The translations under genes were made by a program, and so were the position numbers. Shown here piece by piece: positions 1 through 64,000 of a stretch of DNA of 64,000 bases; the stretch's first letter is position 1, and each line of letters begins with the position of its first letter. Source of the stretch: Ginglymostoma cirratum (taxonomy: Eukaryota); NCBI GenBank assembly GCA_024137785.1, contig JAHRHZ010000270.1, positions 31,998,461-32,062,460 on the forward strand, given 5' to 3'. The notes under the pieces are model-generated. The model was not told where the DNA came from. It searched no databases and worked only from the letters and a program-made list of their open reading frames with translations.

Positions 1-47
1 ATGCTGCTTGACCTGCTGTGTTCATCCAGCCCCATGCTTGTTATCTC
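1..47 (+). mobile_element. 3' end of a Neptune-type PLE copy (family A), cut by the window edge
   Basis: Matches 54871-54917 (atgctgcttgacctgctgtgttcatccagccccatgcttgttatctc) and ends at the family's short-arm terminus GTTATCT. Confidence 0.85.
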
Positions 48-97
48 CACTTTTCACTGTACCTTGGTACATGTGACAGTAATAAATCAAATCAGTC
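48..97 (+). mobile_element. Rex/Babar-type LINE or SINE 3' tail
   Basis: ttttcactgtaccttggtacatgtgac...aataaatcaaatca matches the tail of the Rex/Babar fragment at 28753-28800 (minus strand). Confidence 0.65.
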
Positions 98-539
98 AAA
101 GTGCTCAGTTTAGACAGCACACAGTCTCCAGAGCTTGACAAAAACCCGAAACACTTTATGGTCAAAAATATTTATGATAAGTAAGATTTTTGATGTAGCT
201 CAGGGGCACAATGATGTCTGTAGCCATTAATTCCTTGATCCTGCTGAAGTTAAACAAATATGTTGGGCATCTCAGGAATGAGCAATTGTAAAGGGATTGG
301 TAATGGAAAGTCTCAGTGAGGTCCCAGTAGACATTATTTAGTTGCCTGCAGTCTATGCGTACAATAGCACAGTGTACTTATAATTGAACTAACAGCACAC
401 AGAGCTGAGAAGGGGTAAAGTTATGTGTGGCCTTGTCTCTCTTAATCGAAACACTGGAAATTCAGTCTGGAATTGGACCATACAGCAAGAAGTTAAAAAA
501 AAACTAGACACAAGAAGAAACAAATTTACTCAGCAACTT

Positions 540-735
540 GTGATTAGGAATGAGTAACTTGAAAGAGCAGTGGAATTAGATTCAGCAGAGAATCTCAAAG
601 AGAATTGGATAAATACTTGAAGGGGGGGTAAGAAACTATAGGGGAGTGGGATGAACTGGATAACCCATTCAATGGGCTGGCATAGTCATGACTGGCAGAA
701 TGGGTTCCTTCTGTGCTGCATCATTCTATGATTCT
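540..735 (+). mobile_element. Old CR1 LINE 3' fragment
   Basis: CR1-type 3' UTR ending in ...ctgtgctgcatcattctatgattcta. Boundaries approximate. Confidence 0.55.
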
Positions 736-2101
736 ATAAATTCATAAGAATGTTTCTGGTTTGATAACCTAGTCTGTGCTGAGTTAATGGATCTCAGCAA
801 AGATCAGGGATGGAAGATTCACTTGGCTTCCGCGGTCCCCAGGATCCACCTGTCCTTTAGTCAGCTGTGTGTCTGATGTGTTTTAAAAATTTCCCCTGAG
901 AGTTGCTAGCATGCCCAGCAATTTCTATGCATCTCTTGAGAAGATGATGGTGCACCTTCAGCTTAAACTGTTGCAGTCTACCATTCTTTTGCCAAATCAG
1001 CCTTGACAAATTATGAATTCACCGAGCCCACTAAATTCAAAGACTTTTCATTGCAACAAGCCCATCCATTTCCACAGTTAATCCTACTTTGCAAACTTCC
1101 TCCCTGCCAGTGCCATACAGTCCTGTTCCCACTGTTAACACATCTCACCCAGCAGCTCAGTCCTACCCATTGAATATCTTCCCAAACTCAGCATATTTGC
1201 TGCAGTACTTCTCATCTGCAGCCCCTCAAAGTTCGGTTATCCCTTTCACATTCTAACTATTACCATTTGATCAATTCCCCTAATGGAAAGGTCACCAGAT
1301 ACATTGTTTCATAAAATTATATACAAGTTACTTACACAGGCGCAGACCATTCTACCCAACTGGTCAATGACCTCTGTCTACTTATGTCTTCTCCTTCATT
1401 AATGTAACTTTTCTACTCTTCTTTTCTTCATGTGTTAAGCTAGCTATTATTTGAATGTATTTTAAGTTAAAGAAATTGCAGAAAAGTGAGTAATGATCGT
1501 ATAGTAAAGCCAATAGGCTGACTGAATGGAAGGTCATAAAAACGTCTTGTCATAACCGTGGAGGGACCGACTGAACAACTGGAGAATGATAGTTTCATTG
1601 GCAAGGAACATGTTATTTTTGCATGCTTTCAACATGATTCGTGTCACAATGTACAACAAATATGGAACAGAATTGACAAACAATTTCCTCCCTGGAAAAT
1701 TAATTATCTGATGTGCTTGGTATTCAAATGGGAAAAAAAACAAATTAATTAAACCATGTTGAGGTTGGTTGGCTCGCCGAGCTGGTTTGTTGTTCCGCAG
1801 ATGTTTTGCTACCGTGCTTGGTAACACCCTCAGTGCAGCCCCTGATGAAGCGTCGGTGTGTTTTCCTGCCTGGCTTTTAAACTCTGGGGTCCATTGTGAA
1901 GGATTGCGTCACTTCCGGGTTTCCTCTGTAGTGGAATGTATATGGGGTTGAGTTCAATATGTTTATTAATAGCCTGCTTCGTGGAGTGCCATGCTTCCAG
2001 GAATTCTCATGCTTGTCTCTGCCTAGCCTGTCCCAGGATCTTGGCGTGTAGAATCTTTCTGATGCAGTTCCATATATGACTCCCACAGTGCCGAACAGAA
2101 T

Positions 2102-2668
2102 CAGAAAGATTCTACACACCCCGACACACTCATCACACTACCCTACATCAGGAACACGTCAGAACTCACCACAAGACTTCTACGACTGCTGGGCATCAGA
2201 GTGGCACACAAACCCACATCAACCCTACAACAAGTGCTCACCCGAACTAAAGAACCACTCCCCACCATGGACAGGGCCAATGTCATCTACAAGATCCCCT
2301 GCAGAGACTGCGAGAAACACTACATCGGACAAACAGGAAGGAAACTAACAACAAGAGTACACGAACACCAACTGGCTACAAAAAGACACGACCAATATTC
2401 TCTCATCTCAATCCACATGGACAAGGAAAACCACAACTTCCACTGGGACAACACCAAGATCCTGGGACAGGCTAGGCAGAGACAAGCACGAGAATTCCTG
2501 GAAGCATGGCACTCCACGAAGCAGGCTATTAATAAACACATTGAACTTGACCCCATATACATTCCACTACGGAGGAAACCCGGAAGTGAGGCAATCCATC
2601 ACAACAGACCCCAGAGTTTAAAAGCCAGGCGGGAAAACACACCGATGCTTCATCCGAGGCTGCACTGA
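2102..2668 (+). pseudogene. 5'-truncated PLE ORF: RT-EN linker plus GIY-YIG endonuclease
   Basis: Open frame ...ITLPYIRNTSELTTRLLRLLGIRVAHKP...NVIYKIPCRDCEKHYIGQTGRKLTTRVHEH...REFLEAWHS...IN. It shows the VIY/YIG motifs, CxxC, and conserved R, E and N. Confidence 0.9.
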
Positions 2669-2703
2669 GGATGTTACCAAGCATGGTAACGAAATGTCTG
2701 CGG
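2660..2703 (+). ncRNA. Minimal type-I hammerhead ribozyme, PLE family B
   Basis: Stem I ctgca/tgcgg; core CTGAGGA (2665-2671); stem II GTTACC-aagcat-GGTAAC; GAAA-TG-TC, where TG is a likely CpG-decayed CG. Confidence 0.75.
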
Positions 2704-3049
2704 AACAACAAACCAGCTTGGCGAGCCAACCAACCTCAACATCCACAACCCGAGCTACAAATCTACTCCAAAACCATAATTAAACCATTAGACAAGAGCA
2801 AACATTGGCTCAGGTATTTATTATTGTTCTAACATTGTCATATATTATCTATCATAATACCATACCTCCTTTCCTCTTAAATGTCCTGTCTACATTATTA
2901 GTTTTCTGTTGCCGTGTTTGATTCCCATTTTCTGCCAAATTATAATTGAGTTTTTGAGTTCAGTTATAAATCTGAACATAGGAATTTATAATTTGATAGA
3001 TCTAGCAACTCAGAACTAGGTAGCCATGAGGTGCTATTGGCCATCCGCG

Positions 3050-5400
3050 ACAAAATTGTGTTGAACTGCAGTCGGTGATCTTAGCATAGTCCCCACTCTA
3101 CTATAGCCATCAAGCCAGGGGATCAACCTAGGTTTAATGATGAGTGCAGGAGAATGTACTTAGCAGCATCAGGCATACTTAAAAATGAGGCGTCAACATG
3201 ATGAAGCTACAAAACAGGACTACTTTGTGTGCCAAACAGTGAGAGACAGGGCTAAATGATTCCATAACCAATGGATCATATCCAAGCTCTGCAGTCCTCC
3301 CACATCCAGTCATGAATATTAGTGGACAATTAAACAATTGGAGAAGGCGGCTTCACAGATAACCTTATCCTTAATAATAGGGAAGCCCTGCACATCAGCC
3401 AGAAGTGCAAAGTGGATGATCTATTTCAACCTCCTCAAGATGTCCCTGGCATTAACCAATTCAATACAATCCACATGAAGATCAAGAAACAGCTGAAGGC
3501 ATGTATATTGCAAACATTTGGCAATAATGCTGAACACTTGTGCTTCAGAACTAACTGCACTCTTAGCTAAGCTTTTGGATACAGCTACAACATAAGCATT
3601 TATTCAGCAATGTGGAAAATCACCCAGGTGTGTTCCATGCGCAAGAAGCAGGAGCAACTCAACCCGGCCAATTACTGCCCTGGATCATCAACAAAGTGAT
3701 AGAAGGTGTCGTCAATATTGCTAGCAAGCAACACTTGGCAAGGAATTACTTAATGATGCTCAGTTTGGGTTCCAACAGGACCACTTGGTTCCTGGTATCA
3801 TTACAGCCTCGCTCCAAACATGAACAAAACAGCTGAACACCAGAGATAAGGCAAGCGTGTCTGTCCTTAACACCAGCATTTGACCAAATATGGCATCAAG
3901 CAATCATCTCAGGCCCCAGGACATCATTGCAGGAGTACCTCAGGGTAGTGTCCTGGAGTCAACCATCTTCAGCTGCTTGATCAGTGATCTTCCCTCCATT
4001 TTTAGGTCAGAATGGGGATGTTTGCTGATGGTGCAGCAACACCTAGACAACATTCAGGTTTGGGCTGACAAGTGGCAAATAATCCTTGCACCACACAAGT
4101 GCCCTGCATTGTCCATCTCCAACAAGACAGAATCTAGCAATCAGCCTTTGAAACTCGGGAACAAAAACGGAAGTCATTCCGCAATTACAGAATCCACAGT
4201 TCTTCTGGTTTTTATCAGCCTTTGACACTCAAGAGCTTTAATATCGCTTAGTTCCCACTATTAACATCCTGGGAGATGGCATTGACCAGAATTAGAAATA
4301 GACAGGTCATATACGTACTGTGGCTAGAAGAGCTGGTGAGAGGCTGAGAATTCTACAGAGAAATCTCACCGCCTGTTTCCCAAAAACCTGTCTGTCATTG
4401 ACAAGGCACAAGTCAGCAGTGTGATGGAATAGTCTCCACTTTCTACAAGTGCTCCAGCAACACTTGAAGCATGACACCATCGAGGGCAAAGCTGCCTGTA
4501 TGAACGGCATGTCATTCACCAACTTTAATATTCACTCCCTTCACCACCAAAATACAGTGGCAGCAGTGCGTGCCATCTACAAAGTGTACTGCAGTAACAT
4601 GCCAAGGCCAATTCTGCAGCACCTTACAAATCCTGGCCAATTAGCGAAGGCCTGAAAGGTTATGCCCGAAACCAGAGTGGGCAATCTTCGAGCAGCCAGA
4701 CCTGATGGGTCTTTCAGGACAGGGCAAGCACAAAGTGGGCGTAGCACAAGACACAGGCAGGCAAGGACAAGCCTGGGTTTGCCCTGTAAAATGAGGCTGG
4801 CTTGTGTATTGGAGATGACAACGTGTGAAACCAAGTTCATTCCAGCCTGGTCAAGTTTAACTGCACGGTAGTACCTCGTCCTAGTCTGGCAGCCAGAGTA
4901 GTTTAGATAAAGATTGTGATAAAGACTTAATGTTCTGATTAGTAGAGTAATTAATATAAGAACCTTGAATTTTATCATGAAAGAGCAGGGTTTTAGATAA
5001 TGTTTGGCCATATGGATTCTTTTGTGTCTTCAGTCTATTTTGTGAATAAAATTGCTTTGAATTGCAAGTCAACTCTGACTCTTTTGTTCATCTCAAATAT
5101 TGTACCTGAGTAAAACAACTCGGCAAAGTATCCAAAGAATGGACAACAAAATCCAATGGCTTCTACCTCCCAGAAGGACAAGGATGACAGGTACATGGGA
5201 ACTCCACCACCTGCAAGCTCCCTATCAAATCACACACCCATTCTGACTTGGAAATATATTACCGTTCCTGCAATGACACTGGGTCAAAATTCTAGAACTC
5301 ACTTCCTCACCGAACTGAGATTGAAAGATTGCAGAGGTTCAAGAATGCAGCTCATTATGACCTGCTCCCAGGCAATTAGGGTTGGACGACTACCATTGGT
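3050..5400 (+). mobile_element. Degenerate CR1/L2-group LINE, interrupted by a solo LTR
   Basis: RT remnants GVPQGSVL..IFSCLISDLP and IQVWADKWQI..PHKC. LINE sequence resumes at ~5155 after the LTR. Confidence 0.75.
4634..5148 (+). mobile_element. Solo LTR, 515 bp
   Basis: TG...CA termini; 6-bp TSD AAATCC at 4628-4633 and 5149-5154; internal AATAAA near 5045; inserted cleanly into a LINE. Confidence 0.75.
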
Positions 5401-5404
5401 CTAG

Positions 5405-5596
5405 AGATAACAAAGTGTGGAACTGGAGGAACACAGCAGGCTGGGCAGCATTATAGGAACAGAAAAGCTTTTCTGAAGAAGGGTCCTGACCGGAAACATC
5501 AACTTTCCTGTTCCTCTGATGCTGCCTGACCTGCTGTGTTCTTCCAGCTCCACAATGTGTTATCTCTGACTCCAGCATGTGCAGTTTTTGCAATCT
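5405..5596. mobile_element. Miniature fold-back PLE (family A related) with a decayed hammerhead at the apex
   Basis: Arms are mutually inverted. 15-bp TSD CTACCATTGGTCTAG at 5390-5404 and 5597-5611. Core reads CTGAAGA-A-GGGTC-ct-GACCG-GAAA-CA-TC. Confidence 0.85.
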
Positions 5597-5699
5597 CTAC
5601 CATTGGTCTAGCTTGTGATTCCAATAACCCTGAGCAATTAAACAAAGAAAACTGTAAAAAAAACTCAAAATAAACCTAAGAATATTTATTCAATATATT

Positions 5700-7462
5700 A
5701 GATTTGGGTGAGCCTTCTAGGGGGTCTGAGGGACATGGACTATGGCAGCATGTGGCCAAATCGGAGAACAGATCCGGCAATGTCCATCTCAAAGTGAGAG
5801 CAACCCATAATATCTTGTGTGCTTTTCAGAAGTGGAGCAGTGAGATTCTTGCTAAACAGGAATGGATTGCCAATTGGTCTCAATAAACGCTTTGACACAC
5901 CAAATCACCTCATTACCAATCAGCCTCACATGTTACCAAACTCATGAAACAAGTCTATTGTTCAGAAAATTTGAGATTGAAGCCAAAGCCCACACCAGGT
6001 GGATTCAGCTCTCCACCTGCTCCATGTGGCTTCCACACTGGAAACTCGGCAGCAACATCTTGGGGCATGCTCTGTGCACACAATCTGTGCACACCTCATG
6101 CCCATGGACATTGACATCTGGCATTTGCCAGATTCTAATAAGGACCCTCATGGCTCTCTTGCGATCCACTTTTGGATGCTTCTGCATTTCAATGCTGCTT
6201 CCCAGGCTGTACCAGCTACTATCATTGTAATGCTGCAGGCAAAGACACTATGCACTCGGGGATACAGCCGGGCCGGGCTGCATACCAGAGCTCTTTGCTT
6301 GCTGTCATAACACACACTATCTCAGCCTTCCTGGATGATCACAATCTCCCAGCCTTGCATCGCAGTTTTGTGCTTTGCCCCTCAATTGAGGTACACATTA
6401 CTTTTGTCTTGTTCTTTAGTGTAGACACAAAGCCAGGGAGCTTCGGGTGGTCCGAGTCTGGATCTCAACACGTAAGAGGTGGGAGCCAGAGGCAGGCACG
6501 TATCACAGGAGACAAATGTTGGTGACATAGCTACTACTGTAGGAAAGAGATGCCCTGAATGAGTTTTTTTTCCTATTCATTTGTGGAATGTGGGCATCAC
6601 TGGCTGGCCAGCATTACTTTCTTATTCCTAGTTGCCTTTGAGAAGGTGGTGGTGAGCTGCCTTCTTGAACCGCTTCAGTCCTCCTGCTTTGGGTTGACCC
6701 ACAGTGCAATGAGGGAGGAAATTCTAGGATTTTGACCCAGCGACAGTGAAGGAATGTCAACATGATTCCAAGTCAGGATGGTGAGTGGCTTGGAGAGGAA
6801 CTTGGATGTGATGGTGTTCCCACATGTCTGCTGCCCTTGTCCTTCTAGATGGAAGTGGTCGTGTGGAGTGAGTAGGCAGTGCAGAGGTCATGCAGAGTCA
6901 GGGTTGGGGTGGATGATGGCAAGTGAGGGAAGATGTTACAGGCAATAATGAGTTTTAGAACATAAGCCTTGGCGGAAGGTGGGTAGAGAATGAGAGTGAG
7001 TAAGTGAGAGAAGAGAAGAAGATGGCACTTTCTCTAGCAGAGTGGACAAGGTCATTCTACTACTTCTTTCCCCATTCTATAGGACCTCCAGGACTCACCT
7101 CAAAGTAGGCACCAATTTTCCCCTGTCTGCCATGTCTGGGTAAATGTCAGGATTTGTACAGGGCAGCTCCAGGTGGATGATGCTTTTTCCAGGTGGACTG
7201 GTGGGCTTTCAAAGATGGAATGAGTGCAATGGATGCCTGCCTTTTGGGGGATATTGCTCGGTGGTGAGTTGTTTCAAGGATGGTGGTCGGTAAGGTGGGG
7301 CCAGAACTGAACATGCGGGACACCATAGGGACCTTGTAGGTAATTACTGAAGTAAATTTGCTAATGTAGGGTGAGAGAACCCACTAAGCCTCGTAGCTAA
7401 AAACTGTCAAAAAAAACCCCAACGCAACTCAGACTTAGATAAAAAGACACAAGATTCAGCCC
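5700..7462 (-). mobile_element. Probable Harbinger-derived non-autonomous DNA element (decayed Myb/SANT ORF start)
   Basis: Minus strand 7030-7135 reads MADRGKLVP...LEVL...NDLVHSAR, resembling 34815-35050. The end at ~7462 reads GGGCTGAATCTT, which is TIR-like. The left boundary is uncertain. Confidence 0.45.
6563..6865 (-). mobile_element. 3' end of the CR1/L2-group LINE family seen at 5155-5400
   Basis: Reverse-complement similarity to 5155-5400, with an A-rich tail at 6563-6572. Confidence 0.7.
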
Positions 7463-7774
7463 TTTTCATCTTTTTAAAGCCTTCACAGGATTTCTAATTG
7501 AAAGCCTCTTAATATCATTGGTTTCAGTTTGAGTTAGCTTCCAAAGCTGTGACTGCATGAGATGCATGACAGAACCAGAGGTGTAATTTAGATTCTATTG
7601 TCTTAGCATGCACGGTAAACCTAAATTACTGGAATGCCTTTAAATGAGATTTATTGATGCAATTTTTTTCAATATTTAGAACTTTCTGCTCAGTAAGTTT
7701 TTGTAAATCTAAAGTTTTATTGCTCCTCCAGCGGATACAAAAGATCCAATGGCACCATTTTGAAGAACGTGACA

Positions 7775-8825
7775 CAAAACAGAAGCAAAAATGGGCCATT
7801 CAGCCCCTCAAACCTGCTCCACCATTCAACAAGATCATATCTGATTTGTTCTAGCCTCAACTCCTTTTTTGTGCCAGCACGTGGCAGCCCTCCACTTCCT
7901 GATATTTCAACAAAAAAAATCTACCTACCTCCTCTCTTAAAATGCTTTGTGATCTCACCTCCACAACTGTCAGGGGAAGAGAATTCCAAACATTCACCAT
8001 TGAGAAAGGAAATCGCTTTGCAACTCAGTTTTAAATGCATGCTCCCTTAGTTTGTAAATATATCCTCTTAGTTTGAGGTTGCCTACTAGTGGAGACATTT
8101 TCTCAACATTTACCCAGTCAAGGCTCCTCAATCATGTATGTTTTAATGAGATTATTTATCATTTCTCAGTGGTAGTGTCCGTACCTCTGGAGGTCCATGT
8201 TCAAGTCCCAGTTGTAATAAAAACTCTGGACAGTTCAATTGGAAAATGGCTATCTCTCATTCTTCTAAACTTAAATGAATAAAGGCCTAACCTGTTCAGC
8301 CATTTTTGATACGCCAACCCCTTCATCCCAGGATTTAGCCCATTGAGCTGCCTCCAATGTCAGTATATCCCTTCTTAAATATGGGAACCAAAACTGTACA
8401 CAGTACTCCAAATGCAGTCTCACCACTGCATATCTATAATAAGACTTCCCTATTTTTAAACTCCAGCCCTCACCATAACAATAAAAGGCAAAATTCAATT
8501 TGTTTTCTTAATTACTTGCTGCGTCTGCATGTTTTCTGTGTTTCATGCACAAGAACACTCACATCATTCTGTGCTGCACATTTTTGGAATCTCTGTCCAT
8601 TTAAGTAATAGTCTGCCTTTTGATTCTTCCTACCAAAGTGCATGATTCACACATTTCTACCTTAAACTCCATCTGCCAAAGTTTTGCCTATTCACTCAAC
8701 CTATCTGTAATCCTCTTGAAAATTTCTTAGGTCCTCATCATGCCATGGCCTCCTACCTATTTTTGCATCATCAGCAAATTTGGATATGTTATACTCTATC
8801 CCCTTCTCCAAGTTATTTCTACAAA
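7775..8825 (-). mobile_element. CR1 LINE 3' fragment
   Basis: VRLHLEYCVQFWFPYLRRDI motif followed by a CR1-type 3' UTR. Confidence 0.8.
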
Positions 8826-10393
8826 TAACAACGCAACTGCATTAGAAACAGTTAAAAAATGGCTGTAACCATTGACTTGCCTTGTCCAATACCATGGGCA
8901 ATTCATTAATACACATTAAAGCAAATACTTTTGAAGAATTAATTTTGTATTTTAACTTACAAAGCGGGTTGTTTTGCTTTTTACTGGCTTGATGGTTAAG
9001 AACTTGTGCGATTTCTTGGTTTACTTTCCACTGAAAACTTAGGTATTTAAACTGCGTTGTATGTTTTGCATTCTTCACATTAGTGTTGAAACTTAAAGAA
9101 TTTAGGACTTCCATGTCCTTCAGTCAAAATATCCATGTCAAAAATTAATTGAACACTAGGTAACCAATTTGAATCTAGATGTTAATCATATGTATTTTGC
9201 CACAGATATCTATCAATACCGACCTCTCCACACAAATATTTCAGATCTAATCTGTGTCCATTTTACTTATACTTATATCTTGCAGCCAAAGAGGCTTTGT
9301 TTTTAAAAAGTTTTCAGTACAGGAAGATCAGCAGTGGGAATTTTGTATTATTATGCCTTTTCCTTAACTCCTGCTCAGATGGGTTGAATTAACATGCACA
9401 CACACAAACACACATACATGGTTGAACCCAAGAGTTTCTTGATTTGCAAGTCTAATGCAAACTTACATCCAATGAACTGAAGGGTTGAGCTCTGATTTTC
9501 TATAGTTTATCAGCACTTATTTTTCACTAGCTCTGCAACCGATAAAATGGTCGGTGTATCGCATTAAAGCCTTCACTGTTTTATTTTCTCAATGCAAATG
9601 CTTCTTTTTGGGAGGTGAATGGTTATGGCAATAATTAGCACAAGAAAACTCATACAGAAACAGCTTCAACCCTGAGTGACGTAATTGACACTAATGTTCA
9701 AGAAATAAACTGAACATGCCTTAATTCAGTGTTCCCGAAAGAAACCGCAATGCTAGTTCTTTATGGCTTTTCTTCTGGAATACTATAGCACCTTAAATGA
9801 TTTCAGGTCGAAGGTACCATCTGCTAGACAAGACGTTGAACAAGATGTAATTGAATCCATGACACTATTTTGAATAACAGCTTGGGGAGCTTGCTACAAT
9901 GTTCTGGTTTACTTTGAGATACTCTCTAAATAACCTGATCAGAGATGTTACTATACATTTTTGGAGCATGTGGAACGTGAACCCAGGACACCTGGTTCAG
10001 AGGTAAGGACACTGCAGCACAAGAGCCTCTTCTGGCCTATCTTTAACCATCAGCCAAAGAAAAAAAAATCATGTGTTCATTCCCACATTATTGTTTGTGA
10101 AATCTTGCTGTTAACAATTTGGTTGCTGTGCTTTCTCAATGATAACAGTGTTGGCACTCGAAGTACTTCATTGGTTGTAAAACACTCTGGGATGTCTTGA
10201 GGTTGTGAAAGGCTGTATATGAACGTAAACATTTGTTTCTTTTCTTTAATGAGGTAATGTTACTCTTTTAGGTGGTCCAGTTACACATTCCATACCATAC
10301 ATCGAAATCTATGTCTAGGTTGCTAACTGTGGCGGTTAAGAAATTCTTACATGGTTTTCATATATTCCCATTTCCCATGCATTCTTAAACTAA

Positions 10394-10491
10394 GTCAGAA
10401 GTCACACGACGCCACGTTATAGTCCAACAGGTTTAGTTGAAATCACAAGCTTTTGGAGCTACAGCCCCTTCACCAGGTCCAACCTCCACAT
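10394..10491 (-). mobile_element. Short PLE family C copy (decayed hammerhead plus terminal segment)
   Basis: Similar to 22240-22425. 14-bp TSD CATTCTTAAACTAA at 10380-10393 and 10492-10505. Minus strand reads CTGGTGA-A-GGGGC-tgta-GCTCC-AAAA-GC-TT-GTGA. Confidence 0.8.
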
Positions 10492-10778
10492 CATTCTTAA
10501 ACTAAAGCTTTTGTTAGACTCTGACATATTCAGAGTTCTGTTTCTGTGATTAATGTTCCAGGCTAAAGAAACAAGCTATTTAAAATTCATGGATGTGAAG
10601 ATTAAATAGTCAGATATCAGGAAAAATGGTAACGATAGGAGCAGTTTTTGGATTTGAATGACTTCATTGTCCCATGGCACAATGCTGTTCATTTTCTGTA
10701 GTAGGGTGAATGATCTAAGGTGGAAGTCATGAGCTTTATAAATATGGTGTTTATGTATTTGAACATACACTTGAGAAT

Positions 10779-10951
10779 ATGGAAATTGGAAAACGAGTAA
10801 AACTTGAATATGATGCAAACATGTCTAACTCCAACTCACCTCAACCACCTGAATGTAGACATCCAGCAGAGCTTCTGGGAAAGCTCAAACTTATGCACCA
10901 ATTGCTTGTTGCATCTCAAGAACACCTAGGAAATGTTCAACTAGATTTAAG
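10779..10951 (+). CDS. Candidate first coding exon of an unidentified gene (MEIGKRVKLEYDANMSNSNSPQPPECRHPAELLGKLKLMHQLLVASQEHLGNVQLDL)
   Basis: 77 stop-free codons from 10719 in non-repeat DNA; aatATGG start context; canonical AAG|GTAAGT donor at 10951/10952; possible acceptor ttcattttctgtag at 10701. No homolog recognised. Confidence 0.3.
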
Positions 10952-12466
10952 GTAAGTAGTTTTTATTTGTTTTTTTAAATTTAAATGGACTGAGGCCTGA
11001 ATTACGTTTCCATGGATACAGGGCAGGCCTTGGGCCTGTCTGTCCGTCCTTTAAAACTGCTGAGGCCTAAATTGCAGATACCAACTGAAGGTCAGTTATC
11101 TTGATAAGGGTTTTTTTTAAAACCTACCAGCAAAGGCTAAAGGAACAGGGGTGCTTACTTAGACTCCATAATAGTCATAATAACTTTTCAAAGCTTTGCC
11201 TAATGCAGTTCTTACTGGGGGCTTACTCTCAGGTCTCTGTCAGCAAAGCAAGTTACCAAAATTCTTCAATGCAAAGTATCATCTGAGGGGGTGACGCCTA
11301 TTAAATACCCTGCACTCTCTGGCATATTGTTAAAGTGACACCTAATTGAATTTTTGACTTAAAGACATAAATACTAGTGTTTGAGTCAAGTGATAGCAGT
11401 ATCAGAAATGAGAGGCCCACATACTGTGCTGTGTGGAGCATTACTTCTCAAGTCTTAAACTGACAAGATTCCATTCCTTTTGGGAAGTCAAGTGCTTCCA
11501 AACTACAAGTGGTCTTACGTTCCTTTGTTTGGAGATGGAATGTTGTGTTGTAAAGACTCCAGACAGTCTACACATAAGTGCTTTTTTTTTTAACTATTGA
11601 CCTGCAGCAGACCACATTCAATTCATTCATAACTGAAAGGTTTATTTCAAGTTGCTTGAGTTTTAGAGGCTGCAGTTGGAATAATGCCAGATGCTATATT
11701 TGAAGCAGCTGTTTGTGGAGTAGATGGGGGCTGCATGAAGTGAACATACCACAGTGCAAGTGTGGAAAAAGTACAGTTATAGTTAAGGCTTTTGGTGTCA
11801 GCTGTGGCTCAGGTGGCGGGTTCAAAACCCACCCTGTCTACACCCCTTACTTAAAATTCTTATCCTTGTTTGCAAATTGGTCCTGGTCCTTGTCCTATTA
11901 TAGCCCTGCATTCTCCTTTAATTCTCATGGGGATTTCTGTGCTCCTCTGATTCTGTCCTTGATTCTCAATGTTCCACCGTTAGTGGCTGTGCCATTAGCT
12001 GCCTGGAGCCTAAGCTTAGCAATTCATTCTCTGCTTCTTAAAAAAACCTATATCGTTGACCAAGCTTTATTGCCTCCTATACTAATACTGCCTCATGGGT
12101 ATCATTGTCAAATTTTGTTCCTGTGAAGCACCTGGGGAGCCTTAGGTGAAATCAGTGTGCTATTGTAATGCAAGTTGTTGTTAGTGTTTATCATCTGGGA
12201 AGAGAAAACAGTAAATGGAGCAAGAGTTGCAGGAAGTATGCCAGCATGAGAGTCACCCCAATGTCACATTAACAATGATACAAAGGGACTGCAATGCCAA
12301 ATATAGGAGAATATTTGGATTAAAAGTTTTAATTTATGAGGACAAATGACATAGATTTGGCTAGTATTCCCTTGAGTACAGAAGGCCTCATGCCGGGATT
12401 GAAGGTTGGTTGATGGAGTTAAGATGCAGATCTGCCACAATTCCAATGAATGGTGAAAACCTGTGT

Positions 12467-12890
12467 CTCAGTTAGTGGAATGATTGCCTTGGAATCAGAA
12501 GGTTCCTGGTTCAACTCTCACTCCAGGAGGAGAGCATCAAAATAAAGTGTGACACCCCAGTGTAGAATTGAGGGAACACAGCACTGTCAGAGGTGTTGTC
12601 TTTCAGCTGCAATGCTAAACTGAGGGCATATCTGCCTGCTTGTAAAATTTCCCAGGTGGCTTTGAAGAAGAGCAGCAGACTTACTGCCAGAGGCCTGGCT
12701 AATACCAATTTCTCAATCAACACCACAAAGGGAGAAAAAGTGCTACCTGGTAATTATCACAACTCCTATAAACTACAAAGTAGCAGCCATGATCCCTACA
12801 TTACAACAATAACTACATTCCAAAAACAGTCATAGACTCTGAAATGCTTTGAGATTTTCATGGTTGCTTTCTAAATGCAAGTCTTTCTTT
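12467..12890 (+). mobile_element. Deu-domain tRNA-derived SINE (SacSINE1-like)
   Basis: tRNA-like head, Deu core (gcactgtcagaggtg...tttgaagaagagcag) and tail aaatgcaagtctttcttt. Related copies near 10070-10245, 18625-18870, 35620-35990 and 45300-45530. Confidence 0.65.
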
Positions 12891-14384
12891 ACATTTCATA
12901 ATGTATGCTCTTCCTTTTCCAATGTTTCTTGAAGCCAATGTCATGTAGGATAAGCACTACCAGGCAAGACATGTCATTAATGAGGAGAACTGGTACCTCA
13001 CATGTCATTAGAATAATGGAGCCTGATAAGATTTTGCAGATCAGTGTAATAAGGACTTTTTCATGCATCTGATTAGATATGTATTAATATTAACTTGTAA
13101 ACTAAGAAAGGTCCAATTATCAGAAACATTATTTTCCAGACAATATTGATTTTGAATAAGTAGCAAAAGGGACAGTTTCATGCATTGACTCAGATCTTCC
13201 GGTCAATGAAATAAAATGCAAGACGCGTGCTGGGGAACCCTGCAAAAGTCCAGACATGCTGGAATTGCCCAGCAAGTTTCACCATTTGAAAGGAAAGAGA
13301 AATCCTCCTGTTTCCTGGGACATTCCTCAAATGTCTCTACCTCTGAAATGGAGTCAGGGATTTTAAACAGTTCTGATTTACTTAACCTGAGTAGTAATTC
13401 AGGAAATATTAGGAATATCCAACTCCTGCCTAACAATAGGATTGAATGTCTGAGTATCCACTTGACTACTGAGCTGACGTTATTGCCCCATCACACCACA
13501 CTAACCCATCCCAACTGACTCAGTGATTGGACCTGGTCAACCCCACAACTGACTAGCCCTCTGATCCCCTAACTAACCCCCTGATCTGACCTGACTAGCC
13601 CAAAAACTTCTGACCCGACCCTGAATACACCATGACTCATTAACCAGCTTCCCACTGCCATCTCATTTACTCTGTGCACTTACCACCTTATTCACCTTCA
13701 CTTCATCCATCTACATCCTACTCACTTTAACTGACTCACCTACTCGCCCTACACATTCGTTAGCACTCTCACTGGACCTTTAAACCAACCTGGTGCCATT
13801 AAAAATGAGGGAATGTCCAGACTATCCCCTGATATTAAATTATGTGATTGAGTCTCCAGGGGATGCTGTGCCTCACATTTCTGGGAAAGCCAGACTTGGA
13901 AGTTACAGCAAGAAATGTGGGCTAACATTGGGACATTGAAAAGCTCAAAGGGAGTGGCCATATAAAGAAGATTGTCACTTTATGGAAGACTTGAGCCAGA
14001 GAGTTTAAGATGCTCGGGTGATCTCTGAACATCCGTTTTGCTAATACTCAAATGTTGACAATTGTACAAATCGACAATTGGAGAACACTAAGAGCTGTGC
14101 TAACTTGTTACATTGGATTCCGCACAATTAAGCTGACACTGTGCAGACATTCACTCACCATCAAATCGCAAACTGTTATGAAATTATCATGGAAACAGTG
14201 AGCAGAGTTCCTTCGATTTTCATCACTTCATATATCATTCCAGCAGCCTTAAAAAAATAGAGTAAATAAGGAGGGTCTCTAATCAGTGAATATATACTCT
14301 GAATATCAGTGACGGAGATGAGGAGAATTTGATTTTTCTTGAAGCAGCAGCTTGTTACGTCTTAGTAATCACTGCAGGGAAGGC

Positions 14385-16515
14385 CATAAGACATAGGAGC
14401 AGAAGCAGGCTGTTCAGCCCATCAAGTCCACTGTGCCATTCAATGAGATCATAGTTGATCTGATAACCCTTAACTCCACTTTCTTGCCTTTTCCCCATGA
14501 CCCTCTGTCTCCCTTAGCCATAAATATACCTAATGACCCTGGTCAACCCCACAACTGACTAGCCCTCTGATCCGCTAACTAACCCCCTGATCTGACCTGA
14601 CTAGCCCAAAAACTTCTGACCCGACCCTGAATACACTGTGACTCAATAACCAGTTTCCCACTGCCATCTCATTTATTCTGTGCACTTACCACCTTATTCA
14701 CCTTCACTTCATCCATCTACATCCTCTGTACAGCTCTCTGTAGTAACAATTTCCACAGATTCATTACCCTCAGAGAAGAAATTACTCCAGGGCTCTATCT
14801 TAAGCATGCAACCCTTTATTCTGGGATTATACCCTCTGGTCCTAGACTCTCCCACTGACTTTCTGCATCTGCTCTGTCAAATTCCCTCAGAGTATTGATA
14901 GTTTCAATCAAGTCACATTTCATTCTTCTAAACTCCAATGACTCTCGTTCCTACTCAACCTCTCCTCCAATGACACACCCAGGATCAGCCTAGTGAACCT
15001 TCTCTAAATTACCTATAATGTCCATATATCTTTCCTTTGATAAGAGGTCCAAAATTGTTCACAGTACTCCAGCTGTTGTCTGACTAGTGCCTTGCACAAC
15101 TTTAGCAAGACCGACTTATCTTTATAATTCATTCCGTTTGAAGTAAAGAGCCTCACTCTATTTGTGTTGTTTTTGCCTGCTGAATTTGGATGCTTGCTTT
15201 TTGTGATTTATGCAGATGGACTCCCAAAACCCTTGTGCTGTAGGTTACTGCAGCTTTTCTCCATTTAAATAGCACTAAGCTCCTCTACTCTTGCTGTTGA
15301 AGCGTATAACCTCACATTTCCTCACATTATATTCCATCTGCTAAGTTTTTACCCACATGATTAACCTGTCTATATCACTTTTGTAGTCTTCTTATGTTGC
15401 CCTCACCACATGCCTTCCCACCTATTTTTGTATAATCTGCAAATTTAGCTATTGTACATTTATTTTCCTTATCCAAGCTGTTAAATATATGTATTAAATA
15501 ATTGTGATCCCAGCACTGATCTCCACATGCTGCTTCCTGAAAATGCCCACCTTCTCCCAACTTTCTGTCTTCTATTAGGTAGCCAATCCTCTATCCATGC
15601 TAATATTTTACCTCCAACACCATGGGCTCATATCTTACTAAGTAGTCAAACGTAATAACTTATCAAATGCCTTCTGAAAATCCAATACATTACACTCACT
15701 GCTTCTCCTTTATTTACCCTACTTGTTACCTCCTCAAAGACTTCCAGTAAACTTGTCAGGCATTATTTTGGTGTCATAAGCTTTGTTGATTCTACTTAGT
15801 AACATTATGTATTCTAAATGAATTGCTATTACATCTTTTATAATACTCTAACATTTTTCCAATAACAGATATTAAAATGGCCTATAACTACCTCTCCTTT
15901 GCCTTCTTTCCTTTCTAAATAAGAGTGTTACATTTGCAGTTTTCCAATCTTCTGGAACTTATCCAAAATATAGGGATTCTTGGGAGATTGCTACCAGTGC
16001 ATCCACCATCTCATTAGCTGTTTCTTTCAATGTCTTAGGATGTATTCCATCAGGTCCCATGGACGTAATAGCCTTTAACTCCAATAACATCCCTAGTACC
16101 TTTTCCCTAGTGATAGTTATTGCATTTATTTGCTTTCCTCCTTTTGTCTGTAAATTTTTAGTACGCTATTAGTGTCTTCTACTGTGGAAATTGATGCACA
16201 GTATTTATTCGACTCTTCTACCGTTTCCTGGTTCCTCATTATTACTTCCCCAGTCTCATTCTCTAAGGCACTTACATTAACCTTGGCCTTTCTCTTTCTT
16301 TTTATGTACATATTTTTTAAACAAAAACCCTTGCTGTTACTCTTGATATTACTAGCAAGTTTACCCTCAAAGTTTATCTTCTCCATCTTGATTATACTTT
16401 TTGTTGTCTTTTGTGATCTTTAAAACTTTTCCAATCTTTTGTTTTATGACTAAATCTTTGCCACATTGTGTGTTTTCTTTCAATTTGAAGCTATCCTTAA
16501 ATTCCCTGGTTACCT
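14385..16515 (-). mobile_element. CR1 LINE, ~2 kb degenerate RT plus 3' UTR
   Basis: IAKFADYTKIGG motif and EGKLASNIKSNSKGF motif; 3' tail at 14385-14420. Confidence 0.85.
14538..14725 (+). repeat. 188-bp near-identical copy of 13532-13719 inserted into the CR1 3' UTR
   Basis: Same length as the donor, with about six mismatches by eye. CR1 sequence continues on both sides. Confidence 0.9.
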
Positions 16516-17021
16516 ATGAAGGTGGTGAAAGCAAATAAATTAATAATTTTTTAAAGAGGACTGCACAAAAACCTGGAAAAGGAAACAAAAATCGCAAGGC
16601 TGTGGAGAAAGTACCATGGGTGGGGGCAGGGTGGACTAATCTGATAGATTAGTCAAAGAGATAGCACTAATGTAATGGGCTAAATGGCCTCCACATGGGC
16701 TATTTGATTCTCTGATCCTTCATCTCATCACAGTTGCGTGTGACCGGCTTCACATTAACTCACATGAACAATTGGAGATCCCTGTAATGGACGACAAATC
16801 CGAAGGAATCTTGCAGTTCTGTCTGGAATGCCAGGGAATACAGGGCCAGGGTGGTTGTGAAATGGCCAGTGAAGCAGTGACTATTTGATTAGTGGTTGAC
16901 AAATAGTTAATTACGCTTCGATAGTTCATCAAATTGTTGGTACAGTTAACTCATTGCAATAGAAATTTGACCGTTCTGCATACTTGTTAATTGGAAGACA
17001 GAAAAACACATAAAAATGCCA

Positions 17022-17674
17022 GATAACAAGGTGTAGAGCTGGATGAACACAGCAGGCCAAGCAGCATCATAGGAGCAAGAAAGCTTGACGTTTCGGGCCT
17101 AGACCCTTCATCAGAAATGGGGGAGGGGAAGAGGGTTCTGAAATAAATAGGGAGAGAGGGGGAGGCGGATAGAGGATGGATAGAGGAGAGGATAGGTGGA
17201 GAGGAGGCAGACAGGTCGAAGAGGCGGGGATGGAGCCAGTAAAGGTGAGTGTAGGTGGGGGGGTAGGGAGGAGATAGGTCAGTCCAGGGAGGACGGACAG
17301 GTCAAGGGGGCGGGATGATGTTAGTAGATAGGAGATGGGGGTGGCGCTTGAGGTGGGAGGAGGGGATAGATGAGAGGAAAAACAGGTTAGGGAGGCGGGG
17401 ACGAGCTGGGCTGGTTTTGGGATGCGGTTGGGGGAGGGGAGATTTTGAAGCTTGTGAAATCCACATTGGTTCCATTGGGCTGCAGGGTTCCCGGGCTGAA
17501 TATGATTTGTTGTTCCTGCTGCCTTCGGGTGGCATCACTATGGCATTGCAGGAGGCCCAGGATGGACATGTCGTCTGAGGACTGGGAGGGGGAGTTGAAA
17601 TGGTTCTCGACTGGGAGGTGCAGTTGTTTGTTGCGAACTGAGCGCAGGTGTTCTGCAAAGCGGTCCCCAAGCCT
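17022..17674 (-). mobile_element. 5'-truncated Neptune-type PLE (family A): GIY-YIG C-terminus plus terminal repeat
   Basis: LGDRFAEHLRSVRNKQLHLPV..HFN peptide is nearly identical to 54280-54568. 11-bp TSD TAAAAATGCCA at 17011-17021 and 17675-17685. Confidence 0.92.
17084..17117 (-). ncRNA. Minimal hammerhead ribozyme, family A, intact core
   Basis: ttt-CTGATGA-A-GGG-tctagg-CCC-GAAA-CG-TC-aag. Confidence 0.75.
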
Positions 17675-17943
17675 TAAAAATGCCATGCCACTTTCTTCTT
17701 AACCCGCTGATTAATGAAAACAAATACACACATGCTGGAGTCAACCATATTTTTGTCAGATGAGCTTTGTTATTACAGTACCAAGTGCTGTAAGCAGACA
17801 CATCTGGATGATATTCGCACGTCCATTTAAAAATGAATCCCCACTCCTCAGCCCAATTTAAACCCAGTAACAAATGTTAAAAACAAGAAGGCAGCATAAG
17901 AAGCTGCACACCATGGTAGAAAGTGAACAATAAGGGAACTTAC

Positions 17944-18101
17944 TCCATTGGTGCTGCTTTTTTCCACAGACGGGTGTTCATTCCGGTGGCTGTTGGTGCT
18001 AATTTGCTGTTGGCTTGACAAAGCCTTTTCAGTCGCAGCTTTCTGTTTCCTTCCTCCACAGGGACGTCTGCAGGTTTCCACCGAGCATCACTCAACAAAG
18101 C
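17944..18101 (-). other. Candidate spliced exon (158 nt), coding status unknown
   Basis: Acceptor ctaccttctcttccag and donor GGA|gtaagt. One frame is open (ALLSDARWKPADVPVEEGNRKLRLKRLCQANSKLAPTATGMNTRLWKKAAPM). Confidence 0.3.
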
Positions 18102-18249
18102 CTGGAAGAGAAGGTAGCAGGTGGATTTTGCCTTACTGTTGGCATAGATGATGCTGTAGTGCCTTACCCTCACTGCCACTTCCTTTCCTTTTAAAACAAT
18201 CCCAAAGCATCTGAACCAAATGCCTCGACTGCCAGCCAGAACCTTGGAC

Positions 18250-18257
18250 TGACGTCA
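18250..18257. promoter_or_regulatory. Perfect CRE palindrome TGACGTCA
   Basis: Exact consensus with the CpG retained, ~150 bp upstream of the candidate minus-strand exon. Confidence 0.3.
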
Positions 18258-18900
18258 TGTACCACACAATTATCATAGATTCTCCCTTAGGTCATGTCAC
18301 AGTCTGTCCTTTGCTCCATTTGGAATTTCTCTTTCTCTGATCATACGCTCCCAATTTAAGAATCACTAACTCCATCTCAGCTACACTCTGTGTAATCAGT
18401 CCATTGTGTTTGCAAATTCACAGAAATGCTGATCCCCTCCTGTCAGAAAGTGAAATAAAGCCATGCCCCTTGTTGACCAATAGAGTGTTCAATACATGAA
18501 AACATTCTCAATGTGTAATTCTCTTGAACAGAAAGCACGTTGATAGCATTCCTTAAGCCTTTCATTCATCATTTTGTTGCTTGCATTGAAGAGCGATCAT
18601 TTATTTGATGAAATGTTAGCTGGGACACATTGAAAAGAGAAAGACTTGAATTCGTAGCACAGTTTTCAGAATCAGTGGACGTGTCAAAATACTTTACAGG
18701 CAATGACATGTATTCACGTGCAATGCGGAAAATGCAGCAGCTAATTTTCACACAGTAAGTTACAACAGACAGCAATGCGATAATGCCCAGGTAATCTGTT
18801 GACTTATGGATAAATATTAAATGGAACACCAGAAATAACTAAACTGCTTTTTTTTGAAATGGTGCTATGAGAGGTAACTTAGGTGAACAATCATAAGGGT

Positions 18901-19000
18901 GAGTTCCGAGGAAGGGTCACCGGGCCTGAAACATTAACTCCTTTTTTCCTTCACAGGTGTTGCCAGACCTGCTGAGTTTTTCCAGCAACTTTGTTATTGA
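18901..19000 (+). mobile_element. Short PLE family D copy beginning at a decayed hammerhead
   Basis: CCGAGGA-A-GGGTC-accg-GGCCT-GAAA-CA-TTA followed by a tail matching the reverse complement of 41757-41820. Confidence 0.75.
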
Positions 19001-21690
19001 TCAAAAGAGTAATATGGGAGTGGGATTTGATGTGAGTTAGTATATGGGCAGTAGAGTCCAGATCACTTCAAATTCATGGAGGATGAAACATGCGAATCCT
19101 GCCAGGGACATATTTAAATAATAAAGTCTAGAGGTTACAAAGACAGGGATAAGTCTTGGGTTAGTCATCAGTGAGAGCACTGATCTCAGCCCATAGCACC
19201 GTATAGCAGGAAATGAACATATTTTGAATCAACGTATTCAGCCATGCTAAGGTGGGGATTAAACCCACTCTTTCTGGCCTGGAGGTAGGGATATTACCAC
19301 TGCATCACAAGAACCCTTCTCAGGGTGGTGTATACTGGCCTTGGAGAGGCACATTGCAAATTTGTCAGAATACTATCTGAGCTAAAAGGACAACTCTATC
19401 TGGACACTGACATAAGCTAAATTTGTTTCTCCTTGAATACTGAAAACTAAGGGGTGATTTACTTGACATTTTTGAGCTGATTAAAGAATATGATAGTTAT
19501 CTTCCTCTGTTCAGGGCATCCAGAACACACAAATTTAAAATTAGAGCTAGGTTGATGTCAGGATGCATGTCTTCATACAAAAGGGCCAGGACTCTATCCC
19601 CATCAAAACTGTCATTTGAAAATTGAACTGAAACTAATAAGTCTTTGTTTGCTGGGGTCATTCAACATTATTGGTCCAAGGTGGTTCAGATGGTGCTAAG
19701 GTACAGATTTGCGTGATCTAATGAATGGCAGAAAGAGTTGGGAAGCTGAATGGCCTCCCTCTCATCCTGTGTCCCATAGTCATCCAAGTTAAGAATATAA
19801 AAATGCATCCATAAAAGCTGAAGTCTCATGTGAGAATGTATCAGTACTGTTCCATGTGCACTGCACCACCTAAGCATCTTAACTACAAGATATAATGAAA
19901 ATCTACACTCTATGTATTTATGTGACTTTCACATTTCCATATCACTCTTTGAATCAAGCTGCCAATCGGGATGAATTATTGATCACCTTCTGCTGTCTGA
20001 TCTCAAGCAAAGACCAGTTGACAGCAACCAACAACAGAAATTGAACTTCCATATAACACTTGATCTTTAATCAATACATTTTACAGCCTTACACACCATT
20101 CTAATTAAGGATATAATATATGAAGAAGAATTGTCAGCAAATATGTTGCAATCATATTTTACAGATATAACATTTGATTGTGATGGTGGTTACTTGCAAT
20201 TTAGTTTTTTTATTCCTTTTTAAATATGAGGGGATTGACTTATGGTTGTGGCAGATAGAAGTACTGCAGGATGTTGTTATGTGAAAGCAAAACATAAGAA
20301 GGGGTTGTCAAATTTGAAAGTTGTTTGCTTAGAAGTCAAGGATAATTCTGTACTGAAGGCACAAATGAAAAGTAGGTACAACACTTCAAAGGGGAATCAG
20401 ATAGATGTGCCTAAAACCAATATAATAGCATTGAAACAGTATAACTAATTGATATTGCTCATCTCCAATTAAACATAGTTGTCACAACAATGGGAAAATC
20501 AGCTGAACAAATAGAATTGAAGTCAGCTGAAAGGTAGAAATGAATGCACAATACAATGGATCCTGAATATTTTAACATACACACCAAAATGAAGACAAGA
20601 GCATCCAGAAATAAAATAAGTCAATCAATCCTGTCATTCCAACAAGGAACGTCATTACCACAAAGCAACCAGTGAATCATTGCCATATCTCAGAATTAGT
20701 GCCCAGAATTTGTGTTTTATCTAGTTTGAAGATTAAGAAACTTATGACAAATCTTAGACATGATTTGCGTAGATTCTACTTTGATCTAAGTTTGACACAG
20801 TATCATATTACTGAGAAAAGCCTGACCTATTTTAAGTTACAGTTTAATGAGATTAACTTCTGTTAAATGTTGGGTGGCTAAAATGAATTGCTATTATGAG
20901 GAATATGCCATGACATCCTCAAAACCATGTCGCATATGGGTCTGAAAGAGTTAATACTTGTTCACAGTGCATTGAGCACCACCTACTGTGATGACTACTA
21001 AAATGGTATGAGGACTAGCCTGGGTCTGGGTGGGATGCTCTGAGAGTCAGTGTGGACTTGTTGGGCCGAAGGGCCTGTTTCCACACTGTAGGGATTCTAT
21101 GATTCTATGATCTATGACTAGGCCACAGTAAAAAAGGAGATTGTAGGAAACAGACCTGGGCTTGTAAGCTCTTAACAGTCTCTGCAGTATTGTAGGTCAT
21201 GTTCATGTAATGTGCAGATAGTTGCTGAAATGCAATAAACTTGCTATTGTTGAATTGACAATGTTCGTATAGTTAGACTAGAAAGGTGGATATCCTCATC
21301 TATGCAATGCCACTTTGTGAAGAAGCCAGCACATGTAACATGGTGAGCAGTGGTGTGGTGAATAGCAGTATGATGACTATAGTAGGCCTGCCTCAATGTA
21401 GTGAGCAACAGTGATCAGCATGATTTCTAAATGATGGCTCTTAAGAGAAATTACACTTCTGACCTTCAAAACACAAGGAAGAACATGCAGGTGACCCAGA
21501 TGTCTTCAGATAAAGTTGATTACCGATGACAGTAAACCCGGCAAAACATCACGGCAACACTCAACACAGTGGAATAATTTGAGCATGACATAGAAATCAT
21601 TTTAAACCTGACAGAAGATGCACAGTAACTGAGAAATCTGTAGCTCCAAGGCATTGCAATCAGGCAATAGGTCTGTACAGCAGATATTAT

Positions 21691-21855
21691 CAGGCTAGGA
21701 GGAACTGCAGATGCCGGAGAATCCGAGATAACGAGGTGTAGAGCTGGATGAACACAGCAGGCCAAGCAGCATCAGAGGAGCAGGAAGGCTTGTGCTCTTG
21801 CTCCTCTGATGCTGCTTGGCCTGCTGTGTTCATCCAGCCCTACACCTTGTTATCT
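21691..21855. mobile_element. Miniature fold-back PLE (family A) lacking the ribozyme core
   Basis: Near-perfect ~60-bp arms; 10-bp TSD CAGATATTAT at 21681-21690 and 21856-21865; tail on the left arm only. Confidence 0.88.
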
Positions 21856-22239
21856 CAGATATTATAGGGTGTTAGTCTTTGGAAGTGATTCTGAGTCTGA
21901 GCTGAGCAGCTGAGCTGACCACAAACTGAGAATTGCTCAATATACTGGCAAGAGGAGAAAAATTAAACTTCAGTTAAAAGGGCAGAAATTAAAAAAATAA
22001 ACAAGTTGCAGTTTAAAGTGGGAGTTGGCTCCATAAGACGTGCCACGAGGCAGAACAGGAAAGAAAAATTAAGAATGCCACGAGAGAAAACTCAAATATT
22101 CTGCCTACCAACAACTATGCAATTAGCTCCTAGGTAGGTGAACAGTTGAGAGTGTGAATGTTTTGGCAGAAACCATCAGGCCTCTGGAGAACGTTGTTTT
22201 TGCTCAGTGGTAAACCCATCTCAAGCCTGAAGAAAGCCA

Positions 22240-22425
22240 TGATGTGGAAGTGCCGGTATGGATGGGGGTGGACAAAGTCAGAACTCACATGACACCAGGG
22301 TAGAGTTCAACAGGTTCATTTCAAATCACAAGCTTTCGGATCGTAGCCCCTTCTTCACCTGATGATGGGGCTATGCTCCGAAAGCTTGTGATTTCAAATA
22401 AATCTCTTGGACTATAACCGGGTGT
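22240..22425. mobile_element. Miniature fold-back PLE (family C)
   Basis: Inverted arms; 13-bp TSD CTGAAGAAAGCCA at 22227-22239 and 22426-22438; longer tail on the left arm. Confidence 0.85.
22355..22391 (+). ncRNA. Minimal hammerhead ribozyme, family C
   Basis: Stem I TCAC/GTGA; CTGATGA; stem II GGGGC-tat-GCTCC; GAAA-GC-TT with palindromic AGCT in place of stem III. Confidence 0.75.
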
Positions 22426-23540
22426 CTGAAGAAAGCCAGTTTATTTCCTCTTTCCAGTTGCTGTAAGCTGTGACTTTTAATTTGATGTGTTTGATACATT
22501 TTTAAGAGTGATCCAGACACTCTGTGCCTCCGACAAACAATGGAAAATATCAGGAGAAGAAAGATTGAGAAGCAGCATTCTGATCAGCATAAGGATCATC
22601 TCAGCAAACCCAATGGACAGGGACTACTGAACTGCCTTCCCGGTCTTTCCTTCTACTCAAATGATCCATGAGTTTTTTCCATATCTGTCTGTGTGCATAC
22701 ACGGAAGGGGAGTGTATGTGTGGTTTGAGTTTGAACTAACAGAGATATACGTCAGTGATTTACATTTGTTTACCTGCAGTTAGAATTTATTTATTTGAAA
22801 TAAATAGTCACTTTTGTTAAATACATAGACCTGGTTGATGCTTTCAGTCAATCTGGCTCTAAAAAGACAGGTAAATTGGGGATTTTTGCACATTTTTCAA
22901 AATCTTGACCTTAGTTTTGACTCCAGAAAAAGCAGGTCTTGATTTCCGGCATGGTACCTCAGTGAGGCATATTAAATTTCAGCTATCAATTAACTAGAAT
23001 ACAAAAGTGGACATTCTACCCTGTTACCTAAAAGGACTGGTGGACAAGCACACCATAGTCCCTCTGATCCTTGGTGCTTCCCAGGGTCATATTGTTCATC
23101 ATGCCTTTCCAAAAAGTCCTTGCCAAAACTGTGGAGCAAAGAAACCTCACGGACACAAACAGTGCCCAGCTCCAAAACATAATTTTTTCATTGTACCAAA
23201 GTAAATCACTCCCAGAAAGCATGCCAAAGTAGGACACAGCCACAGGAAAGCAAAAGGGCAAAGAACTACCCACACAAAGAGATAAATGTACTAGGCCAGT
23301 CTTCAGTAGAAGGTAAACCCAAAGTTTTCCGAGGGGAAATCAATAACTCAGCCCAAACATTTTGGCATGTTGACATTTTTGTCAATGGGCATCTTACAAA
23401 TTTCAATTTAGGAACAGGGATAAACATCATATCATTAGATAATGATAATTTTGGTCAACCAAGCTGTTAGAAATTCAACTACAAGGCCTAACGATATCAC
23501 ACAATACATTAACCATATGCTACAAGCAACTCTCCAGAAT

Positions 23541-23622
23541 AGGACTTTCTATATATAATTCTATAGGACTTTCTATATATACTTCTATAAGACTTCTAGG
23601 ACTTTCTATATATAACTATATA
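23541..23622. repeat. Short AT-rich tandem repeat (aggactttctatatata, ~3 copies)
   Basis: Directly visible periodicity. Confidence 0.8.
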
Positions 23623-24809
23623 CTTCACAATGATGAATTTTCACTCCTGAGCAGAATGACATGTTGAAATCAATATCATTCAAAAGGTGGACGAGTTTAA
23701 ACAATAAAATGTCAAGGAAAGTCTTTTGGGAAACTTTTGTTGGGCTCTGTAAGTTCAAAGTGGAACCTAAGCATAAAGCAGAATCCCCTCAGGTTGGTTA
23801 CCTTCTATTTTATTTCGTACTGTCAATGAGATGGAAAGATGTGACGATAGTGGTTTGGCTGTAATGTTTTCTACTGTAATGTATCTACAAAACTGTGGTG
23901 AGTTTAGATTCCAAGTGGCAACAACTTTTAAGAATAAGTGCAAGCAAAGAGGTAGCAAAGAGGAACCACTCATGTGGATGTACAGTGATAAATCGACAGT
24001 GGGAGCCTTTATAACTGAATTGAGTCAGATTGTCAAATAGCGCAGTGAACAAATATCTTCTTCCAGATTCCATTCTGGTATAAGGGACTGAGGTGATAGT
24101 CAATGGCCAAAGAGAACATGTTCAGGGCGAAAGATGAAACCTCAAGATCATGTGAATTTATAAAATCAAAGACTTGGGCAAGATGGGGTAGTGGCAGATG
24201 TAAATATAAAAAACAGAAGAATAATAATATAACAAATGGGGCTGAAAGAGTTAATACTTTTGTGTGAAGGAAGCGCTACTTGTGATGTTGTCACAATGAT
24301 TTGGTCAGACTAAAGAGGGAACTGTAGGAGACAAGCATGAGGCTAACCCTAACCCGAATCCTAACAGTTTTTGCAGTAGTGTATGTCATATTTATGTAAT
24401 CTATAAATAGTTGCAGTAATGCAATAAAATTCCTGTTGTTTAGTCAACAAGACTCTTTTAAAAAAGACGACAAGAAAAGATAGATTTTGTTGAAGGTTTT
24501 TGCCTTGTACTCGTCAGAAGAAAAACCAAAGTAAAGACAAGACAACATTAATACTATATGGGAGGAAAGACATATGATTGGTTTGCAAATGTACTCTGAT
24601 TGGTAGAGGCAGTGAATGCACCAGTTAATAATGATTGACAATTAACTGCCAAGCTTTGTTTAAATTTAACCAGGCAGTTTGACTCTAATCGATCGAGAAG
24701 AGTCTTGAGTATTGCTCAATGCCTTGATAAATCAAAAGGATTGCTATTTGCATCCACGTCATACCACGTCAGGCTTGAAGGAACCAAATGCATCACAAGT
24801 CTCACAAAT

Positions 24810-25230
24810 TTGTGTTTGCACATTTCAATCATAGGATATCTCAAAATGCTTTACAGCCAATGAGGTATTTGGAATTGCAGTCACTGTTGTAACATCGGGA
24901 AACGTGGTAGCCAATTTGTGCTCAGTATGTCACATAAACAGAAATGAAATAAATGATCAGATAATCTGTTTTTCAGTTGCGGATTGAGATAAATATTTGT
25001 TAGAATACCAAAGAAAATACTTCAAAATATTATCATAATATCTTTTGTGTCCATCTGAGAGAGCAGATGGAGTCTCAGTTTGATATTTTATCAACAGTTC
25101 AGTGCCCCCAATGGTGCAGTATTTCCTCAGAAGTGTTTTGGGTGTCAAATTATATGAAAGCATTTCCAGGATTTGACCAGACAGCATTCTAGCTCAGAGT
25201 GACGCTGTTACCAACTGAAACACAGTTGAC
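24810..25230 (-). mobile_element. Deu-domain SINE
   Basis: Reverse-complement similarity to 12467-12890. Confidence 0.6.
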
Positions 25231-25879
25231 TTTCCTCAAAGACCTGATCTGAAGTTGCTCAATGGGATATTTTCAGTAAGCCACTCCTCAATGTCATCTA
25301 TCCACATGGCATTTGATCAGACCAGGTTTCCTCAATGGTTGGACAAAGGCAAAGTTGACAATTGCCTTACGTGCATTCACTTACTGGCTATGTGCCACAT
25401 ATTCAGAAGAGAGCAGCAAGTGAGAACGGCTTCTTCACATTCTGGCCACAAATAGTTTGATGCTATGCAGCTGTCACGTGGCCGTGCAGCTGTCAATGTC
25501 AAACAGCTGCAGCCCAAATCCATAAGAGCTGACAGAGCTATTTAAGGAAAGAGGCCATTCAGCCCCTCAAGCCTGGTCAGCCATTCAGTTAGTTCATGGC
25601 TGATCTGTGACTTAACTGCATCTTGGTTGCATAGCCCTTAACCTCCTCTGACTGTTAAACTATCAATCGTTGGTTTGAAATGTTGAGCTCTTGGAGTTTG
25701 GGCAGGCAGGGATGGGACACGTGGTCAGTGGAGGGTGAACAAGTTCCAGATTTCAACCATCCTCAGTCTGTATAACTGCTTTCTGGAGTCATTCCTGAGT
25801 GGACTTGCTCTAATTCCAAATCTAATGTCATCACTGGGCAGAGCACAAAGGTTAGAGCCTTGCAAGGCTATGACGGAGC

Positions 25880-26110
25880 AATGGTAAAGTTGCCATTATC
25901 CTGGAGGACTGCATTCTCATTAGAGAGAGAAAGATGGAAAGAGAGAGAGAGACAGACAGAGAGACGAGTAATGGTGGTTTAACTTGAGGGTCTTCATGCC
26001 TCAGGCGAAGGGCATGGTTGAGAAGGCAGGACCTTCATGGTAACCTTAGCAATTGTGGAATTGAACCCATGCTGTATCACAAACCAGCCACCCAGCCAAC
26101 TGAGCTAATT
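25880..26110 (-). mobile_element. tRNA-derived SINE with internal (GA)n; plus-strand relative at ~58990-59200
   Basis: Head ttagctcagttggctgg...gggttcaattcc (A and B boxes); similar to the second copy. Confidence 0.65.
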
Positions 26111-26317
26111 AAACCCTCTATGGTGGAGCAGCAGTTGCCTGAACAGGCCCTAGAGTACTCAAGTGTACCATGGAACGGTATGGCATAGGTTAGATGCCGA
26201 GCAAGATTCTATTTACTCCTCCCAACGATAAGTTTGAAAATCAGAAATTTTTCAGTGTGTCTGAAATGTTCCATTTCCCACTCAAGAAACTGGACTTTCT
26301 TTGTGTTCTACAATTTA

Positions 26318-26612
26318 AGCTCAAGGGAATTGCATGGTGATGCCTTATCCAGTAAGGGGAGAAGCGGGCTGGCTTAATGTGTCTCATATCCTGCTGCCTT
26401 TCCGCATGATCAGTGGAGAATGGATGATTGTGTCCCCTTTCCAAATTCAATTTCCATTCTTCCGAACCCAACAGTCATCCATCCTCCACTAATTATGTGG
26501 AAAGGAAGCAACATGTGAGACCCATGAAGCCATTCCATTTCTCTCCTTCCCGCTGTCTTCTCTTTAACTGCCAAAGAGATAATGAAGAGCGGTGCGTCAA
26601 TGATCCCTGAGC
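26318..26612. repeat. Imperfect long palindrome (MITE-like)
   Basis: ~75-bp inner arms (26357-26431 vs 26470-26545) plus outer gctcaaggga/tccctgagc matches. Confidence 0.7.
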
Positions 26613-27686
26613 TAATGGTACTAGGCTCCTGATGTCAGCACAGGGAATGAAAGACCCAAACAATGGTAACTCGTACTCATGTGGTGCCTAACACCAACCT
26701 TCTTGGACCTCAGTTGTGCATAAACATGAATAAATTTCTACATTCATGTTTGATCTCTTAATGTCCCATTATGTTTTTGGCTCTCCCACTTTGACTGCTA
26801 AATCCAGTGTCAGATATCTTCATGATATGTATAAACGAGACTGTCAGCAATTGCTGTCAAATCTTGCTTTAGTCACCAGGAACTCAATTGGGTCTCATCA
26901 AGCTCCTATTCTGTCAGATTATTATTCATTGTGTCTTTTCAGGATAATTTATTCATCAGTTCGATGGCTTCTGGCCTTGAAATGTTATTAGTTCGATATA
27001 AAATAAATTAACTTAATGCAATTTATTTTGCGGGCTGTGCTACAGGTGGACTTCAGTTATGTTTGTGAAGCTGTGCTTGGAATTAAGAGTGGTACTTTCT
27101 TTACAAAATTTAACTTTACATGATAAAAAGCACCATGTTCAGGTGGCTCAGGGAAGTTTTACAGGTAAATTACAGCAGATAAGCAGATGGATCAATCCAA
27201 CTGGCCTGTTAAATTACTTTTGTCCCATAAAAGACTCTTCCCAACTTATTCACAACCATTGTCTATCTCTGGGATTGACTTGACATCTACAGAATGCAGA
27301 TTTGCTTCCAGGACACTGCTTCAAGGAACAACCAAGAGAAATATCATTGGCACATGCAAAGGTATTGAGCATACTTACTTTGGAAATATTGGAAAGATTG
27401 CAGGTGGGATAAATAATAGCCCTCAATCACACACTTGGGTGAATCAATTTATTTTCCATTTGTCCGTTAGGCAAAATGGAACAGTCTGAGGATTGATCCT
27501 AGGCCATCAATGATGTGAGAGTGGCGCTGGATGGTTGGTGGCAGGAGGTCATGTGCTGAACATTTTTCCATGTTCTATGTCCAGAGTTGAAACCCTAAGG
27601 ATGTAGGGTTATTTTATTTTAGCAAATATAGTAAATGTTCGCTGTGGGTCATTTGGCCACCGTTTGTTTAAACAATCACTCAATCT

Positions 27687-27815
27687 AAATGCAAAATGCT
27701 GCAGATGCTGGAAATATGAAACAAATGCAGAGAATGCTGGAGAAACTCAGCAGTTCTGGCAGCACCTGTGTAGAGATAACAGCGTTAATGTTTCCAATCG
27801 GTATGACTCTTCTTC
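27687..27815 (-). mobile_element. Old PLE terminal segment with a decayed hammerhead at its 5' end
   Basis: Tail tgctgcagatgctgga...ctcagcag..tggcagca resembles families A and D. Minus strand reads gaagaagagtcataccgattggaaacatta. Confidence 0.6.
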
Positions 27816-28752
27816 CTGTCAGGGTTGGACCTAAGAGAACGTAATGCAGCAACTTCGGAGGGAGACAAATTAGAGTGGGTGAGTGCAGCAGAGAAATTAA
27901 GGTGGCTGATGTCACCTCAGCAATTTTCTATGAAGATATCAAGTGGAGGTTAAAGGCCAGGGGGAGGGTAAGTGTTGGAGATGGGTGCAAAGATCTGCTT
28001 GACAGGGAGAGTACTCACTTCCAAGGAAGTAGGCACAGAGGTGAAACTGACGGAAGAGTTTGGTGTCAAGTCGTGCCCAAAATTCATGTAGAGATTAAAC
28101 TAAGTTCTTTTCTAAGCACAAATTGTTCAGCTTCAGAGAGGGGAAGTTCAGAGGATATGGCAAATACATAGTAAGAGGTGGGATTTATAAACATTTCTAA
28201 TATCTCCAGTCCAGACCCTGAAATAAGTTATCATCTTTGGATGAAAAGCTAAATTCACACTTGGCTTTGTTCTAAACAGGAAAATGAAAATGGACTGCAG
28301 CATTTTTCAAAGCACAGTCTCTACTTGTTAAGATGCCATGTGCTTTTCAGGGATCAGCAGGGTCTGTTTAGAGAACCGTTCTAGTAAAATCCATTTGTAA
28401 TATACCCGTAACCCATACAAATTCCTGGCAATTCTGTCTTAATGTAATGCTGTAGCTGATCTGTTTTCTGCAGGTTTGAGGGTATCCCGGCTAAATTGAA
28501 ATTCTGTCTGTGCAGTTTCTTTTCATTATTCAGGATTCTGGGCTTTGATGGCTTTTCCAGTTCTGTTGAAATCAATAAGTATGAACTGATGGGCTTACTT
28601 TACAAAATGCAAGTTATGTTATGTCAATGCCTGGCAAAGTTTACCCACTAAACATCTCTAGGTTTGATTTCAGTGTGCGATGAGTTTGTCACTTTCAGTC
28701 AGACATTAGTGAAGGGTGCCCACTACTCAGGTCAGTGACCCTCAGGTTCATT

Positions 28753-29360
28753 TAATTTGATTTGATTTATTGTTGTTACATGTACCGAAGTACAGTGAAA
28801 AGGTTTGTTTTGCGTGCAGTACAGGCAGATCATACCACTCAAAGTACATTAGGTAACAGAACAGAGCAAAGATTACAATGTTACAGCTGCAGAGAAAATG
28901 CACAAAGAGTGAGGTCAACATTAAATTTAAAATTTGAGAGGTCTATTCAGAAGTCCAATAACAGTGGGGAAGAAGCTGTTCTGAATCTGTTGGTACATGT
29001 GTTTAAACTTTTGTATCTTCTGCCTGACACAGGAGATTATAACCAGGGTGGGAGGGGGTCTTTGATGACTTTGGCTGCCTTTCTGAGGCAGCGAGAAGTA
29101 TAGATTGAGTTAATGAATAGAAGGTTGGCTTGCATGATGGACTTGGCTGTGTTCACAACTCCCTGCAGTTTCTTACAGTCCCGGGCAGGGTAGTTGCCAT
29201 ACCGAGCTGTGATGCATCTGGATAGAATGCTTTCCATGGTGTATCTATAAAAATTGGTAAGGGTCATGCCAAATTTCCTTAGCCTCCTGAGGAAGTAGAG
29301 GTGTTGTTGTGCTTTCTTGGCTGTCGCATCAGCATGGGTGGACCAGGACATATTGTTGTA
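28753..29360 (-). mobile_element. Rex1/Babar LINE 3' fragment
   Basis: KKAQQHLYFLRRLRKFGM..LTNFYRYTMESIL..CIT..YGN; tail with aataaatcaaatcaaat. Confidence 0.85.
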
Positions 29361-32300
29361 AATAACATACACTAATGCGCTGGATTCTAGTCATTAGTCA
29401 TTGAACTGCCCGGGAAGAGTGTGAAAGTAGAAATTGGATGAACAGTCTCCGCATGGCCAAATCAATGGCTAGACTTGATCCTGCACAAATAAAGAGGAAA
29501 ATACCAAAGCATAACTGCTGTCTTTGGCACTTTGCCCCGTGGCAAGTCATTGGGACAAAAGGGAATTGGCAAGCACGGTTTGAAAAACCTTAATCGTGCA
29601 GTTTAGGAACTATGTTCAATTATATTTCATTAGTTGTCACAATATTCTTCCTAACCAAAAGTGATTACAAACTGCAACATCAGTTTTAGGTCTGAACAAA
29701 CAGGTCACTTTCATATGGGCAACTAGTTAAAGTTGTGGCAATGGTTCATGTAATTGCCAACTGAGTGACAGATTATACCAAATTCCTATCACAATTTGCT
29801 AAAAGGCTGCTTGAACAGCACCAACCATTAGACGTAGCCTTTGGACATGTGGATAAAGCAATGGTCCTTTTTTGAAAATTGATTTAATCATAAAGCTTTG
29901 TAAAGTTACTCTTTTCCTCCACTGAATGGTACTCTTATCTCTCTGGCACAAAGCCACAGGCTCAAGACTGACTCTCGAGAATGGAAGAGGGATCAAAGCT
30001 TACAATCACAACACAGGCTGGGGGAGTGCTGCATTTTTTGTGGAGCTGTACTTCAGTTAAGATGTTAACCAAATGCCACATCTTCTGTCTCAAGATGTCT
30101 TGAAAGAACCTATATTTTCACTTTCATGTGTGTATGGAATGAGCCGCCAGAGTAGGTGGTAGTGGTGAGTACAATCACAACATTTAAAAGGCATCCTAAA
30201 GGGGATATGAGTAGGAAAGGTTTCGAGGGATATGCGACAAGTGCTGGCAAATGGGACTAGGTCAGATTGGGATGTCTAGTCAGCACAGACAAGTTGGACT
30301 GAAGGGTCTATTTCCATACTATACGACTCTAAGAATGGATTTTTTGCTGATATTGTGGGCCGACATTTATCACTCAAAGAAACATAATATAAATTTTCTC
30401 TTAGTAATATTTCCAAATCTGCTTTTCTTCACTTTCAAATATTTATTTATGTGAATCAAAGCTACTGGAGCTGTGGGGGAATAAAATGAATGGACAGCTA
30501 CGTCAGAGATCAACCATAATTTCATTGAATGGCAGAACAAGCTTGTTGCGCCAAATGGCCTCCGCCTGATCATAAACCCATTCAATGTTGCTCATCCATT
30601 CTAGTAAATGTTGCACACCATGCACAACCAGATTGCACAATCCAAATTTACTCACAGCATCAGCCACATATGCCAATGCTGAGACCAAGCTTTTGCTGAA
30701 AGGCAGAAGCCTTCAGTTAATAACTTCAATAAGGATATTAATTGGCATCAATATTAGAAAATTCAGAAATTTCAGTAACAAACTGTGATTTGTACATTCA
30801 AACTCAAAAGGCATTTAAAGTGATACAAGGGAAATGTATATGCAGCTTGTGGTGTCACAAAGTAAAACATTCCTAATTATATATAAGAGAGATTGTGTCT
30901 CATATACAATGACATGCTTAGCATCGAAAAGATTGTTACTGTACCATTCCAAGAGTAAGAGGTATCATTGGTAATTGTAAACTTTCAATGTGGTGCACTT
31001 CATACAGCACATTTTTAACATAAAATAGAATTATATCGCATAGAAATCAACCATTCAGCATACCATGCCAAAGGCAGCAATTCAATTAGTTCCACGTTCC
31101 CTATGTATTTTTCTCCAAAGCCTTGCATTTGTTTGTCTTTTCAAGAAGGTGTCCCATTTTCTTTTGAAAATTACTATTAAGTTTGCTTCGGCTGCTCTTT
31201 CAGCATGGATATATTCAGATAGAGATGTCTTGAAACTGAACAATGGGGAATATTTTGAACAAAAAGTGTTTGCTTATATTATCAAAAATTTCCAAGAAAA
31301 ATGAAATGAAATATTAATAACCAGAGTAAAGATGCACCGTTCAAAATTAGGATACGTTTGCTTAATTGAGTTTGCACATATTTCACTTATCGGGTGTGTC
31401 TGCATTATTCTCTATGTATAGGAAGAGAAAGGGATTGTATTCTAACATATTGAGCATGCAGATATTATTATCATTCAGCATAAGTTCATTCAATGTAAGT
31501 TATAATAACCATTGATAGACACTTGGAAACTGAATGAATAATTCAAGTAATAGCTTACCAAATTTGTTTGAGATAGTAACAGTGGCAATGAGGATGAACT
31601 TTAGGGATTATACCAACTTACATTGTAAAAATAATTTTCTTCTTCAATCTGCCTGCCCATCTATTTAACCAATCGTCTTAAATCTGAGTGCAATGACTGC
31701 CAATCCTTCTGCCCTCAGAAACAGTTGTTCTATGCCTATTCAGGTAAAAAAAAAAGTCTCTCATATTTTGAGATCTCTGTTAAATCTTCTCCTAACATTC
31801 AGTCTCTGAAACAAACATCCCCACATGTCTACAGTCTCTTTGGTTTGCAAGGCCTTGTACTCTTGTAAATCTGCTCTGCATGCCAAGACCTAGAAAATCT
31901 TTTATAAAGTCTGCTCTTGCGCTCAAATAGTAACTGTTTACTGAATCTTTTTTCCTAAAAGCCACGTTTATCTATAATACTTTTAGGCCTAAATATGATA
32001 AGCTAATGACATTCTTAAACAGAAAAATTACAGTATTACACAATCATTCTGTGTACCCAAATGTTACTTGCTCCCATTTACTGGCCCTCGGCACATCTGC
32101 TATCAATGTTGGTGGATAATCTGCACGAGGTCTGGAATCTAACTGGGAAAAATGGGATTTGACAGCTGCGTTCACCACCAAAAACCAAGAGCATACTTTT
32201 CACTAATATAAAGCTGTATGATTTTATTTCCCCAAGTGACCAGCAAGAGTCTGATATTGCCAGGCTATTTGACAGGGATCAGGCTCAAGACTGCCAGCTA

Positions 32301-34134
32301 ATTTTTTTTCTTGTTGCTGCCTCAAAGACATTTAGGGAAATTGTAGCATTTCTGCTGTCTCACTTGGCTGAGATCAGTTAACTGAGTGCTGATTGGACAG
32401 ACCTGGATTTGAATGCTTCTTTGGTTCATAAAACAACATAACATCGAGGCTGTGCATGTCAAACTATCTTATTTGACTAAGATTCCTAGCTATATATCAA
32501 CACAATAATCACTTCATGCCATTTTCAAAGAAAACAAATCTTTACACTCAAGTATAGTTCTTGGTTTTTAAATGGAACTTGAAAACAATTTTACTTCCTA
32601 AATTTCTTTATTAAGACATGGTAATTTTGAAAGCAAGGAATCTTTGCTGACTTTTAATCTGATAAAACAAACAATGGATCATATCTTGCAAACCAACTGT
32701 CTCAGCCAATGGACTCTTATCCGAAAAAAAAAGTAGCGACTGCATTGATAAGACTTAGAAATGGGGAGATGTGACTTCTTTGTTTGGAAATTGAGAAAAG
32801 AAAATTTTCTCTCAATTAGAGTATTTGCATTAATATCGAATCATTTCATCTGTTAACAACTCACAAATGTCATGGTCAATCATCGAAAAAGGCATGAAAG
32901 ATTTACTGAGAATGCATGGAGTCCTAACTGTCCTGTTTAACGCCAAAACTGATTTTCCTTACACCAAACTTTTTATTGTGGTTAAATGAGGAATGTTATT
33001 TAAACCTTTATCTATTGAGATTCTTTCCTTGGTTCTTTGTATGGTGCCTTGATAAAACTCTCGGAAGTGTGTGGGCTAATCTGGCCTTGATAAAACCTCA
33101 GAAAGTGTGCGTGTTCATCTGGCCTTGATATAGAACATCAAAATTGCAATCTTTTGGACTATTATGGCTCAGCTACATTTGCCACACCATCTTTATTACC
33201 AGCTAACATCATACAATCAGACTTTACTGTACTGGCTAAGGTTCAAAGAAATTAAAGATTTGCATTAATATAGCACCTTCCATAATCGCAGTATGTCCCA
33301 AATAACCTCACATCTAAGTATAATAACTGTTGTAATGCTGTAGGCAGTTGATTATTTGCAGAGATAATGGTCATAATCTTATAGGGGTCTGAGTGATGTG
33401 GGCTATGGTGAGATTTGTGACAGAATGGTTGAGAAATCTAATGAGGCTGATCTCAACGCTGGGAGAAATCTCACTCAATCCATTATGTTTTTCACAAGCT
33501 GCATGGTGACATTCTTGCTAGACAGTGGAGAGTTGCCAGTTAAGAGGGATTATTGCTTGTTAAATGAGTTGTTGACAGCCAAATTCTCCCGAATAATATA
33601 CAGCTTCTTATCTTACCAAACAAGCCAAACATTCAGAAAACTCAACACGGGAACCAGAGCGCTACGTAGTGAATTCAGCTTGCTGCTTGCTCTGAGTAAC
33701 CTACTGGGAATAGGGCACCAACATGATAGGCTACTCTCCATGGGCAAAGACTGCATGCATCCCACATCTCAGACGTTGGCACTGATATGTGCCAGTTTCT
33801 AATGGCACATTTCCAATCCACATACAGGATGCATTTGCAGTTTAATCCTGCTCCTTGGTCTGCACCAGCAAATGTCATTGTAATACTGCAGTAAGAACAC
33901 TGTGTGAACACATCCAGCTGATGGACTGGGCCAGACCGTATCACTCACTAACAGTGTTTGTTACAAAGGGCTGAATGGCCTACCCTGCTCCTATTCTCTA
34001 TGAGTTACTTGATGTAACTATGCTTACTCACTCTGAACCTAACAGAAAGCTCACAGCATCTCTGCCTTGCACTGCCTTATCTTGCTTTTTTATACTTTGG
34101 CCCTTCAGCCAGAGACACAAAGCTTATGTTGCTC

Positions 34135-34260
34135 AGAGATAGTAAGAACTGCTGACGCTGGAGTCAGAGAAAACACAGTGTGGAGCTGGAGGAACACAGC
34201 AGGCCAGGCAGCATCAGAGGGGCAGGAAAGCTGATGTTTCGGGTCGGGACCCTTTTTCAC
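34135..34260 (-). mobile_element. Short PLE (family A related) starting at a decayed hammerhead
   Basis: GGGTC-cc-GACCC-GAAA-CA-TC followed by the full tail. Confidence 0.8.
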
Positions 34261-34814
34261 TTTTTTCTGAATACTGAATTTTTTCAGTACACAATTGCTG
34301 TCTTGAATTGCTGTTTAGCTCAGACACAAAGCAAGGGAGTTTGTCACAGTTATCAGCAGGACTCAGTCGAGTGAAGTGAGTTAGCCTTCACTCAGGACCA
34401 CTCAGCTAATAAGTCAAGGGCAACCTTTGATATGGGCCTAGGTCATTTGAGCGGTCAGAGTCAGGATCCTCTCTGCACAGAGGCTGAGGAACCAGATATT
34501 TGATGAACCTCGACCTGTCTTGATTCTTTCCTCCCTATTGGGTGTTGTTTTCCACCTGGAATGAGAGAAGCAAGTGTGGTGGGAAATGAGAGTGGGTGGG
34601 TACAGCTGTTACTTTCAGTCCAGGAGCGGAGCTGTTCTGAGTGAGGGAGTAGGCAGCATAGAGGCAATGTATGATGTTGGGTTGTCTGGGTGACAATGAA
34701 TGGGGAAATGTTTGCAGCCAATACAGAGGACGGTAGAACATGAACCTTGGTGGGATGTTATTACAGAAGCAGAGTGTGAGTGAGTATGAGATATTGGAGA
34801 GCAGATGGTGGCAC

Positions 34815-35050
34815 TTACGGTGGCTGTATGGAGAAAGTCATTTACTTTCTTCTTGCAGTGCTGGGCATTCCTCCAGACAGCTGAGACGGCTTTAACGTAG
34901 GTGGCAACCTCAGGCCAGGCTGGCATGGTCTTATGCCATGGCATCCAATGGGAAAGGAGGAAACCCCATGTCTGCACGACTCTGCCCAGCAAGACCTCCT
35001 GGTCCCTTCCACAAAGTGGGGCATCAATCTCCCATTGACTGTCACGTCCA
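34815..35050 (-). pseudogene. Harbinger-type Myb/SANT DNA-binding exon remnant
   Basis: AP...EVLL..V...AWPEVATYVKAVSAVWRNAQHCKKKVNDF followed by a gtaagt donor. Confidence 0.7.
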
Positions 35051-36479
35051 GGGCAAATGTCAGGCATTGTTCAAGGCATCTCTGGACTAGCAATGTTTTT
35101 TACAAAGGGCTGAATGACCTACCCTGCTCCTATTCTCTATATTTCTCACATGTTTTTGGGGTAAACAGACACAGAACATGGAAACTGGATTAATTGAATA
35201 TCTCTCTCAAAGATATAGCTTTCCTCTGCGAGATGATTCTAAGATTCTAAATGGAATATATTCATGTTATCAGTTCTGGGTGCAAGTGAGATCCTTTGTT
35301 ATTCAACCAACACGACTTGTCAGAACACTAACTGTTACCTCAGTTTCAACTATTGCTTCTATGTAAGATGTAACCAATTCCTTGGAGTTGTTTGCCATAT
35401 CCTACAATTAATGAGCAATTCCTCTAGGTAAGGATAATGGGTCACAATAGGATCCAAGAATGCCTTGATCCTAAGGCATCAAAGACTGAGACTTATTGGT
35501 GATCAGGTTGCAGACAGTGATAAAAAGAGAACATTCAACTTCCTGGCAGCTGGAAACTTCTAAAAATGCAAACATCATTCAATAAAAGTATAATCACATG
35601 GTTCAGTTGGAGTATTTCCATGTCTGATTCAGAAGATTGTGGGTTCGGTTGAGCATAAATATATAACAACATCCCAGTGCAGGAGGGGCATCTTTTGGAT
35701 GAAATGTTAAAATGAGACCCTCTCTGTTCTCTCAGGTACACATCAGAGACATCCAAAAATCACAGATCAAAGACCCCAAAGCAGAACAGGCAAGTTATCT
35801 GAGTGTCCTGGCCAATATGTATCCCTTAATCACAATGAGGTCATTGTTTGTGCGAACTTGCTATATGCAAAATGGCTACTGCATTTCCAGTGATGAAACA
35901 ATGACTCAAGTTCAGAAGTACTTCATGAGCTGGAATTCATTTTGGGACATTCAGGGACTGAGAAGGGCACTTTAGAAATACAAGTTTTTGTTTTACTTTT
36001 ATGGGCCTTTTTGTTTCAAACACAACCAGTCAAAATTGTTATACAAAGAAATATTTAAAATCAATAACAATCGCAGTTTGGAAGGATTCTGCTGCTTGTC
36101 AGACTGTCTAAGTACTCAACATTATAGAAATCTTGATCTGCTTACGCAAAAAAATGTTAGAATGTATTTTTTATCAAAAGACACAACTGATTTGTTTGCT
36201 GCATATAATAAACAACAAGGTTCCATTAAGCTAAAAGAATTGGTTTTTATGGAGACAACCAAAACTGAGAAACTTGAAAGTAAAACACTGGCAATGTCAT
36301 GGTTCTAATAATGCAACCATGTGTAGCGACAGTGCCAATTTGGCCAGAATGGAGCTTATTGGGTAAATCCTATGTTAAGCCTAGATTCTCTTATATTTGG
36401 CAAAATTCTTACTAATCTCACTAACTTGTGTTATGATGTGCGGTGAATCCATTTGGGATGCCTTGGGGAGATTAATTGC

Positions 36480-36836
36480 CACTAATGGCCTTGCGATATT
36501 ATCACTAGACTATTAATCCAGAAACTCACTAATGTTTGGGGGACCCAGGTTTGATTCCTGCCATGGCAGAAGATAGAATTTGAATTCAATAAAAACTATC
36601 TGGAATTAAGAATCTACTGATGACCATGAAACCAATGCTGATTGTTGGAAAAACTCATCTGGCTCACTAATGTTCTTAAGGGAAGGAAATCTGTTATCCT
36701 TACCTGGTCTGGCCTACATGTGACTTCAGAACCACAGAATGTAGTTGATTCTGAACTGCCCTATGGGCACTTAGAGATGGACAATAAATGCTGGCCTAAC
36801 CAGTGCTTCCCAGGTCCTACGAATGAATTAAAAATA
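36480..36836 (+). mobile_element. tRNA-derived SINE sharing its 3' tail with the LINE at 6563-6865
   Basis: A- and B-box head; near-collinear with 56252-56610; tail aataaatgctggcc...gaatgaat. Confidence 0.8.
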
Positions 36837-39800
36837 ATCCTACGTGTTGGTAACAGTCTAAGCTATGTTAACAGGTGGGAAGTGATTGTTCACACAAGGC
36901 CTTGACAAAAGAATTGCTCAAACTTGATAAACAGTGAAGGGTTATGAAATAATACCTCTTATCTGGCTACATTAGATCCAAGACAAGCTCTTGCTAAAAT
37001 AATTCCTAAAAGTAAGGGTAAGTTCACATTACTGTTAGCTATATTGACTTAGCATAGAAAAAAATTGAATCAAAAACACTCGTCAGCTCCTCCCAGTATC
37101 AACACTTTACATGCTGATGGGCAGAGCTTATCTTGTGATATCAGTGAACCCTTTCATGTACTATGGTTTTATTCAACAGATACAGTTCTGTTGGAAATGA
37201 CTTGGATTGATTCAAAATACATATTTTGCAACTAACCTTCACCTACTGCATCTTGAAAAAAAGAGCTTTAGAATAATAAGCTTTAGAAATAAGTGTGCTT
37301 TTATCAGGAAATGCTCATAAAGACTTCTTTTCGATAGACTCTGTAGACTGTTTGTTGCAGTGCGCTGCTTAAATGGACACTAGACAATTTGCATTAGTGA
37401 GCTACTTAGATTGACTTTTCTCCATGTTTGCTGTAAGTCCCACCCTGGCTCCAGTGCAGTGTAATGTTGCCAATAAACTCCCTGAACTTTTTAATAGCGA
37501 GCATAATCCTGGTTTCTTGTCTTTAATTTTTTTTTCTTTACTGTATTTAATCTAATTCATTTTCAAATACTGTGACTGACTGAGCCACAAGGATTGCCTG
37601 CGATATTTAGAGAATCTTCTACTGAGGCTACTTACAATATCATTATTTTTGAAGTCTGATTGGCTTTTTCTTCTTTTCTTAACTGAGACATTTGCCCCAG
37701 GGCTGAGTACCAGCTTCTAAATAAAGCTCTGTCTTTAAAGCCTAAATATAAATGTCTTTATATTGCTTCCGTGCTGTGTTGCTCTATCTGTCCACTGGTA
37801 ATCATGTTTGAGCTGCTGACTGACTACCTGTGCTTTCTTCAAGCAGTAACGCTCTTGAAGTGGTAAACTCAGTCACTTCAGTGTTTTTCTTTTCTTCTGG
37901 GTCTTCTGATTTCTGTCCTTGAGGTAGGGTCTCAGATCGACACTGCTGTAGCCATGTGGTATTTTCTGACTGGTGGCACAATGTGGTATTTGCTACCCTT
38001 ACCAGAATGTGTATTGTTTGATGTAATTCACTACCAGCAATCCTCCTCCTTTGTCTTTACTGTTCCTTGGGCCTATTGAGTCATTAATGACAGAGGATAC
38101 ACTACCATACTGTATCTACAGAAGAGACACTATTCTTAGATAACAAGAAGATTTATTTCATGATAGCAACAAGTATAACTACATCTAGTTGGGCATAATT
38201 TCTAGGACCTAAGGGAGTCTGTACCCTCTAAAAGCTGGAGTAGAACTCTTTGTCTCCACCTAGTGTGACAAGGATGGAGCCAATGTAACATGAACATCAG
38301 TCCCTTCAGTTTCACGACCTGATACAACAGATCAGAGAACATTTGTAAGATTGGGAGCAGTAAAACATTGAAGTCGGAATGCGGAGATACAAATTTCCAT
38401 GAGGGAGTAAGTGAAAGATGGCAGGACTGGATGACAGGAAGTTCACAAGACAGTTAATAGAGCAGTAAAAAGTGAGGTAGAAGTATTGAGTTTGGAGCAA
38501 GGGCAGCAACAAAAGTGCTGACCTGAATGAAACTAGAGAAAGTAAAGATTACACCAGGCAGACCATGGTTGTAAATAGAGGACATCCACCTTTTCCCAAG
38601 TGCTTTGTGCTTGAATCAAAATGTGTTGCACTTGGTCCTCTAACATTAAGTAAGTGTGGGCATATTTAAGTATCCAATTGTCAGCTATACTATGGTGGCA
38701 AACGTCATTTGGTCAACAACCACCAAATATGGTAATATTCAAAAATAACAAAGCTCAAAATCTCTGGTGGAATTTCAACATTCTGTCAGGAAAATAATGC
38801 ATCATGTCCGTCACGAGCAGAGAAAAGAGAATTAATTTTCGATCTTGGCCCTCCTTTGATTGTTTGATGATATGCCATGTTTGGGGTCCATGAATATCTT
38901 CCAGCATTTCCTTTTCTATCCACCTCAAACAACTCATCAGAAGCCTCAACCTTTTCCACGATTAGTGCATTTCTCCTCAGTTCTAGTCATAGTTAACACT
39001 GTTTTTTTAGGAAATTCATTGAAGATGTTCCTGTGCCAAACGCATCAGAAATCCAACAAAATTGCCTAGTTGGGATTTTCCACAGATACTGTCCGTGAGG
39101 TAATATGGTATGAGAAGCTGAACTGAATCTGAATATGTATATTTCCTGAATTATTGGTTCTTCTGATTGCTGCCACAGCAAGAACTTGATTGACATAAAT
39201 ACCAGATAGTTGCTAATAAAGCCAACAAGGAATTAAGGAGAAACCTCCTTATCCAGAAAGGGTAAGGATGTAGGAACTTACGATGTGGTGAATAGCATAG
39301 CTATATCAATGAGAAAGTTGGATGAACACATGAAACAGAAAGGAATAGAAGGATGTGTTGATAGGGTTAGATGAAGAAGGTTAGGGGAAGCTTGCATGGA
39401 GCATAAACACCAACACAGACATTGTAGGCAAAAATAGTCTGTTAGCTTATAATTAGCAAGTAACAGCATGCAATAGCCTCATTTCTGTTGTTAAGAATGT
39501 TGTGACAAATTGTAAATTGTAAACTTGTCTTGTCCTATTTAACATCGTAAATTGATCAACCAATTGTGTAGTTAAAAACTTTTTGCTGTTTCTTCTGAGT
39601 ACTACTTCGAATTCCATGACCCCCACTCCACCCCAACCATTTTTATCTGGACTAGTGGTGGAACTGATGTCGTTGTAGTTGGCAGGGAAAGTTTCACACT
39701 TAATCAGCCTTCATCTGTTAAATCTACAACTTGTTTCACGCGTGTTTCTTGTTTGCTGCCTCATAAAAGTTCTGCTTCTTGCACCTGGACTCCATCTCTC

Positions 39801-40625
39801 CTTGAAGCTGGCGTAATTCTACCAATAAAGCTGTTAAACTGATTTTGATTAAAAAAAGCATTATTTGCCGACTTCCTGCCCCTCCAATACTCATTGATGC
39901 CGACAGTTTGCCAAACCTATAGGTTGTATCACATGAAACAATTTTTTTATTCTAATGGTACACTTGCTATTTCTTCTCAAGAGGGAGGCAATCTCTACGG
40001 TTAATTTTTTTCTGTAACTCAGATCTCAATAATTTTGTTCACAGATCTTCTTGCAATTGCTCCATTAATTATATTGATGTAAAGCTTTATAGAGCCCCTT
40101 AGCTCCACTGAGCTTTCAATTCTTTAAGCATGACTGTGTACCCTTTATGAGAAAATTTCAACATCCTTAAAGAGTGAATTAATCTGTTTTCATCTGTGAC
40201 TTGGACCTCCAACTCAAAATGTGTCTTCCAGTGCCACTCCAGAGTCTTGAGTACCAAATCCAGGCTGACATTTCCTGTTAAGTACTGAGGGCAGTATTGA
40301 AGGTGCTGCCTTTTAGAGGAGACCTTAAGACCAAGAGCCATTTTGCCCTCTCATGCACATGACACTATTATTAAAATTCATCCTGTGGTGTGTTCCCCTC
40401 CTTATTTGCTATTTCAAGGGAGTAGTGCATCAGTGTCAGGGAGCAAATGCTTAGTGCAGAAGCTTTGAATCATCTGTTTTAGGGATGTTGGTTAAGGGTA
40501 AATGTTAGATAGGGTCATCATGGAGAATGCCCCTGGTCCTCTTTGAAGTTGCCACTGGAGTTACTATGTCTACCTAAGACAGCAGACTTTGGGCACAAAA
40601 TCAAGGCTGATACTTCCCACATCGT

Positions 40626-40950
40626 CATAGAATCCCTACAGTGCAGAAAGAGACCAATCAGCCCACATCACCCCTCCAAACAGCATCCCATGCAGGCCCA
40701 GTCTCCTACCTGACTCCCATAACCCTGCATTTACCAGGGTTAATCCACCTAGCTTGCTCCTAATCCCTGAGCACTACAGACGATTTAGCAATTCCACCTA
40801 ACCTGCACATCTTTGGAATGTGGGAGGAAACCCATGCAGGCACAAGGGAGAATGTGCAAACTTCACACAGACAGTCACCCAAGGCTGGAATCAAACACAG
40901 AGGCCGTGCACTGTGAGGCAGTGGTGCTAACCACTGAGCCACTGTGCTGC
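40626..40950 (-). mobile_element. HE1-like V-SINE
   Basis: tRNA head gtggctcagtggttagcacc, V-domain gggtttcctcccaca, and tail ctgtagggattctatg. Partial copies at 21020-21110, 46397-46570 and 49645-49845. Confidence 0.8.
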
Positions 40951-41756
40951 ACATATCAACGATTGCCTGTAGGTTGTGGATTTCCTTCTCTGCCTCTTTC
41001 CCGCTCTCTCCCCTCTCCTTCAAATCTATGTCTTTGACCAAGATCTTGGTTACTTCTGCTAATATCTATTTGGTGTTAATTTGTATCAGATAATGCTCCT
41101 GTGAAGTACTTTGGGAAACTTTGCAATGTTAAAGGCCTAATATAACTGTAATTTAGTGTTGATGTTGTTGCCCTCCTAAAGGATACTTCTGACTTGCATC
41201 ATGACATAACATTTACATATTTGGCGATAATGCATGCTAACATTTAGAGCACTGTCTGGGGATTATTCTAAAGTATTTTTATGAAAGGAATCAAAACTCT
41301 AAAAGGGTTAAATAAAACATAAATTGAATGAATGAAAGTGCTGAGTATAAAAAGATAAAGGAGATTCATAGTTATAACAAATTCTATATTTGATCATTCG
41401 CCGGTCTCCAGTGTGCTTCAGTAATAATCTTATGTTTTTACACTGTGCAACACTGATATGGACTGTCATCTAGTGATAGGGGTTTGACATTACATCTTTT
41501 GTTACATGTATAGGTTTATCTAAGTTTGTTTACCTAAGGCTGTTAATTGTGACTGGTCACTGTTCTGGAGATTTCATTTCACTCCTTCCCCTGCCCCTAT
41601 GTTTTCTTCCCCCTCACCATTGGATGTATGGCATGTTCATCTTAGGCAGTCCATGAGTTGTCCCTGAGAAGGTGATAGTAAACTGCCTTCTTGTGTAGGA
41701 ATACCTACAGTGCAGTTGATGTGGAGGGAATAAATGTTGAAGATAGTTAATGGGGT

Positions 41757-42276
41757 CAAAAACAAAGTTGCTGGAAAAGCTCAGCAGGTCTGGCAGCATC
41801 TGTGGAGGAGAAAACAGAGTTAACGTTTCGGGTCCGGTGACCCTTCCTCAGAACTGATGGTGGCTGGGAAGACGTCAGTTTATATGCAGAAAATAGGGAG
41901 GTGGGTGGGGTAGGGAGTAAACGATAGGATAGAGCCCAAAGAGAGAGAAAGACAGTTGGACAGACGGACGAGTTGCTAACGATCAGGCTGGGAGGGTGAA
42001 TGTTGTTAATGGGGACTGTTAGTGACTAACAACAGTGGGTGTGTAATGGCAGGCTATGTGGTAACAAGGCCTGGTGTGTGGGGTGGGGGCTGGGACATGG
42101 GAGAGTTTAGGCCCTAAAATTATTGAACTCAATATTGAGTCCGGAGGGCTGTAGGGTCCCCAAGCGGAAGATGAGGTGTTGTTCCTCGAGCTTGAGCTGG
42201 GCTTCACTGGAACACTGTAGCATGCCAGAGACAGAGATGTTGGCCAGGAGGCAAGGTGGTGCATTGAAGTGGCGAT
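41757..42276 (-). mobile_element. 5'-truncated PLE family D copy inserted in a LINE
   Basis: GIY-YIG C-terminus (LEEQHLIFRLGTLQPSGLNIEF frame). 11-bp TSD GTTAATGGGGT at 41746-41756 and 42277-42287. Confidence 0.88.
41816..41856 (-). ncRNA. Minimal hammerhead ribozyme, family D, intact core
   Basis: agtt-CTGAGGA-A-GGGTC-accg-GACCC-GAAA-CG-TT-aact. Confidence 0.78.
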
Positions 42277-43144
42277 GTTAATGGGGTGTTGATCAAGTGG
42301 ACTGTCTTGCATTGGATGGTAGCAAGTACCTTGAGTGTTGTTGGAGTTGCACTCATTCAAGCAAGAAGGAAGTATTCTATCAGACTTCATTCATAACTTT
42401 TCATCATGTTATTAAAAAAACTCCACTTTACTACAGAGCAATAAAAGTGTCCATTATCCAGGCCCTTTGAAGCTTTAATACCTCAACCACAATCCACTTG
42501 AAACTGTTTAACCTTGTGTAAACAAATGTTGTGAAAATATTAGAGTTCAGACAACCAGAGCTGTCGATCAATGCTTGGGTGCAGATCTTATAATTTTATG
42601 ATAATCCAGCCAAGAATACATAATGAGGTGTGAGGGTTTTATAGCTTGGTTTGGGCTGAAAGAGGGAGGTAAGATGGGGGCACACCTTGGCTTGAGGCAA
42701 TGGTGGTCTATAAGAGTTGTTTGGGAAATACTTTGGCATGGGGGCACATAATGGTCCATAGAGGGGAGGAGGCATACCTCGTCATGGAGGTATGATGGAA
42801 CAGAGAGTTGTTTGGGGCGCCTATCTTGGCATGTGGAAGGGCATGAGGAGGACACTTTGAAGAAAATTTCAAAAGGTTCCCTCACAAAGTCAATGGCTCT
42901 AAGATGTCTCTGAGATGCTGTCAATCACAACTCTTTACAAATCTGACATGACTCAATTAAAACTGTGGAGCAGTCGGAAATGTCTATCACTGCAATGGAG
43001 CTGGCCAATGAGGAACAGTGGTAAGGCTTCATAACCCCAAGGAGCTGCAACTTTGAAAGGTCCCAGTGAAAATCAGAAAGCCTGGGAATGAAGTTAGGAA
43101 TCCTGGAATCGGGTCCTGGCCACCATTTTTATAGAACTTCTGAG

Positions 43145-44590
43145 TCATAGAGATGTACAGCCATGGAAAGGGACCCTTCCGTCCAACTCGTTCATGCCAA
43201 CCAGATATCCTAAATTAATCTAGTCCCATTTGTCAGCATTTGGCCCATATCCCTCTAAACCCTTCCTATTCATATACCCATCCAGATGCCTTTTAAATGT
43301 TGTAATTGTACCAGCGTCTACCACTTCCCCTGTCAGCTTGTTCCATACACACACCACTCTTTGCATGAAAAAGTAGCCCCTCACGTCCCTTTTAAATCTT
43401 TCTCCTCTCACCTTCAACCTAGTTTTGGACTCCCCCACCCCAGGGAATATATCTTGGCTATTTACCCTATCCAAGCCCCTCATGATTTTATAAACCTCTA
43501 TAAGGTCACCCCTCAGCCTCTGATGCTCCAGGGAAAACAGCCTCAACCTATTCAGCCTCTCCCTACAGCTCAAACCCTCCAACCCCCACAACATCCTTGG
43601 AAATATTTTCTGAACCTTTCAAGTTTTACAACATCATTCCTATAGCAGGGAGACCAGAATTGCACGCCATATTCCAAAAGGGGCCTCATCAATGTCCTGT
43701 ACAGCCGCAACATGACCTTCCAACTCCTAAACTCAATGCACTGACCAATAAAAGCAAGCTTACCAAGCTTTTTCTTCACTATTCTGTCTACTTGCAATGC
43801 CACTTTCAAGAAACAATGAACCTGCACTTCAAGGTCTCTTTGTTCAGCAACACTCCCCAGCACCTTGCCATTAAGTGTACTGCCCTGATTTGCCTTTCCA
43901 AAATGCAGCACCTCATATTTATCTAAATTAAACTCCATCTGCCACTCCTCAGCCCATTGGCCCATCTGATCAAGATCCCGTTGTACTCGGAGGTAACCTT
44001 CTTCGCTGTCCACTGCAACTCCAGTTTTGCTGTCATCTGCAAACTTACTAACCAAACCTCCTATGTTCACAGCCATATCCATTTATATAAATGATGAAAA
44101 GCAGTGGACCCAGCACCGATCCTTGTCGCACACCGCTCGTCACATGTCTCCAGTCTGGAAAACAACCCTGCACCAACACCCAGAGATATCAAGAACTGCA
44201 GATGCTGCAGTCAGAGGCAACACAGTGTAGAGCTGGAGGATCACAGCAGGCCAGGCAGCATCAGAGGAACAGGAAAGTTGACATTTTGGGTCAGGACATT
44301 TCTTTAGAAATGGGGGAGGTGGATGGGAGCTTAGAAAAAAATAGAGAGAGGGGGGTGGGGCTGGGGAAAGGTAAGTGGGATGGTGATAGGTGAGTGCAGG
44401 TAGGGAGTGGTGGGGATAGGTCAGTGGGATGGGAGGGGCGGCTAGGTGGGAGAGAAGATGGACAGGTTGGTGTCAGGTCAAGGAGGTGGGATGTTACCTT
44501 CACCACCACCCTCTGTCTTGTACCTTCGAGGCAGTTCTGTATCCAAATGGCTAGTTCTCCCTGTATTCCATGTGATCTAATCTTGATAAC
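43145..44590 (-). mobile_element. Relatively young CR1 (HER1-like) LINE 3' portion, interrupted by a PLE fragment
   Basis: SKFADDSK, WQMEFNLDK, RPLLEYGVQFWSP and RLRGDLIEVYKIM motifs. Confidence 0.9.
44182..44495 (-). mobile_element. PLE family A related 3' fragment nested in CR1
   Basis: Tail and purine-rich segment resemble 17022-17310. Imperfect flanking repeat caccaNcaccc. Confidence 0.8.
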
Positions 44591-47494
44591 CAGTCAATTA
44601 AACTCACTGAAAATCTGAACCATTACATCAATCCGCCCCTGACATTTAATTGGAAGCAATTTGTACTTATCCAGTACTGTATATTGGAATCTGATAATTA
44701 AACAACAGCAGAGGAGTTGAGAGTGGTGCTGAGTTTAAACTGGACATTATCAATGTCCTTGTGAAAACTAACACTGTGTTTTCGTATGATGTTACCACAG
44801 CCCAGCAGGTAGATAAAGGAGAGGACCAGGGATCGATCCTTCGGGGTCATTAGAGGTCATGGTGTGGGAACAGGAAGCAAAACCACTGCACGTGATGCAT
44901 GGAATCATGGAAAAATTAATGCACAGTAAGAGGCCATTCAGCCCATCATTGATGTCTAAGCTCACCACCCATTCTAATCTCTCTTTCCAGTACTTTGTAT
45001 ACAGCCTTACAGGTTACAGGGCTATGGGTGTCAACTTTTAAATTGTTGATAATTTCTGCTGCAACAACCAAACAGGGCAGCAAATTTCAGACATCCACCA
45101 CCGTCTGAGTGAAAAAGTTCTTCCTTATGTCTCCACTAACCCTTTTATCAATTACCTTAAATCTATCTCCCTAAATAACTGACCATTCTATTGGGGCAAA
45201 AGGTTTTCCCTGTCTACTCTATCCAAGCTGCTCATAACTCCGATAAACATTAATCAGACAAATAGTGAGAACATCTAGTTTTAGGTGTTGAGTTGGGTAT
45301 AAGTTCCAGCCATGAGGGAGGCTGTAGAGACTTTCACCAGCTTTTCTTCAAAATACCAAAATGGGACTTTTTTTTACATCTACCTGAGAGGGCAGATGAT
45401 GTCACTTTAATACTGCGATCAAAAGATGGCAACTCTGACAACGCAGCACCCCATCAGTACTTCACTGTGAGTGTTACCTGTAGCTGTGGGCCCAAGTCTC
45501 TGGAGTGGGATGGCCTTCTGATACCAACTGAGGCAGAGTTGAGAGCAGGGATAAAGACACTACGCAGAATTCTATTGGCTAACCACAATATTAGTGACAA
45601 AAATTGAAACCCAAATGACAACAAACCCTTTAACTGAATGGTACTTTTATGATGTCTATTACTGTAGGGAGCTGAATCTAAACAAAAGAACACAAAGGAG
45701 GCATTCATTTACATTGCATCTTAACAGTCTCTGAATATCCTAAAGTACTCCAAATACCATAAATGACTTTAACTTGCAGTCACAATTGTTAAGTGACCAA
45801 ACGCTTTAGTTATTTTTAGACACAGCCAAAACCTACAAATGGTACTGAGATGTTAATCAGAGTTTTTTCAGTGCTGTTGACTGAGGAAGGATGTTGATCA
45901 GCTTTTGGGAATCATACCATGGGGTATACAAACAATACGCAAGGTCTCAGAATGTCCCACAGCATTTTACAGCCATTTAAATACTCTGGGCTGCAGTGAT
46001 ATTGGAATGCTGGAACTGTAATAGTCAGTGTATGCTCAGAAAGCTCCCACAAATTATATTACCATGACGGCCAGGGGCAGCTGGGGCATGGGGAGGGAGT
46101 TAGAGAGTTGACAAGGAATTGGGTGGTCAGACTGAAGTTGAGTGTTGGGATCTAGACATCTCAGGGGTGAGTCTGAGGGTCAGAGAGGAGTTGGGTGGTG
46201 GAGTCTATTCAGCTTAGGTTGGTTGGCAGTTGGAGGGTCAAACTGGCGTTAGACTGTGGTTGGGTCCAGGTGAGTCTGGCGTGGATCACTAAAGGTCAAC
46301 TATACGGTTACCTGGAAGCTGGACGTGGCTTTAATCTTTCTGAACATTTCCTGAATAATAATTCAAGTAACTAAATCAGAAGTATCCAGAAATATAGAAT
46401 CATAGAATCCCTACAGTGCAGATAGAGGCCATTGGACCCTCCAAACAGCGTCCCACCCAAACGTATTCCCCCATCCTAAACCCATCATCCCGTGTTAACC
46501 ATGGCTAATCCACCTAGTCTGTGCATCCCTGGCCACTACGGGCAATTTACCATGGTCAATCCACCTAACTTTGTCAGCAAGTCTTAGGGAGCAAGGAAAC
46601 TATCCATTCGAAACTCAGACTCTCCACTCCATTCCTGTGGTGGTTGGTGCATCGGGATTTCTGTGATGTCCTGAAGCACAACTCTGGTCATACATCTTGT
46701 CTCCAAGTATCTGTAGAGCTGAAGCTCTGGGCCAATATATCATCCATGGTTCCTCTGATAGTGAAGCACTCCCTAGTTAACCTTATTTAAGGAAGTTGAT
46801 GTACATGAACCTATGAAGTTTATTCTCAATCTAAGGGTTGCACCTTCAACAGTGTAACGTCATCTTCAAATGTCCATGCCAAATGAGGCTTAAACTAATG
46901 TCTCCTAACTCCAAGAAAAGCTTATTATTAACTGATTTAAGTTAGCCTTCAATAATTGGACACTTAGAAGGGCTATTAAAATGGGTGTATTTTCAAATTA
47001 AAATAGCTGGTGTTTTTGTAAATTACAAATCTCTAAAATATCCTTCATATTTGAAAATATAACCATTTTTAATTTCGACTTGGATCTTATGAACACCTTA
47101 CAGTTGATTATGTAAATGCTACTGACATCTTGTGGTTAGAATGCATCAATATAATTGAGATATTTTTGGAGCTGTTTGAATAAATATAACTCAAAAACCA
47201 ATAACAACTTGAATTTATATCATGTCCTTAATGGAGAAATACACCCCAAACCACTTAAAGTGGACCTTAACATAAATACTTGAGATTCCTTAGATTTGGT
47301 TGATATTTTTATTGAGGGACAATGATAATCTGCAAAATACACATTACTCACTGCATAAGGCAAACTCATCCAAAAGTGCAGTGTATTCACAATGACATTA
47401 ATTTCTAACCACATACTCAAGGGGTTCTGAAGGAGTTTTGGGCATGTGTGCCTGCATTCATGGTATCAAATATAATCAGTTATTCATTGACATT

Positions 47495-47850
47495 TTTTTA
47501 GTCCTTCTTAGAAAATGGGTGTCAATGGCTGGGCCAGCATTTATTACCAATCCCTACTTGCCCCGTGGGTAAGCGGAAACTACATTGCTGTAGGTCTGGA
47601 GTCAGGTGTATGCCAAACTAGGTAGGGATGACAGACTTTCTTCCCTAAAGCAAAACAATGAAACCAGATGGACTTTTACAATTATTGTTGCATGATCACT
47701 ATTAGACTAGCTATTAATTCTGGAATATTTTTATTGCATTCAAATTTCACCTTTTGCCATGGTTGGATTCAAACTCGTGTTCTCAGACTATTTAGCCTGG
47801 ATCTCTGGATTACTGGTCCCATGACATTACCATTATACTACTGATTCCCC
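47495..47850 (-). mobile_element. tRNA-derived SINE (family of 36480 and 56252)
   Basis: Reverse-complement similarity to those copies. Confidence 0.7.
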
Positions 47851-47911
47851 TAATACTTACAGACTTAGAAAGAAGGATGTTAATTTTTGATGATATGTGG
47901 GTCTGTTTTCC

Positions 47912-48091
47912 TTATTTAACTTTCTGGTTGACGTTTCTGTTTTTCTTTCGGTTCTGGAATTGGAGTGGAGCACTTTTCATTTCAGCCATAATGTCAACAT
48001 CCAGCGATTCCAGATCTGGTTCAAGCTCTTCAAACTCTGCTTCAAAATTTTCCATTGGCTCCAAACATGCTAATATAATGGACCCAACCTT
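47912..48091 (-). CDS. Candidate terminal coding exon of an unidentified gene (KVGSIILACLEPMENFEAEFEELEPDLESLDVDIMAEMKSAPLQFQNRKKNRNVNQKVK*)
   Basis: Acceptor attattttgacag; protein-like acidic block followed by a basic block; gtaagt donor at 47860, 51 nt after the stop. Confidence 0.4.
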   Translation of the reverse strand, partial: KVGSIILACLEPMENFEAEFEELEPDLESLDVDIMAEMKSAPLQFQNRKKNRNVNQKVK

Positions 48092-48892
48092 CTGTCAAAA
48101 TAATTGTGCAAATATCTTTTTTAGTGAGGAGATTTATCATCCTTCAATCCCAAACAACCTCCCCACCCACAAAGGAAATAATTTAAAAGAGGTGTCTTAG
48201 TTCAGCATCCAAAATTTAAATTTTCAAATGTTTTTCTTTCTTTTCCTTTCTGTCCCTGTATAATCTTCTTTTCTCTTTGTTTCTTGACCCATTCCTGATC
48301 CGATTCTAATCCATTATTTCCTTTTCTGTGGTTTATGTGTTTTTTTCCCACTCTCACTAGAGGAACACTGCTGGTCCCATCATTCAACATGGTTCCACAC
48401 ACTCCACTTCCTGCACCATGCCATCATGACCTTGCACTTCCAACAGTTTGTGACATAAATTCTACTTATATTGTTGAACAAATACCACTCCAGTCCAATT
48501 AGATTTGGTCAAAAATTTCAAGGTGGAATTAGATTCAGGATAAAGTTCTTGACAGGTTGCCCCAAAAGTTATTCCTTAGCCTCACTTGCAAGTAATAACG
48601 GGCAGTATAATTTCCCACAGCAGGCTTCAGGCAGAAGCTCTGTGAGAAATGATCAATAGTGGCATGACTACCCATGTATCGTATAAAGGCCTAATTAAAT
48701 TTCTACCATGTGGGGTCTAATATCACCAGCCTGGACAGATATTTGAATTTAGATCTTCGATTTGAAAGGCTGGTGACTAATCCGCTGCACCTCTGAACTT
48801 GCCCAATTTTCTTTTAAAATGTCAACTGTTCCAAGGAAATTGCCAACGTGAAAATTGCTGATCTCCGAAGATCCAGGAATCAGCAAAGTATC

Positions 48893-49340
48893 ATGGTGGC
48901 TCAATGGTAAGCACTGCTACCTCACAGCACCTGGGTCCCAGGTTCAACCCCAGCTTAGGGTTTTTTATTCATTCACGGGATGAGGCTAGGAAGCATTTAT
49001 TGCCCATCCCTAATTGCCCAGAGGGCAGTTCAAAGTCAACCACATTACCGTGGGTCTGGAGTCACATGTAGACCAGACCAGGTAAGGATGGCAGTTTCCC
49101 TGTCAATTTCCTCCAGGTGCTCTGGTTTCCTCCCACAGTCCAAAGATGTGCACGTAAAGAGGATTGCCCATGCTAAATTTCACATAGTGATCATGGGTGT
49201 GTAGGTTAGGTGCATTAGCCACAAGAAAATGCAGGGATAGGGTAGGGGGATGGGTCTGTATGGGATGCTCTTCAGAGGCTCGGTGTGGACTTGTTGAGCC
49301 GAATGGCCTGTTTCCACACTGTGGGGATTCTATGGTTCTA
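48893..49340 (+). mobile_element. HE1-like V-SINE with an antisense SINE tail nested at ~48961-49102
   Basis: Head 48893-48960; V-domain and tail 49105-49340; the insert matches the reverse complement of the 56460-56610 tail. Confidence 0.75.
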
Positions 49341-50569
49341 TGTGTGTCTGATTCCTTTCTGACCAGTGCTAGAGCAGACATCTGTGTGATATTCAACAGG
49401 TGAATGATGTTTATATCATCTAAATGTATTTGCTTGAGATCAGCCATGGCTTCTGCTTCATGATTCACAAACGCCTACATTTTTGCTATTTGCTGAAACC
49501 AAGTAATAAATATACCAAACTTTCAATTTGAGCAGTCTGTAACTTAATTTCTTCCATCTCAGTAAAAGTGAGTGCTTCCTGAGACAGTACAAAAACAGAC
49601 CATTTTCATTTTATTTGAGGCATATTTTCCCACATTTTATGATTCATAGAATCCTTATAGCGTAGAAGCAGGCTATTCGGCCCATCAAGTGCACACCAAT
49701 CTTCTGAACAATATTTCACCTAGACCTACCCTATCCCCAAAACCCTGCATTTCCCGTGGCTAAGCCACCTAACCCGTACATTCCTGGACATTATGGGCAA
49801 TCCACCTAACTTGCTCATCTTTGGACTGTGGGAGGAAACTGGAGCATTTGCTCACTCATTCTCAAATTTTATTTTGCGAATATTCTGCAAATAAAACCAT
49901 AATCATCCCAATAAAAAAATGCATATATAACAAAGGACTAGAAATATCACACACAACTGACATGAAAAACTGAATTCTACTTCACAGGTTTCTGAATATC
50001 TGTGGAAAAGTGAAGGTTGAGAGGTGACCTAATAGAGGTATTTAAGATTATTCATGTATTTTATTGAGTAAACATTCAGATGTCTTCATTTGTAGGGAAT
50101 CCAATAATGTAAGGTAGTGACAAATAAATCCTATAGGGAATCCCTTGGCGAATAGTTAGAATGTAGAACTTGCTACTAATCACGGTAACATTTAACAGAT
50201 TGTTGCATTTACAGGAAACTAGATTAAAGGGGGAAAGAAATAAAAAGTGCCGTTATAAGAGTGAGGTGAAGTTTCATCTGGAGTATCAATACCAACATTG
50301 ATAGTAGGCAGATATTGATGTGAAACTTTAACACAGTTCCTCCTTTCACAGATGCTGTTTGGCCTGATGAGTATTTCCAACCCTTTTTGGATTCAATCCT
50401 ACATGGACTTGTCAGTATTACAAATTCCATTCCTATGATTCCCTCTCAAAAAACCTTGAAATGGTGTAGCACAAAACAGGCAGCAGGACTCATTAAGCCT
50501 ACAGTTATGTTTTCGTTCCACAATAGCTTGTGGAACACAATTCTAATTGCCAATCCCAACCCCCTATCC

Positions 50570-50652
50570 CTTCTGAGGAAGGGATACTCGATCCAAAACG
50601 TTAACTCTGATTTCTCTCCACAGATGCTGCCACACCTGCTGAGCTTTTCCAA
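50570..50652 (+). mobile_element. Short PLE family D copy starting at a decayed hammerhead
   Basis: ttCTGAGGA-A-GGGAT-actc-GATCC-AAAA-CG-TTA-actctg followed by the tail. Confidence 0.75.
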
Positions 50653-50719
50653 TGATTCCTATTCAAATATCTTGTGGTTGATTGGCGCCTTCATTTGCTT
50701 GTGGGCTGAGTGGAAGTGT

Positions 50720-51640
50720 TCTGCAGAATCTGTAGATGGTCTCCCCACTATAGAGGACATGGTACTCTGGGCAGCAAGAATACTTAAATGAAGCTCCTGG
50801 TAGATCACTGTTGCAGCTAGAAAGAAGTTGAGATTTTGGCTGGTCTTCAGTAAAGAGGTGGCAGGTCAGGTGCTGCATCTCCTCTGCTAACACTGTAAAT
50901 TGCCTTGGGCTTGTGAAATGGTGTTGGGAGTGCCAAAATGGGAACAGGTCCTTTGGAGGAATGAGGCGAAGGGTTAAAGCAGAAGTTCAGGGAAAAAACT
51001 AAGATGGAAAAAACATAGTGGAGAACAAAAGGAAAAGGAAGAAATATCTGAAGCACTGCAGTGAAAGGTGGCATCGTCAGAACAAGTGCAACAAAGTTGA
51101 AGAAACTAGGACAATGGAATAGAGTCTTTGATGCTTTGATGAAATGTAATGAGGGTAGCTGCGGGAATCAGTGGGCTTGTAGTGGATATTGGTTGTTGGA
51201 CAATCTCTAGAAAGGGAAACAGAAAAATTGACAAAGGGAACAGTTGGATATAGACCATGAGAACCATTGGAACATAGAAGGTGAGATAATGGCAGACAGC
51301 AGAAGGAAAATTGATGAAACATTTAAATTCAGGGCAAGAACAGAGGACGCCAAAAACATTACCAAGGAAAGATGTAAGAGCAAAGACATGAATATGGCTG
51401 AAACAAAATATATTCCAGATAGCTTACAAAAATACAGGCATATAGCTAGGACTGCATGGAGGTTACAGGAATTAATGTGGGAGTTCAATGTGAGAACCAG
51501 GCTGGGAGGGTGTTGGTGGATGGGGACTGTTTGAGGCTCTCTTCGGCAAAGAAACAAAAAGCTTTCAGACCAATCTGATGAGGGGTGGGGTTGCAGAGAC
51601 TTTGGACATCTGTGGCAAAAAGGAAACTGTTAGGACTAGG
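50720..51640 (-). mobile_element. Old, fragmented PLE RT/EN remnant
   Basis: TNIHYKPTDSRSYPHY parallels TDVHFKPTDSHSYLEY of the young copy; LVLTLN segment present. Boundaries approximate. Confidence 0.6.
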
Positions 51641-52545
51641 AAACTTTTTTTTATTTATTCATTCATGGGAAGAGGGCATCATTGACTGGGCTAGCATTTA
51701 CTGACCATTCCTAATTTCCCAGATGGTAGTTAAGAATCAGCCATGTTGCTGTGGGTCTGGAGTCATATATCAGCTGGAGCAGGGAAGGCTTCCATTTTCC
51801 TTTATTAAAAGACATTAGGGATAAACTAAAGGAAATTGTTAAAGTAAGGAAGGGCATTGCAAGGACTTTGGAGATGGGTAATAAAAGACTGGACAAGGGG
51901 AGAAGGAATGAGGTTGAAACAGAAAGAAATCAGTTCTGTGAGACATAATTCTCTTTGTCTTTTCCTATCACAGACCTTTCTTTTTGTTCTTTCCTGCTGT
52001 ACCCTCCAACGCCACCCCCAATTACCTGACTACCTCCTCCCCAACCAGCCCCAAGTCTTTATCTACCTCTACACTGGTTTAAAACATGTCACAACTCTAT
52101 TTTCCAATTCTGCTAATAGGCCATTGACCTGAAATTTAACTCTGCATCTCTCTTTCCTCAGATGCTGCCAGATCTGTTGTGTATTTCCAGAATTTTCTGC
52201 TTGTGGCTCAGATTTCCACCATCAGCAGCATTTTGCTTTTGTAGCCTTTGTCTGCCCCTCATTCAATTTTTCACAATCCTCATCATTATCCCCCAAATTT
52301 GGTTTAATCAGCAGATTCCAGTTCAGATTTCTTAAATTCTAGTTCCAGGTCATTGTATTAAAACAAATAATGGTGACCACAGCACAGGTGCCTTTTCATT
52401 AATTTTTAGATTAGGTTTTAGAGCAATATTTTATTGTGATGAGAATGGGATGGGGGATATGAGAATGGACAATGAAAATTCCTAGATAACAAGCATGGGG
52501 CTGGATGAACACAGCAGGTCAAGCAGCATCATAGGAGCAGGAAAG

Positions 52546-52579
52546 CTTGACGTTTCAGGCCTAGACCCTTCATCAGAAA
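52546..52579 (-). ncRNA. Minimal hammerhead ribozyme, family A (left arm)
   Basis: CTGATGA-A-GGG-tctagg-CCT-GAAA-CG-TC-aag, with one C>T change giving a G-U pair. Confidence 0.7.
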
Positions 52580-53163
52580 TGGGGGAGGGGAAGAGGGTTC
52601 TGAAATAAATAGGGAGAGAGGGGGAGGCGGATAGAGGATGGATAGAGGAGAGGATAGGTGGGGAGGAGGCAGACAAGTCGAAGAGGCGGGGATGGAGCCA
52701 GTAAAGGTGAGTGTAGGTAGGGGGGTAGGGAGGAGATAGGTCAGTCCAGGGAGGACGGACAGGTCAAGGGGGCGGGATGATGTTAGTAGATAGGAGATGG
52801 GGGTGTGGCTTGGGGTGAGAGGAAAAACAGGTTAGGGAGGTGGAGATGAGCTGGGCTGGTTTTGGGATGCGGTTGGGGGAGGGGAGATTTTGAAGCTTGT
52901 GAAATCCACATTGATGCCATTGGGCTGCAGGGTTCCCAGGCTGAATATGATTTGCTGTTCCTGCAGCCTTCGGGTGGCATCACTGTGGCATTGTAGGAGG
53001 CCCAGGATTGACATGTCATCTGAGGAATGGGAGGGGGAGTTGAAATGATTCGCGACTGGGAGGTGCAGTTGTTTGTTGCGAACTGAGCGCAGGTGTTCTG
53101 CAAAGCGGTCCCCAAGCCTCTGCTTGGTTTCCCCGATGTAGAGGAAGCCACAACGGGTACAGC

Positions 53164-53563
53164 NNNNNNNNNNNNNNNNNNNNNNNNNNNNNNNNNNNNN
53201 NNNNNNNNNNNNNNNNNNNNNNNNNNNNNNNNNNNNNNNNNNNNNNNNNNNNNNNNNNNNNNNNNNNNNNNNNNNNNNNNNNNNNNNNNNNNNNNNNNNN
53301 NNNNNNNNNNNNNNNNNNNNNNNNNNNNNNNNNNNNNNNNNNNNNNNNNNNNNNNNNNNNNNNNNNNNNNNNNNNNNNNNNNNNNNNNNNNNNNNNNNNN
53401 NNNNNNNNNNNNNNNNNNNNNNNNNNNNNNNNNNNNNNNNNNNNNNNNNNNNNNNNNNNNNNNNNNNNNNNNNNNNNNNNNNNNNNNNNNNNNNNNNNNN
53501 NNNNNNNNNNNNNNNNNNNNNNNNNNNNNNNNNNNNNNNNNNNNNNNNNNNNNNNNNNNNNNN
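53164..53563. other. Assembly gap (400 N)
   Basis: Run of N at the centre of the inverted repeat. Confidence 1.
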
Positions 53564-54568
53564 AACACTTCTCTCTCCTTCCTGGACCTCTCTGTCTCCA
53601 TCTCGGGCAACCACCTAGAGACAGATGTCCATTTCAAGCCCACTGACTCCCACAGCTACCTGGAATACACCTCCTCCCACCCACCCTCCTGCAAAAATGC
53701 CATCCCCTATTCCCAATTCCTTCGCCTCCGCCGCATCTGCTCCCAGGATGAGACATTCCAATCCCGCACATCTCAAATGTCCTCATTCTTCAAGGACCGC
53801 AACTTCCCCCCCACAGTGGTCGAGAACGCCCTCGACCGTGTCTCCCGCATTTCCCGGAACACATCCCTCACGCCCCGTCCCCGCAACAATAATCAAAAAA
53901 GAATCCCCCTCGTCCTCACATACCACCCCACCAACCTCCGGATCCAACGCATCATCCTCCGACACTTCCGCCATCTACAGTCAGACCCCACCACCAAAGA
54001 CATCTTTCCCTCCCCACCCTTATCTGCCTTCCGGAGGGACCACTCCCTCCGCGACTCCCTTGTCCGCGCCACACTCCCCTCCAGCCCCACCACACCCGGC
54101 ACTTTTCCTTGTAACCGCAGGAAGTGCTACACCTGCCCCCACACCTCCTCCCTCACCCCAATCCCAGGCCCCAAGAAGACATTCCACATCAGGCAGAGGT
54201 TCACCTGCACATCTGCCAATGTGGTATACTGCATCCGCTGCACCCGTTGTGGCTTCCTCTACATCGGGGAAACCAAGCGGAGGCTTGGGGACCGCTTTGC
54301 AGAACACCTGCGCTCAGTTCGCAACAAACAACTGCACCTCCCAGTCGCGAACCATTTCAACTCCCCCTCCCATTCCTCAGATGACATGTCCATCCTTGGC
54401 CTCCTACAATGCCACAGTGATGCCACCCGAAGGCTGCAGGAACAGCAAATCATATTCAGCCTGGGAACCCTGCAGCCCAATGGCATCAATGTGGATTTCA
54501 CAAGTTTCAAAATCTCCCCTCCCCCAACCGCATCCCAAAACCAGCCCAGCTCATCTCCACCTCCCTAA
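53564..54568 (+). CDS. PLE polyprotein C-terminal part: RT thumb, Cys-rich linker and GIY-YIG endonuclease (5' end lost in the gap)
   Basis: 334 stop-free codons: SFLDLSV, FKPTDSHSYLEYTSSHP, IPYSQFLRLRRICS, PCNRRKCYTCPH, FTCTSANVVYCIRCTRCGFLYIGETKRRLGDRFAEH, LQPNGIN. Confidence 0.92.
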   Translation, partial: NTSLSFLDLSVSISGNHLETDVHFKPTDSHSYLEYTSSHPPSCKNAIPYSQFLRLRRICSQDETFQSRTSQMSSFFKDRNFPPTVVENALDRVSRISRNTSLTPRPRNNNQKRIPLVLTYHPTNLRIQRIILRHFRHLQSDPTTKDIFPSPPLSAFRRDHSLRDSLVRATLPSSPTTPGTFPCNRRKCYTCPHTSSLTPIPGPKKTFHIRQRFTCTSANVVYCIRCTRCGFLYIGETKRRLGDRFAEHLRSVRNKQLHLPVANHFNSPSHSSDDMSILGLLQCHSDATRRLQEQQIIFSLGTLQPNGINVDFTSFKISPPPTASQNQPSSSPPP

Positions 54569-54820
54569 CCTGTTTTTCCTCTCACCTCAAGCCACACCCC
54601 CCTCTCCTATCTACTAACATCATCCCGCCCCCTTGACCTGTCCGTCCTCCCTGGACTGACCTATCTCCTCCCTACCCCCCTACCTACCCTCACTTTTACT
54701 GGCTCCATCCCCGCCTCTTCGACTTGTCTGCCTCCTCCCCACCTATCCTCTCCTCTATCCATCCTCTATCCGCCTCCCCCTCTCTTCCTATTTATTTCAG
54801 AACCCTCTTCCCCTCCCCCA

Positions 54821-54854
54821 TTTCTGATGAAGGGTCTAGGCCCGAAACGTCAAG
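54821..54854 (+). ncRNA. Minimal hammerhead ribozyme, family A (right arm), intact core
   Basis: ttt-CTGATGA(54824-54830)-A-GGG-tctagg-CCC-GAAA-CG-TC|aag. Predicted cleavage after 54851. Confidence 0.78.
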
Positions 54855-55626
54855 CTTTCCTGCTCCTATGATGCTGCTTGACCTGCTGTGTTCATCCAGC
54901 CCCATGCTTGTTATCTCGGATTCTCCAGCATCTGCAGTACCTTTTATCTCTAATGAAAATTCCTAAACCGTTTCATGAGTTGGCTTTTGCTCTCTCTCTA
55001 AGAGGGAGTTGGGACATAGGGGAAGCATAGCAGGGTGAGCACAAGGGACAAAATTATCTTTTCTTTCCCTGATAATTTGGATGATTTTCAGCACAAAGTT
55101 GTAAAGTGTAGCAATTGATACAACTCCAAAAACTGAAGCCAGGAGCGGAAGTGAAAGGAAAAGACGAAAGGGCTACAATGAGTTATTATACTGGATTTAT
55201 CAGCCATAATTCTGCAGCTGTACAGACCAAGAACCATCATAGCATCCCATTCTCTTCATGAAACTGTGATTGCTTTCACTGTTGATGTTAGCCTGCATCT
55301 ATAAATCCTTGTAGTCAATCATTCAAAGAATTGGTTAGGGCTGAAACAAAGACTGAAGTCAATTTCCTTTGTGCTACTGACAGCGAACCACTTTAAATTG
55401 AGACATATAACTCTGAATTGCTGCGGCCACACTAAATCCTCAGTTTGTTTTGATGAATCAATATGACCAGCATTTTTCATTTTCAATAACATCAATTGCC
55501 TATTCACGCCTCACATGCATGAATAATTGCCATTGTGAATTTTGTAAGCAGTCTAACTCCACTAGTATATGACTAGTTTACTCATTTCTCTTATTTCCTT
55601 AGGTTGTAACTTAGTTCAAATAGGTA

Positions 55627-55952
55627 TCATAGAATCCCTACAGTATGGACCCAAGCCATTCAGCCCATCGAGTTCACACTGATCCTCTGAAAATCATTTC
55701 ACCCAGACCCTCCAGTATCCATGTAATTTCCATGGATAATCTACCCAATCCCTGGACACTATAGGCAATTTAGCATGGCCAATTCACCTAACCTACATAT
55801 CTTTGCGCTGTCAGAGGAAAGCAGAGCACCCGCAGCAAACTCATGCAGACACAAGGAGAATGTGCAAACACAACACAGTCACTCAATGGTGGAATCAAAT
55901 CCGGGTCCCTGGCACTGTGAGGCAGCAGTGCTAACCATTGAGCCACTGTGCT
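55627..55952 (-). mobile_element. HE1-like V-SINE
   Basis: Collinear with 40626-40950. Confidence 0.8.
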
Positions 55953-56251
55953 GTCTCTTCAGTCATATCTTTCAATGCTTTGTGTTTCTATTGGTGGTTG
56001 AATAACAGTTAATTTAAACCCATGTCAATAATTGGATACATGACCTCTTCATAGAATCATTATCAAAATAATTGTTGAAGTTAACTTGGTGTCTGTTAGA
56101 AATTGCTGTCTTTATGAATAAACAAAACATTTACAAGTAAAGCAGGTTGTAGCATCATGAGAAGTAAGAACAGGAGTAGGACATTCAGTCCATTAAACCT
56201 GCTTCAACATTCAATAACATCGTAGTTGATGGTGTGGCTTGTCCTCCAACT

Positions 56252-56610
56252 AGGGGAGGCAATGGCCTAGTGGTATTACCACTGGACTGTTAATCCAGAG
56301 ACCCAGATAGTGTTTTGGGGACTTGGGTTTGAATCCTGCCATGGCAGATGGTGGAATTTGAATTCAGAAATATCTGGAATTAAGGGTCTAATAATGACCA
56401 TGAATTCATTGTCAATTGTTGGAAAAATCCATCTGGTTCACTAATGTCCTTTAGGGAGGGAAACTGCCATCCTTACCTGGTCTGGCCTACATGTGAGCCC
56501 AGACCCACAGCAACGTGGTTGACTCTTAACTGCTCTCTGGGCAACTTGGGACAGGCAACAAATGCTGACATGGCCAGCGACGCCCTCATCCTGTCAATGA
56601 ATGGAAAAAG
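56252..56610 (+). mobile_element. Full-length tRNA-derived SINE
   Basis: tggcctagtgg A box and ggtttgaatcc B box; collinear with 36480-36836. Confidence 0.82.
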
Positions 56611-59319
56611 ACTAGAAATTCAGAGCCAAGTCAGCCCCCATTAGCACTGAAACCATGACGCAATTCTATTCCTGAAGTCATGGCTTCACCACTCCTCTGA
56701 CACTGGATGTTCTGTTTCCAAAAGTTGTTGGCCAATCAGATAGCAGTACTTGGCCCAGTGAACTCAAGCAGGCCAGGAGTGCTGCTAAGTGAGGTCAGAG
56801 ATCAACGAGGCCAGCAAGGGACCCCCATAGTCTGCAGGAAGTATAACATGACATTCTTTCTTGACCTCTTAAATCTCATTTGGGCACAGTCCAAGGCTTA
56901 GTCCTACCTGCTCCAGATTCCTGGGATTTTACCCAATCAGTTGAGCTTTGAGCTTGAACGTGTGAAGGTTCTGATTACTGTGTCTTCATAAGGTCCAAAA
57001 CCCCGAATCCATCCTGGGCTCTGTGGATCTCCCCATCTGAGCACAGGATGTTACCAACCTGCGAGTGAGGCACCCAATAATGGATACTTTCCAATTTCTA
57101 GGTCTGGATTCTGCAATATCTCAATCAAATACATTGTTTCAGTTATCTCAATCATGCTTGGGTACAAACTTTCAAATGGCTGCCACAAATATAGGACAGT
57201 GGGATGTGAAGGGGCACATGCCAATGATGCAGTTTTACAGTCTTTGCAACAACCTTCTTTCTCATCATATCACAGGTACTTTGTGCTGATGAATTGTTTT
57301 AGGAATGAAAACAAAGAGTTTAACTTCTGCTGTGATAGTGTTCAAGACACAAAGTATAGAGTTGCTGCACCTCCGAAACACTTTGTTTCCAGTGAACACT
57401 TGCCTGGCTTTTAATGAAGCCTCACTTTTACAATACTTTGGTTTTAAATATAACAATTTCTTTAATTATAACAGAGAAGTATTTCAGCTTGTTGCTTGCA
57501 GAACTTTAACAGTTTGGGCCTGGGAATTTTTTTCTCTCTATCAACTGATACTTTAACTATTAAGAACATATATAAAGAGAAAAAAAGGGCCGAAGGGCCT
57601 GTACTGCGCTGTAATGTTCTAAATGCAAATTATAGTACTTGTTTATCAGTAGAGTATAGTTACAACACACTATACTTACTTTGATTAGGACAGCCTCCTG
57701 GCAGATGACGGCAGCTGGTCCTGTTATTCCAGCAGAGGTAGATCATACCTGGCATTTCCCTGAAGATTAAGATGGATTCTATGTTAAATCACTGTGCATG
57801 GCTGAGATTATTTTGAGAATCCAACAACATGACAGGATCTCAGCTATCCGCGCGCTGTCGTGCAAGTGTTACTCAGTCCGAGTTGTCCTTGACTCCAGCA
57901 GCAGATCCAATTTCCCCTCAGGATTGGTTGTCCATTATATAATCTTCAAACTGGTATTGGTTGTCCCCAACCTCGAAGCTGCTTCAAGAACGGATGCAGA
58001 AAACTGCAATGGAGTATGAGCCTGGATTAAAGATGATAATGTGTGTGAGACAGGGAGAATAACTTAACCAGTCACTGTGTGCCTCTGTTATTGGTGGCCA
58101 AACAATGCGAGTGTTGTGCAGGAAGTAGGAAGATCCCGACAGTGTGCTCTTACGCTCTGAGAGGAGGGTTTACAAAAAGGCCCAAGCAGAGAATTGGCCT
58201 CACTCTCAATGCCGTTTTCCACACATGTGGACCTATTCCAGTGCCATCGCTTTTTGTCACTGTCTCTATTCTTTGCACATGTGTAAATATTTGGATACGT
58301 GGCTTCATTGGAGCCCTCCATTCCAATGTTTGTTTTGTTGAAGTAATCAAAGGCATTCAGTGTTTCACAGGACTGATGACTGCACTCTTCTCAGTTGTGT
58401 ACAGATATGAAAAGAAACACAGTGTAAGGGGGATTTAAAGACACAGCAATCTTATTTTATTGCTTGACATTGATAACCCTTTGCAAGTGTACTGGAGCAC
58501 GGCTTCAGAGACAATACAATCTGTGTGGTGTACAGTTTGTAACTTATAACAGGTGCCATATAAAAACTCTATGTAGAAATGATCACCTTTGTTTGGTATT
58601 ATAAAGTAATACAAAACAATGCACAGAACTGAAAGACTTCATGAAATTAGTTATAAAATGGTTATCGGAGAACTCAGTATTGTTCACCTATCTGAAGGAC
58701 CTATGAATATATGAGCATTGATAAACAGGAAATAACTGGTCAATTCGGCCATACCCACTGTGCCTTCAAAATTCATATTCAATGCAGCAAAAAAATTGTT
58801 GCCAGGTCTTGATTCCATGTACCAAATGTGTTCTGAAATACAACATTAGATTGATGGCAATGGGCTGTTAACAAAATGTAAGGACTGTTAGTATCCAGCA
58901 AATTAACTTAAGGGTGACGATTTAGCCTTTGAGCTTGTTCCAACATTCAACAAGATGAATCTCAATTGTGCCCTAACTCCATATTTTAGCAGGGTGGAGT
59001 TAGCTCAGTTGGCTGGATGGCTGATTTGCAAAGCAAAGGTAACACTAACAGCTTGGGTTCAATACCCATACCAGCTGAAATTATCACATAGGACGCTCCT
59101 TCTCAATATCTCCCTTTACCTGAAGTATGGTGATTCTCAGGTTTAATTACCATCAGTGACCTCTCGCTAATGAAAGAGCAGTCCAGTAACACTATGGCAA
59201 CTCTAGTTACTTGCTTTGTCCCATTACCCCAATATCTATGGTTAACAATGCAACAGCATCAGGAATGCCAATGCTGGACACAAGACTCCTTTAAGTAAGA
59301 CAGACAGTTAACATCAGGG

Positions 59320-59470
59320 AATGAAATTTGGTGTGGAAACCATGGAAATGGACCTCCATGGGTAACAGGCATGGTCAATGCAAGGTCAGATCCCGTGATG
59401 TACAAATTTTGGGTGGGTGAGGCAGTCCTGAACAAGCACCTGGACCATATGAAAGGTGCAAACCCTCAGA
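59320..59470 (+). mobile_element. Gypsy integrase C-terminal fragment
   Basis: IWCGNHGNGPPWVTGMVNARSDPVMYKFWVGEAVLNKHLDHMK resembles the W..G.V....GPVSY.V.......RHVDQL pattern. Confidence 0.65.
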
Positions 59471-61004
59471 TAGGACAGGGGAAAACCATACCTGTCCCCT
59501 CAGAATATCTAGAAAGGCTGTCGGAATCCGTGGATTCTCTCCTTCCATCTAGCGAACCTTGGTCTCTGAGAGTTGGCTCTGAGGAAGTCGGGCCAGTGTC
59601 AAAGTGCTATGCATGTGTACATGAAGGGTGACTTGGTGATCCTTGTGTGGAGTTATTTCAAACAAAGAAACTATCAATTCCAAATTTAAAATGAACAGTG
59701 GATCTTGTATCAAATGTCACTTTATGAAAGACAGTTCAAACCATTGACTGCCTTTTCTGTGTAGAAGTGTTCCCTCATTTCACTCCTGTTGGTCTGTACT
59801 TAATTTTTATGCTATGCCCTTTGTTAGATTTCTCAGCCAGCAGAAACAGTTTCTCCAAAGCTACCCTATCTGTGTCTCTTCATCACTTGAAAACTTTGAT
59901 TAACTCACCTCTTCCTCTGTAATAATATTATGGATAAATGATTTTCTGTTTTGCTGTTTCATTGGGCATCCCCATCACTGAGACCAGAAATAAGAATACT
60001 ATAAAGTAATAGAACATAATCTTGAGCTTTGCTACTGACAACAGACGAAGCCCTGACACAGAATTCACATGCTCGCAGCATTTGTGAGTGCGAATGCTGA
60101 AAGACAACATCTGGAGAGAGAGTGTATGGGTGTGAGATGGTATAAAGATAAAGTAAGTGTGAGCTTGGCTGCCCAGATCGGGTGTGAGGAGGTGCCTGGA
60201 AATTCTTAAGAAAACCTTCAGAAGAGAATGGAGGTAGGTGGCTATGGAGTCAACTCTTGGCTTCTGAATCCGAAAGCCTGTTGGAACAAAATTAGGCAAA
60301 GCTTCTACACAGAAAAGGCGGTCAAAGTTTGGAATCTTCCACAAGCAATAAATGATACAGGATCCATTGATAATTTTTAATTGGGAATTGATTACATTCC
60401 GTTAACCATAGTTATTGAGGGAGCGGCTACAGCAGGTATATGGAATTAGGATACAATTGACAGATCAGAAGTTTATTAAGCTCAATATCAAGTTGTCAAA
60501 TGCATCTTCAAAAGGCATGATACATGCACCAATGTTTCACACTGTTCATTGCACCACATCGTGTCATTTGCCCATCAGGAACCCCTGACTCACACTCAAT
60601 ATCCAGATATTCCGCATCATCCTATTGATGAAGCCAGCTGCATACCCACCTCTTTCTGTCTCCAGCTATTCTATCATGGTAGATACATCACCCAAGTACA
60701 GTGCTGTGACAAGCTGCACAAAGGACAGGAAAATGACCTGGCCTTGGGACCATGGTTGAATATAGCAACAGATTCTGCTAAAGGAAGGTGGGAACACCTG
60801 CACGTTCATTTAAGTCCATTTCAAAGTCCTTTTCGAGTTATCGATGAAAAGTAAAGACTTTTCAGTTTAGACAGCAGGGATCATTTTTGTAACTGCGATC
60901 AGCTTCCTGTTCACAACATGACTTCTCTGCTGTGAGATGTCCTGGCCTACAGTTCCAACTTTTCAAATGTTTCAAAATGGCACCAGAACAGTAGGTAGTA
61001 TTTG

Positions 61005-61665
61005 AGTTTGTTGGAGCCCGTTCGCTTCAGGCCCGCGGCATCATTTCCTTTATGTACTTTTCATCCTTTTTCTTTTCTGCTTCCTTTCTTCTTCATCTTT
61101 GAAGCTGGAGTGGAGTCGGCGGGGTAGAGGCTGCAGTGTCAGCAGGACTCCTCACAGTCATGGTAGGTCTAGATGTTGGACAACTGGTGGCAGTAGACTG
61201 CTGGCAGGGGTAGGACTGGAGCCTGGACTCCCAGTAGCGGTAGGCCCCAGAGCCTGGACTTCAGGCAGCGGTAGGCCTGGAGCCTGGACTTCTGGCAGTG
61301 ATAGGCCTGGAGCCTGGACTCCCAGTGGTGGTAGGCCTGGAGCCCAGACTTCTGGCGGCGGTAGGTCCAGAGCCTGAACTCTTGGCAGTGTCAGCGAGGC
61401 AGTGGTGGTGGCAGCAGAACCAGAGGGTCCTAGGACATTGGCATCGTTGTTGCTGTTCCCAGAGTGGGACTCCTTGAGGACAGGAACACCTTGCAGAAGC
61501 CCGGAAGCTATGACTTGAGATGCCAATTTGAACAAAACATGAACTCTTATAAATGAAATTTCTTTTTATCCTTATTGTACCTCGAAATGGTGCCAGACAG
61601 TGGTGACAAAACACTTTTCACTGTATCTTCAAAATATAATGTGACGATAAATTAATTATTCATTC
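61005..61665 (+). mobile_element. Non-autonomous retroposon with a Rex/Babar-like tail and an internal minisatellite
   Basis: Ends cacttttcactgtatc...tgtgacgataaa, like 48-97 and 28753-28800. No coding capacity evident. Confidence 0.5.
61201..61390. repeat. 30-bp GC-rich minisatellite, ~6 copies (ggtaggcctggagcctggacttctggcagc)
   Basis: Directly visible periodicity. Confidence 0.92.
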
Positions 61666-61911
61666 TCTCCAACTGGGCGCGAAGGCCCCATTCACATTGC
61701 AACTGTTAAATTTCTCATCCAAGATGCAATCTTGACCAGACAACTTGTGGATCTCCAACTATCTTAAAGAAACTGCAGGAGATGAACTAATTAGAGGAGA
61801 GTGAGAACAGAGAATATGATGTGACTGCTGGTGTGAAAGTGGTTTACACTTGAGAAGATTCCATGCCTTGTTATTTTAATCAAAGGAGGTGTGTGTAGCA
61901 GAAAGACTTAC

Positions 61912-61936
61912 CTGGCCTGTTAAGGGAGAAGATATC
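61912..61936 (-). other. Candidate 25-nt microexon
   Basis: ctcttttttctttttcag|GATATCTTCTCCCTTAACAGGCCAG|gtaagt: near-consensus splice sites on both sides. Confidence 0.5.
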
Positions 61937-62148
61937 CTGAAAAAGAAAAAAGAGTTTTACATATTTCCTGCAGTAAGCATATCAAATAATACAATTCCAT
62001 TCCTTGGAAATGTCTCATTTAAAAGCAAGCCTGAAGAATACTGGTGGGTAATAGCAGAGAAACCAGATTTGTCATCAGTTCAGTAATAAATGATGTTTAT
62101 ACTCCTACACAAATCAAGAGCCTATCCCTGTAGATAACTAACAATAAC

Positions 62149-64000
62149 CAAGTTATCTCTGCTATAACGCGTGTTTCACCAATGTGAATTGGCTACAGTG
62201 CAACTGACGAATAGGGGAACGTTATTTCTAAAGCGCGAAGTTGTGTTAACTATAACGCGATTCCATCGGTGTGCAGAGGAGTACGCGTTGACATCACATG
62301 ATCATTTCGCAGGCTTTGTCCTGAGCATGCTCAATGTTAGCACCGAAAGAGTCTCCGCTCCAGCATCACATGATTGTTTTGCAGATTTTGTCATGAAGCA
62401 CTTTCTGTCACAGGTACAGCACTCTGTGATTTTCGGGTTTTTTTTGCAAATTCTGCCATGTTACCCACGAAAATGCGAAGACAAAGTGACAAGAAGTGTC
62501 TGGGTGACAAAATTGCGGGTGGAAAATGTAGAAGAAAGGCTGTATCACTGCGAGAGAAGCTAGATGTTATAAAGGGTTTTAAGTGTGATGAGACAACACG
62601 TGAGAAAGTTTGCGTAACAGGAATAAACGAATCTACCTTACACACTATTAGTAACAACACAGGAAAGATTAAAGCAACCTGCATTGCTGAAACAAGTCTG
62701 AGTGCGAGCAAATCTGTGAGATCATGGACAAAGGAATTTGAGGAGATGGAGCGGCTTCTAAGTGTGTGGATAGAAGATCTGTGGCCACCTCTCTCAGCAT
62801 AAAAGAGGAAGCCTTATCATTTTATGAAGATCTAACAAAAAAAGCTGAAACTCCTGCAGATGTGCATGCCTTTAGTGCTAGCAGTGGCTGGTTTGCTGGT
62901 TTTAAGAACTGCTATGCTTTTTATAACATAAAGTTATGTGGCAAAGCTGCCAGTACAGACGAGGAGCATGCAATGGCATTTCCTCCCGTAGTAAAAGAAT
63001 TAAATGTTGAAGAAGGCTACAACGTAGATCAAATTTTCAATTTAGATAAGACAGGCTTATACTGGAAGTGAATGCCATCAAGAACCTACATTTCTATGAA
63101 TGAAGCACATGCTCCAGGCTTTAAGGTGGCAAAGGATCATATGACTGTGCTGCTGGGTGCCAATGCCAGCGGAGACCTAAAGCTTAAGCCTGTGGTGGTG
63201 TACCACTCTGCCAACCCGTGAGCCTTGAAAGTTTACCTTAAGTCAATTCTAGGCGTCTACTTTAGGTCAAGCAAAAGATGATGGGGCAATTTTTCTCTGA
63301 ACCTATTGTTGATGTTTTGGAAGATGTTTTTACAAAGTATTACAGGAAAAAAAAATTCAAGATTCTCCTCATCCAGGATAATATGCCACTGAGAGGGTTA
63401 AGGACAGTGTTCTTCAATTTTGGAAGAGCTTTAATATCAAGAATACAATTGACATTATCATGGAGGCCTGGGGTGATGTTAGGAAGGACTGCTTGCATGC
63501 AGTTTGGTGGAAGCATCTCCCAGATTTTTTTCAAGATTTTAAAATGTTTGATCCGTCAGAGGAGCTCCCAAGAACCAAAGAACATTGTGTCAATCTTGCA
63601 AAGCAAGTTGGATTTGAAGAAGTGCAGAGTGAAGATGTTGAAGAGCTGCTGGCATCCCACTGTGAAGACGTCTCTACAGCTGATCTACAACAGCTTGTTG
63701 CTGAAGGGGAAGTGGAAGCTGGAGACGAAGCCCAGAATACAGCACCACAAGAGCTTTCTACTTCTGTTTTGTCTTCTATCCTGAGGGTAACTGAGAAGCA
63801 GTGGCAGCTCTTAAAGGTCAATGATTACAATGTAGAATGCAGCAGGATAGCAGTTCATGGAATAAGATCTTATTTGGCACCCTATGAACAGCTTCTTCAT
63901 GAAAAAAAAGGTAAAACAGCAAAAGGTGGATGTCTTTTTTAAGCCAACCCCAAAGAAACAGTCAGAAGACAATGAACCACAGCCATCCAACTCTGGATTA
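62149..64000 (+). mobile_element. Tigger/pogo DNA transposon, running off the window edge
   Basis: TIR-like left end with repeated tataacgcg, followed by transposase remnants. Confidence 0.88.
62458..63942 (+). pseudogene. Inactivated Tigger transposase (psq-HTH, CENP-B HTH, DDE)
   Basis: RRKAVSLREKLDVIK, MERLLSVWIED, FSASSGWFAGFK, IFNLDKTGLYWK*MPSRTYI, TVLLGANASGDLKLKP, LLIQDN. Contains stops, frameshifts and an internal deletion after DN. Confidence 0.92.

Follow-up and report, generated by a model that had tools for sequence, protein, structure and literature searches.

The 64-kb window analysed here, that is the whole stretch of 64,000 nucleotides, contains 21 pieces that bear pseudo-LTRs (pLTRs) of Penelope-like elements (PLEs), and six hammerhead motifs are found among them. 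Family A is represented by minimal hammerheads at 17084..17117 on the minus strand (intact core, C3 = 17114, stem I of 3 bp, predicted cut after 17087) and at 54821..54854 on the plus strand (intact core, C3 = 54824, predicted cut after 54851), and by a left-arm copy at 52546..52579 (minus) in which C11.1 has decayed to U. The minimal hammerhead of family B lies at 2660..2703 (plus; 5 bp in stem I and 6 bp in stem II, a helix III tetramer that has decayed to AUGU, cut predicted after 2698), that of family C at 22355..22391 (plus; intact core with C3 = 22359, the tetramer AGCU and the triplet CUU, cut predicted after 22387) and that of family D at 41814..41855 (minus; intact core, C3 = 41851, TCAGTT just before it, predicted cut after 41822). 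The motifs at 52546 and 54821 sit on opposite arms of a single insertion, which is flanked by a 14-bp target-site duplication, so that the six motifs represent five insertions. The initial annotation had placed hammerheads at these six sites, and all six are indeed present with the core and stems given for them. In particular, a structure descriptor returned exactly these six matches in the window, while seven of 200 dinucleotide shuffles gave one match and the others none (mean of 0.035 per shuffled window).

All six motifs carry one extra nucleotide between A9 and G10.1, and four of them (C3 at 17114, 22359, 41851 and 54824) keep the core, the G10.1-C11.1 pair and the palindrome intact. At 10.1-11.1, G-C is the commonest pair in each of the four families, with G-U arising from CpG decay. 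Helix III is replaced by a palindromic 15.1-16.1 tetramer, ACGU in A, B and D and AGCU in C; the palindrome proposed earlier is thus a property of each family but not of the B copy at 2660, whose AUGU is a non-palindrome produced by CpG decay. Similarly, the proposal that the stems differ in sequence and still pair applies across families, where stems I, II and III are altered on both sides with pairing kept (for stem II partly imposed by the scan); inside single families, only one-sided changes and decay were seen. Judged by their sequence, the motifs are minimal type-I hammerheads in the pLTRs of four PLE families. In the available parts of the reports on minimal PLE hammerheads (Cervera and de la Pena 2014, PMC4209133; Lunse et al.), the same traits are described, namely type I, CUGANGA with one extra nucleotide, G10.1-C11.1, a stem I of 3-5 bp, a palindromic tetramer for helix III and many families per genome, mostly as single truncated copies with some close opposite-strand pairs. 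As PLEs are already known to be paired with hammerheads, finding such motifs here is in itself to be expected and is no discovery.

The pLTR location assigned to the motifs by the initial annotation is borne out by PLE ORFs that lie upstream of the hammerhead, in sense, in all four families: reverse transcriptase (RT) plus GIY-YIG in A, C and D, and a GIY-YIG endonuclease in B. The young family A insertion at 52485..54951 consists of two head-to-head arms with 3' ends at +97 and about +127 (positions are counted relative to core C3, and BLAST boundaries are uncertain by 2-3 nt); it contains a 400-N gap (53164-53563) and is flanked by its target-site duplication at 52471-52484 and 54952-54965. 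The C-terminal 317 aa of its ORF, at 53615..54568 (plus), comprise the RT thumb, a CX4CxxC linker and the GIY-YIG endonuclease (PF01541, E=1.3e-05), while the full-length A ORF has 1049 aa with RVT_1 and GIY-YIG and is entered from the pLTR tail. The family B insertion (1758..2776) also has two head-to-head arms, within a 12-bp target-site duplication (1746-1757 and 2777-2788). Its left arm carries a decayed hammerhead (1795..1838, minus; A9 and G12 lost), and its ORF remnant (2063..2668, plus) encodes a GIY-YIG endonuclease without cysteine linker (GIY-YIG E=0.046, below cut-off; 39% to the A endonuclease, E=6e-09), whose TGA stop coincides with U4-G5-A6 of the B hammerhead core.

The four families had been called unrelated, which their sequences do not support. 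Indeed, D shares pLTR sequence and 54-58% protein identity with A, and the endonucleases are homologous in all four families. Broken C copies show 25-37% identity to A over the RT thumb and endonuclease, with matches to A proteins in seven of nine longer C loci; tblastn of the A endonuclease against two broken C copies gave no significant match. A and C have the CX2-5CxxC linker before GIY-YIG, B lacks it, and it is ascribed to D by likeness to A. By this linker, A, C and D would be of the Neptune/Nematis type (Neptune and Nematis not being split) and B of the Penelope/Poseidon type. Such PLEs (Craig et al. 2021, PMC8557442) likewise have RT followed by a C-terminal GIY-YIG, as well as 5' truncation, partial tandems, inverted copies and a tail; the pLTR features found here include the hammerhead, partial tandems, inverted 5' copies and a 30-40-nt tail. 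Unlike in those PLEs, no TA-microsatellite targeting was noticed here, and the target-site duplications are plain and of 11-16 bp. Family A is identical over 317 aa in 125/125 scored matches, by which measure it is very young. Because of this youth and its natural full-length ORFs, family A is usable as a Neptune-type system beside the sole Poseidon element studied in vitro.

Family A also accounts for a fragment of the pLTR tail, from the part 3' to the hammerhead and clipped by the window edge (1..47, plus), and for a 5'-truncated copy with endonuclease end, 3' UTR and pLTR (17015..17673, minus; 11-bp target-site duplication). To the A lineage belong a head-to-head short insertion at 5404..5597 (plus arm from -3 with a decayed hammerhead, C3 = 5473; minus arm from +28; 15-bp target-site duplication), a head-to-head insertion without hammerhead core at 21700..21860 (arms from +27 and +34), a short copy truncated at core +1 (34136..34259, minus) and a copy with a decayed hammerhead that had been missed in the initial annotation (44193..44350, minus). 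Family C contributes a short copy at 10389..10481 (minus; from -5; decayed hammerhead, C3 = 10476) and, at 22239..22425, a head-to-head short insertion that is a single event with a 13-bp target-site duplication and whose arms would pair across the hammerhead. Family D is present as a 5'-truncated copy with endonuclease end (49% to A over 53 aa), 3' UTR and pLTR at 41753..42280 (minus; upstream end approximate) and as short copies at 18899..18999 (plus; from -7; decayed hammerhead, C3 = 18906) and 50571..50651 (plus; from -2; decayed hammerhead, G12 lost). Old D-like sequences comprise a short copy with a decayed hammerhead (27699..27822, minus) and pLTR tail pieces at 50322..50389 and 52126..52228 (both plus). 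At all seven places previously described as decayed motifs, the sequence proved to be a copy from one of these families, either degenerate or truncated. Rfam microRNA-like matches at 21748-21834 and 5432-5537 were rejected, as they are the head-to-head arms of insertions.

The suspicion that the motifs are numerous and probably unannotated was well founded. Rfam hammerhead families have no match in the window at E<=5 and none around 54824 at E<=10, and the genome contains 108,957 intact-core motifs, against 55 in the control, or about 25 per Mb. In an unbiased sample of 748,590 bases (one of seven blocks, consisting of N, was excluded), the descriptor gave 41 matches, against 1 in the reversed control, and the extra nucleotide is present in 40/41. 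By comparison, about 9,000 intact cores were reported in Xenopus tropicalis and about 4,000 in coelacanth (PMC4209133), in a study whose alignment is without cartilaginous fish. The majority of copies stand alone, are truncated, have suffered CpG decay or lie locked within long inverted repeats. Copies of 100-135 nt, solo or inverted and with defined ends, are the commonest class.

The ends of the insertions follow a pattern that is unreported in PMC4209133. In the same sample, the 5' ends of A and D copies have a 12-fold higher end rate per base at -8..+1 than elsewhere (p<1e-18), with 37/88 scored ends of A (p=2e-23) and 31/68 of D (p=3e-19) falling there, on initiator-like sequences. Family C, whose copies were chosen by downstream sequence alone, has 12/30 ends at -10..-1, and in family B the pile-up is almost absent (1/30). 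In the window, the sequence CCATTTC (54817..54824, plus) at the start of stem I, which resembles the initiator consensus, places an A at 54820, position -4, the commonest start of family A copies. The ends scatter over about 8 nt, and the end rate is also raised about 2-fold within the motif. Eleven pieces contain the ORF start and extend as far as the core; the 5' end lies at -3..+2 in 7 of them, beyond -75 in the other 4 and between these limits in none. At direct-tandem junctions, 11/33 restart at -5..-3 behind ORF sequence, which means that host DNA does not define this boundary; in the upstream flanks of solo copies, no common sequence was found. The predicted cut site shows no 5'-end excess in the sample (7 ends in A, p=0.22; 4 in D, p=0.68), an apparent bump in A (9 ends at +26..+29) having been rejected when it vanished on removal of 18 gap-adjacent copies (p=0.22). 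The 3' ends are of two kinds, one fixed at about +94 and the other at about +118 to +132, and head-to-head pairs have one of each kind within a single target-site duplication, short and long ends being joined in 26/31 A/D pairs. All in all, the insertion ends speak for RNA that starts at a defined place at the ribozyme, and against a cut product as template of transposition.

The role of PLE hammerheads and the rebuilding of pLTRs have been stated as open questions (PMC8557442, PMC2377424). The ends described above suggest that the copied RNA of A, C and D probably begins, uncut, at the first bases of the hammerhead. The Penelope pLTR is known to have an internal promoter with an initiator (PMC2377424). 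In the available part of the work on PAc, an Anolis carolinensis Poseidon element (Frangieh et al. 2024, PMC11167929), RT starts internally at two sites, both target strands are extended and uncut RNA is the main substrate. As here, that element has its hammerhead in the pLTR just upstream of the ORF start, 3' ends that are fixed at two sites some 30-40 nt from each other (the tail) and no RNA ends at the cut site; unlike it, A, C and D have the cysteine linker, and the first in-frame ATG of the A ORF lies behind the tail. By analogy with its behaviour in vitro, the endonuclease would make a staggered cut in the target, and both DNA ends would prime reverse transcription inside the pLTR. After about 100-130 nt, the RT would then reach the 5' end of the RNA at the initiator-like site, where it may either join the target, giving short solo or inverted copies, or jump to another template, giving partial tandems. 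Most copies would thus be short run-off cDNAs and, as these begin at the RNA start, the hammerheads would have been multiplied as passengers at cDNA fronts. For Neptune-type PLEs in general, we lean towards the view that the initiator is the first strand of the hammerhead, that RNA starts there and that its uncut 5' end is copied into a strong-stop-like cDNA, which inserts or jumps templates into partial tandems. If so, about a million such events would be recorded in one genome, including those of a now-active family.

It is unlikely, if worth weighing, that the RNA starts further upstream and that the boundary results from events on the DNA or from the enzyme, either by trimming of the cDNA by the endonuclease at an ATT-like site before the core or by RT drop-off at the edge of a protein-bound hammerhead. 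The anole endonuclease does prefer 5'-ATT-3' in its own pLTR, according to the available part of PMC11167929, and the A boundary reads ATTT; however, ATT is missing from the boundaries of D (AGTT) and C (ACTTCAC), where the pile-up is similar. The mildly raised end rates over the entire motif would suit trimming or drop-off, whereas the recurrence of the same boundary at internal tandem junctions speaks against them. RT would be expected to stall where it enters a helix from the 3' side and not once the helix is unwound, which counts against drop-off. RNA reads gave no start site, which favours this alternative over a start at the hammerhead. In run X23 (42,286 and 27,036 poly(A) reads), both strands were covered equally and no site, the cut site included, was found where many molecules start or end; run X24 yielded 16 and 5 reads. 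As 89% of reads continue into other sequence, passive transcripts would swamp any signal.

The absence of read ends at the cut site also bears on a second, quite improbable reading, which builds on the self-cleaving RNAs proposed in the initial annotation. In it, these RNAs would form a very large active set in the genome, and their cleavage would turn the transposition template into unit-length or circular RNA. The number of intact cores, the pairing kept in all three helices across families and the subfamily variation in A, which sits in N7, loop II and a U-G/U-A pair and spares the core, are in its favour, and published minimal hammerheads cleave in vitro as dimers, if weakly (PMC4209133). 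Yet the copies here are mostly monomeric and the cut site has no excess of genomic 5' ends. Strand transfer to a cleavage-made RNA 3' end is likewise unsupported, as 0/33 tandem left pieces have their end at +24..+31, in a set where longer left pieces are favoured. In family A, the hammerhead fold has -2.0 kcal/mol against -9.3 kcal/mol for the lowest-energy fold, and inverted pairs mask it. In the available part of PMC11167929, the anole PLE hammerhead cuts only with protein.

The abundance and defined ends of the short copies could also reflect independent, non-autonomous SINE-like elements with source genes, and hence a common 5' end, of their own. Non-autonomous pLTR-derived elements do exist as retrozymes (10.64898/2026.07.22.740005), and one A haplotype is short only (4/0). 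This account is nonetheless highly improbable, since haplotypes are common to short and long copies, the six commonest in A being both short and ORF-linked (e.g. short/long 9/7, 3/8, 6/4, 3/3), and pieces running into the ORF use the identical start. Moreover, head-to-tail arrays of hammerhead-bearing units are absent from the window. The direct tandems at sampled loci are partial and include ORF sequence. Finally, a splice acceptor at stem I, with spliced RNA being copied, would recall the Drosophila virilis Penelope intron that ends at helix I (PMC4209133) and the branch-point-like CTGAC, pyrimidine tract and CAG directly before the D core, but it is largely excluded, save for the case of a first exon just a few bases long, as solo copies have no common upstream exon, the A boundary has no AG and D ends lie mostly upstream of the AG.

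A G precedes the -4 start in 52/100 copies among those listed, against 29 expected. The excess is real, but its cause is confounded and a cap-derived G was rejected as proof of an RNA start: 11/16 inspected Gs are derivable from the inverted arm or a repeated 7-mer, a lone G is present in 0/5 solo junctions that are fixed by a target-site duplication, and family D shows no such excess (1/4). At internal junctions starting at -4, 4/4 show a G that neither template contains, a number too small to build on.

A similar multiplication is also present in animal non-LTR retrozymes (PMC7229834; 10.64898/2026.07.22.740005), which likewise have type I hammerheads and very many non-coding copies and are derived from or tied to PLE pLTRs, with 126,247 such copies in axolotl. 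The present genome would carry the densest hammerhead load among the published genomes found. Whereas retrozymes have canonical motifs, head-to-tail arrays and circular RNA, the motifs here are minimal and dispersed in solo or head-to-head copies.

The initial annotation described six minimal type-I hammerheads in the pseudo-LTRs (pLTRs) of Penelope-like elements (PLEs), and all six are present: one in family B (2660-2703), three in family A (17084-17117, 52546-52579 and 54821-54854), and one each in families C (22355-22391) and D (41814-41855). A descriptor applied to both strands, which asks for CUGANGA, then GAAA, two bases and UH, with at least three pairs in each of stems I and II, matches precisely these six in the window, while 200 dinucleotide shuffles give 0.035 matches per window. 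In all six there is a single additional base between A9 and G10.1, and four of the six keep the core, G10.1-C11.1 and the palindrome together. The seven places regarded as decayed copies are also genuine relatives, and pLTR-bearing pieces total 21 in the window. An Rfam search of the window reported no hammerhead family.

Pairing in the stems is retained despite changes of letter, as had been proposed. Indeed, across 228 classified copies (60 more were unclassified), obtained by a scan that required four stem II pairs and left stems I and III free, the commonest pairs alter both sides and still pair between families: G-C or U-A at pair 2 of stem II, G-C, U-A or A-U at pair 3, U-G, A-U, G-C or U-A at pair 4, and C-G or G-C in helix III, while every pair of stem I differs. 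In 73 A-lineage copies found without use of the motif, core positions are kept at 86-99%, and the variants that copies share within the motif are at N7, loop II, a U-G/U-A pair and CpG sites, a pattern that fits selection on source elements plus neutral decay of copies. Since the flanking tail is about equally conserved, conservation of the motif is modest evidence. At -2.0 kcal/mol the hammerhead fold of family A is weak, the best fold reaching -9.3 kcal/mol. Head-to-head copies, which hold two inverted arms in one insertion, form a long hairpin that covers the hammerhead (for example C at 22239-22425). Older B subfamilies of the unbiased sample described below form a series at the third stem II pair, from U-A via U-G to C-G.

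The four families stand as distinct groups; their description as unrelated does not. A and D have in common 45 nt of pLTR behind the predicted cut site (score 35 vs a shuffle maximum of 23), sharing that is absent from every other pair of families, and ORF remnants in D copies are 54-58% identical to A. The family A ORF lies on the hammerhead's strand, contains a GIY-YIG domain and ends about 260 nt upstream of the hammerhead; in L197, a natural full-length copy elsewhere in the genome, it spans 1049 open codons with RVT_1, GIY-YIG and a CX4CxxC linker, and is entered from the pLTR tail. Over its last 317 aa, 125 of 125 scored genome matches (of 171,625 candidates) are identical, and family A is thus very young. 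Broken reverse transcriptase or endonuclease matches to A (25-37%), with the linker, occur in seven of nine longer C loci. Family B, whose best copies are about 90% alike, has no linker and an endonuclease 39% identical to that of A over 69 aa. According to the available text of PMC8557442, presence or absence of the linker separates Neptune/Nematis-type from Penelope/Poseidon-type PLEs; by this rule alone, A, C and D would be of the former type and B of the latter. The B ORF stops at the hammerhead core's UGA (2665-2671, +), the ORF end overlapping the ribozyme, and the same arrangement was seen in most of the B loci inspected. Just behind the hammerhead, A and D have in common an in-frame ATG-CTG stretch (54824-54951; L197:3735-3850), which in one A variant shares the reading frame of the main ORF and ends in TGA exactly at the tail end; it is possibly an upstream ORF or a read-through.

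On the 4.36-Gb assembly, one A 28-mer has 22,605 exact matches, and exact patterns give 15,353 matches for D plus older A, 1,734 for B and 497 for C; a general pattern for intact cores with ACGT has 108,957 matches vs 55 for its reversed control. An unbiased sample of 748,590 non-N bases, chosen regardless of the motif, was drawn from the window with its flanking DNA and from five further blocks; another block, the seventh, reads as N and was left out. The sample yielded 41 descriptor matches vs 1 in the reversed control, and homology to the sequence lying 3' of the motif recovered 233 copies (A 129, D 81, C 12, B 11). Roughly scaled up, this gives more than 1 million pLTR pieces in the genome, a figure that counts some pieces twice, at inverted arms facing an assembly gap. 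Sample copies outside A-D include at least one further hammerhead family (stem II GGGTA/TACCT). The literature search found no report of 5' ends piling up at a hammerhead, nor of shark PLE hammerheads, motifs of which may be listed in the 2014 supplement of PMC4209133 or by Lunse et al., who according to a review (PMC6765202) studied hammerhead dimer cleavage. The accessible parts of PMC6155905 and PMC12602865 hold nothing on either subject, and a 2026 preprint (10.64898/2026.07.22.740005), in its available text, has one chondrichthyan genome among those examined for tandem retrozymes. As far as the available text goes, about 9,000 minimal motifs are given for Xenopus tropicalis and about 4,000 for coelacanth (PMC4209133), and 126,247 canonical motifs for the much larger axolotl genome (PMC7229834). 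The interest of the shark hammerheads rests on their scale and 5'-end pattern, not on the PLE association as such, which is already published, including for Neptune and Poseidon elements of fishes (PMC4209133, in part).

Copies of A, C and D often begin at the hammerhead; positions here are counted from core C3 = 0. With 18 A and 2 D gap-adjacent copies excluded, 5' ends per base are 12 times as frequent at -8 to +1 as elsewhere (37 ends in A, p=2e-23; 31 ends in D, p=3e-19), while the predicted cut site shows no excess over its neighbours (A 1.5x, 7 ends, p=0.22; D 0.9x, 4 ends, p=0.68). Among copies picked by downstream sequence, 12 of 30 from family C begin at -10 to -1, as does only 1 of 30 from family B. 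The peak sequences, CCATTTC (A), TCAGTT (D) and TCACTTC (C), all resemble an initiator, with the A base at -4, -4 and -7, respectively; 12,574 family A copies read ATTT after a non-template base. Where copies start at the A boundary, an additional T or a duplicated ATTTCTG is frequent, as though the enzyme slipped and copied the template end a second time. Among 30 inspected of the 1,231 copies with a tail/ORF junction, many are short tandems in which a pLTR and 50-400 nt of ORF are followed directly by a second pLTR piece, and 11 of 33 direct tandem junctions restart at -5 to -3. Haplotypes are common to short and long copies, without or with ORF sequence upstream. No upstream sequence is common to the solo copies, evidence against a shared first exon.

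At the other end, each family has two 3'-end sites (A/D about +94 and +118 to +132; C +85/+120; B +75/+110), and 26 of 31 A/D head-to-head pairs join one of each kind. Exact target-site duplications of 13-16 bp flank 6 of 33 head-to-head pairs, and those of the A, B and C insertions in the window measure 11-14 bp. The two sites agree with the known PLE 'tail' (PMC3846280, in part), and together with the inverted pairs they match the anole element, described in the available text of PMC11167929 as cutting and extending both strands with reverse transcription starting at two internal sites. Head-to-head copies in the sample repeatedly contain gaps, in some cases flanked by identical text, and assembly of these hairpins is thus unreliable; one gap of 400 N (53164-53563) lies in the middle of an inverted A insertion.

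The simplest account is that the template RNA has its 5' end at the start of stem I, in which case the template's 5' hammerhead would be uncut. Reverse transcription would begin at +94 or +127 within the pLTR and run off the template end at -4, and the cDNA would then be joined to the target or jump. An uncut template is likewise the main substrate of the anole element, where cleavage needed protein (PMC11167929, in part). Penelope has a known internal promoter with an initiator, but there it lies 46 nt upstream of an intron (PMC2377424, available text). In full-length L1 insertions an extra G is a cap signature (PMC11702581, in part). Here the -4 start follows a G in 52 of the first 100 copies listed vs 29 expected (p=9e-7) and in 4 of 4 internal tandem junctions; another source is possible for 11 of 16 inspected extra Gs, a lone G is absent at five solo junctions fixed by target-site duplications, and D starts have no excess of a preceding G. 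The extra G is thus only a hint of an RNA start at -4. In one run, poly(A) reads map to the pLTR and ORF equally on the two strands, mostly within other transcripts, and show neither a start site nor an end site, and thus neither RNA start nor cut.

Family D has acceptor-like sequences on either side of the hammerhead, a pyrimidine tract with CAG preceding the core (41851-41890, −) and a second one preceding the ATG behind the hammerhead (41790-41815, −); intronic copies, numbering thousands, could donate splice sites. Broken ORF pieces at 43220-44082 (−) presumably resemble the reverse transcriptase end of a CR1/L2-type LINE, and ORF pieces at 62374-63942 (+) a pogo/Tigger-type DNA transposase, neither having a Pfam match at E<=0.01. 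A GC-rich tandem repeat of about six copies of a 30-bp unit occupies 61204-61381.

Follow-up and report, generated by a model that had tools for sequence, protein, structure and literature searches.

Copies of a Penelope-like retrotransposon family in Ginglymostoma cirratum are usually made from uncut RNA, and a minority class of head-to-tail junctions resumes at the predicted cut site of the hammerhead ribozyme in the family's terminal repeat; cleavage in vivo is the likely cause of this class. The window (the whole 64,000-nucleotide stretch that was analyzed) contains, at 21691-21860, an inverted, 5'-truncated insertion of this element with a 10-bp target duplication. This locus is ordinary, a stub like many others from a known class of retrotransposon. 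It was probably produced as a short inverted insertion in which both target strands were primed, and the question whether its template belonged to the minority of RNA cut by the hammerhead is evenly balanced.

Positions in the element are numbered relative to the predicted hammerhead cut, +1 being the base directly after GTC. The two arms of 21691-21860 pair over 65 nt each (21721-21785 and 21796-21860), are 94% complementary and are separated by 10 nt. The features of the locus, read from the sequence, are as follows:

21681-21690, no strand: target-site duplication, left copy, CAGATATTAT
21691-21791, minus strand: long arm, a sense copy of the terminal repeat that spans +1 (21791) to about +101 and takes in the ~34-nt tail (also motif scan; locus L001, +1 to +102)
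21792-21795, no strand: junction linker of 3-4 nt, non-element
21796-21860, plus strand: short inverted arm, covering the terminal repeat between about +6/+7 and +70 (locus L001, +6 to +70)
21856-21865, no strand: target-site duplication, right copy, CAGATATTAT

The earlier note had placed the junction at about 21791/21792, within 1 nt of the predicted scissile bond, and this agrees with our reading that the long arm begins at +1 or 1 nt before it; base 21792 is also identical to C17 (-1), a match that chance would give 1 time in 4. Its statement that no core is retained is borne out by the motif scan, which found the hammerhead in the terminal repeat of the family and found no core in the truncated copy. 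The extent of the short arm, the linker and the CAGATATTAT duplication are additional to that note. Neither arm goes more than one base beyond the cut site, and the last 5 nt of the short arm are common to the right target duplication. The joint contains the linker and shows no microhomology. The linker resembles a slipped re-copy of the adjacent GAGCA, such as slippage could produce. We infer that the long arm is cDNA primed at the +101 start site and that the short arm was primed on the opposite target strand, at the +67 start site. The copy carries the CTCTG variant, which mostly accompanies a weaker helix I.

To characterize the family, we used a reference copy in the same window, for which the features are:

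53564-54565, plus strand: C-terminal part of the ORF, with cysteine-rich linker and GIY-YIG endonuclease domain (PF01541, E=1.5e-5)
54789-54796, plus strand: TATA-like TATTTATT, 31 nt 5' of an initiator-like A (putative promoter role)
54818-54824, plus strand: initiator-like CCATTTC, whose A at 54820 (-32) is the main 5'-end peak (5'-end count)
54824-54854, plus strand: minimal type I hammerhead core, in which helix III is the palindrome ACGU and the predicted cut follows 54851 (motif scan)

PF01541 scored above its cut-off at 53564-54565, as is characteristic of EN+ Penelope-like elements; the window holds only the C-terminal part of the ORF, and an N gap lies before it. The family could be assigned to the Penelope-like retrotransposons because this GIY-YIG ORF adjoins the hammerhead repeat. 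The cysteine-rich linker preceding GIY-YIG corresponds to the Zn-finger-like motif between RT and EN in Neptune elements, and by this motif alone the family is Neptune-type. The 3' ends of the arms lie at +66 to +68 and +100 to +103, ~34 nt apart, and both inverted and tandem forms were seen, in line with the tail of 30-40 nt at one end and the tandem or inverted terminal repeats of EN+ Penelope-like elements. Intact cores with GAAACGTC/AAGCT (slash at the cut) were located by motif scan at 54824-54851, 52549-52576 and 17087-17114. They possess CUGANGA, GAAA, UH, helix II and a palindromic helix III, the components of a minimal type I hammerhead; Rfam gave no match at the gathering score. Helix I has 2-4 bp (3 bp in the reference copy, with 54821-54823), the ribozyme fold with helices I and II reaches -2.6 kcal/mol versus -9.3 kcal/mol for another hairpin, and cofolding did not yield the ribozyme dimer.

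The family is abundant: one family 30-mer has 31,591 exact matches in the 4.36-Gb genome, and fold-back matches, with 24-48 nt between fixed anchors, number 599 per strand, including a few assembly duplicates. A long inverted insertion of the same family (family A) occupies 52480-54950, with the GIY-YIG part on both strands and an N gap splitting the insertion. A MITE or amplified fold-back DNA transposon was rejected, as internal junctions differ from copy to copy and identical ones recur at microhomology sites. A non-LTR retrozyme was rejected as well: such elements have tandem units with complete hammerheads, whereas 21691-21860 is a single inverted unit without a core. The window also contains a second hammerhead-bearing repeat family, with a fold-back at 22291-22426 (67-nt arms, 82%, 2 nt apart), both arms of which stop at the front edge of the core, as in the main peak of family A. 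The junction search repeated in this second family gave 0 matches and carries no weight either way. ORF remnants are present at 2063-2668, which we take to be a second Penelope endonuclease (no Pfam match), at 43570-44082, presumably a LINE reverse transcriptase, and at 63382-63942, presumably a DNA-transposon transposase.

The distribution of ordinary 5' ends was examined in copies sampled via a 3' anchor, which is blind to the 5' end and cannot see arms ending 3' of +22. The 5' end was resolved in 200 of 266 arms; the other 66 comprised 45 long arms, 19 in N gaps (7 visibly passing the site and 12 undecided) and 2 at an edge. Altogether 88 of the 200 resolved arms end at -35 to -27, that is, 27-35 nt 5' of the cut, and the strongest peak is at -33 to -31 (46/200). 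Only 6 arms of 200 end at -1 to +1, against a background of 3.9 (p=0.19). The sharp peak at GTC that the earlier note predicted over all truncation and inversion breakpoints is therefore absent. The cut site is passed by 214 of 245 arms and by 37 of 39 inverted elements, and in none of these 39, which were unselected, does the longest reach end at -1 to +1. Thus, the usual template is uncut RNA. A sample aimed at -4 to +10 (the first 100 of 2,762 matches, of which 5 internal deletions and 2 ends at +11 were dropped, leaving 93) was also flat, with 9/93 at 0 (expected 6.2, p=0.17; chi-square p=0.48) and 18/93 at -1 to +1 (expected 18.6). The lack of enrichment at the site that was named beforehand as evidence against cleavage was accordingly found for ordinary ends, which show no significant excess there, and in the aimed sample, but head-to-tail junctions peak there sharply (see below). 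The strong form of the proposal, in which short copies of the family would normally be made from the 3' cleavage product, could call on 21691-21860 and on this minority class; given the arms and inverted elements that keep sequence 5' of the cut and the main peak at -33 to -31, it has almost no chance of being right.

Transcription probably starts at the initiator-like A (-32). The CCATTTC and TATA-like motifs resemble the initiator and TATA consensus. In Drosophila Penelope, the start site is in the terminal repeat and the promoter is internal and TATA-less (PMC2377424). Many ends lie at -31 with an extra T, as slippage or base addition by the enzyme at the end of the template would produce. 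Two runs of RNA reads, both unstranded and one with <500 reads, showed no sharp start or end at -32 or +1; the well-covered run is probably dominated by read-through of embedded copies. Fold-back joints in RNA reads only mirror the genomic peak at -35 to -27.

We considered whether the position of the junction in 21691-21860 could be due to chance truncation. Background ends amount to about 1.3 per nt per 200 arms, and at a rate of 6/200 the chance that a window with about 8 arms holds at least one arm at -1 to +1 is about 0.22; hence, the position of a single event is not beyond chance. One junction alone is no fossil of a template released by self-cleavage, as had been claimed for this copy, and what survives of that claim is the minority class that peaks at the site. 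A second arm in the window (5404-5470) likewise stops at the cut site. It is the short arm of an older family-A fold-back (5404-5586) whose long arm runs from -31 and includes the core, so that the cut-site end lies next to an uncut partner; a target duplication of ~14 bp flanks this element. For 21691-21860 alone, chance truncation is an even call. Its joint, with a linker instead of microhomology, speaks against it. Copying of this locus from cut RNA stands level too, and is placed there because its variant goes with weaker helix I.

At the level of the family, an alternative would dispense with the cut class altogether: cDNAs of uncut RNA would be trimmed past the core, and the excess at +1 would result from microhomology at its A/G-rich palindromic bases. 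Fold-backs whose partner arm stops short, the group to which 21691-21860 belongs, also peak sharply at the site, but most of those at 0 carry microhomology, which lends this alternative some support. In a count by eye among 100 of 534 matches, with hairpins set aside, 10 of 31 such fold-backs start at 0 and 3 at -1, the baseline being about 2 per position. The excess at 0 has p=7e-5, or p=0.07 if microhomology triples the weight, and 8 of the 10 position-0 fold-backs among the matches listed carry 1-3 nt of microhomology. The share of such fold-back ends that is in excess is 54-69%. Perfect hairpins point in the same direction. A 6-bp palindrome begins at +1, and 66 perfect hairpins are centred on it versus 19 on the 4-bp ACGT palindrome; the non-palindromic variant occurs in none of the 50 perfect hairpins listed. 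Perfect +1 hairpins therefore track the palindrome and were rejected as evidence of cleavage. Paired identical hairpins ~440 bp apart were rejected as multimers, since 6 of 6 examined were one hairpin flanking a 400-N gap. The near-perfect hairpins L246-L251 appear twice, once on each side of a 400-N gap; this assembly artefact also hides young fold-backs. As hairpins are doubled at assembly gaps, the fold-back and hairpin counts are somewhat inflated.

The evidence for a cut class comes from head-to-tail junctions. Two sampled copies have a body-start piece joined head to tail onto +1, and a genome-wide search identified 27 junctions of this type, while 77 more resume at about -22 to -40. Junctions with three different left ends were counted, with positions assigned by eye. 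Near +140 (about +138), 13 of 14 among the 27 resume at -1 to +1 and one at -8, which over a visible range of 21 positions corresponds to p about 1e-10. Near +101, with right ends at -10 to +6, 19 of 48 among the matches listed (100 of 124 for this class) resume at -1 to +1 (p=3e-4). Near +67, the figure is 11 of 28 loci (p=8e-5), or 8/28 when cases with TC microhomology are removed (p=0.008). The sequences of the three left ends are different from one another, and among the +1 joints several are blunt or have an extra A. In the 27 matches, the 3-nt microhomology product, which repair would favour, is missing. The alternative based on trimming and microhomology leaves unexplained the blunt +1 joints from three unrelated left ends, the lack of its best product and the behaviour of partner segments described next, and we regard it as rather improbable.

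Where other segments of the same insertion come to within 25 nt, they go past the site in 4 of 11 insertions of the site type (3/10 once a duplicated locus is merged), compared with 22 of 22 of the front-edge type (p=8e-5). For inverted partners alone, the contrast is weaker (4/11 versus 14/18, p=0.048). At locus L310, both arms carry the +1 junction but the number of added A is not the same, in keeping with run-off and restart and not with a single circle, and two further loci in the +101 class show a +1 junction on both arms by their listed matches. A flanking direct repeat of at least 7 nt was found in 13 of 17 site-type composites, and none of the 17 has an old core upstream; therefore, these composites represent single insertions, not insertions into older copies. 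On the same grounds, nested insertion at a cut site in DNA was rejected for the +140 class. Subfamilies with longer helix I have site-type junctions at a higher rate (11:24 versus 5:47, p=0.02). These junctions make up about 16% of the class at +129 to +149; for ordinary ends, the excess does not go beyond about 4%.

It should be noted that in the +101 class a hot spot at -17 is larger than that at the cut site (about 35 of 100 listed matches, by eye), and over all 100 listed matches the excess at the site has only p=0.03. The -17 hot spot has nothing to do with the ribozyme. It lies in the helix II loop (for example, G000:C4:37197431-37197491), where the 3' end of a young subfamily is often joined to an older core. 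By eye, many -17 matches join two subfamilies, and 15 site-type matches with the ATG variant have matching tails. Nested insertion is a plausible source of this hot spot, and insertions into older copies may favour -17. Single insertions (L296, L299, L305, L047 and L289) contain repeated restarts near +140, immediately 5' of the ORF ATG, and the other subfamily favours +129 as the restart point. Short head-to-tail arrays with 59-102-nt units of the core-less repeat were also found among the search results (G000:C51:1904617-1905221, C13:52164079-52164231 and C289:11274324-11274478).

A different source of sharp junctions would be the reverse transcriptase itself. All templates could be uncut, with the enzyme stalling at the base of a hairpin or at a protein-bound ribozyme, followed by restart or joining. 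For the T7/AAG subfamily but not for A7/AG, RNAfold predicts a hairpin of -9.3 kcal/mol with +1 in its last pair, and for the front 43 nt the lowest-energy fold is this hairpin closing at +1, not the ribozyme. Because the hairpin is limited to the same subfamilies, it explains the subfamily trend too, and this trend does not separate cleavage from stalling. A stably folded, protein-bound RNA could block both arms. In addition, cleavage is dispensable in the anole element (PMC11167929), and minimal hammerheads cleave poorly in vitro (PMC4209133). Yet a stall is expected to act per arm and to scatter over several bases, whereas other segments also stop in 7 of 11 site-type insertions versus 0 of 22 front-edge insertions, some at +1 on both arms, and the extra A at joints suggests run-off from a real end. 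The single-base sharpness, the added bases and the limits common to both arms thus favour a real RNA end over a stall, which is the main rival but which we consider unlikely.

A circularized cut product, copied round more than once, was also considered. Circular RNA has been proposed for Penelope hammerheads (PMC4209133) and retrozymes. L304 repeats one junction twice with a private variant common to both, and the listed matches include short head-to-tail arrays of +1 to +65 and +2 to +104 units, as a circle might produce. However, left ends range from +65 to +144 without a terminal hammerhead NUH triplet, a single insertion can have a different left end at each of its two junctions (L310 and a C13 pair), and no such joint occurs among the 15 RNA-read joints listed, 198 more being present and the well-covered library being poly(A)-selected. 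A circular template is accordingly very improbable.

The preferred reading, in which a minority of the RNA is cleaved, could operate as follows. Transcription would start at -32, so that the hammerhead would sit at the very front of an RNA that mostly stays uncut. The reverse transcriptase would begin within the first terminal repeat, using +67 for one strand and +101 for the other, and copy to the RNA 5' end, after which repair would trim and then join the two cDNA ends. In the minority of events with cut RNA, both cDNAs would stop at +1 or short of it. Run-off at the +1 end and restart at +67, +101 or +140 would create a head-to-tail junction that keeps the cut position. In its full form, with germ-line cleavage of a minority of the RNA, use of the uncapped 3' product as template, and restarts that mark the scissile bond and may build partial tandems, this scheme is favoured by a small measure.

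The element and its architecture are already known; the minority footprint looks real and makes the in vivo question testable. In the literature searched, which included few subscription papers, no breakpoint map of this kind was found. The results for this family are relevant to two questions, namely in vivo cleavage by minimal Penelope hammerheads and the possible retrotransposition of RNA that has been cut. Junction classes provide an inexpensive genomic test applicable to any genome rich in Penelope elements, and they predict two 5' ends, a capped one at -32 and a 5'-OH at +1. Cleavage is not the main route, and restart offers a mechanism for partial tandems. If the reading is true, genomes preserve a record from which in vivo cleavage can be counted for each subfamily.

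The family shares with EN+ Penelope-like elements (PMC8557442) the C-terminal GIY-YIG domain, the terminal-repeat hammerhead, the inverted truncated partner, the tail and partial tandems, and with their Neptune clade the cysteine-rich linker before the endonuclease. An inverted, 5'-truncated partner with a 30-40-bp tail is known for Penelope-like elements from the same source; unlike the copies described there, the arms of 21691-21860 consist of the terminal repeat only, without a core. Anolis Poseidon PAc (PMC11167929) likewise has two internal start sites about 34 nt apart with both strands primed, and uncut RNA is its dominant template, as here. Cleavage is not needed in PAc and no RNA-seq ends were seen at its hammerhead site, whereas a minority of genomic junctions in the shark family falls on the cut site. 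The hammerhead of the shark family lies at the inferred transcript start with the ORF about 140 nt past the cut; the PAc ORF begins within the ribozyme. With the minimal hammerheads of Penelope-like elements (Cervera and de la Pena 2014, PMC4209133), the family has in common the type I core, the lack of a helix III loop and the predicted dimer. Those hammerheads are described as weak, with cleavage by the dimer and with in vivo evidence stated to be absent (reviewed in PMC6765202), and in Schistosoma opposite-strand hammerhead pairs occur 100-700 bp apart (PMC4209133). Compared with the circles proposed there, the shark junctions fit run-off and restart better, and they are a minority only. 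Non-LTR retrozymes (bioRxiv 10.64898/2026.07.22.740005) are similar in being non-autonomous, pLTR-derived and possibly tandem, but their units keep the whole hammerhead, whereas 21691-21860 and the +1 arrays are core-less. Finally, the HDV-like ribozyme of R2 (PMC3774820) is a precedent for a cut site mirrored in genomic 5' junctions; in R2 the cut is the normal 5' end, whereas the normal end of the shark family lies 32 nt 5' of the cut.
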